Shown: positions 1 to 64,000 of the stretch, piece by piece
How positions within the stretch are numbered: position 1 is the first letter of the stretch
Layout: every line of letters begins with the position of its first letter
DNA from: Mustelus asterias
Taxonomy: Eukaryota
NCBI RefSeq assembly: GCF_964213995.1
Contig: NC_135802.1
Coordinates: 39,618,001-39,682,000, forward strand
DNA length: 64,000 nt
Direction of reading: 5' to 3'
Translations under genes and position numbers: made by a program
The notes under the pieces: generated by a model
The model's input: the letters and a program-made list of their open reading frames with translations, nothing else
What the model was told of the DNA's origin: nothing
Database searches by the model: none

Positions 1-455
1 TTTAAAAAAACTGAAGTGTTGGGTACATTTATGGACTGTGTCGTACAATCCACTTCTGGAATTGATAGTATATGAGCTGCTACAGCCAAGCAGCTGGCTG
101 GAAAGGGGTAGGTGTGGTGGTGAGGGTTGTAAGCCAAGGTGTGGAAGAATAATCATTGAAATTTTTACATTGAAATGTAAAATGTTCTTTTTGCCTGTGA
201 AGGGAAATCCTGTAAATTGGAGATTTTGGTAACTTGTATATGCATCAGGGTTCAAGTCTGTATATATGCAAATAGCATTGTACTCAAAGATTGGTTGATT
301 ATCACACTCTCGTAAAGTAAATAGTAGTAGCATGGGGCTGTTTATAACTGTTTTGTACAAATTTGAATGAAAGAAAAACATTATTGGTCTCTAATGAAGG
401 GAACATTTCTGCAGCTATAGTTTGAGATTTTTAAAAGCTCTTCTTGCTTTTGTAG

Positions 456-536
456 GTCCTTCAGGAGTTGGGCTGAATGAGCTTAAAAGAAAACTGTTGA
501 TTAGTGACTCACAGCACTATGGTGTAACAATTCCAC
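456..536 (+). CDS. MPP7: MPP7-like MAGUK p55 protein, GK-domain exon ([28 protein letters not shown])
   Basis: Pyrimidine tract + tgtag acceptor, gtgagt donor, 81 nt, phase 1/1. The peptide matches the start of the MPP7 GK domain as I recall it ([18 protein letters not shown]). Confidence 0.92.
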
Positions 537-749
537 GTGAGTATGAGACATTTTTCTTTCTCCATTTAAACAATAACCTAGAGTTATTTATACCCTCCAG
601 CAATGACATAAGTGTCAAACCTATTGAGTTTCATTTACTCAGTTTGTCCATCATCAAAAAGGTCTTCTAATTATTTGTCAACAACATTTATTTTTTAACA
701 GTCGCTTTCGAGCTCAATATTTTTTAGTCATTCTTGAGATTCTTCGAAT

Positions 750-1353
750 TTTTTGATTCATTCACAGGGCGTGTGCAGCACTCGCAAGGTCAACATTAAT
801 TGTCCATCACTCATTGCTTTTGAGAAGGTGGTGGTGAACTACCATATTGAACAGCTGTAATACAGGCACAGTACTGTAAGGAAGGGAATCCCAGGATTTT
901 GAGCCAGATACAATGAAGAAACAGTGATACATTTACAAATCAGGATGGTGTGTGACTTTTGGGGGAATTTGCATGTGATGACTTTTCCATGCAGCTGCTG
1001 CCTGTTATGATCCTGGACCAGACCTCCAAGTTTTTGGTACAAACCAGTTAGAGACTGACAACCTTTCGTTCATCAGCAAATATTCTCACTTCTGACCTCA
1101 CGTTCAAGGGATGAAGCAGCTGAAAATGCCTAGGGATGTCTTCAGTGACGTCCTGGAGCTAGGATAATTGGCCCCAACAATCATCACATCTTCCTTCGTG
1201 CTAGGCATGACTCCGGCCAGTGGATAGTTTTCCACCTCTTTCCCATCGACTTCAATTTTACCAGAACCTCCTCATGCATGCTCAGTCAGAAACCGCCTTC
1301 ACGTCAAGGGCAGTTACTCTCATCTCACTTCTGAAATTTAGCTCTTTTGTCCA
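750..1353 (-). mobile_element. Decayed 3' fragment of a non-LTR retrotransposon (second LINE family, also at 16280-17000, 28880-29270, 39350-39500, 40530-40800)
   Basis: Recurrent block gagaaggtggtggtga...caggatttt...caggatggtgtgtgactt seen in several places on both strands. Boundaries are approximate. Confidence 0.5.
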
Positions 1354-3277
1354 TGGGTAGAATTCTTCCAACCAGCCTTTGCGGGCGGATGTGTTGAATC
1401 TGGTGGGAGTCAACAAAAAGTCAAACCTGCCGGCCTAAAATCCTATTGCAATTCCCCTAATGGGGGGGGGGTCTTTCTTCCCCCTGGCAGGTTGTACAAA
1501 TGTTATTTGCATTCCTTTGCAACACATGAATGGTCATTAAAACAGCAGACCGCTGGCATCCCATCAGGCCTTTTAATCTTGCGTCACACCCACGAGAATT
1601 TACGTCCGCGTCAAGCCCAAATTACTAGTGAAAGGCGTGCACAAGGCATCTCTATTTCACCAGAGACTGTAAGGTGAGTACAACAGCTTTCTGCCATAGT
1701 GCTGCATTGCTCCTGATGTGCTGTTCACTGGGCAGACTGGTTCCTGCCTCTATCTCTATGCCAAACTGGTCGTCATGGACAGCACTGAGCTGCTGGACCC
1801 ATGGACCCTCCTGTGTCACTGAGTCAGATCAATACTGCTCCAAGCATTGAAGTGTACAAGGGTCTCCTTGATCCTGATGCCACACAGCAGTGTTTATCTG
1901 GACAGAACTGTGCTGTGGAACTCATGGTCCAAATTTCGACTGGGTGTGGAGTGTGAGGAAGGCCAGGGCTGAGGGGGTTGTGGCCTATCAAAGACAAGGG
2001 GGCAAGGGCTGTGCAAGATGTGGGAGGCTGTGGGTGAGGGCTCACGATGGTAGGGAGAGGGGCAAGTAGAGGGATGGAGGAGAAGAACAATGGCAAGCAG
2101 AAGGAACACCGAGGGGAGGGAAGCTAGACCCCGACAAGGCTTAGTTTAACCCTAAACCCCTGGACTTCAGGGGTTTAATTGTGAGGAGAGATTATACAAA
2201 TTAGACCTGTTTTCTCTCGAATTTAGAAGGTTAAGGGGTGATCTGATCAAAGTCTTCAAGATACCAAAAGTAAAATACAGAGTAGATAAACTATTTCCAC
2301 TGGTTGGAGATTCAGGTGACCATAATTCCATAACATTTTGGGTCGTTATGGATAAGGACAAGAGTGGCCCTCGGGTAAGGTTGCTGAATTGGGCGAGGGC
2401 CAATTACACCCAAATTAGACAGGAACAAGGGAAAGTGTTTTGAGAGCGGCTATATGAGGACAAATCTATGTCTGGCATGTGGGAGGCTTTTAAAGGCCAG
2501 TTGATTGAAGTACAGCACAGGCATGTCCCCACAAAAATGAAGGATAGAAATGGCAGGATTCGAGAACCATGGATAATGAGGGAAATTGTAAGCTTCGTCA
2601 AAAAGAAAAAGGAAGCATACGATAGGTCTGGGCATCTAAAAACTGACAATGCCCTTGAGGAATATAGTGAAAGTAGGAAGGAACTTAAACGTGGAATTAG
2701 GAGGCTTAAAAGGGACCATGAAATACCTTTAGCAAACAGGGTCAAGGAGAACCCCAAGGGTTTTTATGCATATATTAGGAGCAAGAGGGTAGCAAGAGAA
2801 AGAATAGGCCTATTCAAGGACAATGGAGTGAAGCTATGAGTGGAGCCACAGGAAGTGGGTGAGATTCTTAGTGAGTACTTTGTATCGGTATTCACCAAGG
2901 AGAAGGGCATGACAGATGTTGAGGTCAGGAATAGGTGTGTGAATGTTCTAGAGAATGTCAATATATCGAAGGAGGAAGTGTTGGGAATCCTAAAATGCAT
3001 TAAGGTAGACAAGACCCCAGGGCATGATGGGATGTATCGCAGGTTACTGCGGGAGGCAAGGAGAGAAATAGCTGGGACCTTAACAAATATCTTCACATCC
3101 CCTTTGACCACAGGTGAGGTTCCAGAGGATTGGAGAATAGTCAATGTTGTTCCCTTGTTTAAGAAAGGAAGCAGAGATAATCCAGGAAACTATAGGCCAG
3201 TGAGCCTCACGTCAGTGGTGGGGAAGCTTTAAAGGGGGAGGTGGCTAGATGGGTGGAGAACTGGCTTGGTCACAGAA

Positions 3278-3675
3278 ATGATGTGGAGATGCCGGCGTTG
3301 GACTGGGGTAAACACAGTAAGAAGTTTAACAACACCAGGTTAAAGTCCAACAGGTTTATTTGGTAGCAAAAGCCACACAAGCTTTCGAAGCTCTAAGCCC
3401 CTTCTTCAGGTGTGGGAATTCTGTTCACAAACAGAGTTTATAAAGACACAGACTCAATTTACATGAATAATGGTTGGAATGCGAATACTTTTACTGGTAA
3501 GTATTCGCATTCCAACCATTATTCATGTAAATTGAGTCTGTGTCTTTATAAACTCTGTTTGTGAACAGAATTCCCACTCACCTGAAGAAGGGGCTTAGAG
3601 CTTCGAAAGCTTGTGTGGCTTTTGCTACCAAATAAACCTGTTGGACTTTAACCTGGTGTTGTTAAACTTCTTACT
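3278..3675. mobile_element. Penelope-like fold-back (palindromic pLTR) insertion #1, 12-bp TSD TTGGTCACAGAA
   Basis: 38-nt tail 3278-3315, arms 3316-3490 and 3499-3675, TSD at 3266-3277 and 3676-3687. The sequence matches the 3' end of the PLE at 30407. Confidence 0.93.
3575..3618 (+). ncRNA. Minimal type I hammerhead ribozyme (A-type); mirror copy at ~3373-3414 (-)
   Basis: CAC-CUGAAGA-A-GGGGC/UUAGA/GCUUC-GAAAGCUU-GUG: conserved core, stem II, stem I CAC/GUG, palindromic AGCU in place of stem III. Confidence 0.75.
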
Positions 3676-5020
3676 TTGGTCACAGAAGACAGAGGGTGGT
3701 AGTGGAAGGGTCTTTTTCCGGCTGGAGGCCTGTGACTAGTGGTGTTCCGCAGGGCTCTGTATTGGGACCTCTGCTGTTTGTGATTTATATAAATGATCTG
3801 GAAGAAGGTGGAACTGGGGTGATCAGTAAGTTTGCGGACGACACAAAATTGGCAGGACTTGCAGATAGTGAGGAGCATTGTCAGAAGCTACAGAAGGATA
3901 TAGATAGGCTGGAAATTTGGGCAAAGAAATGGCAGATGGAGTTCAATCCTGATAAATGCGAAGTGATGCATTTTGGTAGAAATAATGTAGGGAGGAGCTA
4001 TATGATAAATGGCAGAACCATAAAGGGTGTAGATACGCAGAGGGACCTGGGTGTGCAAGTCCACAGATCCTTGAAAGTGACGTCACAGATGGAGAAGGTG
4101 GTGAAGAAGGCATATGGCATGCTTGCCTTTATAGGACGGGGCATAGAGTATAAAAGTTGGGGTCTGATGTTGCAGATGTATAGAACGTTGGTTCGGCCGC
4201 ATCTGGAATACTGTGTCCAGTTCTGGTCGCCACACGACCAGAAGGACGTGGAGGCTTTGGAGAGAGTACAGAGGAGGTTTATCAGGATGTTGCCTGGTAT
4301 GGAGGGGCTTAGTTATGAGGAGAGATTGGGTAAACTGGGGTTGTTCTCCCTGGAAAGACGGAGGATGAGGGGAGACTTAATAGAGGTGTATAAAATTATG
4401 AAAGGCATAGATAGGGTGAACGGTGGGAAGCTTTTCCCCAGGTCGGTGGTGACGTTCACGAGGGGTCATAGGTTCAAGGTGAAGGGGGGGATGTTTAACA
4501 CCGATATCAGACGGACATATTTTACACAGAGGGTGGTGGGGGCCTGGAATGCGCTGCCAGGCAAGGTGGTGGAGGCGGACACACTGGGAACGTTTAAGAC
4601 TTATCTAGACAGCCATATGAACGGAGTGGGAATGGAGGGATACAAAAGAATGGTCTATTTGGACCAGGGAGCGGCGCGGGCTTGGAGGGCCGAAGGGCCT
4701 GTTCCTGTGCTGTATTGTTCTTTGTTCTTTTGGAGAAGATACTGAGGGACAGGATATTTGCACATTTGTAAAAAAAACTGGACTAGTTAGTGACAGACAG
4801 CATGCTTTTGTGCAGGGAAGGTCATGTCTCGCCAACTTGATAGAGTTTTTTGAAGAGGTGACAAAGCTAATTGATGAGGGAAGGACTGTGGATGTGGTTT
4901 ATATGAATTTGAGTAAGGCATTTGACAAGGTCCCACATGGCAGACTGGTACAAAAACTAAAATCACATGGGATTCAGGGTGGGCTGACTAGATGGATACA
5001 GAACTGGCTTGGTTATAGAA

Positions 5021-6310
5021 GTGGAGATGCCGGCATTGGACTGGGGTGAACACAGTAAGAGTTTTAACAACACCAGGTTAAAGTCCAACAGGTTTATTTG
5101 ATAGCAAATACCATTAGCTTTCGGAGTGCTGCTTCTTCGTCAAATGGAGTGGAAATGTGCTCTCAAACAGGGCACTGAGACACAAAATCAAGTTACAGCA
5201 TACTGATTAGAATGCAAATCCCTACAACCAACCAGATCTTAAAGATACAGACAATGTGGGTGGAGGGAGCATTAAGCACAGGTTAAAGAGATGTGTATTG
5301 TCTCCAGACAGGACAGCCCGCAAGTCCAGGAGTCAAGCTGTGGGGGTTACTGATAATGTGACATAAATCCAACATCCCGGTTTAGGCCGTCCTCATGTGT
5401 GCGGAACTTGGCTATCAGTTTCTTCTCAGCGACTCTGCGCTATCGTGTGTCGTGAAGGCCGCCTTGGAGAACGCTTACCTGAAGATCAGAGGCTGAATGC
5501 CCGTGACTGCTGAAGTGCTCCCCCACAGGAAGAGAACAGTCTTGCCTGGTGATTGTCGAGCGGTGTTCATTCATCCGTTGTCGTAGCGTCTGCATGGTTT
5601 CCCCAATGTACCATGCCTCGAGACATCCTTTCCTGCAGCGTATCAGGTAGACAACGTTGGCCGAGTTGCAAGAGTAGGTACCAGTACCTACTCTTGCAAC
5701 TCGGCCAACGTTGTCTACCTGATACGCTGCAGGAAAGGATGTCCCGAGGCATGGTACATTGGGGAAACCATGCAGACGCTACGACAACGGATGAATGAAC
5801 ACCGCTCGACAATCACCAGGCAAGACTGTTCTCTTCCTGTGGGGGAGCACTTCAGCCGTCACGGGCATTCAGCCTCTGATCTTCAGGTAAGCGTTCTCCA
5901 AGGCGGCCTTCATGACACACGACAGCGCAGAGTCGCTGAGCAGAAACTGATAGCCAAGTTCCGCACACATGAGGACGGCCTAAACCGGGATGTTGGATTT
6001 ATGTCACATTATCAGTAACCCCCACAGCTTGCCTCCTGGACTTGCAGGCTGTCTTGTCTGGAGACAATACACATCTCTTTAACCTGTGCTTAATGCTCCC
6101 TCCACCCACATTGTCTGTATCTTTAAGATCTGGTTGGCTGTAGGGATTCGCATTCTAATCAGTATTCTGTAACTTGATTTTGTGTCTCTGTGCCCTGTTT
6201 GAGAGCACATTTCCACTCCATCTGACGAAGGAGCAGCGCACCAAAAACTAATGGTATTTGCTACCAAATAAACCTGTTGGACTTTAACCTGGTGTTGTTA
6301 AAACTCTTAC
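5021..6310. mobile_element. Penelope-like fold-back insertion #2 (~630-bp arms containing GIY-YIG coding sequence and pLTR), TSD TTGGTTATAGAA
   Basis: Centre ggtac-ca-gtacc at 5677-5688. Mirror ORFs 5553+ and 5567-. ORF 5770..6018 is the GIY-YIG C-terminus. TSD at 5009-5020 and 6311-6322. Confidence 0.94.
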
Positions 6311-8665
6311 TTGGTTATAGAAGACAGAGAGTAGCAGTGGAAGATTGTTTTTCAGAATGGAGATCTGTAGCTAGTGGTGTTCCACAGGGATCAGTGCTGG
6401 GACCTCTGTTATTTGCAGTATATATAAATGATCTGGAGGAAAAGTGGATGGTCTGATTAGTAAGCTTGCCGATGACATGAAGATTGGTGGAGTTGCTGAG
6501 TTGGGGATTGTCAGAGGATACAGCAGGATGTAGATAGATTGGAGACTTGGGCACAGAAATGGCAGATGGAGTTCAGTCCGGACAAATGCGAGGATTTTGG
6601 AGGATCAAATTTGGGTGTGAATGATACTGTAAATGGCAGAACCCTTAGGAACATCAACATACAGAGTGATCTGGGCATGCAGGTCCACAGTTCCCTAAAA
6701 GTGGCAACACAGATGGCCAAGATGATTAAGAAAGCATATGGCATGCTTGCGTTCATCAGCAGAGGCATTGAGTACAAGAGTTTGGAAATCATGTTGCAGC
6801 TATATAAAACCTTGGTTAGGCTGCATCTGGAGTATCGCGTGCAGTTCTGGTCACCAGACTAACAGGAAGTGAAAGCTTTGGAGAAAGTGCAAAGAAGGTT
6901 CACCAGGATGTTGCCTGGTCTCGAGGGTGTTGACAATGAGAAGAGGTTGAATAAACTAGGATTGTTTCACTGGAAAGACGGAAGCTGAGAGGAGACCTGA
7001 ATGAGGTCTACAAAATGATGAGAGGCGTAGACAGGGTGGATAGTCAGAGGGATTTTCCTAGGATGGAACTGTCAATTATAAGGGGGCACAGGTTCAAGAT
7101 GAGAGAAGGAAAATTTGAAGGAGATGTGCAGTGGAAGTTTTTCACACAGAGAGTGGTCGGTGCCTGGAACGTGCTGCCAGAGAAGGTGGTGGAAGCAGGC
7201 ACATTAGCAGCATTTAAGAGGCACCTGGATGTGTACATTAATAGGGAGGGAATAGAGGGATACGGACTGAGTAAGGGCAGAAGGTTTTTTAGTTTAGTTA
7301 GGGCATCATGATCGGCACAGGCTTGGAGGGCCTGTTCCTGTGCTGTACTGTTCTTTGTTCGTTGTTCTATTCTAGAACTAGGGCATAGTCTAAAAATTAG
7401 GGCCAGACCATTCAGGCGAGATGTTGTAAAGTATTTCTACACACATAGGATGGTACAGGTTTGGAACTCACTTCCACAAATGGCAGTTGATGTTAGATTG
7501 GGCTAACTTTAAATCTGAGATAGATAGATTTTTGTTTAGCAAAAGTATTAAGGGATATGGCCAAAGGCAGTTATATGGAGTTAGGCCACAGATCAGCCAT
7601 GATCTCATTGAATCGCGGAACAGGCTTGAAGGGCTGAATGGCCTACTTCTGTTCCTGTTTCCTATCAAAAGCACTTCACTGAATGAATCACCTTTTGAAA
7701 TGTAGTGATTGGAGGCAGCAGTCATTTTGCACTAGCAAATTCCTGAGATTTCGTGATAATGGCTGGAAAAGAAATGTTGGCCAGGAAGCCAGGAGAACTT
7801 TCTGCTCTTGTGCTATTAGACATTCAGCATCCATCCAAATCTACAGCCGACACTCAATTTAACATTCCATCTAAAGAATGACACATTGATAAGTTTGTGC
7901 AAACAATGCAACCTTCCAACAAAAACCTAAATACACAATGAATGCTACTCACACCCAACGTTGTATGCAAGCTCTCTTGGGTGTTAATGTCTGTACCTTT
8001 CCAATGGCCAACATCTATCTATTGGAACGGTCTTCCATAAATGACAGTTGATGCTAGATTAATTGCTATCTTTAAATCTTAGTTAGATAAGTTCTTGTTA
8101 AGCAAAGGGATTTGGGCCAAAGGCAGGTACATGGAGTTAGGCCACAGGTCAGCCATGATCTCCTTAAATGGCGAAACAGGCTTGATGGGCTGAATGACCT
8201 TTTCCGTTCCTACCTTCCAAAGGCTGCAATGCATGAAAAGCTCACAAACAAGGGGGTCAAAGTGATAACATGTTTACTGGAAGGGAATACACAGACTCCA
8301 GATGCAGTGGGCATGGGTGCCTCACAATTGATGGGCTCTGGGAGTGTGGTTGAATTGGGAAACAGTCATCTTCTTGAAGCTACTTGCCTTTTCCCCCTGG
8401 GTTGCTAATATTCTGCATGGTCTGGTGAAGACTGAGCTGGAGAGATTGATGTAAGTGTGCTGAACTGGTATTCAAATATGGCGCCGAGACCTTCAAACTC
8501 ATCAGCTGGCAGAGGGCATTCGAATCAGTTGGCAGCCCGCCAGAAGATTCGGAGGAGAACTTGTATGTGCATAATTAATAATCGAACTAGCGAAGGCCTA
8601 TCAGAACATTTTTTTAAGTGCGACTACTGTTAACTTATAACTATAATGCACTTTCACTGACAATT

Positions 8666-8994
8666 GGGGCGGCACGGTAGCACAGTGGTTAGCATTGCTG
8701 CTTCACAGCTCTAGGGACCTGAGTTCGATTCCCGGCTTGGGTCACTGTCTGTGTGGAGTTTGCACATTCTCCTCGTGTCTGCGTGGGTTTCCTCCGGGTG
8801 CTCCAGTTTCCTCCCACAGTCCAAAGATGTGCGGGTTAGGTTGATTGGCCAGGTTAAAAATTGCCCCTTAGTGTCCTGAGATGCGTAGGTTAGAGGGATT
8901 AACGGGTAAATATCTGGGGGTAGGGCCTGGGTGGGATTGTGGTCAGTGCAGACTCGATGGACCGAATGGCCTCTGTAGGGTTTCTATGATTCTA
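8666..8994 (+). mobile_element. tRNA-derived V-SINE (HE1-like)
   Basis: Head with A/B boxes (ggcacggtagcacagtggttagc...gttcgattcc), V-domain ctgtgtggagtttgcacattctc, CR1-like tail ttctatgattct. Confidence 0.88.
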
Positions 8995-9765
8995 AGTTTT
9001 AAATAAACATTGAAAGATTTCATGACCCATGTCAATGGAAATTAAACAGTGTTTTAGATGACTGGTAGAATTGAGAATATTTGCTTCCAAATGTACATCG
9101 AACATTTATTGTTGCTATTGGTCAAGAAGCTGTTGTGGAATGACTCTTTCCTTCAAAGGGATGTGGATTAGATATACATCATCAAGCCGATTTGTGACAA
9201 ATCTCCCAAGGTTTTATTCATTAAATGTGGATAATTGTTAAAGAGGACTTGCATTTATCCAGCATCATTCACAATCTTAGGACCTCCCAAAGCACTGTAA
9301 AGCTCAATGAACACTTCTGAAGTGTAGTCTGAGTTGTGACATAGGGAAATGCAGCCGACTTGTGAACAGCAAGGTCATTCAAAGAATTAAACTTATGACA
9401 GAAAATCTACAGGTTTCTTGAATCTTATCTGAAAGTCATTCAGCCCTTAGTTCAGATGCAGCAGGATTTTAGAAGATCATACATCTGTTTATTGTTCAAT
9501 TATTTGATTAGTTAAGTAAAGTTCCCTTTAGATTGTTTGGAGTGTAGTTATTAATTTGAAATTCTCTATTTCTGTTTTTGGTATAGTACACCCCACATTG
9601 CGCATACACAACACTTTCAATCCATTTTAACATCAAACACTTAAAGGTGCAATCAAGCAGAAAGTAAAAATCTGAATAAAATGAAGGGTTGAATTTGACT
9701 CAGTGAGCCCGTAAGATTGTGAGAGAGGCTAAAAATCCAGTTTGACCCGGACTTTTGCCTCACCC

Positions 9766-9893
9766 AACATAGAACATAGAACAGTACAGCACAGGACAGG
9801 CCCTTCGGCCCACAGTGTTGTGCCGAGCTTTATCTGAAACCAAGATCAAGCTATCCCACTCCCTATCATTCTAGTGTGCTCCGTGTGCCTATC
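9766..9893 (-). mobile_element. CR1 3'-end-only insertion, same subfamily as 41174-44201
   Basis: Reverse complement of ~44085-44203, with a (catagaa)n tail. Confidence 0.85.
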
Positions 9894-10836
9894 TTGTGTC
9901 ACCTGATGTTACCAGCTTTGTTTTGCTGGTGAAAACGGCTTGATGCCCGAAATGACATGATTAACAGGGGAGGGGGAGTGGGGGGGGGCGGTGATCGGCA
10001 AGGAGGTAGGATTTGGGGGAGAGACCAGCACGAGATGAGGCAGGAGATTTCCCAGTTCACTGGTAGATCAGGGCATCTGTGCAAGACGCCCCAAGAGCTC
10101 TGCAGCTGGCTTCACTGGGAGTTTAGCATCCTCGTCCATGCCTCCACCCCCGCTTACTGGGGAGAATCGTTGGGGCTTTTCTTTTGCACTGAGTGCCGTA
10201 GGATTGCTACTCGTGGCTTGCTGAAAAGAATGGCGTCTTTCTCTCCTGTTTTCTCCTTGTTCGGCACTTAGAACTTTTTTTGTAAGCTAGCGCCATAAGT
10301 GTCACAACAGCGTGAAAACGGGAGTCCTGCATGCCCCCTTTTGGGTGGGCTTGACACTGCAATCTTTCAGGAATCTGTCGATTTCTTTGACAGCTGGGAG
10401 CTTTGCGCCGGCCGGGGGGTGCGTGAATCCTAAGTCCACCAGTGAAGCTGGCTTCAGAGCACTCAGGCGCCATTGCGCTGCTGCCCTGATCTGTTACTGG
10501 ACCGAGTGACCACCTCTCACCCTCCCACAATCCCATCGTCAGCTCCCCTGCCCGCCCCGCCCCACACACACTTACATGGGTCGCCAGCGTCAGGGCATCA
10601 GGACTTCCAGATGAGTCTGCTGGCGGAGCCTGACATGCCCCCACCCCCGCTGTCGTGACCTCCTCCATGACCCACCCTACATAGCCAGCCCCCCCACAAC
10701 CCCTCCTTTTTGCACAACCTCTCCCTTACATGTCCACCTCCCTTGCAGAACTCCTCCCTCACCAGCACCCCCCCCCCCCCCCCCCCCCACCCTTGCATGA
10801 CCACTCCCCGGAGGACACTGCCTGTCCATTAGGCTT

Positions 10837-10941
10837 GATGTGGAGATGCCGGCGTTGGACTGGGGTAAACACAGTAAGAGTTTTAACAACACCAGGTTAA
10901 AGTCCAACAGGTTTATTTGGTAGCAAATGCCATTAGCTTTC
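10837..10941 (-). mobile_element. Short PLE 3'-end fragment (tail + part of pLTR, ending inside the hammerhead)
   Basis: gatgtggagatgccggcgttggactgggg...gcaaatgccattagctttc matches the left arms of the other PLE insertions. Confidence 0.88.
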
Positions 10942-13034
10942 TGCCGATAAGCAATCCAATTTGCACTGGGTGCAAATCAAATTTTAGGCCCCTCTCCCTA
11001 TCTTTCCTGCTTACCACACTGATTGACTGGTGTGTCAAGCCGGTGAGATCGTGCCCATTGTCTCCAAACGAATGAACACAGCCTTTCAGAAAATAAAGTA
11101 GCTAAATAAAAGCTCCAGATTAACAGTGTGCGTTGGGAGATTATACAGAAATGAGCAAAATGGAGGGCAAGCTATAGAAATTGTTCACCCTGTATTTTTC
11201 CTCTCTTCCTATATAGTTTGAATTCATCTTTCTGTCCAATCCTCACTGAAACGCTCACACAGAAATTGTTTTGTCTGCTCTATTGCTTTTTAATTATACC
11301 CCTATTAAATTTAATTGTATTTGGGTACCTTTTGGTATGAGCTGCATTAATAACGTTTTTGCTTGGATTTGTTGAATTTCCTAGTTTAGGTAGTACATTG
11401 AACAAGGAAAAAAAGATTTGCTGCTTTTGTTTTTATGCACTGGTTACTGTACAAATTGAAACACTTGGTGCTACTTGATTGGCAACAATTGGCAGCGGTC
11501 AAATAGGAAGCATGCAAACCATTCCCTCGTGTCACTAATTAACCATGGTGGTTGTGCATCCATCTTTAATAGTTCATAAATATTATGTTAGCAAGACTTT
11601 TTAAAAATATCTGCTGAAGTAAAGAAAATAAAAACTAGAAACAGTAATTTTATTTTGAATGGAGAGGATTAATGGCAATTATTAAGATTTATGGGGTAAT
11701 TTTAGGCATTGCCAAAATGCATGAGAAATTCAGTCACCCCCATTCTAACATTTTCCATTCACTAATATTGTGGGAATTGCTCCATGCCAGAGAGTGAATT
11801 TGTAAAGTCACACCTTTAATTCCTTTAGGAAAAGTTAGAACGAGTGATATTTATTCTCTGGTAGATTTTTGGTACTGATTGAGAAAGCAATAAAAAGAAA
11901 CCAGTCAAGGTTGACCAACATTGCAACTTTTCCACGGAGCAATAAAGATTCACAATAATTCATCAAAAATTAAAGACTTCTAGCCAACCTTTACATTGGG
12001 CTACATCCCAAAAATCACTCTGGTTTATGGTATTAACTTTACACTCCCTATATTCTGTGCAAGCGATTCAATTCTTTTCCATTATCATTGTACCTCTTGT
12101 TACTATCTCGTTTTACTGTTAATCACAAGAGAAAAGGTTAGTCTGCAGTATTTCACACAGGAGCCAGTTCTATTCAAAACATGGAGTGCTTGCCAGGAAC
12201 ATTTATGAAATATTTAATGAAATGTGATGCTGTCTCTTTGACTTTAAAAAATGTAACTTTAAAAGGCTCAGGATGTGCAGTGGAAGCATGAAAAAATCAT
12301 TGTTTAATGATTTTTGTGTCACTTGTGTGCCATGTATAAAACTGTTTGTAGTCGAAAGAAATATACTTCTGTGGTATTCTTCAGGTGGAAGAAACAATAC
12401 GTAGTTAATTACTTTTCTCAAATCAGCAAGGATTTCCCTTCTATGTATGATATTATTCCTTTTATTCCACATAATTGTCAGCTTTTTGAAGCCATCCTGA
12501 CATTTATGAGCTATAAAGGAAAAACTTTTCAATCTACTGCATAAAATACCAATCCAGTGCCTCATATTTTGGCTTTAAAAATGACTATGCTGAGGAAAAA
12601 GACAGTTTGCCATATTTCTGAATAGCAGCAGTGGTGACATTAAAATTAGATCACACAACATTGCTAGATTTTCTGTTAGTAGTCAGAATAATACTGGATT
12701 ATATAAGGCAATATGTCAGTTGTAATTTATTTTAATTTAGGAACTCTTTGCACTCAACAACATGCAGAAACTTTCAAGTGCATTAATTATGTTTCTGTAG
12801 ACGGGAATGATTGCCAAATGCTCCAGCAAAATAGAAACATTTTACAAACTTGTTGCTTTGGTTACACTAAAATCATGCGGTTGTTTAGAATCAACAAAAG
12901 TTTAAATTTTTTAGGCTTTTAAAGAAGCTCATGGCATCAATAGTATTTGATTCTGATATTTTAAACTGATTTTGAACAACCATCCTAACATTGGCAATGC
13001 TGAAGATATTTATTTTGTGTTTTGTCATCCACAG

Positions 13035-13128
13035 ATACAACGAGGCCAAAAAGAAGCCAGGAAACTGATGGAGTGGAATATCATTTTATTTCCAAGCACT
13101 TGTTTGAGACAGATGTACAAAATAACAA
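13035..13128 (+). CDS. MPP7: MPP7-like exon ([32 protein letters not shown])
   Basis: acag acceptor, gtaagt donor, 94 nt. Splices in frame with neighbouring exons and carries the GK motif HTTR..R..E.DG..Y.F. Confidence 0.92.
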
Positions 13129-13649
13129 GTAAGTTGAAAAATGGCATACTCTATTTCCAGCCAACACATCTGGAAAGTTTCAGATGCAGTGATGAAAAGT
13201 ATCGGAATATTTGAACAATAGGTTACTTGGGAAATCAGATTGGCAAGTTGCTCAGGGAATTAAATGTTACCATTTTATTCTGTTATCGAATTCTTAAACT
13301 TGGCAGCACTGTGTTCTTCATATCATAAACTTGTGTCATACATTCAAAATCTAATTAGTAGTTATTAGAAATAATTTGATGTGTTCTATGAAGGTTTGAT
13401 ATGTGTTTGTATTTTTATGTAAGCAGAAGCAGTTATAAGCAGTTACTTAGTTATATGGAGTATTTTCTGTTTATACTACAAGTTGTGTTTTCATTTATTT
13501 CACTGACTTCAAATGATTAAATGTAGTTCATAACTATAAATTGCCTATGTATATGCATTATATGTACCTTCAACTTTTAAATAAATGTAGTCTATAAAGA
13601 AGTATGGGTCAACAATTGATCAATGTTATTTTGATTCTGATTTTTCCAG

Positions 13650-13758
13650 GTTTATTGAACATGGAGAATACAGAGGAAACTTGTATGGAACAAGCATAGA
13701 TTCTGTTCGACATGTATTGGCCAAGAATAAAGTATGCCTATTGGATGTACAATGTCAT
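13650..13758 (+). CDS. MPP7: MPP7-like exon (FIEHGEYRGNLYGTSIDSVRHVLAKNKVCLLDVQCH)
   Basis: tttttccag acceptor, gtaagt donor, 109 nt, in frame. Carries the GK motif FIE.GEY...YGT. Confidence 0.92.
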
Positions 13759-15959
13759 GTAAGTAAACACATTCCTTCAAAACACACAAGACCTTTTGGT
13801 TTGTTAGTCTTCATGAATATGCGAAAGTTGCGGTGGTACATGTTGAATAACTATGAAAGTAATAACACTCAAATTATTTAAACTCTTTTAATCTAGGTAC
13901 TCTTACATACTGCAACTTAATTATCCTACTGTAATTTATAGCAATAAGTAAAAGTTTTGATGTAGCAAAAAAGCATTTCACTTGTTGTAGTCTCTTCTAA
14001 CACAACCAAGGAGTGGAAGGAGAACAGGACTGGCAATTTATGCCCTGAGAGAACTCTTCTCTGCATGTATTGAGGTCATCTCTCAGATGTTTGTTTGCTC
14101 AGTCAACTATTTAATTCACTAACCTTGTTCAACAAAATTGTCTTTCAACTCTTAAGCATATGAAAACATGCCAATCTTCCCAGAGGCTAGAGTACAATTT
14201 TTTCCCTATTTTTGTCTCTTGTTGTGCAAACATTACCAGGCAAGATGGAAGCCATGTGACTTACCTCCAGATTCCAACTGTTAGTTACTGATGACCAAGT
14301 TGAACAGTCTAAAATAATTTTCCTTCAGATTTTCATTTTTTCTTATTGGATAGGACTGTTTATAATCGTGTGGCCAAGATCTGGAATTTGAATGGAAAAT
14401 TATGAAAGCCAACTAGTGCAATGCAGCCAAGCAATAACTAATATTAAATAAACTATGCATAAGGGACAATATGTGTGGACAGTACAGAGGAATTGAACCA
14501 TTTTTGTTCGAAGGGCACAATCTTTTGTGTAATCATTGAGGATGTGAAAGGTACATTATGAATATACCTTCTGTCTTTAGTGACTATCCTCTGTACAACC
14601 CAAGAGGAAACAAGTATATTTCTAACTCAATCATTAGGATAGTTCATTAGTCCCTTGCAGAAAATCCATAACATTAGCACAATCTGGGTGGGATCGGCTA
14701 AACTAGCACAGGAAATCTGTGAATTTTATGCATAGGTGAATTACACCAAAATACACTTGTGTTTGTGTTTTCTGTGATTATTTCCACTGATTCGATTTGA
14801 TTCACCAAAATCGAGCCTCACCCAAACTGGCCATGCCCCCAGGTCAAGATTGTCAAATTCCACCAATTGTATTGGTTTGGTAAGGCCCTTCAAATTGCAC
14901 TCATATTGCTAGACATACATGGACTAGCAGGCACATTACAGAAATTTTGCAGATCAGAAATAGTTTTTTAAGTGATCGGTATATACATGTGAAACTATTA
15001 AATTGTTCAATGGTTTTTTGAAGTCATTTTCAGTGATATTTGGACTGGATTTTCAGAGTCAGGATCAGATTCCAGCATTCCCTACCACATTCTTGAGGTT
15101 TCTGATTTTCTGAAGTGCGTTTTTAAGGATGTCGACTGGTTAAGGCCAAAGGCCCGCACCCTTTACTCCTGACTTGCATGGAGTCAGGCCAGGGTTTTAA
15201 TGAGTCTGGTTTGCAGCAACTCAGTGGTGTTGTGAACCATAGTTTGTATGAGGGGACCTTTGAAAGAGTTCTTGTTCCCCAAGCCAAGGTATGCCTCCCC
15301 ACCACATGCACCTAAACAACACCTATGGACCCTCATGTCCAATACCAAGCTATGCCCCTCTATCCATTCCCCATTGCTCCTCACATCTGCAATGCCAAGA
15401 TATGGCAGGGAATGCCCCCCATGAACCCTCATGGCTTCTGTCAAGCTATGCTCTTCCACCCATGCCCATTGCTCCTTATGCCTTCAATGCCAAGCTATAG
15501 ACCCTCAGCCCCCTTACCAGTTATGCCCTCGAAACAACCTCCAAGATCCCACATGCTCTAGTGACAAGGTATGCTCACTGAAAGATATCTATGTTTTCAG
15601 CCAAGAATATATATTAAGGCTTGGCTGAGAGTTCAGACATCGTTGAGTGTGTTGAAATACATGAGCACAGAAAACCCATCATTTAATTGACAGCTCACGC
15701 TCTCTGATCTCTGCTGTCAATTGCACAATATTTATTTACACAAGATTAAAATGTTTCAAGTATTTGTAGTTTCAGCTATTGAAACTGGATAGGATATAGA
15801 TGATTAACACTTTTGTAAAAGGACATTTTTAACACCGTGAAAAGTTATGAATGAATTACATTTACTACACGTCCTATTGTCACTATAAGGTTCATTGTTT
15901 CTTCTATACTGTGTATAGTGACACACTGAACATGGTAGTACCACAGCTTGACGTAGGGG

Positions 15960-17265
15960 ACATGAACCATAGAAAGGGTAAGGAACAGAAATAAGTCACT
16001 ACGGCCATCGTGTCTGTGCTGGCCGAAAATGAAAAAAATAAAAATCTAGCTGTCCATTCAAGTGCCTGGTCTATAGCCTTGCACATTACAGTAGTTTGGG
16101 TGCAGGTACAAGTATTTTTTAAATGAGTTGAGGGTTTCTGCCTCCACCACCTAACCAGGTGAATTCCAAACTTCCACCATCCTCTGGGTGATGAAATTTT
16201 CCCTCCCGTCCCCTCTAATCCTTCTATTAGTCACCCTAATTATGCTCTGGTAATTTACCTCTCCACTAGGGGAAACCGAGCATCTGTAGTAATGTTTACA
16301 TCACGCAAACAGCAGGCGACGACCATCTCCAACAAGTGAATCCAACTATCATCCCTCGACATTTAATAGCATTATCATCACTGAATCTCCCATTATTAAC
16401 CTCCTGGGGGTCACCATTGACAAGAAACTGAAATGAACTAGCCATATAAATACTGTGGCTGCAAGAGTAGGTCAAGGGCTAGGAATCCTGTGGTAAGTAA
16501 TTCACTACTTGACTCCCAAAGCCTGACCGCCATCTACAAGCCACAAGTCAGGAGTGTGATGGGATACCTCCACTTCCCTGGATGAGTAGACACCATCCAG
16601 GATAAATCAGGCCGCTTGACCAGGACTACTTCCACAAATGCTTCATCCACCACTGACGAACAATGACAGCAGTGTGTACCATCTACAAGCTCTTCACACA
16701 GGAATCACCAAATCCCTAACCGCTAGCATCTAGAAGGACAAGGCCAACAGAGACATGGGAATACCACACCTGGAATTTCCCCTCCAAGCCACCATCCTGA
16801 CTTGGAAACATGTTGCCTGTCCTTCACTGTCGCTGGATCAAAATCCTGGAATTCCCTCCCTAGCAGCACTGTGGGTGTACTTACACCACGAGACTGCAGC
16901 AACTCAAGACGTCAGCTCAGCACCACCTTGAGGGTAATTGGGGATGGACAATAAATGCTGGCCTAGCCAGCGACACCCACATTCTGTAAATGAATAAAAA
17001 AATATGCCTGTCTACCCTATTTAGCCCCACTTTAATTCTGTATACCTCACGGCCTCCTCAGTTCCAAGGAACACAATCCCTGCTCATCCAATCTTTTGTC
17101 ATTTTCAAGCCCTGGCAACATTCTTGTAAGTCTCCTCTTGTTTCTTCCAGAGTAATTATGTCCTTCCAGTAATGTGGTGAGCAGAATTGTACACAAAGTT
17201 CCAGCTGTGGCCTAACCAGTATTTTATACAGTTCCATCATTACATTCCTGCTTTTGTATTATACA
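15960..17265 (-). mobile_element. Old CR1 3' fragment interrupted by a + strand LINE fragment (~16280-17000)
   Basis: ORF 17058..17240 reads LYKILVRPQLELCVQFCSP, with a CR1-type tail near 15970. Boundaries are approximate. Confidence 0.6.
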
Positions 17266-17677
17266 CTTCATCCAATGAGTGGCCATGTGGGTTGGATGGA
17301 GGGGTGTACCTTGGCATGAGGGGCTCTATAAATTATTGGGGGACGAGGCATGGTTTGACATGAGGGATATAAGGGCCATGATTGGGCATGCAGAATGTGT
17401 GGGAGGGTGAAAGCTGGAAGGTCTTTGTATGTTAACTGGGCAAAGTCCCATAGCACTGATGCAGGTCTTTTGAACAGTGCATTGGCACCCAGAAGTCTTT
17501 GTGGCTGCCTCCAAATTTTTTCCCAGGTCCGCTGGCCGGACGCCAGCTCATAACCACCTGCCCCCCCCACGATGCAAATTGCATCCTTCCAGGCACTTTC
17601 CCCTGAGGTGAATGGGCAAGCTGGGAATCCTCCCGCTCCCCAGCTCGAGGATAAAAATCCAGGTCTTTAAACATTTA

Positions 17678-17778
17678 GGGCGGTATTTTCTGGTGCTCAC
17701 CCCAAGGCCGGAAATTCCTGCCCGATGTCAACTGACCTTTGCAATTCCCGTGGCGGATGGGACGGGAAAATTCCGCCC
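17678..17778. mobile_element. 101-bp PIF/Harbinger-type MITE
   Basis: TIRs gggcggtattttc / gaaaattccgccc, with TTA duplicated at 17675-17677 and 17779-17781. Confidence 0.8.
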
Positions 17779-19481
17779 TTAGTGTTTAAATGAATTGTAT
17801 TGTTATGTAATTTATGTTGCACCATTAGCCTCTTTGTCAAGTTGTTATTGGCTGCGATTCTGCTCCTAAATGCCCATTCCAGCAGGAAATCCAAAGTGTT
17901 TCCCACTGGAGTTGGTAGGTAGGACTCACCTGATCAATAGAAATTGATGCATCATGGGAAATACGATGGCCAGCCATGCATTTCAGAGATCAGGGCACTA
18001 TTTTAAAGGGCACCCTGATCTCAGCATACAGCCACAGGCCCCCTTTCCCCACAACAGAAGAGGTGACACCACCTCTCCCAACTAGCTGACCAGGGGAACA
18101 CATTCAACCCCTCAGCACAGGGGGGACCCTCACTCCCCACCCCCCCACCCCCGAGAAAGTAGGTCACCCCTGCACCATGCAGGTGTGAGGGTAATACAAC
18201 CCTCCCCCCACAACCAGACAAGGACTCTGCTAAAGGGTCCCCTCAGACCCAGCATCCTCTTCCTGGTCCTGCCGCTTGGCAGTGCCAAACCTTGGACTGC
18301 CCCGATGGTGACATCCTGATCTAGCGGGTTGGATGGGTGGGGGGCGGTGGGGGGGGAGGCCGCGGTTGTCAAGCAAGTAAGTAATCTGCTCATATGTCCC
18401 TCTGCCAGGCTGCAGAGGGAGGGTCCTCCAAGAGACCTGGGGGTCGACACTGCAGTTAGAAAAGATAAAAGTCTTTATTGCTTTAAGGTTGCCTGCTGCT
18501 GTCATGCAGAACTAGGATGTTTAGAAACATTGCGGTTAGGAACAAAGCGGGGTACTTCAGATTCATTCAACTGTGAAGGAAAAGATCAATAAACAAATCT
18601 GGAGCATGCTGTGAAAAATCCATTAAGTTATCAGCCAAAGGCTTATTCAAAGTACTGAACCGTGAAATTGAATGAGGACAAATGTCTTCAAAGACTGGCA
18701 ATGAATTTCAAAAGACATCAAAAACTGGCCATTGTTTTGATCTTTCTAGGAAGGCTCAGAGATTTCAAACAAATGCAGTGTTACAGATATAGAACTGAGT
18801 GAGCAGCTGTGGGGAAAGATATCTTTCATTCTCCTCCCCCCCAGTTAAAGCGACTTCTGTGAGTCAAAGGACTTCATAAGGGGCTTCCGACACCTGCAGC
18901 TTCTTGGAGAGAGAAAAGGGGATCCCTTCTGCAGTCAGGAGTGCTGTGATTTGCAAGTCTTCCAGGTGTCCAGGGGCATGGAAATTAAATTGAACAGGTC
19001 ACTTCAAAGTTTTCACAGTACACTGAGCAGAATGAAAGATCAGAGAGTAATGCCAAGAGTAATGTTCAGGTATCCCAAAGCTAGATCTCCATCCCAGGGG
19101 AAAGTCCCAAGGTCAATCCCTTCCCCCGGCCCAAGTCCTCCCAGGTCCTTTGGGCACCTCTGTAGCCTGGCTGCAGCAGAGGGGCACATAGTCACTGCAC
19201 ATACCTCTGTGATCCCCCTCAGAGTCCACCATGATAGATCCACGAATGTTAGGTCATCACCAAAGCCCCCCCCTCCCCCAGTGCATTTCCTGCTGGGGAG
19301 GCAGGTGCATCATGGGAGGCCACTCAATCGGGCTTTCAGCCTGCTGAAGAGATTACAATGAGCAGTTTTGCATAATCAACGGGTTCCTGGCTGGTCTGAT
19401 TGGGGCTGTCTGGGTTAATTGCGACGGGTTTTCTGCCCATTGAGAACCCCAGTTTAGGTTCAATGCCCCATTCAGTGGGGT

Positions 19482-21092
19482 CATAAGACATAGGAGCAGA
19501 ATTAGGCCACTCGGCCCATCGAGTCTGCTCCGCAATTCAATCATGGCTGATTTTTTTCTCATCCCCATTCTCCTGCCTTTTCCCCATAACCCCTCATCCC
19601 CTCATTAATCAAGAACCTATCTATCTCTGTCTTAAAACACTCAATGACCTGGCCGCCACAGCCTTCTGCAGCAAAGAATTCCACAGATTCACCACTCTCT
19701 GGCTGAAGAAATTCCTCCTCATCTCTGTTTTAAAGGATCATCCCTTTAGCCTGAGGTTGTGCCCTCTGGTTCTAGTTTTTCCTCCTAGTGGAAACATTCT
19801 CTCCACGTCCACTCTATCCAGGCCTTGCAGTATCCTGTAAGTTTCAATAAGAACACCCCTCATCCTTCTAAACTCCAACAAGCACAAACCCAGAGTCCTC
19901 AACCGATTCTCATATGACAAGCTCTTCATTCCAGGGATCATTCTTGTGAACCTCTTCTGGATCCTTTCCAACGCCAGCACATCTTTCTTTAGATATGGGT
20001 CCCAAAACTGCTCACAATACTCCAAATGGGGTTTGACCAGAGCCTTATACAGCCTCAGAAGTACATCCCTGCTCTTGTATTCTAGCCCTCTCGACATGAA
20101 TGCTAACATTGCATTTGTCTTCCTAACTGCCGACTGAACCTGCACATTAACCTTAAGAGAATCTTGAACAATGACTCCCAAGTCCCTTTGCATTTCTGAT
20201 TTCCTAAGCATTTTCCCATTTAGAAAATAGTCTGTGTCTCCATTCCTCCTTCCAAAGTGCATAACCTCACACTTTTCCACATTGTATTCTATCTGCCACT
20301 TATTTGCTCACTCCCCTAACCTGCGCAAGTCCTTCTGCAGCCCCCCTGCTTCCTCAATACTACCTGCCCCTCTACATATCTTTGTATCATCTGCAAACTT
20401 AGCAACAGTGCCTTCAGTTCCTTCTTCCAAATCGTTAATGTATATTGTGAAAAGTTGTAGTCCCAGCACTGACCCCTGAGGCACACCACTAGTCACCAGC
20501 TGCCATCCTGAGAACGACCCCTTCATCCCCACTCTCTGCCTTCTGCCAGTCGACCAATCCTCTATCTGTTTTTTACACAGAGGGACGTTTTTTACACAGA
20601 GGGTGGTGGGGGCCTGGAATGCGCTGCCAAGTAGGGTGGTGGAGGCAGACACGCTGACATCGTTTAAGACTTGCCTGGAAAGTCACATGAGCAGTCTGGG
20701 AATGGGGGGATACAACGAATGGTCTAGTTGGACCAATGAGCGGCACAGGCTTGGAGGGCCAAAGGGCCTGTTTGCTGTGCTGTAGTTTTCTTTTTTCTTT
20801 GTTCTGTGCCAGGATCTGACCCTTAACACCATGGGCGCTTAACTTATTTAACAGTCTCCTATATGGCACCTTGTCAAAGGCCTTCTGGAAATCTAAATAA
20901 ATCACATCCACATCCACATCTCCTTTATTTAACTTCCTTGTTACCTCCTCAAAGAATTCTAACAGATTTGTCAGAATTGACCTCCCCTTGACAAAGTGCT
21001 GACTCGGCCCTACTTTGTCATGCACTTCCAAATACTCTGCAATGTCATCTTTAATAATGGACTCTCAAATCTTGCCAATGACTGAAGTCAGG
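19482..21092 (-). mobile_element. 5'-truncated CR1 (RT region and 3' UTR)
   Basis: ORFs 19738..20280, 20308..20652 and 20573..21031 carry KAFDKVP, GVPQGS, FADD and HLEYC motifs. Confidence 0.9.
20570..20802 (+). mobile_element. CR1 3' end inserted antisense into the 19482-21092 CR1
   Basis: FFTQRVVGAWNALP coding sequence plus tail. TCTGT lies at both junctions, and ttttttacacagaggg is duplicated at the 5' end. Confidence 0.85.
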
Positions 21093-22608
21093 ACATTGGG
21101 ATTCTCGTTAGCGGTGAACAAGGTTGATGAATTCCCCCCCACCCCCCCCCCCCCCCCCCCCACCCCGGTTATAAATGAGAATTGGTTCTCAATTGACTTA
21201 CCCCTATTAAAAAACCTGTTTATTTGTACTGTTAAACCAATTTTATCTGTATTAATAAAACTACACCAGGTTGCCATCCTTAAATACTTACTTGCTGGAA
21301 GGATATATTCGGTTTGATTATGCTGCTGGATTGCTCTGGTTCATAACAGATTTTACATTTGTGATTCTGCCAATAAATAGAAAATTGAAGCCTCACAAAA
21401 TGTGCAATTTCCTGACTCTGCCTGAATTAGAAATTTTTGCCCCCATACATTTAGTCATTTAATGTATACTAAACCCCAAAATTGTAAATATTTGATGTGG
21501 AAAATATTAACAAAATTCAAAAACAGTAAAATGTGTGGAGAATCGGAGAATTTGTTTTATTGCAAAACAACTGCAGTCCACAAATTCCCAAATCCAACAG
21601 TATAACGGTTTGAGTACTGCAACTATGAGCAGATTTTATGGTTGTAATGATGGCAAAACTGTCACCGTTGGTCATCATTACAACTTCTGGCATCCATGCA
21701 AGCATAGTTAAACAAGGAAATCCAGAAGTTGCTGTCAGCGATTTTCCCACTCCTCCACAGGTTGTGCTGTGAAGACCCCACCAATGGACACTTGACTTTT
21801 AAAAATCCTTGAAAATGTTATGTTTTGTTGAATGAGGTGCAACTGGGTCTTTAACTGCATTCCATGTTCATAATTGCTGCTGAACAACCTCTTTGGCCCT
21901 GAAAACATATTTTACATCTACAGAATGTCAAATTTTCCATTATGAATAACAAATTCTATGAATTTTTCAAATATTATATTTCAGCTTCTACCTTCCCAAT
22001 TTTTATTTGTCTGTAAAATTATTAAAATCTGAATATTAATTGTTTTCTGTGTGAATTCTTCAATGTGATCAGCTGCTTAACCTGCTTCATGATATCACTG
22101 CTGCTGGACAGTGGAAATCTCCTTCGAGTTGATGCTGCTAATGTTAGAGAAAGGTGAAAGCCGGCCTACAGAATGCACTAGTTATTCGTGGACAGTTATC
22201 TTCAATGTTTATGGTGAGCGTCATGGCTGTCCCATTGACCAAAAAGTGCAGGCCTGCATGTTTAATTAACAAGTATGATAATTGGGCTCATGTTGACTGC
22301 CATTCTTCTTCCCTCTAAAGATTTTGACTGTTCTCTCTGTGGGTGGCAAAGAATGTGTATTGTTGAAAATATCCCGAGCAATGTTTTAGACATGACTTTT
22401 CTCACACAATCCAGGGATTGCATCACATCAGAGACTTATTAGGCTCTGAGCTGACTTTTTAATGATCACATTATTACTGGCATGACCACGAGTAATTTAG
22501 CAAATCATTTTGTGCAGCATTGGCTTTAGAATACACAAAATGCATGTGATAGGTCAACTGGAGCTTCAATTCTTCATTTTCAGATGATTGCTGCACAACC
22601 AATGTTTA

Positions 22609-22649
22609 CCCCACCCCAGTCCAACACCAGCACCTCCATCCACATCGTG
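22609..22649 (+). mobile_element. Solo PLE tail insertion with 14-bp flanking direct repeat ACAACCAATGTTTA
   Basis: ccccagtccaacaccagcacctcc..cacatcgtg matches the PLE tail ccccagtccaacgccggcatctccacatcatg. Repeats are at 22595-22608 and 22650-22663. Confidence 0.72.
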
Positions 22650-23427
22650 ACAACCAATGTTTAGTCATCAGGTACCATCCCATATTTGATAAACTACGTG
22701 ACTGCCTTTGAAAGGTTTACATTGGAATCTATCCACGCCTATTTCATTTTGCACTTGGCTTGCTCTCATACAGTATATATAACCTGCAGAGTTGGTTTGG
22801 TTTGTTCTGCCATCCGGAACATTTCACTTCTGTGAGTTAGCTGTGAAAAATGCAAAACAAATTTCTAGCCACCTTTTTTGTTGTAGACAATGTTATTAAA
22901 TGTCTCTGGGCGTGGGTCACCCAAATCATTTATGCAAGATGACTGACTTCACTCGTGGCAGTTAGAAATAGCAAAAGCAAGATTGCTCCAGTTACAAGGC
23001 TTTTCCCAAGTTACAACAAGGTGATTTCTGTTTCCTTTTTTCAAGACATGACACATCGTGGAACATTAGATGCACTATGCTTTTCAATACTGGAAAAGCT
23101 GTGTAAAATAACATGGATAGTCAAATCTGCCAAGCGAGAAAGAAAAACTGTGAAAGCTGGAAATGTATAGTGTATCTGTCAGCATCTGAACATACAAGTT
23201 AACAGCAGTAGGCCACTCTGTCCTTCAAGCCTGCCCCAATAAGCACTGCTTAAAAATTTTGGATGGCTGTTCTTTGCCGATTCTGATAACTACCTGAAAT
23301 ATTAACCTATCTTTTCTCTTCTTTTGCTTTTGGTCAGATGGTAAGACTAATTCTGTTTCCTAGAAATTTAGAATTATTGCAAGCAATGCAATATTTTAGC
23401 TTGGGCTAACTTGTACTTGGCAAAGAT

Positions 23428-23830
23428 TTTTTGATTTGATTTATTATTGTCACATGCATTGGTATACAATGAAAAGTATTGTTTCTTGTGCACAATACAG
23501 GCAAAGCATACCGTTCATAGAGTACATTGGGGAGAAGGAAAGGAGAGGGTGCAGAATGTAGTGTTACAGTCGTAGCGAGGGTGTAGAGAAAGATCAACTT
23601 AATATAAGGTGGTCCATTCAAAGGTCTGATTGCAGAAGGGAAGAAGCTGTTCTTGAGTTGGTTGATACGTGACCTCAGACTTTTGTATCTTTTTCCCGAT
23701 AGAAGAAGGTGGAAGAGAATATGTCCAGGGTGCATGGGGTTCATGATTATGCCAGCTGTTTTTCCGAAGCAGCGGGAAGTGTAGACAGAGTCAATGGATG
23801 GGAGGCTGGTTTGCATGATGGATTGGGCTA
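23428..23830 (-). mobile_element. 3' end of a Rex1/Babar-like LINE
   Basis: ORF 23406..23816 reads HPGHILF.LL.SGKRYKSLRSR..QLKNSFFP.AIR.LN, with an (atcaa)n tail. Confidence 0.65.
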
Positions 23831-25007
23831 GCGAGGGTGTAGAGCAAGTGTTTTTCTGAAGCTATTTCAATCAAAAATGATCCACTTGAAGAAATGGTCT
23901 CTAGAGCATTATGTAGAGAAACCTGTGGAGTGGTGGTGAAGGTAACATGATCAAGCCTCCCCTCTTCTTGCAATCTACTTGTAAAAAGATAATTTTGCTA
24001 GTTGTCTGATCATTAAATTTTGGATGTGATACATGCTATAATATTAATGGCACCTTTTTAAAGTTTACTCCACTGGCAGCCTTTGGTACATGCCCTACTG
24101 CTCTTGATGGATGATAAACTTTGGGGATCTAAGTATTGCTCATATTTCCTCAGTCAATAATGGTATTGTGTTATTTCAGTCATCTTGTTATGATTTGATT
24201 TCAATGGACTGCTGAAGTCAGTTTGTCACAGAGATCAAAGCTGCCTCAGGTACTTGTATTAAAATAAAAGTGGTCATTCAGTTTAACTGCTTGTTTGAAA
24301 TGATGCTTGTGCATAAGCTGGCCTTTCCAACATAATGATGCTTACTGGAAATACATTTCCATAGAGTAACAGAAATGATTTGCTTACTTGAAGCAATCAA
24401 TTTTACCCAAAATTGGAGAACTAGATATCCAAGTTTCCTATTTGAGCTGGCCCCTTACTGAAGGTGCTCCTGAAACTATGCACAAGATTTCCTGTGGGTT
24501 TCAGGACCCTGCTGTTAGGTCAAATGGAGCTCAGAAACCTGCACTGTGTGGGAAATAGTTGCACCAGAGCACCCCTCCTCCCTGAGGCAAATTTGGAGAC
24601 AGAGTTAGTGGTAAGATCAGGTGGTAGGGGTTCCCACTGCCTTCCCACCTCTCTCAAATTAAGTATAGGGCAGCAAGACTTACAGGCAGCCATCCTGCCT
24701 GGAGGCCAATTGAGGCCCTTAAAGGTGGTAGCGAATCACCATCCGGGGAGGCTGCCAAGTAAACTTTGTCCAATTTGCCTGTGGTCCTCTGGGGTGCAGT
24801 GGGTTGGGGAGACTGCTCTTGTTCTCAGCACATCAGGGCACGCAGAATCAAGATTTCAAGTGCCCACAGTAAGCCAACACTTTTCCCCCCGCCCCCCCAC
24901 TCCACTTTGCCCTTGGTGTTGACCACCTCCCCAGTGGTTGATACTCACTCCCTGAGAATCCCATCCCATTCTACATGTCTCTGGAGGATCCATTGCTGAT
25001 TCTCTGG

Positions 25008-25300
25008 GTAGGCAGGGTGGCACAGTGGTTAACACTGCTGCCTCACAGCACCAAGGACCCAGGTTCGATTCCCGTGTCTGTGCGGAGTCTGCATGTTTTC
25101 CCCGTGTCTACATGGGTTTCCCCCAGGTGCTCTGGATTCCTCCCACAGTCCGAAAGATGTGCGGTTCGTGCATTGGCCATGCCAAATTCTCCCTCAGTAT
25201 ACCCAAACAGGCGCGGGAGTGTGGCGACTAGGGGATTCTCACAGTAACTTAATTGCAGTATTAATGTAAACCTTCTTGTGACACTAATAAATGAACTTTA
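25008..25300 (+). mobile_element. tRNA-derived V-SINE variant with a non-CR1 tail
   Basis: Same head and V-domain as the other SINEs, but the 3' part is gtggcgactaggggatt...cactaataaa. Confidence 0.75.
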
Positions 25301-25349
25301 AAATTCCCTGTCACCACTTGGGGCTCTTGGAGATCAGGTCAACAGATTT

Positions 25350-28300
25350 CGTAACTGCTGACAGGTTCTCCTGCCACCGACAGGACGGGAGGGTTTAAAC
25401 TAGTTTGGCAGCGGGGTGGGACTCAAAGCAGTAGGAGACAGAAGAGAAGGTTGAGGACAGCACGGAAGTTAAAGAGAGCACATTAAATAGTAAAGGCAGT
25501 GTCAGTAATCCTAGTACCGGACAGATCAAGCAAAAGCAGAGCAGAGAGCAAGAGAAGCAGAGAGCAAGAGAAGTCCAGATTAAACTGCATTTATTTCAAT
25601 GCAAGAGGCTTGATGGGCAAGGCAGATAAATTCAGTGCATGAATGTTTTCGTGGGACTGGGATATTATAGTAATTACTGAAACATGGCTAAGGGAGGACG
25701 GGACTGACAGCTCAATGTTCCAGGGTACAGATGCTATAGGAAAGATAGAACAGTAGGTGAGAGAGGAGGGGGAGTTGCACTTTTGGTTTGGGATATATCT
25801 GAGGGTTCGGCCACTGAGTCTATATGGGTAGAATTGAGAAATAAGAAGGGGGAAATCATTTTGATAGGGTTGTATTATAGGCCCCTAAATAGTCAGCAGG
25901 AAATTGAGGAGCAAATATATAAGGAGATTACAGCTAGCTCCAAGAAAAATAGGGTGGTATAGTAGGGGATTTTAACTTTCCCAACATTGACTGGGACAGC
26001 CATAGTAGTAGAGGGTTGGATGGAGGGAAATTTGTTGAGTGTATTCAGCAGGAATTTCTCATTCAGTATGTGGATGGCCTGACTAGAGAGAGGGCAAAAC
26101 TTGACCTCCTCTTGGGAAATAAGGAAGGGCAGGTGACAGAAGTGTTAGTGAGGGATCAGTTTGGGACCAGTGACCATAATTCTATTAGTTTTAAGATAGC
26201 TATGGAGAATGATAGGTCTGGCCCAAAAGTTAAGATTCTAAATTGGGGCATGGCCAATTTTGATGGTATCAGGCAGGAACTTTCAAAAGTTGACTGGGAG
26301 AGTCTGTGGGAAGGCGTAGGGACATCTGGTAAGTGGGAGGCTTTCAAAAGTGTGTTAATCAGGGTTCAGGGTAAGTACATTCCTCTTAGAGTGAAGGGCA
26401 AGGCTGGTAGAAGTAGGGAACCCTGGGTGACTCGGGGATATTGAGGCCCTGGTCAAGAAGAAGGAGGCATATGACATGCATAGGCAGCTGGGATCAAGTG
26501 AATCCCTTGAAGAGTATAGGGGTGTAGGAGAAGAGTTAAGAGAGAAATCAGGAGGGCAAAAAGGGACACAAGATTGTTTTGGCAGATAAGGCAAAGGAGA
26601 ATCCAAAGAGCTTCTACAAATACATAAAAGCCAAAAGAGTAACTAGGGAGAGAGTAGGGCCTCTTAAGGATCAACAAGGTCATCTATGTGCGGATCCACA
26701 AGAGATGGATGAGATCCTAAATGAATATTTCTCATCAGGATTTACTGTTGAGAAAAGCATGGATGTGAGGGAACTTGGGGAAATAAATAGTGATGTCTTG
26801 AGGAGTGTACATATTACAGAGAAGGAGGTGCTGGAAGTCTTAAAGCGCATCAAGGTAGATAAATCCCCGGGACCTGATGAAGTAATCCCAGGACATTGTG
26901 GGAGGCTAGGGAGGAAATTGCGGGTTCCCTAGCAGAGATATTTGTATCATCGATAGTCATAGATGAGGTGCCTGAAGATTGGAGTGTGGCAAATGTTGTG
27001 CCTTTGTTTAAAAAGGGTTGCAAGGAAAAGCCTGGGAACTACAGGCCGGTGAGCCTCACATCTGTGGTGGATAAGTTGTTGGAAGGTATTTTGAGAGACA
27101 GGATCTACAGACATTTAGAGAGGCAAGGACTGATTAGGGACAGTCAGCAAGGCTTTGTGAGTGAAAAATCATGTCTCTCAAATTTGATTGAGTTTTTTTG
27201 AAGGGGTAACCAAGAAGGTAGATGAGGGCAGTGCAGTTGATGTTGTCTATATGGACTTTAGCAAGGCATTTGACAAGATACTGCATAGTAGGTTGTTGTA
27301 CAAGGTTAAATCTCACAGGGTGCAGGGTGAGGGAGCTAAACGGATACAAAATTGGCTTGATGACAGAAGGCAGAGGGTGGTTGTAGAGAGTTGTTTTTCT
27401 AACTGGAGGCCTGTGACTAGCGGTGTGCCTCAGGGATCAGTGCTGGGTCCACTGTTATTTGTCATTTATATTAATGATTTGGATGAGAATATAGGAGACA
27501 TGGTTAGTAAGTTTGCAGATGACACCAAGATTGGTGGCATAGTGGACAGTGAAGAAGGTTATCTCGGATTGCAAAGGGACCTTGATCAGTTGGGCCAGTG
27601 GGCTGACAAATGGTAGATGAAGTTTAATTTAGATAAATGCGAGGTGATGCATTTTGGTAGATTGAACCAGGGCAGGACTTACTCAGTTAATGGTAGGACA
27701 TTGGGGAGAGTTACAGAACGAAGAGATCTCGGGATACAGGTTCATAGCTCCTTGAAAGTGGAGTCACAGGTGGACAGAGTGGTGAAGAAGGCATTCAGCA
27801 TGCTTGGTTTCATTGGTCAGAACATTGAATACAGGAGTTGGGATGTCTTGTTGAAGTTGTACAAGACATTGGCAAGGCCACACTTGGAATACTGTGTACA
27901 GTTCTGGCCACCGTATTATAGAAAGGATGCTATTAAACTAGAAAGAGTGCAGAAGAGATTTACTAGGATGCTACCAGGACTTGATGGTTTGAGTTATAAG
28001 GAGAGGCTGGATAGGCCGAGACTTTTTTCTCTGGAGCGTAGAAGGCTGAGCGGTGATCTTGTAGAGGTCTATAAAATAATGAGGGGCATAGATCAGCTAG
28101 ATAGTCAATATCTTTTCCCAAAAGTAGGGGAGTCTAAAACTAGAGGGCATGGGTTTAAGGTGAGAGGGGAGAGATACAGAAGTGTCCAGAGTGGCAATTT
28201 TTTCACACAGAGGGTGGTGAATGTCTGGAACAAGCTGCCAGAGGTAGTAGTAGAGGTGGGTACAATTTTGGCTTTTAAAAAGCATTTAGACAGTTACATG

Positions 28301-28436
28301 GGTAAAATGGGTATAGAGGGGAGGGATATGGGCCAAATGCAGGCAATTGGGACTAGCTTAGGGAGTAAAAAAAAGGACGACATAGACAAGTTGGGCCGAA
28401 GGGCCTGTTTCCATGCTGTAAACCTCTATGACTCTA
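25350..28436 (+). mobile_element. CR1 with near-complete decayed ORF2 (APE + RT) and 3' UTR
   Basis: YFNARGL, GDFNFP and SDHN APE motifs. RT ORFs 26896-28474 contain stops and frameshifts. The tail is ctctatgactcta. Confidence 0.92.
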
Positions 28437-30505
28437 AATTCCACCAACCGTGTGGGGAACCGTCGGTCAGCTGAGAATTTTCACAAATGACCCAAATCAT
28501 GGCCAGAGGCAGGGCTTGCTATCCTACTAAGGACATGTTGTGCTTTTAAAGCTGGTGGGCCTATGGGAGGCTCTCCAGCACCAAAAAAGTGACAGGCTGC
28601 CTTTCATAGTAGCTGAGGTGGAAGGCATCCCAAGATGGAGGTGCTCCTCTTCAACTGTGTGAAATTTAAATTAGAAAATAATCTCAGTGGCTGGGATTGG
28701 GGGAGGGGATCCTGTGGCCTGCAGCTATAGTTGAAGCTGGAAAGGCATGTGCTCCCCCACCCTTCCCACTGTCAGTCACCAGCTACCCTCTTCCCCATTG
28801 CATCCAGGGTTCTGGAAGCTGACTGGATTCCAGCAATAGGTTTTAATTAAGCTTTTAAACAGTTGAATTGGTTCCAACAACACTCAAGAAGCTCAACACC
28901 TTCCAGAGCGAAGCAGTCCACTTGATCGGCACCCCATCCACCAACCTAGACATTCACTCCTTCCATCACTGATGCATAGTGGCAGCTGTACTATAAACAA
29001 CATGCTCTGCAACAACTCACCAAGACTCATTCGATAACATCTTTCAAACTCACGACCTTTACCACCTAAGAGGACAAGGACAGCAAGCTACACAGCATCT
29101 TGAATTGGAACCATATCACCATTCCTTCACTGTAATTGGACCAAAATTCTGGAATTCCCTTCCACATGGACCACAGTGGTTCACAAAGCAGTTCACCACC
29201 ACCTTCTCGAAGTATGGGCAATTAATGATGTCCTCGCCTGTGACACACCAATCCCATAAAATATTTTTTAAAAAACATCCATCTGTAGGCAGGTAGTCCT
29301 GCCAGACCCCAATCCTATTTCCAGGAAAATAACTTGGGGTGGCATGGAGACAGAGAACAGGCATGCCATCTGACGCCGCAAATTTTGACACCTTCCCACC
29401 TCATGCCCCTGTTCCCATAAGACCTAAAAATTAAGATCTTTGGGTTGTGCAGCTGGAGACAAATTGCTGTTCTACCACTGATATTCTAAACTGAAAGGTA
29501 AGCACAGAGCGTAGTTTATCTGTACCTCTTAAAGATCAGATATCTGAGTACTTCGTTCATACTTGTGAGTGTAAACCACCCTAATCCAGCAGAACCCAGA
29601 CATCTCTTGTCAAATATAATCTGGCTACAGGAGTTGGCATACATAAGGGTGGAAAGTTTTAGAGTATCATAGCACAAAAATAGTTGAGTCCTGTAGTCCC
29701 TCAAAATGAATGTAATGAAAATAACAGGTTTGAGAAAACAGAAATAAGAATAGCTGGTCAAAGAATGAGGGGAAGTGAGGATTATTAGAGACTGCGTCAC
29801 CCTCAGCTACCATCGTAATATTGGTCCAGATTTTGCAGTCAGCGGTGAAGTGACAGAACTTGTCTCTCACCTTGAAGAAAGCTGTCTATATGATCTAGCT
29901 ATCTCTCTGGTGTGAATTTCCTTTTTCCTATATAGATTTGAATTTGGCGGCAAGTCGAGGGAATCTCCAGGATCCAGCAACAGTGATGCCATCAAGCAGG
30001 ATGAGCAGCGAATCACATTGAAGAATTCTCTCGGGCAAACCAGGAAGTAAAAAGCCATGATTAGGCCATACACATTAGAAGCTGAAATATCAAACTTTTT
30101 TGAACAAATGAAATTTGAAATTCTTAGCAGCATGTAAAAATTTGGAATTACAAAAACATAAAGCTATGTTTCCAGAGTTGTCCTTCAGTAGTAGTTAAGA
30201 CTGAAAGTTCTCATCAGTGTGGTGATTTCTATTGTAGTCTGCAAGGGTACAGCTTGTTCTACAGAGAAGTGCAGAATTACTGACAAAAACTTCTGAATTT
30301 AACAGTGCATGTGTGGATTCTGCAAATTGTGGTCAGTTTCAGAGGGGAAGCAATGGCAAACACTGACAATTACAACTTTCTCCCAGCATTCTGGGTGGCA
30401 TGGTAGTCATGATGTGGAGATGCCGGCGTTGGACTGGGGTAAACACAGTAAGAAGTTTAACAACACCAGGTTAAAGTCCAACAGGTTTATTTGGTAGCAA
30501 AAGCC

Positions 30506-30544
30506 ACACAAGCTTTCGAGGCTCTGAGCCCCTTCTTCAGGTGA
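30506..30544 (-). ncRNA. Minimal hammerhead ribozyme (A-type) in the PLE pLTR
   Basis: The - strand reads UCAC-CUGAAGA-A-GGGGC/UCAGA/GCCUC-GAAAGCUU-GUG. Confidence 0.75.
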
Positions 30545-30825
30545 GTGGGAATTCTGTTCACAAACAGAACTTATAAGACACAGACTCAATTTACATGAAT
30601 AATGGTTGGAATGCGAATACTTACAACTAATCCAGTCTTTAAGAAACAAAACAATGGGAGTGGAGAGAGCATCAAGACAGGCTAAAAAGATGTGTATTGT
30701 CTCCAGACAAGACAGCCAGTGAAACTCTGCAGGTCCACGCAACTGTGGGAGTTACAAATAGTGTGACATAAATTCTGATTCTAGGATCGCATGATAAAGA
30801 CTCAGGAGGAAAAAAGCAGAAATAT

Positions 30826-32759
30826 TTATGTGAAATAGTGTGACATAAACCCAATATCCCGGTTGAGGCCGTCCTTGTGTGTGCGGAACCTGGCTATCAG
30901 TTTCTGCTCCGCGACTCTGCGCTGTCGTGTGTCGCGAAGGCCGCCTTGGAGAACGCTTACCCGAATATCAGAGGCCGAATGCCCGTGACCGCTGAAGTGC
31001 TCCCCAACAGGAAGAGAACAGTCTTGCCTGGTGATTGTCGAGCGGTGTTCATTCATCCGTTGTCGCAGCGTCTGCATGGTCTCCCCAATGTACCATGCCT
31101 CGGGACATCCTTTCTTGCAGCGTATCAGGTAGACAACGTTGGCCGAGTTGCAAGAGTATGTACCGTGTACCTGGTGGATGGTGTTCTCACGTGAGATGAT
31201 GGCATCTGTGTCGATGATCCGGCACGTCTTGCAGAGGTTGCTGTGGCAGGGTTGTGTGGTGTCTTGGTCACTGTTCTCCTGAAGGCTGGGTAGTTTGCTG
31301 CGGACAATGGTCTGTTTGAGGTTGTGCGGTTGTTTGAAGGCAAGAAGTGGGGGTGTGGGGATGGCCTTGGCGAGATGTTCGTCTTCATCAATGACATGTT
31401 GAAGGCTCTGGAGGAGATGCCGTAGCTTCTCCGCTCCGGGGAAGTACTGGACAACGAAGGGTACTCTGTCCACTGTGTCCCGTGTTTGTCTTCTGAGGAG
31501 GTCGGTGCGGTTTTTCGCTGTGGCGCGTTGGAACTGTTGATCAATGAGTCTAGCGCCATATCCTGTTCTTATGAGGGCATCTTTCAGCGTCTGGAGGTGT
31601 CTGTTGCGATCCTCCTCATCCGAGCAGATCCTGTGTATACGGAGGGCTTGTCCGTAGGGGATGGCTTCTTTAACGTGTTTAGGGTGGAAGCTGGAGAAGT
31701 GGAGCATCGTGAGGTTATCCGTGGGCTTGCGGTACAGTGAGGTGCTGAGGTGACCGTCCTTAATGGAGATGCGCGTGTCCAAGAATGCAACCGATTCCGG
31801 AGAGTAGTCTATGGTGAGCCTGATGGTGGGATGGAACTTGTTGATGTCATCATAGAGTTGTTTCAGTGATTGTTCACCATGAGTCCAAAGGAAGAAAATG
31901 TCATCGATGTATCTAGTGTATAGCACCGGTTGAAGGTCTCGTGCGGTGAAGAAGTCTTGTTCGAACCTGTGCATGAAGATGTTGGCATATTGAGGTGCAA
32001 ATTTGGTCCCCATGGCTGTTCCGTGTGTCTGGATGAAGAACTGGTTGTTGAAGGTGAAGATATTGTGGTCCAGGATGAAGCGGATGAGATGTAAAATTGC
32101 ATCTGGAAACTGGCAGTTGTTGGCGCTGAGCACTGAGGCCGTTGCAGCAATGCCATCGTCATGGGGGATGCTGGTGTAGAGTGCTGAGACATCCATTGTG
32201 ACGAGGAGCGCTCCTGGTTCAACTGCTCCATGTGTGCCGAGTTTCTGTAGGAAGTCCGTCGTGTCGCGACAAAAGCTGGGGGTTCTTTGTACAATGGGTT
32301 TCAGGATGCCCTCGACATAGCCGGAGAGGTTCTCGCACAGGGTCCCATTGCCCGATACGATGGGACGGCCGGGTGTGTTTGCCTTGTGTATCTTCGGGAG
32401 GCAGTAGAGATCTCCAACGCGGGGAGTACGTGGGATGAGAGCACGGAGGGTGTTCTGAAGGTCCGGATCAAAGGTCTTGATCAGAGTGTTGAGTTGACGG
32501 GTGTGTTCTTTGGTCGGATCTGCAGGTAACTGTCTGTAGTGTTCCTCGTTGTTGAGTTGTCGGTACACTTCTTTGCAGTAATCCGTTCTGTTCAGTATGA
32601 CGATGGCCCCTCCTTTGTCTGCTGGTTTGATGACAATGTTGCGGTTGGTCTTGAGAGCGTGGATGGCATTACGTTGTGCTTGGGTGATGTTCGGGGCTGT
32701 CTTGTGAGTGCGGCTGATGAATTTGGTGTTGACGCACCTCCTGACGGCTTGGGCATACA
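30826..32759 (-). CDS. PLE polyprotein, N-terminally truncated: reverse transcriptase + Cys-rich linker + GIY-YIG endonuclease
   Basis: IKPADKGG, LPKIHK, GRPIVS, DVSALYTSI, GTAMG and RYIDD RT motifs; linker PCHSNLCKTC; VVYLIRC..C...YIGET and R..EH. No internal stops. The listed N-terminus MPTTVPTTV is read from SINE sequence. Confidence 0.93.
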
Positions 32760-34248
32760 CAGTGGTTGGCACAGTGGTTGGCACTGCTGCCTCACAGCAC
32801 CGGATTCAATTCCGGCCTTGGGTCACTGTCTGTAGGGAGTTTGTACATTCACCCTGTGTCTGCATGGGTTTCCTCTGGGTGCTCCGGTTTCCTCCTATAG
32901 TCCAAAGATGTGCGAGTAAGTTGATTGGCCATGCTAAATTTACCCTAGTGTCAGGGGATTAGCAAGGTAAATATGTGGGGTTACAAGAATATGGCCTGGG
33001 TCGGATTATGGTTGGCGCACACACAATGGGCCGAATGGCCTCCTCCTGCACTGTAGGGATTCTATGATTCTTCTATGATTGCTATTAAAAACCTGGGCCA
33101 TTGTCAAACAGGTTTATTCAAATCATTTACATTGCATTGAATGTTGCAGTTGAAAACCTATATCTACAAGGTGGAAGGAATGTGAAGAGACACAAAAACC
33201 ATGACATAACATCTGGCAGTGGCTCAGTATTGAAACTTTCTGGAATACTGTTTTGACTGAGCAGGGTGACAAGATAAGCACTACCATTGTCGCAGACTAA
33301 GCCAGATGCATCCCAGGCCTTACTTCTGGAATGTTACTCAACCACTTATGAAGGAAGCTGATAAATTTATGTGTGAAGTCTGACACTATATTCTCTTTCC
33401 TTAACGCCAGATGTTTTTGGTAGGAATTAGGGCATGCCTCCAAAATGTGGGAGGCAGTTACTTCAAAATAGGTTCTGAGTGCAGTTGACAGGTGCTAAAC
33501 CTTCAACAACTTGGGATTATTTTCTTGAGCAAAATTTAACCTGAGGATGCTTTGGCGCATCATTGTCAAAAATCAGTGTCTCGCTTCTTGAATAGCTTCC
33601 TTAAACATTTGTCTGTGATAGCAAATAACCAGCACTGAAACCATCTGTTGTAAACTCTCTGCTACATGCTATTCTTTTATTTACAGCTGGATGCTACTGA
33701 TGGTAAAGTACAATCTTTTGGCTATTCTACATTCTAGGAATTAAAATATTTAATAAACAATGATTCAGGTGAAAATCCTTTACATTTTTGCAAGAACCAC
33801 AGTGATTTGGGGTGTGGAGAGAGGGAGTGTTGGGGTGGAAAAAAGAGAGAGGGGATAACTTGTGAGCTAGTACCAGAATAAAATGGCTGGATTGTTGGAA
33901 AAACCTAACTGGCTCTCTCATATTTCAGAAAAGAGAAGTTTACACCCTTATCTGGTCTGACTCTAGTTACATAATATGTAGTCCATCTAATTAGTACCCT
34001 CTGGAGTTACCCTCATTACCTTCTCTGCAGAACAAGGGAAGTGCAATACATGCAGTCTTGTCAACATCACCCACAAATAAACAATAACATTCTGTGAAGC
34101 ACTATGAATCACTAAGAGGGGACCAAGTCACAGCAGTTGTATAACGTGTTTATTGATAGCACGTTAGAGGTAAATTTAACTTTTCAATATGATTTTGAAC
34201 TTGATACGCTAAGAAAAAAAATAACGTTACACTACTTAAATGTTTCAG

Positions 34249-34392
34249 ACAATAAAACATCTGAGGACATTGGAATTTAAACCATATGTGATATTCATCA
34301 AGCCACCATCACTTGAACGCCTCAGAGAAACCAGAAAGAATGCAAAAATCATTTCAAGCAAAGATGACAAAGGTTCTGCCAAACCATTCACG
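34249..34392 (+). CDS. MPP7: MPP7-like exon ([48 protein letters not shown])
   Basis: tttcag acceptor, gtatgt donor, 144 nt, phase 0/0. Contained in ORF 34240..34452. Confidence 0.92.
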
Positions 34393-35179
34393 GTATGTTT
34401 TGCAGTTTATATAGACTGTAAAACTTTTTGTACTCAAAACTGTTTTGGATGAGTATAACATTTTAATTACTATTTATCTGTTTTGGGTAAATATGGGATA
34501 ATGGAAATTATGCTGCTGTGGATATGTAGATCTCCCACTAAACAATGAATCCGTACTCTCAACGTAAAGAGTCTACATCAGTGAATGATTTTACATTTTT
34601 GAAGTTATCTTTATGATGTGTGTGGTTGGACTAGTAGCAGACTTATGGCCAGTCTACAGAGGAATGGTTCCCATTAGATTCTTAACAACCATCGTTCAGT
34701 GGGATGTCTGCTTGAGTTGTGCTAGAACATAATTTCCAGAAGTAAAAGCCATTTGTGTATCAATTTTCTAATGCTTCAGGGTTTCTTGGACAATAGAAAA
34801 ATGTAAAATTCTCACTGGTGGAATATGAAACTACTTGAAACAAACAGACAGAATTGCATTCTGACTTATTTTAGATTAGCAAGGCAATAGATCTAGGATC
34901 TAATCTTTCTGGGGCTAAATATCTGGGGCAAATTCACAATGCACAGCATTATTAATGTGCAAATCAACCAGCACGTTTAGGGGAAGAAGACCTATGACAT
35001 CATCTTCTTGAGAACAATTAGAAATGGGCAAGAAATGTTGGCCTTTCCACTGATGCCTATATCTTAGGAACAAATAAAATCCGTAAATTGCTGATCAATT
35101 TACAGTGCTCCATTGTTTGTTTTGCATTATAGCAGCTCACCCTCAACTTTTCGAGAGATTGAGTTGATTCGAATTATAT

Positions 35180-35600
35180 TTGCTGGAGTTCAAAAGAATG
35201 AGAGGAATCTCATAGAAACCTGTAAAATTCTAATAGGACTGGACAGGGTAGATGCAGGAAGAATGTTCCCAATGGTAGTGGGGGTGGTGGGGGGCGGGGG
35301 GGGGGGGGGGGGGGGGGTTGTCCAGAACCAGGGGCCATCGTCTGAAGATGTGGGAGAATTTCTTCATCCAGAGGTTGGTAAGTCTGATGAATTTTCTGCC
35401 ACAGAAAACAGTTGAGGCCAAAACATTGCATGTTTTCAAGGAGGAGTTTGATAAAGTTCTTGGGGCAACATGGGTCAAAGGAAATGAGGGGAAGGCAGGA
35501 TCAGGCTATTTTGGTGGATGATTGGCCGTGATCATAATGAATAACTGAGTAGGCTCGAAGGGCCAAATGGCCTACTCCTGCTCCTATTTTCTATTTTCCT
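35180..35600 (+). mobile_element. CR1 3' fragment
   Basis: NLIETCKILIGLDRVDAGRMFP and SRTRGHRL peptides, tail ggcctactcctgctcctattttcta. Confidence 0.75.
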
Positions 35601-38600
35601 CCATTACTTTTAAGAACCTGGTGGATTTACATATTAATTGCCCATTAAACTTCCCGCAGAAAGTTAGAGCTATTGTAGAAGAGCTTAAAGTACCCTTTAA
35701 ACTTTGTGATAATTAATATAATGTCAATCAACCTCGAGCTCAAAAAAAAGCCAATTGAATCTCATTCCAACACGTATTAAATTATTTTTGGAGATTTTTA
35801 GTATCAATTTTTTTTCTAACTTTTCCTCTTTCTCTTTCCTCTCCCACTTAGTTAGACTCTAATTCACCTTATTTCCTTCTCCATCATTTCTCTGCATTTT
35901 TCTTAATCCCAAATCTCAGTGGTTAAGGAAATGAACTGTTGTTTCTGTTCACTAAGTCCCAGATTTCCCCATTGCCTCCATTTGGATGTTTTCAGCTCAT
36001 AATTCCAGGAATTTATAGTGTAAATTATATTTGAGCAGAACTGTGCAGGAAAATATCTAACCAATGGCTCATGTTGCTGTTCCAGTAAGATTTGATACAC
36101 AAATTTCATACCAGAAAGTGGATCCTGCATTAAACACCAGAATTCAGAAGCTGATTAGCCTACACCTATATCCCTATTTGGATTGAGGGCGCAATTTTCC
36201 TATTTAAGAAAAAAATTCTAAATGTGGTCTCCAGAGGGAAATGCGGTGCAGTTCCAGCTGGGAGGGACATTGGGATCCCGATCGCAATTCACCCACACTT
36301 AAACATTCTTTTGGAGGTGGGGGTGATTTGTGCGAAGTGATTTGAACGAGAACGGGACCAAAGGATACCAGCAAGATAGCCTCCTCAGAGATCAGGGTGC
36401 CTTTTTTAAAGTAATGTTGAAGGTCTTCTCCCCCACTCTTGACCACAGAGGGGCAATGCACCCCCCATCACTAAATGCCCAAGTCACCCCGACCCCCAAC
36501 CACACATCCTTGTCAGTATGTCACTCCCACCCCAAATCACCAGCATCAGGCCTCCATGCCCCCTTTCACCTCCCACCACCCAGTAAGCAATACCCCACTG
36601 TGGAGTCGATTAAGACCCCACGCCTTTCAGTCACCTTCTTCAGGCCCCACTCCCCGGCAATGCCAAGTTGGCATGTCCATGTCAGCAGTGCCAGGGCACC
36701 AAGGGGCAGTGCGTGGGCTCTTTCCAGCCATGCCCTTAACCACCCAGGGGCTTTAATGGGTTCCAAAACCCTCCCCCATCATGGTTATGACATCTGGTCT
36801 CCATTCAAGTTGCATCAGTGGGGGTGAGAATTGAAGGGGCCTTGAATTCAGCTTAAACCAAATCTGAATATGTTAATGAAAATTAAAATATGCTAATTTA
36901 GTTCCTAACCTCCTTAGGCATGATCCAGATTATGTTGCCGGCCGGAGGTGGGGGGATCGCAAACTGAGTTCTCACCAGTGCAAATCGTATTATGGCCCTC
37001 TTTTAAGAGTCTGCCCCAAATTTTTTTCATTGCAGAAGATGCGTTTTCTTCTGCTTTCATGGGATGTGAGCATCATTGACAAGGTGATTTACATCAACAG
37101 TATGTTAGGAAGGGCAAAATGTCTTGGAAGTGGGAGGTTACTTTTCCTACTGTAATTTTACCAGCAGTATGATAAACTATTTCCAAAAAGTTTGAATAAT
37201 TGAATATGTTACATTTCCTCTGAGGCACAGAATCAAACCCAATCGACATTAATGGGACAAAAATCATTTCTTGTAGGCAAAGGACCATTGTCTAATTGAT
37301 GTAATAGTTTGGCACTCACTGGCACTAAATTAGCAGTCTCAATCAGGAAGATCACAAAGGTGGTCAATATGTGAAATGAACACATCATAATGGGTACATT
37401 CAAGAATGTTCCTCAGAACATGGCATTGAAGAGTGTTGTCTGAAATTACAGATAGGATTTCTATTCCATCTGTATATATTAAATGATTGGTAATGAATCT
37501 GGCCTGAAGAATATTCATAAAGCTCTCTTTGTAAAACCCACATTTCGACTTGCAAGCCATATTAGTATTTTTAAGTTTTCTAATGTCTATTTTTGTTATC
37601 TTTCTATTTTCTACACCTTGTCTTGACTTCCAGAGTTAGGTGGTTCTCTTGTGATCAAATATGATGAAATTTTAATACTTGTGTTCTATATCGCTACCCT
37701 TTCAACAATTTAGTGAACTGGCCTTTTCTGTACTTTAAACCTGAAAGTGCACTGACAATGACAGTTTATTTTTATTCCAAATGAGCAGACCTCACATGAC
37801 TTTCTTATGGTGAGACCAATTGCATAATCTTTTATAACTGTAAGGATGCTTATACTGTGTAGGAAAAATGTCAAGGCCACTTACAGCAATTGAGTAAGTC
37901 CAGTTGCAGTGCTGTCTTTGGATTTTTGCAAGTGTTTTCAGGATTGAACATAGTCTGTTCGTTATTCAGGGAAAATTGTAAGTTTATCTACTTCCCAATC
38001 TATCTCCATTTCTGTGTACTTCCTGATCTTATGCTCTATCATTTGTTGAAAATTGCACATATGCGGATATCAGATGATGATAGGAATGTGTTCAGCAGTG
38101 GTACCTTTCTTCATTTTCTCCCTTCATTTAAATGGTTGACTGACGGTATTTGATTTATATGAAAAAAGGCATCACAGTGGTGCCCTTGGAAAAGCAGCCC
38201 CAGGATTATCACATAGGATGGGATAGGAAAATAATTTATCATCTGCTTTCAGACTTCAGTATCAATTTCACCATACATTAGCTAAGCAACATGGTGAGTG
38301 AAGAAATTTTAATTTCCTGGATGACGAGATCATTTTCAGACTTGTTCACAGACCAGATAAGGTGCCTTTAAGATAAACAAGTTATATCATTTTATGTACC
38401 ACAGTTTAGTATTTCATTCATTAGTAGAATGAAATTAGTATTTCATTCATTTGCCTTTGGCAAAATAGTGATTGGAATTAAGAAAATGCTGCTATCCTGT
38501 TGAAGAAAATGGACAGTTCCAACCAGAAGCAACAGGTCGAACATACCATTCCTTGGTATCTCTTGACATAGATGTTGCTCTATTAATTTGTTCTTTGATT

Positions 38601-39494
38601 AAAAACCATTGCTGACTGCTTAAAAAAATAAACTGTCAGTAACCAATGTTTAAAATACATGTACAACACCCACACACAGGCAGGGTTTATAGTAACAGCT
38701 TTCTCGTGACACAGGAAATCAGCAGAAATAATCATTCAAGAATTTTTGGATATTATCCAGTTTTTATAAACCTTTCAGTGTTGTAACACATTTCTGGCTA
38801 CCAATAGGCTTGACCAGTTATGCAAGCAGAGGGGGGAAAAATGTGAAAATACACTTTTGATGTTAACACCTGGAGTTGTGGGTAAAGATAATGTAAATCT
38901 GTCTACAGAGATTTGGGATCCCAGGTTATTAAGTAAAAGATTTTACTTGCATTGTACAAACAAGAAATAGAATAAGTACCATGGTTCTTGCAGGTTTGCA
39001 GCATGCAAACAATACACTATATTCCTCATTTTTGTGTTGTTCCATGTTTGTGTTGTGATGATATGGAAAAGAGAGAACTCGTACTGAGATGCTTCCAACA
39101 TAATTTTATGTATTTGGACCTTGTCCCTCTCTCGTCTATTCATCACACATTCCAATACCAGGCGGAGTGTAACATTGTTAGTGATCATGAATTCCTGATA
39201 TTGGTATAATTTTTGTTACTGAATTGCTTGTCACGTGGTGAGTGGCCATCAATCATAGTCTTCAGATGAAGCAAGATTAGAGGGCAAGGGTTGATTGAAT
39301 CAGATCATGCAAATGTGTGATTTTTAATTAGATTTTTAAAAATACACTTTTTATTCATTCTATGAAATATGGACATCATTGACAAGGCCATTTATGTCCT
39401 TCAGAAGATGGTGGTGAGCCACATTCTTGAACTAGTGCAGTCAGTGTTTACATGGGTACATCCACCATAGTAATTAGGTGAAGAGTTCCGGGAT

Positions 39495-40500
39495 TTTTAC
39501 ATAGGATATACGGTACAGAAATGGGCTATTTATTCAGTGCCAGCATTTATACTCTACGCGCATCTCCATCCATCTTTTCTCATCTAAATCTATCATTGGA
39601 ACCCTCTATTCCATTCACATAAATTGATTGGTCTATGATTCCTGGACAAGTTCTGTCCATTTCTTAAATGTAGGAATTACATTCTTAGGCACTACACCTT
39701 TTTCTAATGAAGTACTAAGTATGTGTCGTAATGCCTCTGCTATCTCTTCCCTAGATCTTTTTAAAATGTGTGGATGCAATCTATCCACACCAGGATCTTT
39801 ATCCTCTTTGAATTTAATTAGTTTATTCAATACATCCTCTTATTGTAAATGTATTTATCTCATCTTTCAATGTTATGTTTTACTGTTCTGCCTCCCTGGT
39901 AAATACCAAAGCAAAATAATTATTTAATACTTCTGCCATTTCTCTTCTATTATCTGTTGTATTATCCTGTCCATTCTTTAATGACCCTATTCCCATCACA
40001 GCTTTTCTTCTTTATTGATATAGCTGTTAAATATTTTACTTTAATGTTTTAATTTGCTTGATAATTTAATTTCATAGTTCTTCTTTGCTTTCTTAATTGC
40101 TTATTTTACTTCTCTCCTAATCTCTTATCATACACTCTGTTGCAGTATATGTACTTAACGTATGCCTCTTTCCTAAGCCTTAATTTTTCCAATTCTTTAT
40201 TCATCTGTTTGTTTTGTTCTCTCCTCTTCACAGGATATATTTTTCTTGCACTCTGTTGAACACCATTTGAAATGTGTTATTCTGCATCATGGTTTGCCAA
40301 TATTATTGCCCATGTTATTTTCGAGAGTTTAATTCTCAGCCCTCAACCAGTTTTTCTCCAACCTATTAACCTGTTTTTGGCATACTTATGTCCTTTGCTA
40401 TCATCATCTTAAAGTGCATTATATCATGGTTACTCTTGCCTTGATGTTCTCCTATTTCTACTTATCTGCTCTGATTTATTCCACATTTTTAGATCCAATA
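39495..40500 (-). mobile_element. Old, heavily decayed CR1 fragment
   Basis: ORF 39633..39830 reads KEDKDPGVDRLHPHILK...EIAEAL...NVIPTFKK. Confidence 0.6.
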
Positions 40501-41173
40501 ACGAATCCAATAACATGCTTCTATTTTTTATCCATTTACGGAAAATGAGCATCGCTGGCTAGGCCAGCATTTATTGCACCCCTAGGTGCCCTTCAAAGGT
40601 TGGTGATGAGCTGCCTTCTTGAACAACTGCAGTCCATGAGGTGTAGGTACACCCACAATGCTGTTAGGGAGGGAATTCCAGGATTTTGATCCAGCGACAG
40701 GGATATATTTCCAAGTCAGGATAGTGAATGACTTGGAGGGGAACTTTCAGATGCTGGTGATCACAGGTCTCTGCTGCTCTTGTCCTTCCAGATGGTGATG
40801 GTCATGGAGAGGAAGGGTGTGAGGGGAGAGAAAGAATGGGGGATAAGAAAGTGTGAGGAGGAACGAGGAGTGTGTGGGCAGGAAGAAGGGGACAGAGTAT
40901 TTGAGAGGGGAGAGGCAGAGTGTTTTGGGGGCGGTGGAGAGAGACGGTGGAGGTGGAAATTTTCCCATCCCGCCTGTCACAGAAATCGTAGCATTGTGTT
41001 TTGCAGGGGAAAGAGGGATACAATGTTTTTGGGGGGGGAGAGGGAGATGTTTCTTGGGGGGGGGGGGGGGCACAGGAAGACAGTGTCGGAGGGGGAAGAG
41101 GGTTGAGATTGTTGGCAAATATGCTGAATGGACTGCAGAGCCAATTTATACCATATGTTAGTTGCATCTTTCA

Positions 41174-44100
41174 GGGGGGTGCACCTGAACCAGAGGGGCA
41201 CCAATATCCTAGGAGGGAAATTTGTTACGGCTCTTCAGGGGGCTTTAAACTAATTTGTCAGGGGAGTGGGAAAAGGAGTTGTAGTCCAGAAGTCGGTGAG
41301 GGTGGTGAGGTATTGGGGAAGGTATCAAGGTCAAGGGTGGGTACCGGTAGACAGGAAGGTGGGTTGAAGTGTGTCTACTTCAATGCAAGGAGCATCCGGA
41401 ACAAGGTAGATGAACTTGGGGCGTGGATTGGTACTTGGGACTACGATGTTGTGGCCATTACGGAGACGTGGGTAGAACAAGGACAGGAATGGTTGTTGGA
41501 CGTTCCGGGGTATAGATGTTTCACTCAGTGTGGGGAAGCTGGTAAAAGAGGTGGAGGAGTGGCATTGTTAATCAAGGATAGTTTAACGGCTGCGGAAAGG
41601 CACTTCGAGGGGGATCTGCACACTGAGGTAATATGGGCTGAGGTTAGAAATAGGAAAGGAGCGGTCACGTTGTTAGGAGTTTACTATAGGCCCCCAAATA
41701 GTAATAGAGATGTGGAGGAAGAAATTGCTAAGCAGATTATGGATATGTGTGGGGGTCACAGGGTAGTTGTCATGGGGAACTTTAACTTTCCAAATATTGA
41801 TTGGAACTTTTGTAGGTCAAATAGTTCGAATGGGGCAGTTTTTGTGCAGTGTGTGCAGGAGGGTTTCCTGACACAATATGTGGATAGGCCGACAAGAGGT
41901 GAGGCCACATTGGATTTGATACTGGGAAATGAACCGGGCCAAGTGTTAGATTTGGTTGTGGGAGAGCACTTTGGAGATAGTGACCACAATTCGGTGTCTT
42001 TTGTTATTGCAATGGAGAGGGATAGGGCCGTACGGCAGGGCAAGGTTTACAATTGGGAGAGAGGTAATTATGATGCGATTAGGCAAGAATTAGGGGGCAT
42101 AAGTTGGGAACAGAAACTGTCAAAGAAAGGAACTAATGAAAAGTGGAACTTTTTCAAGGAACAAATACTGGATGTCCTTGATAGGTATGTCCCTGTAAGG
42201 CAGGGAGGAAATGGCCGAGTGAGGGAACCATGGTTCATGAAAGAGGTGGAATGTCTTGTGAAAAGGAAGAGGGAAGCTTATGTAGGGATGAGGAAACAAG
42301 GTTCAGATGGCTCGATTGGGGGTTACAAGTTAGCAAGGAATGAGCTGAAAAAGGGGCTTAGGAGAGCTAGGAGGGGACATGAGAAGTCCTTGGCGGGTCG
42401 GATCAAGGAAAACCCCAAGGCTACTCTTATGTGAGGAATAAAAGAATGACCAGGGTGAGGTTAGGGCCGGTCAAGGACAGTAGTGGGAACTTGTGTATGG
42501 AGTCAGTAGAGATAGGCGAGGTGATGAATGAATACTTTTCTTCAGTGTTCACCAAGGAGAGGGGCCATGTTTTTGAGGAAGAGAAGGTGTTACAGGCTAA
42601 TAGGCTGGAGGAAATAGATGTTCGGAGGGAGGATGTCCTGGCAGTTTTGAATAAACTGAAGGTCGATAAGTCCCCTGGGCCTGATGAAATGTATCCTAGG
42701 ATTCTTTGGGAGGCAAGGGATGAGATTGCAGAGCCTTTGGCTTTGATCTTTGGGTCTTCGCTGTCCACGGGGATGGTGCCAGAGGACTGGAGAATGGCGA
42801 ATGTTGTTCCTCTGTTTAAGAAAGGGAATAGAAATGACCCTGGTAATTATAGACCGGTTAGTTTTACTTCGGTGGTTGGTAAATTGATGGAAAAGGTCCT
42901 TAGAGATGGGATTTGCGACCATTTAGAAAGATGCGGATTAATCCGGGATAGTCAGCACGGATTCGTGAAGGGCAAGTCGTGCCTCACAAATTTGATAGAA
43001 TTTTTTGAGGAGGTAACTAAGTGTGTTGATGAAGGTAGGGCAGTTGATATCATATACATGGACTTTAGTAAGGTGTTTGATAAGGTCCCCCATGGTCGGC
43101 TTATGATGAAAGTGAGGAGGTGTGGGATAGAGGGAAAGTTGGCCGATTGGATAGGTAACTGGCTGTCTGATCGAAGACAGAGGGTGGTGGTGGATGGAAA
43201 ATTTTCGGATTGGAGGCAGGTTGCTAGCGGAGTGCCGCAGGGATCAGTGCTTGGTCCTCTGCTCTTTGTGATTTTTATTAATGACTTAGAGGAGGGGGCT
43301 GAAGGGTGGATCAGTAAATTTGCTGATGACACCAAGATTGGTGGAGTAGTGGATGAGGTGGAGGGCTGTTGTAGGCTGCAAAGAGACATTGATAGGATGC
43401 AAAGCTGGGCTGAAAAATGGCAAATGGAGTTTAAACCTGATAAATGTGAGGTGATTCATTTTGGTAGGACTAATTTAAATGTGGATTACAGGGTCAAAGG
43501 TAGGGTTCTGACGACTGTGGAGGAACAGAGAGATCTTGGGGTTCATATCCACAGATCTCTAAAGCTTGCCAGTCAAGTGGATAGAGCTATGAAGAAGGCC
43601 TATAGTGTGTTACCTTTTAGGGGGTTGGAGTTTAAGAGCCGTGGGATTATGCTGCAACTGTACAGGACCTTGGTGAGACCACATTTGGAATATTGTGTGC
43701 AGTTCTGGTCACCTCACTATAAGAAGGATGTGGAAGCGCTGGAAAGAGTGCAGAGGAGATTTACCAGGAAGCTGCCTGATTTGGAGGGTAGGTCTTATGA
43801 GGAAAGGTTGAGGGAGCTAGGGCTGTTCTCTCTGGAGCGGAGGAGGCTGAGGGGAGACTTAATAGAGGTTTATAAAATGATGAAGGGGATAGAGTGAACG
43901 TTCAAAGACTATTTCCTCGGGTGGATGGAGCTATTACAAGGGGGCATAACTATAGGGTTCGTGGTGGGAGATACAGGAAGGATATCAGAGGTAGGTTCTT
44001 TACGCAGAGAGTGGTTGGGGTGTGGAATGGACTGCCTGCAGTGATAGTGGAGTCAAACACTTTAGGAACATTTAAGCGGTTATTGGATAGGCACATGGAG

Positions 44101-44201
44101 CACACCAGGATGATAGGGAGTGGGATAGCTTGATCTTGGTTTCAGATAAAGCTCGGCACAACATCATGGGCCGAAGGGCCTGTTCTGTGCTGTACTGTTC
44201 T
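41174..44201 (+). mobile_element. Young CR1: end of ORF1 (esterase-like HLN..GTNIL) plus almost intact ORF2; 8-bp TSD ATCTTTCA
   Basis: ORFs 41001..42434 (APE), 42431..43897 (RT) and 43894..44133, with two frameshifts. TSD at 41166-41173 and 44202-44209. Confidence 0.94.
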
Positions 44202-44209
44202 ATCTTTCA

Positions 44210-44483
44210 TTTCATGTATGTGTAGTTAATAATTGAAGCAATTTTCCTGTTAACGTGTGTTTATAATGTTGATTATAGATGTAGAATATAGGTGGCTAGC
44301 CAAGATAGTGTTTGCTTTGTTTGACTCTTGTATATTAAAATTTATTTTGTTTTAAACTGTCGAATTTTTGTGGCTTCATTCTTTCAGTAAATAACTGGGA
44401 TTTCGAATTTCTTTCTTTTGAAAAGAAGGTACTGGTCTCAACTGAGATCATAACATTGGGGGAGCTCTGTAGGATTTTGAATC
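44210..44483 (+). mobile_element. Probable LTR 3' end (…gatcataaca) followed by a degenerate tRNA-Pro-like primer-binding site
   Basis: The segment ends in CA at ~44455, then tgggggagctctgtaggattttgaatc resembles TGGGGGCTCGTCCGGGATTTGAACCC. The same gatcataaca end is at ~51140 and, inverted, at 53542. Confidence 0.4.
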
Positions 44484-44733
44484 ATGATGTGGAAATGCCG
44501 GCGTTGGACTGGGGTAAACACAGTAAGGAGTCTAACAACACCAGGTTCAGGTCCAACAGGTTTATTTGGTAGCAAACGCCACTAGCTTTCGGAGCGCTGC
44601 TCCTTCGTCAGATGGAGTGGAAATCTGCAGATTTCCACTCCATCTGACGAAGGAGCAGCGCTCCGAAAGCTTGTGGTGTTTGCTACCAAATAAACCTGTT
44701 GGACTTGAACCTGGTGTTGTTAGACGCCTTACT
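44484..44733. mobile_element. Penelope-like fold-back insertion #3 (250 bp, no spacer), 12-bp TSD GGATTTTGAATC
   Basis: 38-nt tail 44484-44521, centre aaatctg|cagattt, end CTTACT. TSD at 44472-44483 and 44734-44745. Confidence 0.93.
44640..44676 (+). ncRNA. Minimal hammerhead ribozyme (B-type); mirror copy at 44579-44615 (-)
   Basis: CCAU-CUGACGA-A-GGAGC/AGC/GCUCC-GAAAGCUU-GUGG. Confidence 0.75.
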
Positions 44734-46108
44734 GGATTTTGAATCCACAGGTGGATATGGATCCTGGGATTTTCTAAATTTGTTTAGACTGACTGGATTT
44801 TCCAATGAGTTTCATTAACTGCTTGAATCCTGTGTATGGTTCATCCCTGATCCCTTTTGGATTATTGCCCATTAAGTGTACACAATTATGGAAATAAGTT
44901 AGTTATACCTGATATACACTCAATGGTTTAATCCCAACGCTTTACATAACATAACAATATGTAATTCTCATATCTCAATTAGTAATATGAGTAATAGATG
45001 TTTTTAAACGTGAAATCTCGTACAACTACACATGTTCAATTGAAAAGTAAAGCAGAACATGCAAAACAAATGCAACCTTGATGACAATGAAAATAAAAGA
45101 GAGAATAATACAGGAAAATTAGGTTTATCACACATCAGGAACAAAATTTGATTAGTAACCAGAAAGATTATGGATATTGTACAGGGGAATTGAAACAGTT
45201 AACATTGGAGGCAAAGAGAGATTGCGAGAAAAATTTAGCAGGCAGCATTAAATTTAATCTTAAGACATTTTATAAACGTAGAATGTGGAAGTTATTTGCC
45301 AGGGAAAAGGTTGGGCTTATTAAGGCTCCTCTTTTGTTAGTAAGATGTGGTCAGTGATAGCTAATTACCATTTCTACTTGGGGAAAATGGGCTAAATGTT
45401 ATCCATAGCCTTGGAGAAGGGGATAGGTGAAGCAATTTTGGGAATCAAATTACAAGATTTCCTACAAACTCAGCATTATCAAAGATAGAGACAGCTTGGA
45501 TCTTGTGTAGTTTGCAGCTCACTGAGAATCAAGGGAGCAAAATAGATAAATGTTAACGAGGCCTGTATCTTAGGTAGAGCAAATACTAACTACATTGTTA
45601 CAGAATGTGGGTGGGAGCTCACACTCAATTTACAGACAGGGTTTATGAGTGAAAAAGAGGCTGGAAGATTAACCTAGCTTGGAGCGAGAGGAAGAAGTCT
45701 ACAGTGGCTGCACTGTGAAAGATAATTAGCCTGGGAGCAGACAGAAAGAAAGTTGTTGTAGACATTGGCCAGAAGATTTTGGGTTGTGTGTAAGCTCCAA
45801 GTTCAGAAGACAGAGGAAAATAATTTTCCAAGATCTGTGGAACAGGAGAATCAGGAGAATAGAGCTATTAGAAAGCAGGGCTCTTTCAAAGAGCCAGCAC
45901 AGGCATGATGGGCCAAATGTCCTCTTTTTGTGCTCTAAGTTTCTATGATTCTACTTATTCAGCAAAAATTAACACATGAAGGAATGGACCGAGGATGGAA
46001 AAGGGAAGGAAAACATTTTTATTTCACTCAAGATCAGATTTTGATGGATCTTCGCATTTCAGTGAATAATCTTTAGTTAAGTATTCAATTTCTGCCATTT
46101 CTTTGCAG

Positions 46109-46288
46109 GAAGAAGATCTTCAAGAAATGGTCAAATCTGGAGAGCTAATTGAAGCCCAGTGTTCACATCTCTTTGACAAAATTCTGGTGAATGATGACCT
46201 TTCAGTTGCCTACAAAGAGCTGAAAACTACCTTGGATAATCTGGAGAAAAATCCTTTTTGGATTCCGGTCAATTGGCTACATTCATAA
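46109..46288 (+). CDS. MPP7: MPP7-like terminal coding exon ([10 protein letters not shown]...[10 protein letters not shown])
   Basis: ctttgcag acceptor. The C-terminus W.PV.WLHS* is typical of MPP7, and TAA is at 46286-46288. Confidence 0.92.
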
Positions 46289-46503
46289 AACCACAAAAGG
46301 GAAAAATAATAATACTGCAACTGGACGTTGTTTGGAAGCCTGGTAATCTTGGTCATTCCCAGAACGGATGGTGCTTTGAAGTAAAACATTGCCACTTTTT
46401 TTTTGCACTTTTAATGTCCAATAGCAAACCATGTTACTTTTGCTAATTGCAAGCTTTCATCTACCTGAAATGAGCAGTGCTAAAATATTTTCACTACTTG
46501 GGG

Positions 46504-46752
46504 AATAAATGTAGACACTTTCTGGTTTTACTACTGATTGTGACCTTATGAGGTGACAGGGATTTTATTTTTTAAAACACTGAAATATGAGTGTATTTTA
46601 GTAAATTGTAGGTGGTATTTGTTTCAAGTGAAAACTATATGGTATAGGTTGCTGATGAAGAAAATGTGATGTATCTAAACAGGATGCATTGGTGGTTCTG
46701 TCTTAGCATGTCATCAGAACCAGAGGAATTCATGTGTGTCTTGTACAATAAA
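46504..46752 (+). promoter_or_regulatory. Candidate polyadenylation signals of the MPP7-like 3' UTR (AATAAA at 46504 and 46747)
   Basis: AATAAA hexamers in AT-rich, repeat-free sequence after the stop. Their use is not shown by the sequence. Confidence 0.35.
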
Positions 46753-47561
46753 AGGAAATCTAGTGAAATATTATATAAGAGAATTATTTGGAAAAATGGT
46801 GTTTTGCCATGTTGATAATGTGGTTCATAAGCGTATTTTAAAAGGTGTTGGTTATTAATGCCTGTAAGAAACTTGGTATTAAATCACGCTCAACATTCCA
46901 TGTAAATTTACCTCACTAATTTGTGCTGATAATGCCACCAGTAAGTAGGTGCATTGTAATTATATTTTGCTAGGTGAGTTGCACATGGTTTATAAATTAG
47001 AGTTTTATTATATGTCAAGAATCTCATGGATAAAATAGTTATACTTCATTGCATCTTCTAATTTTAATTAAATTTTCCAAGGTATCCCAGATTATTAAAT
47101 TACCAAACTTAATTTCTTTGTGGTGATTTTAGTGAAGTGAATGGTTATCTTTATGATATGCCAAGCAGCTCTATGAAAATGTTACTCAGTTGTAATGTGC
47201 AATTTTAAGTGAATTTGATGTATTGCAATATCTACAAAATTAAAATCTTGACTTGTATCTTTATCAGAAAATTTAAATCCATCTGTCTTTTATGCTTTCA
47301 GTCACTTTAAGACATCCGTGACAGGGCTTCCCCAAGGTTTACCCGTGCCATCCTTGACGTTATGCTGGAGGCTATGCAAAGTGGTTGAGGGGTCCTATTC
47401 TGAGGGTGGAAGGTGAAGGCCATCCAACAACAACTTAGACTTATATAGCACCCTTAACATAATAAAACATCGCAATGCACATCGCAAGAACGTTACAAAA
47501 TAAAGTATAACACCAAGCCACTAGTTATTAGATCAGCAGGTGATAACTCGATTGAAGAAAT

Positions 47562-47894
47562 ATCATAGAATCATAGAATCCATACAGTGCAGAAGGAGGC
47601 CATTTGGCCCATCGACCCTGCACTGGCACCAATCCCTATCCAGGCCCTATCCTTGTAACCCCATGTATTTAATCTGCTAATCCCCTGACACTGAGGGATA
47701 ATTTAGCACAGCCAATTACCCTAACCTGCATATCTTTGGACTGTGGGAGGAAACCGAAGCCGCCGAAGGAAACCCACGCAGACACGAGGAAAATGTGCAA
47801 ACTCCACACAGACAGCGACCCAAGGCCAGAATTGAACCCGGATCCCTGGCTCTGTGAGGCAGCAGTGCTAACCTCTGTGCCACCATGCCGCCCC
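47562..47894 (-). mobile_element. tRNA-derived V-SINE
   Basis: Reverse complement of the 8666-type SINE, with a (tcatagaa)n tail. Confidence 0.88.
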
Positions 47895-48529
47895 TAAAGT
47901 AGGTTTTAAGTAGTGTCTGCGAAAGGTGAGGTATGGAGAGAATATTCTGAGCTGAAGACCTAGACAACTGAAGGTACATCCATCAATGAGCGATTCAAAT
48001 CGGGATGCACAAGAGACCAGAATTAGATACCTAGGGAGACTTGTGAGACTGCAGGAGATTACAGAGATAGGGAGAGGCAAGATCATGGAGAGATTGGGAC
48101 ATATTTTATGTGAGCCAACATCTATGTCATCAGTGCTAAAGAAGGATGTACATTTAAATAATGCCTTTTGTGATGTCAGGACATCTCAACATGCTTGACA
48201 ATAAATGAAATATTTTTGAAACATGGTCATTGTTTTTAAATATAAAACATGACAGTCAATTTAGTGACTGGCTTCAGTGATGTTGGTTGTAGAACAAGTA
48301 TCGGCCAAAGAGAACTGCCTACTCTTCAAAATAGTGCCATGGGTTTGTTTACATTTTTTTTGTTTGTCCTTTCATGGGATTTGAGTGTCAACAGCAAGGC
48401 CAGAATTTGTGGCCCAATCCTAATTGCCCTTTAAACTGAGTGGTTTGCTTTGGCCATTTCAGATTGTGGGAAATAGATAAAGTTTAATTAATTTATATTT
48501 GTTTTTGTGGGTATTAGAAATAAGGTATA

Positions 48530-49307
48530 GGGCCCTATTTTACCATTTTCATTCTAAGTGCTAGGCAGACTTGAAACTGGGAGTGTTTCAGATCTGACTT
48601 TTCGACCTGTTCTCAGGTACCCCCAAATGCTCTCTGCTGCCAAAATATCAGCAATTCCGAATCGTGCTGCAGAAGCCTGTGGGCAGGGCTTAACGCGCCC
48701 AAAACCTCGCAGCTCCAGTCGGCGCCTCCAACTGAAAAAAAGGATGGAATGCTGCTCCCCTGTCACATCGCTCCCGGGCCCCACAGACATTGCCCCACCA
48801 GTACAACATTACTGACCCCCTTATCCCCCCACCCCCTTCACCACCCAGACCGATCCCAGCCCCCCCCCCCCCCTTCCCCCTCACTGATCACAGGCAGAGT
48901 GGCAGCAGACCCCCCCCCCCCCCCCCCACACACACCGATCCCAAGCAGAGAGCCATCGGACACTCGGCACTCACCTCCACACTAACTGGAGCACCCGAAT
49001 CGAACTTTTGTACAGCATATCTGTTTCCCGCCGAATCTGGATGGACGGACGCAGTGGTAAAGGGGGAAGTGCCGGTAAGGTTGGGCGTGCAAGCCCATTA
49101 AGTCAATTTAAATGCATGCAAAAGCATTTAAATGGCTGTTGCGCCCATTTCAGGCGTGGTCCCAATCGTGGCCATTTTCAGGCCTTGGTGAAGGGGGAGC
49201 CAAGATGGTGCGGAGATGGGCGCAGATCGCGCTAGTTGCCTCACGCCTGACTTTACCAAGTTTTTGCGCCCGAAAACGAGCGCAACTTGATTTGTAAAAT
49301 CAGGCCC
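48530..49307. mobile_element. PIF/Harbinger-like non-autonomous element (778 bp)
   Basis: TIRs gggccctattttac / gtaaaatcaggccc, 3-bp duplication ATA on both sides, GC-rich interior with no coding signal. Confidence 0.65.
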
Positions 49308-51846
49308 ATAGTTTTAAAGTTTAATTGTATTTCTGTAATTGTGAAATTTGTTCCAGTTTTATTTTAAAAGGCACCTGCATTGTACTGAGGTTTTACAACT
49401 CTAGAGCAAACTTGGAGATCAGTGGGCTTTCGCTGCCCCCCCCCCTGTATTTGGCAGGCGGGATTGTTGGAGGGAGCGGAGATCCAGCAGGAGTCCCAAA
49501 ACAGCTTTCATGCCAGTGGGATTTCATTTTCAGTTGTCCGCGACCCTTTGCCAGTGACGTAATGGTGTTCCTGCCACGAAGGATCAGGAACTCCACTGGC
49601 ATATATTACCATATATTAGTATGTCTCCCCGCTATGTCCTCCCTCCCCACGTAACTTCAAGCCGGCAGGGTTTACAAAACGTTTTTGGAAAATGAGGAAT
49701 GGGCAACAGAGCCCACAGATGGCGCACAGGTAAGTACAGGCTAGAAAGGGAGAGGATCATGCATGGACAGTACCCTGGTGGTTCCTGGGCACTGCCTCCA
49801 CTATCAGAGGCCTCTCTGCAGGGGTGAGGGGGGGAGCCTTCTGTTGGGGAGGTTCAGATGGGGGAAACCCCTGGGGCGGGGGGGTGGGGATGGGTGCCTT
49901 CTGTTGGGGAGATTCAGATGGGGGCAATCCCTGGGGGTGGGGGGGGGGGGGGGGGGGGGAGGTTCCAGTGTATCAAGGTGGGGGTTCTGTGGGGTATTTG
50001 TGTTTTTCTTTCTTTAAAGAGCACCGTGATCTGTTGAGCCAACCAGCATGATATTGTGGCACCTGCCCTTTCCATTTTTATGTTTAAAATTACAGCAGGA
50101 AAACCCAGTAAGGCAACTGGCAGGCTACCCTCTACTTTTTCCCTGGAGACAACATGTAGAAAATAAAATCAAAAAATTCCATCCAGGGTATAAAAAAGTT
50201 GTTGCCCAGTTAGAGAGTGGCCACAGGGGAGCAGAAAGCAGTTTGAAGCTGGTTTGTGATTATGCTCTGAGGTGCAGGGGACCATAAGTCTCTCTCCAGC
50301 AGATCATGAAGGGAGGCTGCAGAGAGCAGGCCCCAAACTAAAGAACAGAAATATTCCAGAATCAGGAGAGGGGCAGAAGAAAGTTCCAAGAAAACCTTCT
50401 AGTCAGAGGAAAATAAATTGTTAAGTAAAGAGTAAGGAGCAGAGGCTTCAAGTTAAAAGACAGGGCTGCAACTTGCAGACCTTTGTTAATGCAGTCTTGT
50501 GAGAAGACAGAGATCCAAGGAGACCCAAAGGTTGGTGACTCCTTACTACAGACCTGTAAAGCACAGCTGTGCGTATGAGAGATTGCATGGAAGGTGAGGT
50601 TTGAATGCACATGATGCTCCAGGGCAGAGGAATATAGGAGGGAGAAGCTGAAACCCGGGAGGTGCTTCCTTGATGAAGACCTCCTATAGAAAGCATTGTT
50701 TGGGAGGAGATTCCAAGCTGTGAAAGACAGTTCTAGTGAGATCAGTTGGTTCACAATGTGACAAGTATCTGGGAAGAGTTGATGAGAGATCCACATTTAG
50801 ATGGCGTTTGTCATTTGGTTTCAGAGTGTGGTGTATCTGACCATAGTTTGCCTATTGGTTTTCATGGACTGTATACTTACTGTAAACATGGGTATAAGAT
50901 CGATTTTGTAACTTGTGTTATCATTGCGAATTTGCAAATGTATAGTTGGGTGAAGGCATACTGTATTACAGTTCATCTTTTATTGTTTAATGTTTTATTC
51001 TTTTGTTAAAAGTACACCAGCTAACTCCTGTGACTTTATTCAGTAGCCACCCTGTTGTTAAACAAAACAAAAGTTGGGATCTATCAAACCAGTTCCATCT
51101 TGGGACCTTGTTCAGTAATAACATCAGCTGTGATCATAACATAGAGGGCAATTAAGAATCAGTTACATTGCTGTGGATCTAAAGTCAGGCCAGACCAGGC
51201 AAGGATAGAGATTTACTTCTCTAAAGAACATTAATGAACAAGATGGGTTTTTACAACAATTAACGATACTTTCATGGTCACCGTTACTAAGTTTTCAATT
51301 CCAGATTTATTAATTGAATTTAAATTTCACCATGTCCCCAGAACATGAGCCTGGGTCTCTAGTACTCCAGTGACATTACCACTGCCCGAGCATCTCCCCC
51401 TAAGATAAGGCCTTGGTTTAATATGTCATCCCAATGAAAACACTTCTGATAGAGCAGAACTTCTTTAGTGCTTTATTTAAGTAGATTATTGTGCTCAAGT
51501 TCCTAGAATAGATTTGAAGCCATAACTTTCTGACTCAGATTATAAGGTCCTACGCACTGAGTCATCGCTGACATGAAGGATGGAAGTGAACAGCAAAAGT
51601 TGTTAAAAGAGCCTAGGTTTATCAAGGGAACAGAAAGGGGAGAAAACAGTAATTGATACTCTTAAATAAAGCTGAATTTATCATATCAATTACTAGAATT
51701 CATTAAGTTAAAGTAGAAATACTGCTGCCTTGATATTGACAGGCACTTGGAGAGATTTGAGTTAATTAAAGAGAGCCAGCATGGATTTACAAGTTAATTT
51801 TGTTTGACTAATTTAATTGGATGCAGTGGCTGACGTCTATATGAAT

Positions 51847-53116
51847 TAGAGTCATAGAGGTTTACAGCATGGAAACAGGCCCTTCGGCCCAACTTGTCCA
51901 TGCCGCCCTTTTTTTTTTAAACCCCTAAGCTAATTCCAATTGCCCGCATTTGGCCCTTATCCATCCATACCCATTGTACCCATGTAACTATCTAAATGGT
52001 TTTTAAAAGACAAAATTGTACCCGCCTCTACAGCTTGTTCCAGACACTCACCACCCTCTGTGAAAAAATTGCTCCTCTGGACACTTTTGTATCTCTCCCC
52101 TCTCACCTTCAACCTATGCTCTCTAGTTTTAGACTCCCCTACCTTTGGGAAACGATATTGACTATCTAGTTGAACTGTGCCCCTCATTATTTTATCGACC
52201 TCCATAAGATCACCCCTCAGCCTCCTATGCTCCAGAGAAAAAAGTCCCAGTTTATCCAACCTCTCATAACTCAATCCATCAAGTCCCAGTAGCATCCTAG
52301 TAAATCTTTTCTGCACTCTTTCTAGTTTAATAATATCCTTTCTATAATAGGGTGACCAGAATTGCGCACAGTATTCCAAGTGTGGCCTTACCAATGTCTC
52401 GTACAACTTCAACAAGACGTTCCAACTCCTGTATTCAATGTTCTGACCGATGAAACCAAGCATGCCGAATGCCTTCTTTACCACTCTGTCCACCTGTGAC
52501 CCCACTTTCAAGGAGCTATGAACATGTACCCCTAGATTTCTTTGTTCTGTAACTCTCCCCAATGCCCTACCATTAACTGAGTAAGTCCTGCCCTGGTTCA
52601 ATCTACCAAAATGCACCACCTCGCATTTGTCTAAATTAAACTCCATCTGCCATTCATCAGCCCACTGGCCCAATTGATCAAGATCCCATTGCAATTGGAG
52701 ATAACTTTCTTCACCGTCCACTATGTCACCAATCTCGGTGTCATCTGCAAACTTACTAACCGTGCCTCCTATATTCTCATCCAAATCATTAATATAAATG
52801 ACAAATAACAGTGGACCCAGCACTGATCCCTGAGGCACACCGCTGGTCACAGGCCTCCAACAGAAGCCAATTTTGTATCCATTTAGATACCTCACCCTGG
52901 ATCCCATGAGATTTAACCTTATGCAACAACCTACCACGCGGAACCTTGTCAAAGGCCTTGCTAAAGTCCATGTAGACAACATTAACTGTACTGCCCTCAT
53001 CTACCTTCTTGGTTACCCCTTCAAAAAATTCAATCAAATTTGTGAAACATGATTTTCCATTCACAAAGCCATGCTGACTGTCTCTAATCAGTCCTTGCAT
53101 CTCTAAATGCCTGTAG
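51847..53116 (-). mobile_element. 5'-truncated CR1 (same subfamily as 25350-28436), inserted into an older + strand CR1 (~51690-51846 and ~53125-53540)
   Basis: ORFs 51957..53000 and 52789..53169, tail tagagtcatagag. The host reads ..VYMN|..VFDKVLH across the insert. Confidence 0.9.
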
Positions 53117-54269
53117 AGAGATTGTAAGAGAGTGTTTGACAAAGTGCTACATAAAAGGATGGTTAACAAAATTGAGACTTAGAATAGGATGGCAGATGCC
53201 AGTTTGGATAAAAAGAATTGGTTTAAGGACAGAAAATAGTTGTGGTAAATAGTTGGTTTCAGACTGGAGCATAATGGACACTGGTGTTCTCCGAGGGTTA
53301 GCGGCAGGACTATTTTGATATATATGGCTGACTTGGATATTGGAATACAGAGTAAAATGTGCTGTTGACATCAAACTTAGAGATGCAGCAACAGGGAGTT
53401 TAATACCAATTGACTGCAACAGGTCTTAGATAGGTCAGCATAATATGCTGACAAGGTGTAGTTGGAATTTAATACAGAGAAGTGTGAGGTGATGCATTTT
53501 GGCATAAGGTGTAAAGAGAGGCAATATATGTTTAAAGGCTGTGTTATGATCAAGAGGGAGTCCATTTTTTTGAAAATGCAAACTCCCAGTTATTAACTGA
53601 AAGAATTGTGCCACAAGGTTTCATGTTTCAAATAAAAGCTCTTACTGTACGCAAGTTAAACAAAGTAAGTACAAATTTAACTATTTATTTTGTGAATACT
53701 TTATTTTAAGACTGAAAATCTGAACAGGAAAACTCAACTTGAAACATTAACTCTGTTTCTCTTCACAGATGCTGCCTGACCTGCTGAGTATTCACAGCAT
53801 TTTTATTTTTAGTCCCAGTTCTATACTTTTTCCACCTATGATTTCTCCTATACTTTACAGAATCTTGAGAGTTCTTTCACTTCTCTTAGGATTTAACCAA
53901 GGTGCACCCCAACTTTAGGAATTCCCTTTGATTCTCCTCAGTGTTCCCATTATTCTCTGAGTTGTGAGATTTCTTGGGGTCTTTCTATTACCACCTGGCT
54001 AGGTGACCCTCCAATTCACCTTAAACACCTTACTATTGTGTCACACCAGCTCAAACATGAGTCTCACTGCATTCTTGCTTACAGCTTCTGGCAAATTCTC
54101 TCTCTGCTTCACAAAACTGCCCCTAGGTTGCAGTTTCAACCGCTGGCATCTTCTTCTCTGCCTGTTTTCAAGTTGTTCTCGACCCAGATATAAACTACCT
54201 GTTTATATATCACATTTATAAATCACACACATCCAAAACAAAAGAGTACATCCCTATGTTCCAGATTAC

Positions 54270-56678
54270 AGGCAAGATTCTCCAACCTCCATCAGACGGC
54301 CTGTGGGAATCCCGATGCCCCGCTGAATGCAGAGTCAGCCAAAAATCAAAATTCCCAACAGGCTTCAAGCCAATCTGGATTCACTTGAACCGTCCCACAG
54401 GCCCCAATCGAGTTCCTGCCCATAGTGGAAGGCAACCTGATGAATATGCAAACCCATTCACCAGTACTGCACCATTCACCCGTCTCTCCAGCAGGACCTA
54501 CAATGGGAGGACTTTGCTGCTGGCAATCACTAACATGGATTTGGTGTACTGGACCCCAAGAGTCCAGGGAAGCACCAACAACCCCTCAGCAAAAAGGGGC
54601 ATCCTCTACCTCCCCATCCACCCCCCCCCCCCCCCCCCCCCCCGAACCAGCACTCAAGTGACAAACGGGTCACCTGCCCTGCTCTCCCCCCCTCCCCCAA
54701 TCTCCACGCAGACATGCAGGTGACCTGATGGGCCACATGTCTTGGCAGCGCCAATGGTGCACTGCCCCCTGGCACTGACACCCTGGCCTGGTGCCTTGGG
54801 CTCCAAGGAGTCACAAGGAGGTGTCTAGTGGCCATTTGCCCCTCTACCACTGCCAGGTTGCAGAGGAAGCATCCCTCAGGAGTCCTGGGAGTTGGGCAGG
54901 GGGAAAGGGGTCAGTCTTGCCACTTTCCCCTGGAATGAGGGTCTCATGGCTGGACTGCCTCTTCTAGCACTGGCAGACCTGAAGATCATTCCTGGCATGG
55001 TGATTTCAGGCAGCCCTGTGATCAATATCTTCATTCTTGCCCAACACCTGTGAAAATTTTGAAGTGGCCAGGTCACTTTAATTTCCATGCCCCCTGGTCA
55101 CCTGGTAGGATTTTAAATCATTGCAGCGCTCCATTCTGCAGCACCTTCCTCCGTGTCAGAAGCTGCAGGTGTGAGCACAAGTTCTCTAACAGAGAGCAAT
55201 GTCAATTTTACTGAGAGGGGCTTCTATTCTCCACAGCTATGCACTCAGTCCACTGTATTCGTACAGCTTTGATTTGAAGTCTCTATGCCTTCCTAGCAAG
55301 CTAAAATCTTTGAACTCCTCTCTATTGTATTGAAAACCTTTGATCACCATCAACTTCCAAGTGCAGTGCTTCAAAATAGACTTCCTTTGACAGCTTAATG
55401 GATTTCTACTCTGCCTCCAGTCAGTTGCATTTATTTACATTTCCCTTCACACTTGAATGGGTCTCAAGTACCCCATTGATCCTAACCGCAATGTTGACAG
55501 ATTCTTAGCCTGATCGACAGTTGTATTTTCTTTAAAGGGAATAAGTGGTCTAACTTCCTCTTTTGCAGACCACAAAAAAGACTTCAAATCAAAGGTGTAT
55601 GAATACATTGGGGCTAAGTGCACAGCTGTGGAGAATGGAACCCTGCCCTCCACAGTGAAATTAACATTTCCTCTTGTCAGAGAACTTCAAAGGCGTCTGC
55701 TCACATCTGCAGCTTTTGACAGGGAAATCTCTGCTGAAAAATGGACTGCTGAAGTGATTTAAAGTCCTGACTAGTAACCAGGGGATATGGAGATTAAAGT
55801 GACTGGGCCACTTCAAATTTTTTACAAGAATGAAGATGTTGATCACAGGGCTACCTGAAATCATCATGCCAGGGGTGAACTTCAGATCTGCCAGAGCCAG
55901 TAGGGGCATTCCAGCCATGAGTCCCCTATCCTAGGGGAGAGTGGCGAAGTCAACGCCTTGCCCCCCTCCCCCGCCCCACAGGACTCTTGAAGGACTCTTC
56001 CTCTGCAGCCTGGCAGTGGTAGCGGGGCAAATGGCCACTGGATGTATTTCCTTGACTTCCCTCTGGGCTCAAGATGTCTGTCCAGGCTGTCAGTGCCAAG
56101 GGGCAGTGCACCATTGGCACTGCCTAGGTATGTGGCCTAAAGGTGGGCCTGCGTGAGAGTATGAGGTGGTGGAGGGCTTGAGTGCGGGTCTAGGCAGGGA
56201 AGGAGGTCTGAGTGGAGGTCGGGGGGAGGTGGGCAGAGTGGGAGTTCCAAGGGGGAAGAGGACTATGGGGGTCTGATGGGGAAGAGGGCCCTGAGAGGGG
56301 GGTCTGCATTGGGGTCTGGGCTGAGGGGTTGGAGTGAGGTCACCCTCTTCCCTATGTGGTGTGGTGGGGGTGACCTGTTATTTTAATGGTGGGAGGAAGG
56401 ATATCCCTCTTTTCTGAGTGGTTGGTGGTACTCCCCTGGGCAGCGACGGGACACTATTTCAATTTTAGGGGGATGGGAGCCTGCCTCCGACCACAGGGAT
56501 TGGGGCACCCTTTCAAAATGGTGAGCTCTGAAAAGTGGGGCTGACTGGTGGGTTCCTGGGATGAGCTCATTTGCATATTTCAGGTGGGTGAATCTCACCT
56601 GACTGACGCTGCCAGCACCAAAACAGTCCTGTTTTCCTGTTGGCATGGGCACTTACTGAAAACTGGAGAATTCTGCCC
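54270..56678. mobile_element. Harbinger-like non-autonomous element with long internal inverted repeat
   Basis: Ends aggcaagattctcca / tggagaattctgccc. Segment ~54720-55105 is inverted relative to ~55770-56150. Confidence 0.55.
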
Positions 56679-57477
56679 AGAGTTTTAAACTAATCAACTT
56701 CAATTTCAAACCCGTCCTTTATTCTGAAAAGTATATGAAACTTTAAGATCTTCCCTTCTTTACCCAGCACTTTTGAAGCACTCTTTGATCTTACACCTGC
56801 ATGAATAATTCAAGCCCCTTTTATGGCGACAACGGAAGCAGTTGGACATCTGTGTTCATCGTCTCTGCCCTTTGGAGGGGCAGGCAGCTGAGGAGTAGCT
56901 AGCTGATGGCGCTGCTGGAGGTGGTTGTGCAGCCTTTATTCTTGAACGTTATCAGAGGTGGAAGGTTAAGCTGCCCTCATACTATGGTGAAGGCTGGCAA
57001 TAGGGAAGTGCAGCTGCAGGTGAAATGCCTTCCAAGAAGTTGACAATCAGCAGTAGAGCAGCAACAGCACTCCCTGATAAAATAAATACTTTAAATCAAC
57101 AGTCTTCCAATGGTCATGACTGGAGCTCTTCAGTCTAACTGATCAAAGCCATCTCAGCTTGTCTGTCAGTTTTACTGAAGAGATTCTTCCTGCAGTGTAT
57201 TCACTTTGGTGATATTTGGTGAGTTGCTAAGTTGTTGGGAAACAGCTTCCATCGCTGGGAACTTGGATTCAATGTTAAAGTACCACAAAATTTGCTTCTT
57301 AATAACTTCCAACAGATGCTTAATTACTTACCCAACAGATCCAAGGGAGTTCCCTGCTTGTTGTTAAAAGCCAGAAGAGAGAAGGATTATATTGGGATCC
57401 TGAGCTGATGTGGGTTTTTGGAACTTTCCCACCCACTCTCCCCAAATCTACCTCCAATGACTTATACTATAATTCTT

Positions 57478-57761
57478 ATAGAATCATAAAGTGCAGAAGG
57501 ACCGACCACAATCCCACCCAGGCCCTGTCCCCATAACCTCATGCATTTACCCCAGCTAGTCTCCGTGACACTAAGGGGCAATTTAGCATGGCCACCTAAC
57601 CCGCACATCTTTGACTGTGGGAGGAAGCCGGAGCACCCGGAGGAAACCCACACAGACATGGGGAGAATGGGCAAACTCCACACACACTGACCCAAGCCAG
57701 GAATTGAACCCAGGTCGCTGGTGCTGTGAGGCAGCAATGCTAACCACTGTGCCACCGTGCC
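57478..57761 (-). mobile_element. tRNA-derived V-SINE
   Basis: Reverse-complement head gctaaccactgtgccaccgtgcc, V-domain and tail. Confidence 0.85.
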
Positions 57762-60700
57762 TTGGAAATTTCTGCTTCTTGTTTTGTTTTGGGGTGTTTT
57801 GCCATATTTATACTATCATAAGGATTCAACTCTCACTTGATCAGAAACAACAAGAATGATTTTAAACCTCCCCACCTGATAGACACCTGGCAGGTATGTA
57901 GTGGAAATGATCCCTGGGACTTATCCTCTTCAATGAATAATGCTCCCCTTCTCCTTATTAAAATTGCACACGCATCTTTGCACTGTGTTGAAATAAAGGA
58001 GAGTAGAAAATGTTAATTCATCAGTACCTTACTTAGTTCTTTTCTTCTCACTTCCTCAAAATTGTATAACTCTTTACTTCTCTCGCTGGTAATGCTCAAA
58101 TTATGAAAAACCAAGTCTTTTGATACTGCCTAATCACAACTTCCTGGTATTACTCATTTTTATTTTATTAGATTCATGCACTATGGGTCTTTGTCCATTA
58201 TTGTGGTTTCTAAGAATGGAAGAACTTGTACTCTGATAGTGCTGGAGTCGGACCATCAAGGTGGCAGCATGTTTGAAGCTGTAATGTGCTGTCAATAATT
58301 GAGTGACCATTGGGTAGTTTCATAATTAACGGTAAATTTTATGGTTCACCAGAGCCCTTCATCTATTACTATGTAATTGGTTTCAGTCAAGGGAGACTTG
58401 TGTATTCTTTCTTTTGGCTTTTTGGATTGCAAAATGACGCTAGAGATAAGATTACTTCACCTGATAGTGTTACAAGCTTTTGTAGGATCTGTTTATGCAA
58501 CTGGCTGTCAACCCCTGCTCATTTCAACCCATTCTCTCTCTCTCCTCCTCCTGCCCCCCCCCCCCCCCCCCCACCCCACACACACACACACACAAAAGGT
58601 TTGTTTAATGTCTCATTTGATGGATGCCACTTCCATTAGTGCAACACTTCACTGCACTGCAATCAGGTGTCAGCTTCAAACCTCTGGCGTAGAGGTTGAA
58701 GCTACAATTTTGTGACTCAGATGTGACACAGCCACTTCTGGGCAAATTTCTTATCACAATCTGTTTGATGAAATCTCACAATTTATTTACTGACAGCCTT
58801 TACAAATCATGGCCATTCATTGATCTGTCTGCAGCAGTTTCTGGCTCAGTTCCCCAATTCCCTCTTCTCCAAACTGCTCTGATTTGAACTTTTCTCTTCA
58901 ATTTTCCATTAGAACTCTAAATCTTCAGGTGATCTAGAAACACCCTGCTTTTCCTCACTCAATCTTTTTCTTGTATCCATTTGGTTTTATCATTCAATTT
59001 TGTTGGCAGATAGGCCTGCCAGCACAGATTAGCAGAGTTCATGTGATACCTGTATTCAATTTTTACTTGTTGTTTCTGGAGTTGAGGTTTGTGTTGGGGA
59101 GATGTAATACAAGTATCAGCATCTGCTGGTTTGAGACAATCTCCCACATGACTCTCATCAATATTGCACGTATCTTTTAAGTAGGTTTGTTATTCTCATT
59201 TCATGAATTAATATTTTAATATTTGTAATCCTAAGTATTTAAGCTTTGGTTTAAATTGACACATCATTGAAATCTGCCTTTTAAAAAAAAAAATGGGTAG
59301 ATCATTTGAGGTCTGAAAATGTTCAAAATGATATTGAGAGCGCTAGATCAGAAACAATTGCTTTTTGTGTGATATGATACTTGGGGTATATTTACCTGCA
59401 ACTACCATCAGCACAAAGCACTAGCACTGCAATTACAAATCCAGTGTCAGAACCAAATCTGACATTGAAATGCAGCAGTGTGGGATTTCCTGCAAACTTA
59501 CTGCTCTTGACTATAGAGCCAGTTTGGACCTTAACCATTTTCCATCATCAGTAAACCCGTAATCTGGATGCAATCCTAGCCAGTTGTACAACTGTTACTC
59601 GCTAAAACAGCTTTTAAAAATTTCTTCAAGTGAAAGTAAAGGGAAAGTGGGCAAACCTTGCTTGACCCTTCGCAACATGTTTATTAAAAAAAACCATCCC
59701 ACTCTACTTATTGGCAGAAAATAAATCCTACAATTATTTGAGTATGTACATAATGTTTTTGTAACACTTAAAACAAATTCCCTGAAGCCACCTTTGGATG
59801 CAAGTTTGAATAAGGGTTTGTGTTCCAATGAATTAAAGACTTTGTCGGAATGGAACCTTCCTAATTAGCCAAGTAATTATAACCTAGAGCACCATCAAAC
59901 ATTCAGATACTTTTTCTGATGTGCCTGTTTTTCATAAATCATAATTGTTGCTTTCTTTGATATAAAGCTGGTTTTAATTTAACTGGACCTGAGGTGTTTC
60001 TCTTATTCAAGAAATTAATTGAATGCCAATTTTAAATATCATTCTGTCTCTATCTTGTTCTGGACAGTGCATAGCATTTTATTCTGATGACCCTTTCATA
60101 AATGTACTTACTGCATATTACTTGATTCTTTCCAGAAATATTGTAAATTGAAAATGCTTTAAGGGATCCCAATAAATTTTGCAAAAGAAGTACCAGCTGA
60201 ACCATTGGGACCTGGGGCTTTATTAAAGTGCTTTTATTTAACAATATTATTTACTTCCTGAATTAATAATGGTGGGCTAAGAGTTTCTTTTAAATTTCAA
60301 TTAGATTTTGGAAATAGTCTAACAATAAGTGGACCATGTCTTGATCCTTAGATAAGCATTTGCTTACTGTCTTTTTTCTGAGGTTTAATAAAGTTGAGAA
60401 TGTTTTTGAAGCAATCATTTTGGACTAGAAGCAACTTATATTCATACAGTGTCTTTGATGTAAACACTTCATAAATAGGACCAGACAAGAGAGAAGGAAA
60501 ATGAGAGAAAATGGCAGGAAATCTCTTGAGGAGGTCATTTGCAAGTGGGATTTTGAACCTGGAGAGAAATGTAGCATACGAGGAATAATTTCATACTGTA
60601 GGGGAAAGATGGTTGAAGGTACTGTCACTGACAAAGGAAGGGAGTGAGATCCCATGCAAGATTTGAGATTCAATGTAAAGTGAAAATGACATTGAACCAC

Positions 60701-62695
60701 TTCAAAAGTATTTTCCATATTTATGACCAACCAGAAAAGAAACATCAGTATTATGTTCAATACACCTGTTAATATTTTCCATTTTGAGTAGAATCAGGAC
60801 ATGTATAAACAAACACTAAAGATAAAGCTGTCCTTACAGCAAATGGTAGTTCATGTCCTGGTTTTGATTCTTTTTCCTCAAAATTGAGCCAACACAGACA
60901 GGACCGTATAGATAGTGGAAAATCCGTACATTCCTGAACCATGTCATTGTATTATTTATAAACAGTGCCTGAATGCACATCAATAGTTTGATGTTATGAC
61001 TGTATCAATCATATATATTTCTAATATATGCATGGAGCTGTTTAAATATAGGCTGCTGAAAAGTTTTGCCTTGTCATGATGCGCATTTACCTAAATTTTC
61101 TATCTTAGCTACACTGTCACACTCCATCCTGTCTCTCCCTAGAGTCAGTACAGATCTACTCAGTAGCATCTCTCTCTCTAGAAACCTGCTTAATTGATAG
61201 TGTCTACTTCAGTGACAATTGCTCCAAACTATCCAAGCACTGCATTAAAAACAATTCTGGATTTGAGTTGGATCTTCATCTGTACATGGTTCAGGGGCTC
61301 GACAAGAGTTCTACAGAATGTAATTATATTAACAAAAGACATCATTAAATTGTGCATATTTAGCTTGTCTGACATCTGGCTTCTCCAGATCTGTGGTCTA
61401 CAGTTTTGGCTGAGTATGTGTTAACTAATGTTCACACATGAAATCTTTTTAAAGAGGAGCTGCGGCCTGCAACCATTTACTCAGTGATGTACCATTCATA
61501 CAATCACTCAAGAAAAATTGATTATGTTTACTATAATTATCACAGCTAACAATACAAGGGAGAAGTTTATTATGGTAATATGTATTTAATTAATTACTGA
61601 TTAGGTTTCTGGTTTGTCATACCTAATTTAATTGTCTAGTGAGTTGTTATAAACTTAACATCTTTGTTGTATATATTACCATTTTGACTGATGTATTTTC
61701 ATGGGAATAAATACTCCCCCAAGCCTCAGCACACTGGTGATGGAACTGCTGCAATCAAATGCTGTGAACATTCAGATTTGAAAAGAAGATTTGTCACAGT
61801 ACATCGAAACATGCTCAATGTGATTCCTGCTTTTCTGTACTTTTGCTTACTGGATGATATATCTTACAAACATTTTTAGACTAACATTTGGCATCAATCA
61901 CTTGAAGATTGGGAGTCCATTTGCTCAGATTTTCAGCACTGTGGAAATAGCTCAAATTAGGTTACTTCTAATTGGAAAATGTCTATATAATTTTATAGGC
62001 AATGAACATCCATATATAAATCACACAGTGAAATAATTTACCGTAACCAAGGTGTGTATAAATAACAGCGGGAATGTATATTATGAGATCATTTACTGGG
62101 CTTTGATAATGAAGTGAAATATCCATGCCGTGTATATTGACATGTAAATTTTTGAGATTATATATGAGTTGTTTTATTTTAGAACACTCACTACATACAC
62201 TACATGGACAATTTAATGCATAATATAACTTTGTATTCTAGCATTGATCCAATTACAATTTTAGAATAAGTAATGATTTCATTTTATTTGTAGGATTTCA
62301 CTTGTAGGATTATCCTTACATTAATTCATAAACTAATTTTATATTCTGTCCTAATAGGAACCTGTAGTGCTACCGGACATTAAGTACAGAATCATACATA
62401 TATTTTTATTGACCTGATAAAACTAGTTAATATTTGTATCAACAAAACTTGGATGTAAGGTAACCGTGAGCTAATTTGTTTGATATTTATTTGGGATTTT
62501 GACAGCTGACTAGCTGGTGACTACTTTGTATTGGTTATGGCTTTCTGGGATGAGCTTATCTCTATGTATATAAATCTATATTATTTTGTTCATAGAATCA
62601 TCATAGAATTCCTATGGTGCAGAAGGGGGCCATTTGGCCCCTCATGTTTGCCCCAATTCTCTGACAGAGCATCCCACCCAACATTAGGTTGATTT

Positions 62696-63607
62696 GACAT
62701 GAGGTTGCTTTGGCAGACAGAGTGAAGGAAAATCCAAAGAGCTTCTATAGGTATGTTAGGAGCAAAAGGATAAAGAACAAAGAACAAAGAAAAATACAGC
62801 ACAGGAACAGGCCCTTTGGCCCTCCAAGCCCGTGCCGCTCCCTGGCCCAAACTAGACCATTCTTTTGTATTCCTCCATTCCCACTCCGTTGAGGGATAAA
62901 ATTGGTCCTCTTGAAGACCAGAGTGGTAGACTGTGTATGGAACCAAAAGAGATGGGGGAGATACTAAATGGTTTTTTTGCATCCGTATTTACTGAGGAAA
63001 TGGGCATGGAGTCTACGGAAATAGGGCAAATAGGTAGGGAGGTCATGGAACCTTTACAGATTAAAGGGGAAGCAAATCTTGAGGCAAATCAGAGTGGATA
63101 AATCCCCAGGACCGGACAGGGTATTCCCACGGACGTTGAGGGAAGCTAGTGTTGAACTTGCAGGGGCCCTGGCAGACATATTTAAAATGTCAGTATTCAC
63201 GGGGGAGGTGCCGGATTATTGGAGGGTGGCTCATGTTGTTCCGTTGGTTAAAAAAGGTTCCAAAAGAAATCCGGGAAATTATCAGCCAGCAAGTTTGATG
63301 TCGGTGGTGGGCAAGTTATTGGAAGGTGTGATAAGGGATAGGATCTACAAATATTTGGATAGACAGGGACTTATTAGGGAGAGTCAACATGGCTTTGTGC
63401 GTGGTAGGTCATGTTTGACCAATCTATTAGAGTTTTTCGAGGAGGTTACCAGGAAAGTGGATGAAGGGAAGGCGGTGGATGTTGTCTACCTGGATTTCAG
63501 CAAGACCTTTGACAAGGTCCCTCATGGGAGGTTAGTTAGGAAGGTTCAGTCACTGGGTATACATGGGGAGGTAGTAAATTGGATTAGACACTGGCTCAAT
63601 GGAAGAA
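62696..63607 (+). mobile_element. 5'-truncated CR1 ORF2, interrupted at 62773-62890 by an antisense CR1-C-type 3' tail and at 63608 by a PLE
   Basis: ORFs 62710, 62865 and 63079..63615 (VDKSPGPD...KTFDKVPH...WIRHWLNGR). Confidence 0.9.
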
Positions 63608-64000
63608 CACAGTAAGGAGTCTAACAACACCAGGTTAAAGTCCAACAGGTTTATTTGGTAGCAAACGCCACTAGCTTTCGGAGCGCTACTCCTTCGTCAG
63701 ATGGAGTGGAAATCTCAGATTTCATGTCACACTATTTGTAATCCCCACAGCTTGCCTGGACATGCAGAGTCTCACTAGCTGTCCTGTCTGGAGACAATAC
63801 ACATCTCTTTAGCCTGCCTTGATGCTCTCTCCACTCACATTGTTTGTATCTTAAAGACTTGATTAGCTGTAAGTATTCGTATTCCAACCATTATTCATTT
63901 TGAGTTTGTGTCTTTATATGCCCTGTTTGTGAACAGAATTCCCACTCACCTGAAGAAGGGGCTTAAGGCTCCGAAAGCTTGTGTGGCTTTTGCTACCAAA
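63608..64000. mobile_element. Penelope-like inverted insertion #4 (hybrid arms), running off the window end
   Basis: Antisense pLTR arm 63608-~63716 with B-type hammerhead, then sense 3' end from ~63721 (FMSHYL* and UTR) with A-type hammerhead at ~63947-63983. Confidence 0.88.

Follow-up and report, generated by a model that had tools for sequence, protein, structure and literature searches.

Penelope-like element (PLE) insertions into the CR1 reverse-transcriptase (RT) gene of the shark Mustelus asterias are, taken as a whole, probably best explained by a Neptune-type PLE that uses a palindromic target genome-wide, with CR1 codons supplying three matches and the cut likely made by a dimer. 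The target motif, deduced from insertions outside CR1, is CTG-NN-[12-13 bp duplication]-NN-CAG. We found no PLE target motif defined in such a way in the literature searched; the element that uses it is, from its sequence, likely of Neptune type. This symmetric motif, and not CR1 targeting as such, is in our judgement the likely cause of the genome-wide hotspot. The original reading of CR1-directed insertion does not hold: CTG-N16/17-CAG also governs insertions outside CR1. Its suggestion that the nuclease or the priming step prefers the motif is supported.

Insertions in the window

The DNA analysed (the window) is a stretch of 64,000 nucleotides on contig NC_135802.1. As noted earlier, the CR1 position at which PLE sequence begins is identical in three cases, directly after 3277, 5020 and 63607, and the three inserts differ in CR1 host, PLE subfamily and length (Table 1). 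Inserts 1 and 2 are flanked by exact 12-bp duplications (starting at 3266/3676 and 5009/6311). The empty, joined form of insert 1, with 12 shared letters, is present in contigs of four other organisms. The 12-bp duplication predicted at the end of insert 3 is absent: CR1 restarts there at a second site (site B, see below), with about 50 nt of CR1 lost. In inserts with such A-to-B deletions, the distance between the nicks may not be held at 12-13 nt.

Table 1. PLE inserts, target sites and empty sites in the window.
Feature	Position	Strand	Details
Site A copy 1, in CR1 ORF2	3261-3277	+	CTG left half-site 3261-3263, 2-nt spacer, 12-bp duplication 3266-3277
PLE insert 1	3278-3675		Two inverted arms; left tailed (39-nt tail), right tail-less
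Hammerhead-like core, insert 1	3409	-	
Hammerhead-like core, insert 1	3582	+	
Right flank of insert 1	3676-3692	+	Duplication copy 2 3676-3687, CAG right half-site 3690-3692, then CR1 again
Site A copy 2	5004-5020	+	CTG half-site, 12-bp duplication 5009-5020; CR1 subfamily unlike copy 1
PLE insert 2	5021-6310		Inverted; PLE subfamily unlike insert 1; contains GIY-YIG end of ORF
Right flank of insert 2	6311-6327	+	Duplication copy 2 6311-6322, CAG half-site
Short PLE, 5'-truncated	10833-10941	-	Tailed; outside CR1
Empty site A	20530-20560	-	TTG-type left half; site at 20556
Empty site A	27350-27380	+	TTG-type left half; site at 27353
Long PLE, 5'-truncated	30404-32760	-	Outside CR1, adjoining SINE; carries ORF 30826-32760
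PLE ORF	30826-32760	-	DKG aa 47-50; RT YIDD aa 284; CX4CxxC linker aa 505-513; GIY-YIG from aa 544
Empty site A	43157-43187	+	Perfect CTG-N16-CAG; site at 43160
PLE insert outside CR1	44467-44750		Perfect CTG-NN-[12]-NN-CAG; duplication 44472-44483 / 44734-44745
Site A copy 3	63591-63607	+	CTG half-site, 12-mer 63596-63607, unduplicated
PLE insert 3	63608-64000		Extends 42 nt beyond window; arms from two PLE subfamilies

All three empty sites claimed earlier are present (20556 on the minus strand, 27353 and 43160), and the ORF at 42383-43897, which contains the last of them, served as the CR1 reference copy. The claim that three of seven CR1 copies are hit holds for the three hits and fails in the denominator: three of six intact copies are occupied, because the seventh (~52860) has site A deleted. 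The CR1 host ORF matches RVT_1 (E 3e-31); we take the host LINE to be CR1 from the earlier label and from known motifs. Insertion in the window is not limited to the CR1 motif: three further PLE inserts (~10833, ~30404 and ~44484) lie outside CR1. A search for a target duplication at the first of these found none. The tail-bearing arm was also said to be always antisense to CR1, which does not hold. In the visible arm of insert 3 the tail is only ~6 nt long, and across the genome either orientation is common. Hammerhead-like cores (CTGA-GA...GAAA) occur at seven places as a sequence match only; Rfam returned no hammerhead match at gathering score.

CR1 hotspots and the target motif

The PLE family has ~199,000 exact ends in the genome. 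Approximately 2,300 ends adjoin the CR1 W-L-x-x-R-x-Q-R-V codons (site A) on one side and ~1,270 on the other side, and only 68 fall within the next 90 nt of CR1, a nucleotide-precise peak far above chance that bears out the prediction. Site A receives ~4% of insertions (3.5-6.7%), about 180 times chance, and at least 1.4%, probably 3-5%, of CR1 copies are hit there. An automatic tally placed two of 26 tail-query loci at site A and inspection by eye four, so the tally undercounts. Two contig sets from other organisms hold one joint each that is compatible with insertion of a tail-less arm into site A, with short sides (21 and 24 letters) that are too short as proof.

The predicted single exact nucleotide gives way to at least three CR1 hotspots, the others being V-T-S-G-V-P-Q-G (site B) and T-G-E-V-P-E-D-W (site C), together with scattered CR1 sites. 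The codons match the motif in roughly 200,000-300,000 CR1 copies for each of A, B and C, and insertions therefore pile up on single CR1 nucleotides. The three jointly receive ~7-8% of insertions. The remaining ~92% are elsewhere (both shares are hand estimates), so that "safe-harbour hyperparasite" is an overstatement. A target-specific retrotransposon in the R2/Tx1 sense was ruled out, given the ~4% share of site A and the 93 of 127 insertions, called blind to their flanks, that lie outside CR1.

Most insertions are independent, as predicted, and not copies of one composite. Amplification of a few CR1-PLE composites as units is refuted for most cases and is extremely improbable as the explanation of the hotspots. 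It does apply locally, as five loci (L002, L003, L004, L016 and L021) represent one >3-kb duplication at 97-99% identity and L121 is identical to L122. However, the inserts in a single CR1 subfamily measure 215, 241, 246, 498 and 607 nt and belong to three PLE subfamilies, and both orientations and many host subfamilies occur.

The motif is evident at sites outside CR1. TG-N15/16-CA was identified in 28 of 37 non-CR1 sites (4.4% in random sequence) and CTG..CAG in 12 of 37 (0.4% in random sequence), with half-site spacings of 16 in 22 sites and 17 in 11. Genome-wide, CAG lies 14 nt beyond the element end in 13,702 cases, compared with 2,691 at 24 nt; about nine of the first 100 listed rows of this count are CR1 hotspots (by eye). 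A first matrix that allowed duplications of 11-12 bp only missed site B and was replaced. Duplications of 13 bp were added after they had been seen at B, and the non-CR1 spacing histogram shows 13 bp independently.

A matrix built only from the 37 non-CR1 sites gave positions 782 (A), 384 (C) and 841 (B) the top ranks among ~1,500 CR1 positions, with predicted insertion shares of 3.1%, 2.0% and 2.0%, respectively. Five of 42 non-CR1 calls had been excluded from this sample: L139, L180, L182 and L190, whose flanks are LINE-like, and the second of two pairings in L184. Site C was searched for after the matrix predicted it and gave 1,590 hits; 96 of the first 100 listed are exact (by eye). In 11 of 12 bootstraps, sites A, B and C all ranked fourth or better. 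The base of 37 sites is small: the predicted share of A ranged over 1.3-10% across those 11 bootstraps, and one bootstrap lost register. Four of the 37 training sites score at or below zero, and site B is over-predicted (2.0%, compared with ~0.8% observed by hand estimate).

The left half-site is CTG in 16 of 19 filled A sites but in only 8 of 29 empty ones. Many CR1 copies carry TTG, a poorer match to the motif. Sites A and C are both occupied in 4 of 76 copies (0.4 expected), an excess indicating that local factors matter.

The motif preference might instead have evolved to read the conserved RT codons of CR1, in the manner of a homing endonuclease, with all other sites being off-target. The three best CR1 sites do lie in conserved ORF2 motifs and take their joint share there, a CR1-rich 1.7-Mb region has 16 of its 80 insertions at one of these three, and perfect CR1 A sites are possibly hit at ~2x the rate of the average perfect site (hand estimate). 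However, most of the flank-blind insertions are outside CR1, random blocks had none of 21 insertions at A, the observed share already follows from the non-CR1 matrix, and many CR1 copies have the poorer-matching TTG. We consider this adaptation improbable. Equally doubtful is its corollary of a nuclease tuned to the RT codons of a rival retrotransposon, from which CR1 subfamilies would escape via CTG-to-TTG change.

Element protein and proposed integration

The single ORF encodes RT (Pfam RVT_1 at aa 183-317) followed by a C-terminal GIY-YIG nuclease. Three Cys of the CX2-5CxxC linker at aa 505-513 are invariant in 73 sequences, as is one of the two Cys of the GIY-YIG region (Y-L-I-R-C-x3-C-x4-Y-I-G). 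The nuclease His pair was seen in sequence only. Other traits of EN+ PLE were identified, including pseudo-LTRs, inverted arms and an optional 30-40-nt tail that extends into the beginning of the ORF. By linker and domain order, the element is an EN+ Penelope-like element, probably of Neptune type. Neptune was chosen over Nematis as the clade that has the linker and is reported from vertebrates; Penelope/Poseidon identity was ruled out by the presence of the linker.

Pfam did not match GIY-YIG in the ORF 30826-32760 copy, NCBIfam gave generic RT matches only, and a PDB sequence search gave no match. Relatives in turtle, amphioxus and tick are 38-45% identical. The modelled nuclease (pLDDT 89.5) has I-TevI as its best structural match (Z 10.6, rmsd 1.9 over 91 residues); Foldseek found no match at E 0.001 or better, with I-TevI at the top (5.5e-3). 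An N-terminal homodimer model scored 0.46, compared with 0.04 for the best of three controls, and its runs shared at least 52% of contacts at pLDDT of at least 61. Among solved pairs 21 of 30 attain this mark, compared with none of 23 single chains (by group, 17 of 29 for eukaryotes, 7 of 16 for animals, and none of 30 single chains). The dimer is a prediction of the model, possibly a memory of similar helices.

Of 102 junctions, 80 show a target-template overlap of at least 1 nt, whereas shuffling gives 31 +/- 4 and no more than 46. The overlap of the target end with the element is 1-4 nt, and the junctions fall in two windows ~37 nt apart at the repeat/ORF boundary. We suggest that one GIY-YIG domain acts on each strand, where it would recognise CA(G) and make a nick two bases 5' of CAG. 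The nick positions are deduced from the duplications, and paired nicks would leave 3' overhangs of 12-13 nt. Each 3' end may then anneal briefly to the RNA, within either start window, and prime cDNA. Joining of two cDNAs mid-element would form inverted arms, with the tail present or absent. The protein would work as a dimer, with dimerisation predicted via the N-terminal helices.

Base pairing between CR1 and element RNA, as opposed to nuclease specificity, is largely refuted as the source of the hotspots and is very unlikely. The RNA start windows have as many as 6 nt in common with site B and 3-4 nt with site C, overlap occurs generally, and several long-tailed ends are joined to a SINE at a homologous stretch. 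However, at site A the overlap is usually 0-2 nt and differs between subfamilies, with no shift of the junction, and the CAG is not part of the paired end and is found at unrelated sites as well.

A monomer could also use the same motif, nicking the strands one after another with a spacing set by how the priming intermediate is arranged. The closest solved fold is that of I-TevI, a monomeric enzyme (PMC5009752), the A-to-B deletion inserts suggest uncoupled nicks, and the duplication length varies between 12 and 13 bp. Set against this are the same motif on both halves at tight spacing, the N-terminal dimer model, which passes its controls, and the dimer predicted for an anole element (PMC11167929). 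We regard the monomer as unlikely, if somewhat less so than adaptation to CR1, and favor the dimer.

Comparison with known systems

For work on how PLEs integrate, the shark family provides a defined substrate with predicted nick positions. The motif model accounts simply for the inverted arms, the optional tail and the length of the duplication, and is testable in a published in vitro assay. A short symmetric motif, with no dedicated targeting, would be enough for one retrotransposon to land thousands of times on single nucleotides of another. This is relevant for reading nested repeats and provides many independent dated markers within CR1.

The element resembles the Neptune clade of EN+ PLE in the order of RT and C-terminal GIY-YIG, the CX2-5CxxC linker, DKG, inverted repeats and optional 30-40-nt tail (Craig 2021, PMC8557442). 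However, the linker-associated bias reported for that clade is for microsatellites, whereas the shark element targets a spaced palindrome and leaves a clean duplication of 12-13 bp.

For the Poseidon element PAc of Anolis, both strands were reported to be cut, RT to start at two sites, and the protein was predicted to be a dimer (Frangieh 2024, PMC11167929). Shared with the shark element are cutting and extension of both strands, the predicted N-terminal dimer, and two internal RT starts that define the tail, close to the beginning of the ORF or just within it. Unlike the shark element, which has CAG on both strands at fixed spacing and pairs over 1-4 nt, PAc prefers ATT, and its reported start is at RNA non-homologous to the cut DNA (PMC11167929). 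Poseidon also lacks the CX2-5CxxC linker.

Nucleotide-precise, repeated insertion into a multicopy target is shared with Tx1, R1 and R2/Utopia (PMC4640811) and with EN-minus PLE-X in 28S rDNA (PMC8557442), and transposons are listed among the known targets of target-specific elements (PMC4640811). Those elements are largely confined to their targets, whereas ~92% of shark insertions are elsewhere, at a short bipartite motif. I-TevI likewise has a short cleavage motif that coincides with conserved codons. However, it is a monomer with a separate DNA-binding domain and a CNNNG site, and its nicks are 2 nt apart, compared with 12-13 in the shark element.

Recurrent insertion sites within CR1

As originally noted, Penelope-like element (PLE) inserts begin after positions 3277 and 5020 of the window; each has an exact 12-bp duplication. 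Insert 3 also begins where noted, after 63607, but the 12-bp duplication predicted past the window end is absent; CR1 returns ~50 nt downstream. The two arms (inverted halves) of this insert represent two different PLE subfamilies. Contig C1 carries another insert of the same deletion type. Both extend from site A to site B, lack ~50 nt of CR1 and lie in the same CR1 subfamily. Either a single event involved nicks at two sites, or two inserts recombined. Among the seven CR1 copies at the W-L-x-x-R-x-Q-R-V codon, the three filled and three empty copies noted are there, and in the remaining copy the site is deleted. Three additional PLE inserts of the window sit outside CR1.

Locations of features. 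Coordinates refer to the window unless a contig, locus or CR1 reference is named.
Feature	Location	Strand
Window	C2:39618001-39682000	+
Insert 1	3278-3675	
Insert 2	5021-6310	
Insert 3 (with L031)	63608-64000, and 42 nt beyond	
Second A-to-B deletion insert (L224)	C1:43581300-43583800	
PLE ORF	30826-32760	-
Extra-long-tailed ends	30395-30420, 32760-33070; also L202, L203, L209, L211	
Near full-length PLE	L222 667-3636	
Head-to-tail array (L221)	C1:152231500-152232700	
Site A (W-L-x-x-R-x-Q-R-V)	CR1 reference nucleotide 782	
Site B (V-T-S-G-V-P-Q-G)	CR1 reference nucleotide 841	
Site C (T-G-E-V-P-E-D-W)	CR1 reference nucleotide 384	

Whole-genome counts were made by pattern search of the 3.68-Gb genome, and ~0.96 Mb of sequence was retrieved. 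An 18-letter pattern of the PLE end occurs 198,731 times. In 3,021 cases such an end falls within the 90 nt that precede the CR1 G-V-P-Q-G-S codons; by eye, site A accounts for 76 of the first 100 of these and site B for 21, while 3 lie elsewhere. Upstream of F-A-D-D-T, covering the adjoining 90 nt of CR1, there are just 68 occurrences, although this motif is at least as conserved (51/77 versus 37/77 CR1 copies examined). A search from the 5' side identified 1,365 tail-less arms 3' of D-K-V-P-H. The lengths of 93 of the first 100 (114-121) lead us to infer insertion at site A, oppositely oriented. After correction for loss of the motif, 3.5-6.7% (best estimate 4.3%) of tail-less ends are at site A versus 0.024% by chance. 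Given 161,819 CR1 motif matches genome-wide, copies filled at site A in one orientation make up at least 1.4% of all CR1 copies. Site C, earlier seen in few loci, was counted later and has 1,590 ends; by eye, the exact site is hit in 96 of the first 100, and 37 of those bear a tail (the optional element end).

The inserts had been claimed not to be copies of one composite, and they are indeed diverse: within a single CR1 subfamily, inserts of 215, 241, 246, 498 and 607 nt are drawn from three PLE subfamilies. Two duplicated groups of loci are present, and each was counted once. On five small contigs (L002, L003, L004, L016, L021), a single CR1-PLE junction recurs through amplification of a unit of >3 kb; identity is 97-99%, and a SINE lies within the PLE. 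Sites A and C are both filled in 4/76 cases of the same CR1 copy versus 0.4 expected (C1, 0-116 Mb), and one locus (L154) has three clustered inserts, at sites C, K-V-P-H-G and A. This suggests hot regions, or older copies exposed for longer.

A symmetric target motif

Three samples were picked without regard to flank and classified by script tally, "non-CR1" meaning without a protein-level match to the three window CR1 frames and thus including untranslated or decayed CR1. A random 400 kb held 21 insertions (0 A, 1 B, 1 other CR1, 19 non-CR1), the CR1-rich first 1.7 Mb of C1 held 80 (12 A, 1 B, 3 C, 12 other CR1, 52 non-CR1), and a tail query gave 26 (2 A, or 4 by eye, 1 B, 1 other, 22 non-CR1).

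From 37 two-arm insertions outside CR1 we derived the motif CTG-NN-[12-13 bp duplication]-NN-CAG. Of 42 candidates, 5 had been dropped: L139, L180, L182 and L190 for their LINE-like flanks, and an additional pairing in L184. Centred on the duplication, TG-N15/16-CA is present in 28/37 (4.4% at random) and CTG..CAG in 12/37 (0.4% at random), with spacing of 16 in 22 and 17 in 11. The symmetric matrix has C 0.89, A 0.92 and G 0.66 at +3 to +5 beyond each duplication end, and duplication lengths of 12 (68%) and 13 (29%). Genome-wide, CAG occurs 14 nt past the PLE end 13,702 times versus 2,691 at 24 nt.

Scored against CR1 copies from random blocks, this non-CR1 matrix ranks sites A, C and B first, second and third, with predicted insertion shares of 3.1%, 2.0% and 2.0% (next-best CR1 site, 0.3%). 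All three are within the top four in 11/12 bootstraps. An earlier matrix restricted to 11-12 bp recovered A and C and missed B. CTG is found at site A in 16/19 filled versus 8/29 empty copies (P 3e-4; versus TTG alone, P 0.017), with subfamily age as a confounder. Hand-estimated occupancy (145 perfect sites per 400 kb; 12/37 insertions at perfect sites) is ~6% for a perfect site A versus ~3% for the average perfect site; flanking bases and sampling could account for the gap. The hotspot is real, nucleotide-precise, large and genome-wide, but CR1 as such is not targeted: the CR1 hotspots are a by-product of a general symmetric motif. Minor recurrent sites occur at CR1 positions ~829 and ~700, and 829 is also among the weaker matrix predictions.

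Junctions, protein and proposed mechanism

Duplication ends were placed by the motif, and 107/128 arms passed the filter prior to duplicate removal. Relative to the core end, junctions occupy two windows, from -3 to +6 and from +34 to +44. The end of the target agrees with the element bases that follow over 1 nt or more at 80/102 distinct junctions (shuffled, 31 +/- 4) and over 2 nt or more at 37/102 (7.6 +/- 2.6). The PLE tail continues into the ORF start. Extra-long-tailed ends fuse to a SINE, presumably tRNA-like, where it resembles the PLE ORF start, possibly via a pairing-driven route independent of the motif.

Most likely, a dimer would recognise CA(G) on each strand and place a nick two bases 5' of it. 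In B-DNA, two nicks with a 12-13-nt 3' stagger lie on roughly the same helix face. Both 3' ends may then prime cDNA at the repeat/ORF junction of the PLE RNA (twin priming), after which the two cDNA products would join. In this scheme the motif, the duplication and the overlaps are observed, whereas nick chemistry, dimer and twin priming are proposed.

The predicted nuclease structure (pLDDT 89.5) has I-TevI as nearest fold (Z 10.6, rmsd 1.9, 91 residues). When the N-terminal 315 residues of one natural copy were modelled as a pair, with the alignment left out, the pair score was 0.46 versus 0.04 for the best control, with at least 52% of contacts shared and pLDDT of at least 61. The predicted interface is symmetric (residues 42-77). 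In calibration, 21/30 solved pairs and 0/23 single chains reached the mark (eukaryotes, 17/29 versus 0/30). The modelling supports a putative dimer formed via the N-terminal part. In one near full-length PLE, in partial tandem, the ORF is interrupted by a stop following codon 315 and by a frame change further on. A separate array of three 214-nt head-to-tail units (repeat, hammerhead-like core, tail, ORF start) resembles a non-autonomous retrozyme-like array.

Comparison with described elements

The closest proteins are from sharks (78-95% identity), which makes a shark the likely host. The ORF carries DKG, RT, a CX4CxxC linker and a GIY-YIG core, which places it with Neptune/Nematis rather than Poseidon according to the available text of Craig 2021 (PMC8557442). 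Neither a palindromic PLE target nor a CR1 hotspot was found in listings of the searchable literature outside Repbase and subscription papers, or in the available parts of PMC3846280, PMC4209133, PMC5009752, PMC12602865 and bioRxiv 10.64898/2026.07.22.740005. Related work describes an element that prefers ATT, cuts both strands, starts at two sites and is predicted to dimerise (Frangieh 2024, PMC11167929), microsatellite bias and EN-minus elements within 28S rDNA (Craig 2021), and, for non-LTR elements, targets that include transposons (the Utopia paper, PMC4640811).

What the first reader, a model, noticed from the sequence alone, without database searches (positions are those of the whole stretch)
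3278..44733. Stereotyped fold-back architecture: one-sided tail, fixed CTTACT end, constant 12-bp TSD
Seen in sequence: three complete palindromic insertions (3278-3675, 5021-6310, 44484-44733) have very different arm lengths (~175, ~630, ~106 bp) and spacers of 8, 2 and 0 nt. All have a 33-38-nt tail on the left arm only, a right arm ending at CTTACT and a 12-bp target duplication. Established: Drosophila Penelope forms inverted pLTR structures with a short tail. Inference: the constant stagger and fixed second end imply a defined two-nick integration, in which cDNA folds back or a second priming starts at a fixed internal site ~38 nt from the RNA 3' end.
Basis: partly seen in the sequence, partly recalled or inferred. 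Interest (0 to 1): 0.7.

Follow-up and report, generated by a model that had tools for sequence, protein, structure and literature searches.

The report
Shark Penelope retroelement with symmetric target
The three mirror-image insertions are copies of a Penelope-like jumping gene in the layout already published for that class, but they land at the centre of a short symmetric DNA site that makes one spot in another repeat (CR1) a hotspot, a preference I did not find described.

Summary
The three palindromes are real head-to-head insertions of a Neptune-type Penelope-like element (PLE) in a shark genome. 'Fixed' and 'constant' are overstated. Tails run 33 to 39 or more nt, the tail-less end spreads over about 4 nt, one duplication reads 11-14 bp, and only 3 of 7 PLE-derived inserts in the window are complete palindromes.

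All three sites are CTG-NN | 12 nt | NN-CAG (post-hoc chance about 8e-5), which fixes all three duplications at 12 bp. Three of 7 inserts hit the same nucleotide of different CR1 LINE copies. In independent reads, 113 join that CR1 position to a PLE end, against about 1-5 expected. The element's own tail boundary carries the same half-site. Best model: two opposed nicks at NNCAG half-sites 12 nt apart, with the mirror arm made during insertion. Whether the tail-less end comes from nicking a fold-back hairpin or from a second RT start is open. No genome was held, so there is no census.

The parts
3266..3277 (.). E1 left target-site duplication (12 bp; right copy 3676-3687). CTG at 3261-3263 and CAG at 3690-3692 frame it, 2 nt away on each side
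3278..3315 (-). E1 tail, 38 nt (element 3' extension)
3316..3675 (.). E1 head-to-head arms 3316-3490 (-) and 3499-3675 (+), subfamily A, one minimal hammerhead per arm; inserted in CR1 ORF2 at the W-L-x-x-R-R-Q codons
5009..5020 (.). E2 left duplication (12 bp in the symmetric frame; apparent repeat 14 bp; right copy 6311-6322). CTG 5004-5006, CAG 6325-6327
5021..5053 (-). E2 tail, 33 nt
5054..6310 (.). E2 arms 5054-5681 (-) and 5684-6310 (+), subfamily B, including the GIY-YIG-coding end of the ORF; same CR1 nucleotide as E1; centre at an inferred native 6-bp inverted repeat
10836..10941 (-). E5, solo tailed 5'-truncated arm; CTG at 10818-10820 (in register if the first tail base is mutated, else 1 nt off); no duplication found
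22609..22649 (+). Decayed tail-only insert between 14-bp direct repeats (22595-22608, 22650-22663; part of the repeat is microhomology); its inner end lies at the tail boundary
30409..32760 (-). L, long 5'-truncated tailed copy; open frame 30826-32805 with RT, CX4CxxC linker and GIY-YIG with CCHH; CTG at 30391-30393 (1 nt off the E1 register)
44472..44483 (.). E3 left duplication (12 bp; right copy 44734-44745), not in CR1. CTG 44467-44469, CAG 44748-44750: the independent test of the motif
44484..44733 (.). E3: tail 44484-44521, arms 44522-44627 (-) and 44628-44733 (+), subfamily C, zero spacer
63608..64000 (.). E4: tail-less subfamily C arm 63608-63717 (-), starting exactly at the element's own CACAG half-site and at the same CR1 nucleotide as E1/E2 (CTG 63591-63593), then a subfamily A-like sense arm running off the window

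Best explanation
These are insertions of a Neptune-type Penelope-like retrotransposon whose endonuclease prefers the half-site 5'-(nick)NNCAG-3'. Where two half-sites face each other as CTG-N16-CAG, both strands are nicked 12 nt apart with 3' overhangs, giving the 12-bp duplication. The conserved W...Q codons of CR1 ORF2 often supply such a site, so that CR1 position is a hotspot. One nick primes reverse transcription at the RNA's distal start (tailed arm). The mirror arm is made in the same event from the same template or its cDNA, and it lacks the tail because it begins at the tail boundary, which is itself a CACAG half-site on the cDNA strand. SHOWN: anatomy, family, target symmetry in 3 of 3 complete inserts, CR1 recurrence. 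INFERRED: nick positions and polarity (standard TPRT logic), endonuclease as the source of the preference, paired action. How the tail-less end forms is open. I slightly prefer hairpin resolution (about 40%): the cDNA snaps back and copies itself through tail and overhang; the enzyme nicks the hairpin at its own CACAG; the freed 5' end joins the second target end; and the new 3'-OH copies the unfolded hairpin. A second RT start is about 35%. The stated confidence is for the symmetric two-nick target, not for this last step.
For: Family: RVT_1 and GIY-YIG hits; linker and CCHH motifs in the frame as defined in PMC8557442; 94% identity over 449 aa to a Mustelus asterias protein. Target: CTG-NN|12|NN-CAG in E1, E2, E3, and the left half in E4. 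Chance that two independent sites share a symmetric 3-mer at the same offset is about 8e-5; chance of 3 of 7 inserts at one homologous CR1 nucleotide is about 1e-7. E1, E2 and E4 are different PLE subfamilies and lengths in different CR1 copies, and E4 is in the other orientation. 3 of 4 CR1 sites with the left CTG are hit and 0 of 3 without it. Reads: 113 (X19) and 58 (X20) reads join CR1 position 5020 to a tail-less PLE end, against about 1 expected in X19. The loose-end consensus of 27,779 and 22,311 reads at the tail end has CTG at -16..-14 in both raw-read runs. 784 X19 reads in the listed rows change strand within the arm. Own half-site: CACAG follows the tail boundary in 5 of 5 tailed copies printed; E4 starts exactly there; the tail-only insert ends there; both solo arms are tailed. 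E2's centre matches an inferred native 6-bp stem with its 3-nt loop minus one base, and such stems occur twice in 2,352 nt.
Against: n is small and E1, E2 and E4 are one site class, so E3 is the only independent full test. 25 unoccupied CTG-N16-CAG sites lie in the window, one of them in a CR1 copy at about 43.2 kb, so the motif is not sufficient; the hit/unhit split alone is not significant (p 0.11). The read consensus is one register off the window sites, is absent from the X15 contig consensus, and may partly be the element's own ORF start. Read joints may hide up to 40 letters, so they place the hotspot within about 40 nt, not at one base, and the runs' species is unknown. The tail-only piece fits one half-site only. 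The E1 and E3 centres are not explained by a clear native hairpin. E4's arms belong to two subfamilies, which simple fold-back cannot make unless it is a nested insertion. E1-E3 tail-less ends are 2-4 nt short of the CACAG nick, so nibbling must be assumed.
Confidence: 0.68

Rival explanations
1. Same symmetric nicks, but both nicks prime reverse transcription: one at the distal start (tailed arm), one at an internal start about 38 nt upstream (tail-less arm), on the same or a second RNA. The two cDNAs are then joined head to head. This is the anole Poseidon mechanism transferred to a Neptune element; it shares the target part of the best explanation.
For: Shown in vitro for PAc: both strands are nicked and extended, there are two adjacent RT starts, and the tail equals the sequence between them (PMC11167929). 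E3's zero spacer with a shared GC fits end-to-end joining. E4 has arms from two subfamilies (97% to E3 versus 88-90% to L/E1).
Against: It needs an extra assumption to explain why both arms stop at the same base in 3 of 3 complete inserts. Both solo arms are tailed. RNA folding gave no significant structure at the internal start (z -0.48, 0.49, -0.66). E4 may be a nested insertion cut by the window end.
Confidence: 0.35
2. There is no real target specificity. This is an ordinary PLE with loose preference and variable duplications; the 12-bp repeats and the CTG/CAG frame are small-sample coincidence, and CR1 is hit because it is abundant.
For: Published view: moderate target preference and variable duplication length (PMC8557442 Introduction); rotifer duplications of 8, 9 and 10 bp. 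CR1 covers about 12.6% of the window. The motif was found post hoc.
Against: Abundance explains 'in CR1' but not the same nucleotide three times (about 1e-7). E3 lies outside CR1 and has both half-sites (about 8e-5 after allowing for the search). Read joints exceed expectation by 20-100 fold.
Confidence: 0.15
3. The CR1 recurrence comes from amplification of a few CR1 copies that already carried a PLE (chimera spread or segmental duplication), not from repeated targeting.
For: The read joints cannot be assigned to loci, so part of the 113 could come from an amplified chimera.
Against: In the window the three CR1-site inserts differ in PLE subfamily, arm length and orientation. The duplications of E1 and E2 each carry their own host copy's bases on both sides. 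This rival does not explain E3.
Confidence: 0.1
4. The palindromes are assembly or library fold-back artefacts.
For: E1's arms have no substitution. Fold-back chimeras are a known library artefact (own knowledge). No long read spanning these three loci was seen.
Against: Target duplications on both sides, a one-sided tail, 19 and 4 arm substitutions in E2 and E3, resumption of the CR1 frame on both sides, strand-changing joints in independent runs, and the same layout published for other animals.
Confidence: 0.03

Closest known systems
Neptune-clade PLEs and the general EN+ PLE insertion layout (PMC8557442; PMC3846280)
   Same: RT plus C-terminal GIY-YIG with CCHH, CX2-5CxxC linker, 5' truncation, inverted head-to-head copies, optional one-sided 30-40-bp tail, short duplication, palindromic inverted junctions. 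[quoted passage not shown]
   Different: In the passages read, duplications are described as variable (8, 9, 10 bp in rotifer) and the Neptune bias as microsatellite. Here the duplication is 12 bp, centred in a symmetric CTG-N16-CAG site, with a hotspot in CR1 ORF2.
PAc, Poseidon of Anolis carolinensis (PMC11167929)
   Same: Both target strands are nicked; two starts bracket a 30-40-nt tail; hammerhead in the terminal repeat; predicted dimer; cleaves its own repeat junction.
   Different: PAc is Penelope/Poseidon clade (no linker zinc finger) and prefers AT-rich 5'-ATT-3'. That paper reports no fixed stagger or palindromic two-half-site target in the main text read.
[quoted passage not shown]
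   Same: GIY-YIG domain with a short, tolerant cleavage motif; both strands nicked.
   Different: I-TevI nicks within one CNNNG motif, 2 nt apart, positioned by a separate DNA-binding site. Here the inferred nicks are 12 nt apart at two mirror-image half-sites.
Minimal hammerheads of metazoan PLEs (PMC4209133)
   Same: CUGAnGA core, helix II, GAAA, palindromic AGCU in place of helix III, short helix I.
   Different: Nothing essential. Rfam gave no hammerhead hit; activity not tested.

Membership tests
EN+ Penelope-like elements | RT and C-terminal GIY-YIG endonuclease in one ORF | tested here: met
   Frame 30826-32805 hits RVT_1 (E 3e-10). The homologous C-terminal piece in E2 hits GIY-YIG (E 3e-4, 21.4 bits, just under the 22.6 cut-off). 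Homologues carry PF01541.
EN+ Penelope-like elements | CCHH motif with two cysteines between GIY and YIG | tested here: met
   YLIRCKKGC...WYIG with downstream His residues in the frame; definition from PMC8557442.
EN+ Penelope-like elements | Terminal repeats in inverted or tandem arrangement with optional 30-40-bp tail | tested here: met
   Inverted arms and 33-38-nt tails. A direct 5' pLTR was not seen; no full-length copy lies in the window.
EN+ Penelope-like elements | Minimal hammerhead in the terminal repeat | tested here: met
   8 matches to a min-HHR pattern in the window, all in PLE arms. Rfam: 0 hits at gathering in the window, no hammerhead by E-value in 44400-44800.
Neptune clade | CX2-5CxxC zinc-finger-like linker before the endonuclease (absent in Penelope/Poseidon) | tested here: met
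   CHSNLCKTC (CX4CxxC) in the frame. The source says Nematis also has a (reduced) linker motif.
Neptune clade | RT phylogeny groups with reference Neptune elements | not tested
   No labelled reference set (Repbase) was available; assignment rests on the linker and on vertebrate homologues.
Neptune clade | Insertion bias to microsatellites (reported tendency, not strictly defining) | tested here: not met
   None of the flanks printed for E1-E5 and L is a microsatellite.
PAc-type two-start TPRT | Two RT initiation sites separated by the tail | not testable with these tools
   Needs biochemistry. Genomic ends are compatible.
MITE / DNA transposon | Terminal inverted repeats around a non-palindromic core, ends equal on both sides, no RT origin | tested here: not met
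   Arms are 3' fragments of an RT-GIY-YIG element and the ends are unequal.

The most novel reading that the evidence does not exclude
Shark Neptune elements use a sequence-selective, symmetrically acting GIY-YIG nuclease (NNCAG half-sites, fixed 12-nt 3' stagger). It repeatedly disrupts the RT gene of the host's CR1 LINEs at one codon, and it also nicks the element's own fold-back hairpin at the tail boundary. The long-unexplained one-sided tail and inverted arm of PLEs would then be the footprint of a hairpin-resolution step.
Probability: 0.3. Interest if true: 0.72.

Novelty: new variant of a known kind. Interest (0 to 1): 0.44.

Why it matters
How PLEs make inverted copies and the one-sided tail is named as open in the papers read, and their endonuclease is described as loosely selective with variable duplications. 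A very abundant vertebrate family with a short symmetric target, a fixed stagger and a matching half-site at its own tail boundary gives an exact substrate for an in vitro test and a census that can separate hairpin resolution from twin priming. It would also be a case of one retrotransposon recurrently knocking out another at a conserved RT codon.

Tried and rejected
No whole genome is held, so no census. Pattern scans for more copies: metagenome contigs gave 2 matches, both chance and with no similarity to the window; viral contigs 0; genome contigs 0. Protein-guided scans: viral 0 confirmed of 6 candidates; genome contigs 1 of 73, a 37% relative on a 1.5-kb contig almost filled by the match, not used. 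Rfam found no hammerhead; the two microRNA hits are artefacts of the palindrome. RNA folding of the terminal repeat was not better than shuffles, so no structural claim is made for the internal start. No duplication was found for L (searched 32700-34500) or E5 (10930-11100). A MITE reading and an artefact reading were rejected. No structure or complex was predicted. Literature searches for a PLE target consensus or CR1 hotspot listed nothing that describes one. Subscription papers (Pyatkov 2004, Arkhipova 2006) and Repbase entries were not seen and could hold it.
Full report
VERDICT. The three palindromes are genuine insertions of a Neptune-type Penelope-like element (PLE). Their layout is published. 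The part I did not find in print is their target: a symmetric site that fixes the duplication at 12 bp and makes one CR1 position a hotspot. That part rests on few loci and one read-laying run.

1. OBSERVATION. The three inserts exist as stated. E1 has a 38-nt tail (3278-3315) and arms of 175/177 nt; E2 a 33-nt tail and arms of 627 nt; E3 a 38-nt tail and arms of 106 nt. The 3' ends face outward (head to head). Direct repeats are 12 bp for E1 and E3. For E2 the repeat is 14 bp because of microhomology, so 11-14 bp can be read. Arms differ by a 2-nt indel, 19 substitutions (13 transitions) and 4 substitutions, which argues against a library fold-back. The tail-less end is CTTACT, CTTAC(T) and CTTACT(G), and CTTACTGTG in a fourth copy. 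Self-comparison found four more PLE-derived inserts: solo tailed arms at 10836-10941 (E5) and 30409-~32760 (L), an asymmetric copy at 63608-64000+ (E4), and a tail-only piece at 22609-22649. So 3 of 7 inserts show the full pattern.

2. WHAT IT IS. L holds a 659-codon open frame with RT, a CX4CxxC linker and a GIY-YIG domain with the CCHH motif. Its closest named homologues are shark proteins, 94% identical over 449 residues to one from Mustelus asterias. The linker marks Neptune/Nematis against Penelope/Poseidon (PMC8557442, passages); no tree was built. A minimal-hammerhead pattern matches 8 times in the window, always in a PLE arm (motif described in PMC4209133, part 1 of 4); Rfam has no hit. 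At least three subfamilies are present (A: E1, L, E4 right; B: E2, E5; C: E3, E4 left).

3. WHAT IS ALREADY KNOWN. [quoted passage not shown] Inverted repeats with an optional 31-bp tail, duplications of 8, 9 and 10 bp, head-to-head palindromic junctions and self-priming are in PMC3846280 (passages). Nicking and extension of both strands, two adjacent internal RT starts bracketing the tail, an ATT preference and a predicted dimer are in PMC11167929 (main text and start of Methods; supplement 1 gave only figure lettering; supplements 2-3 not read and may bear on end positions). The same review states that duplication length is variable and target preference moderate (Introduction), with a microsatellite bias proposed for Neptune.

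4. E1, E2 and E4 interrupt different CR1 copies after the same base of the ORF2 motif W-L-x-x-R-(R/S)-Q. They differ in PLE subfamily and arm length, and E4 presents its tail-less end where E1 and E2 present the tail, so these are separate events. With 7 homologous CR1 sites and 7 inserts in the window, chance is about 1e-7. In E1, E2 and E3 the flanks read CTG-NN, 12 nt, NN-CAG; E4 has the left half in exact register, and E5 and L have it within one base. E3 is outside CR1 and is the only independent full test. The chance that two sites share a symmetric 3-mer at one offset, allowing ten offsets, is about 8e-5. Among the 7 CR1 sites, 3 of 4 with the left CTG are occupied and 0 of 3 with TTG (p 0.11, not significant alone). 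Against sufficiency: 25 empty CTG-N16-CAG sites remain in the window.

5. INDEPENDENT READS. Four coded public runs (2 raw-read, 2 contig sets, of 21 listed) were laid on 4850-5680; their species is not known to me. In X19, 193,801 of 13.07 million reads were laid, so the family is very abundant. The joint table showed 15 of 660 rows. Three rows join CR1 position 5020 to the tail-less end region: 28, 42 and 43 reads in X19 (113), and 4, 18 and 36 in X20 (58). No CR1 position upstream of 5019 appears among the rows shown. Random insertion predicts 0.026 reads per base, or about 1 if 40 hidden letters are allowed, and about 5 if every laid read were counted as an end. These rows may hide up to 40 letters, so they support a hotspot within about 40 nt, and they cannot exclude a contribution from amplified chimeras. 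Seven listed rows (784 X19 reads) change strand inside the arm, consistent with short head-to-head inserts being common; some could be library chimeras. The loose-end consensus before the tail (27,779 and 22,311 reads; 24 of 3,455 rows shown) has CTG at -16..-14 from the ATGAT in both raw-read runs, one base off the window register; a shared A at the junction would account for that. The contig run X15 does not show it, and the five bases next to the tail look like the element's own continuation, so many tails run beyond 38 nt.

6. MECHANISM. By standard target-primed reverse transcription logic (established knowledge), outward-facing 3' ends with a duplication need nicks on opposite strands with 12-nt 3' overhangs. 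Each nick then lies 5' of NNCAG (inference). On the cDNA strand the element's own tail boundary is followed by CACAG in 5 of 5 tailed copies. E4 starts exactly there. The tail-only insert ends there. One contig joint in X15 shows a tandem tail restarting one base from there (table 5c, 12 of 163 rows shown). Both solo arms keep the tail. This suggests hairpin resolution: the first nick primes the tailed cDNA; it snaps back and is copied through tail and overhang; the enzyme nicks the hairpin at CACAG; the freed 5' end joins the second target end; and the new 3'-OH copies the unfolded hairpin. That gives equal arms, a tiny spacer, one tail and a 12-bp duplication. E2's centre fits snap-back at a native 6-bp stem, inferred by combining L and E2 sequence. 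E1's centre fits only a 3-bp stem with a changed loop, and E3's fits none. E1-E3 ends are 2-4 nt short of the predicted nick. The rival, two RT starts as shown for PAc, has biochemical support in another clade and suits E3's zero spacer and E4's two subfamilies, but must explain equal arm lengths; E4 may simply be nested. I put about 68% on the symmetric two-nick target, and about 40% versus 35% on hairpin resolution versus two starts for the tail-less end.

7. NOVELTY. Eight literature searches and passage searches in 10.64898/2026.07.22.740005, PMC7334843, PMC3681739, PMC12910113 and PMC12774661 showed no symmetric PLE target consensus or CR1 hotspot. The library lacks most subscription papers; Pyatkov 2004 and Arkhipova 2006 were seen only as cited, and Repbase was not available. 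Earlier notes of this scan are unchecked leads: one shark report agrees that the mirror arm is built at insertion, one reports a 15-bp duplication for a PLE complex in another genome, and one reports the head-to-head layout in a nuclease-less PLE, which would weaken a nuclease-dependent resolution step as a general rule.

8. SCORES. Finding as written: known architecture. With the target preference: new variant of a known kind, interest 0.44. If hairpin resolution at a self half-site is confirmed, about 0.72 (probability about 0.3).

Noticed in passing
window 54731-56137: An old, about 1.4-kb inverted-repeat element (arm segments 74-91% complementary, about 300-nt centre) unrelated to the PLE; probably a decayed DNA transposon or large MITE.
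   Followed up: no
window 30756-30849: A 60-bp insertion with a 17-bp direct repeat at the very end of the ORF of copy L; it separates the last codons from the normal stop.
   Followed up: partly
window 44612-44643 and 63700-63740: E3 and E4 (both subfamily C) turn back at almost the same base, about 12 nt upstream of the hammerhead: a preferred stop or fold site, or a short non-autonomous subfamily.
   Followed up: partly
window 63715-64000: E4's right part is a different subfamily from its left arm and starts near the ORF end with a short microhomology; possibly a PLE inserted into the centre of an older PLE palindrome, cut by the window end.
   Followed up: partly
window 32760-33070, 47567-47882, 8680-8993, 57502-57754, 25015-25194: A family of about 300-bp repeats (74-79% alike), SINE-like; one abuts the truncated 5' end of copy L.
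   Followed up: no
window 40992-43897: A nearly complete CR1-type ORF2 (APE endonuclease plus RT, in two frames) that carries an unoccupied CTG-N16-CAG site at about 43157-43178.
   Followed up: partly
window 33103-33118: A 15-of-16 match to the PLE terminal repeat upstream of copy L, in the same orientation; chance or a decayed remnant.
   Followed up: no
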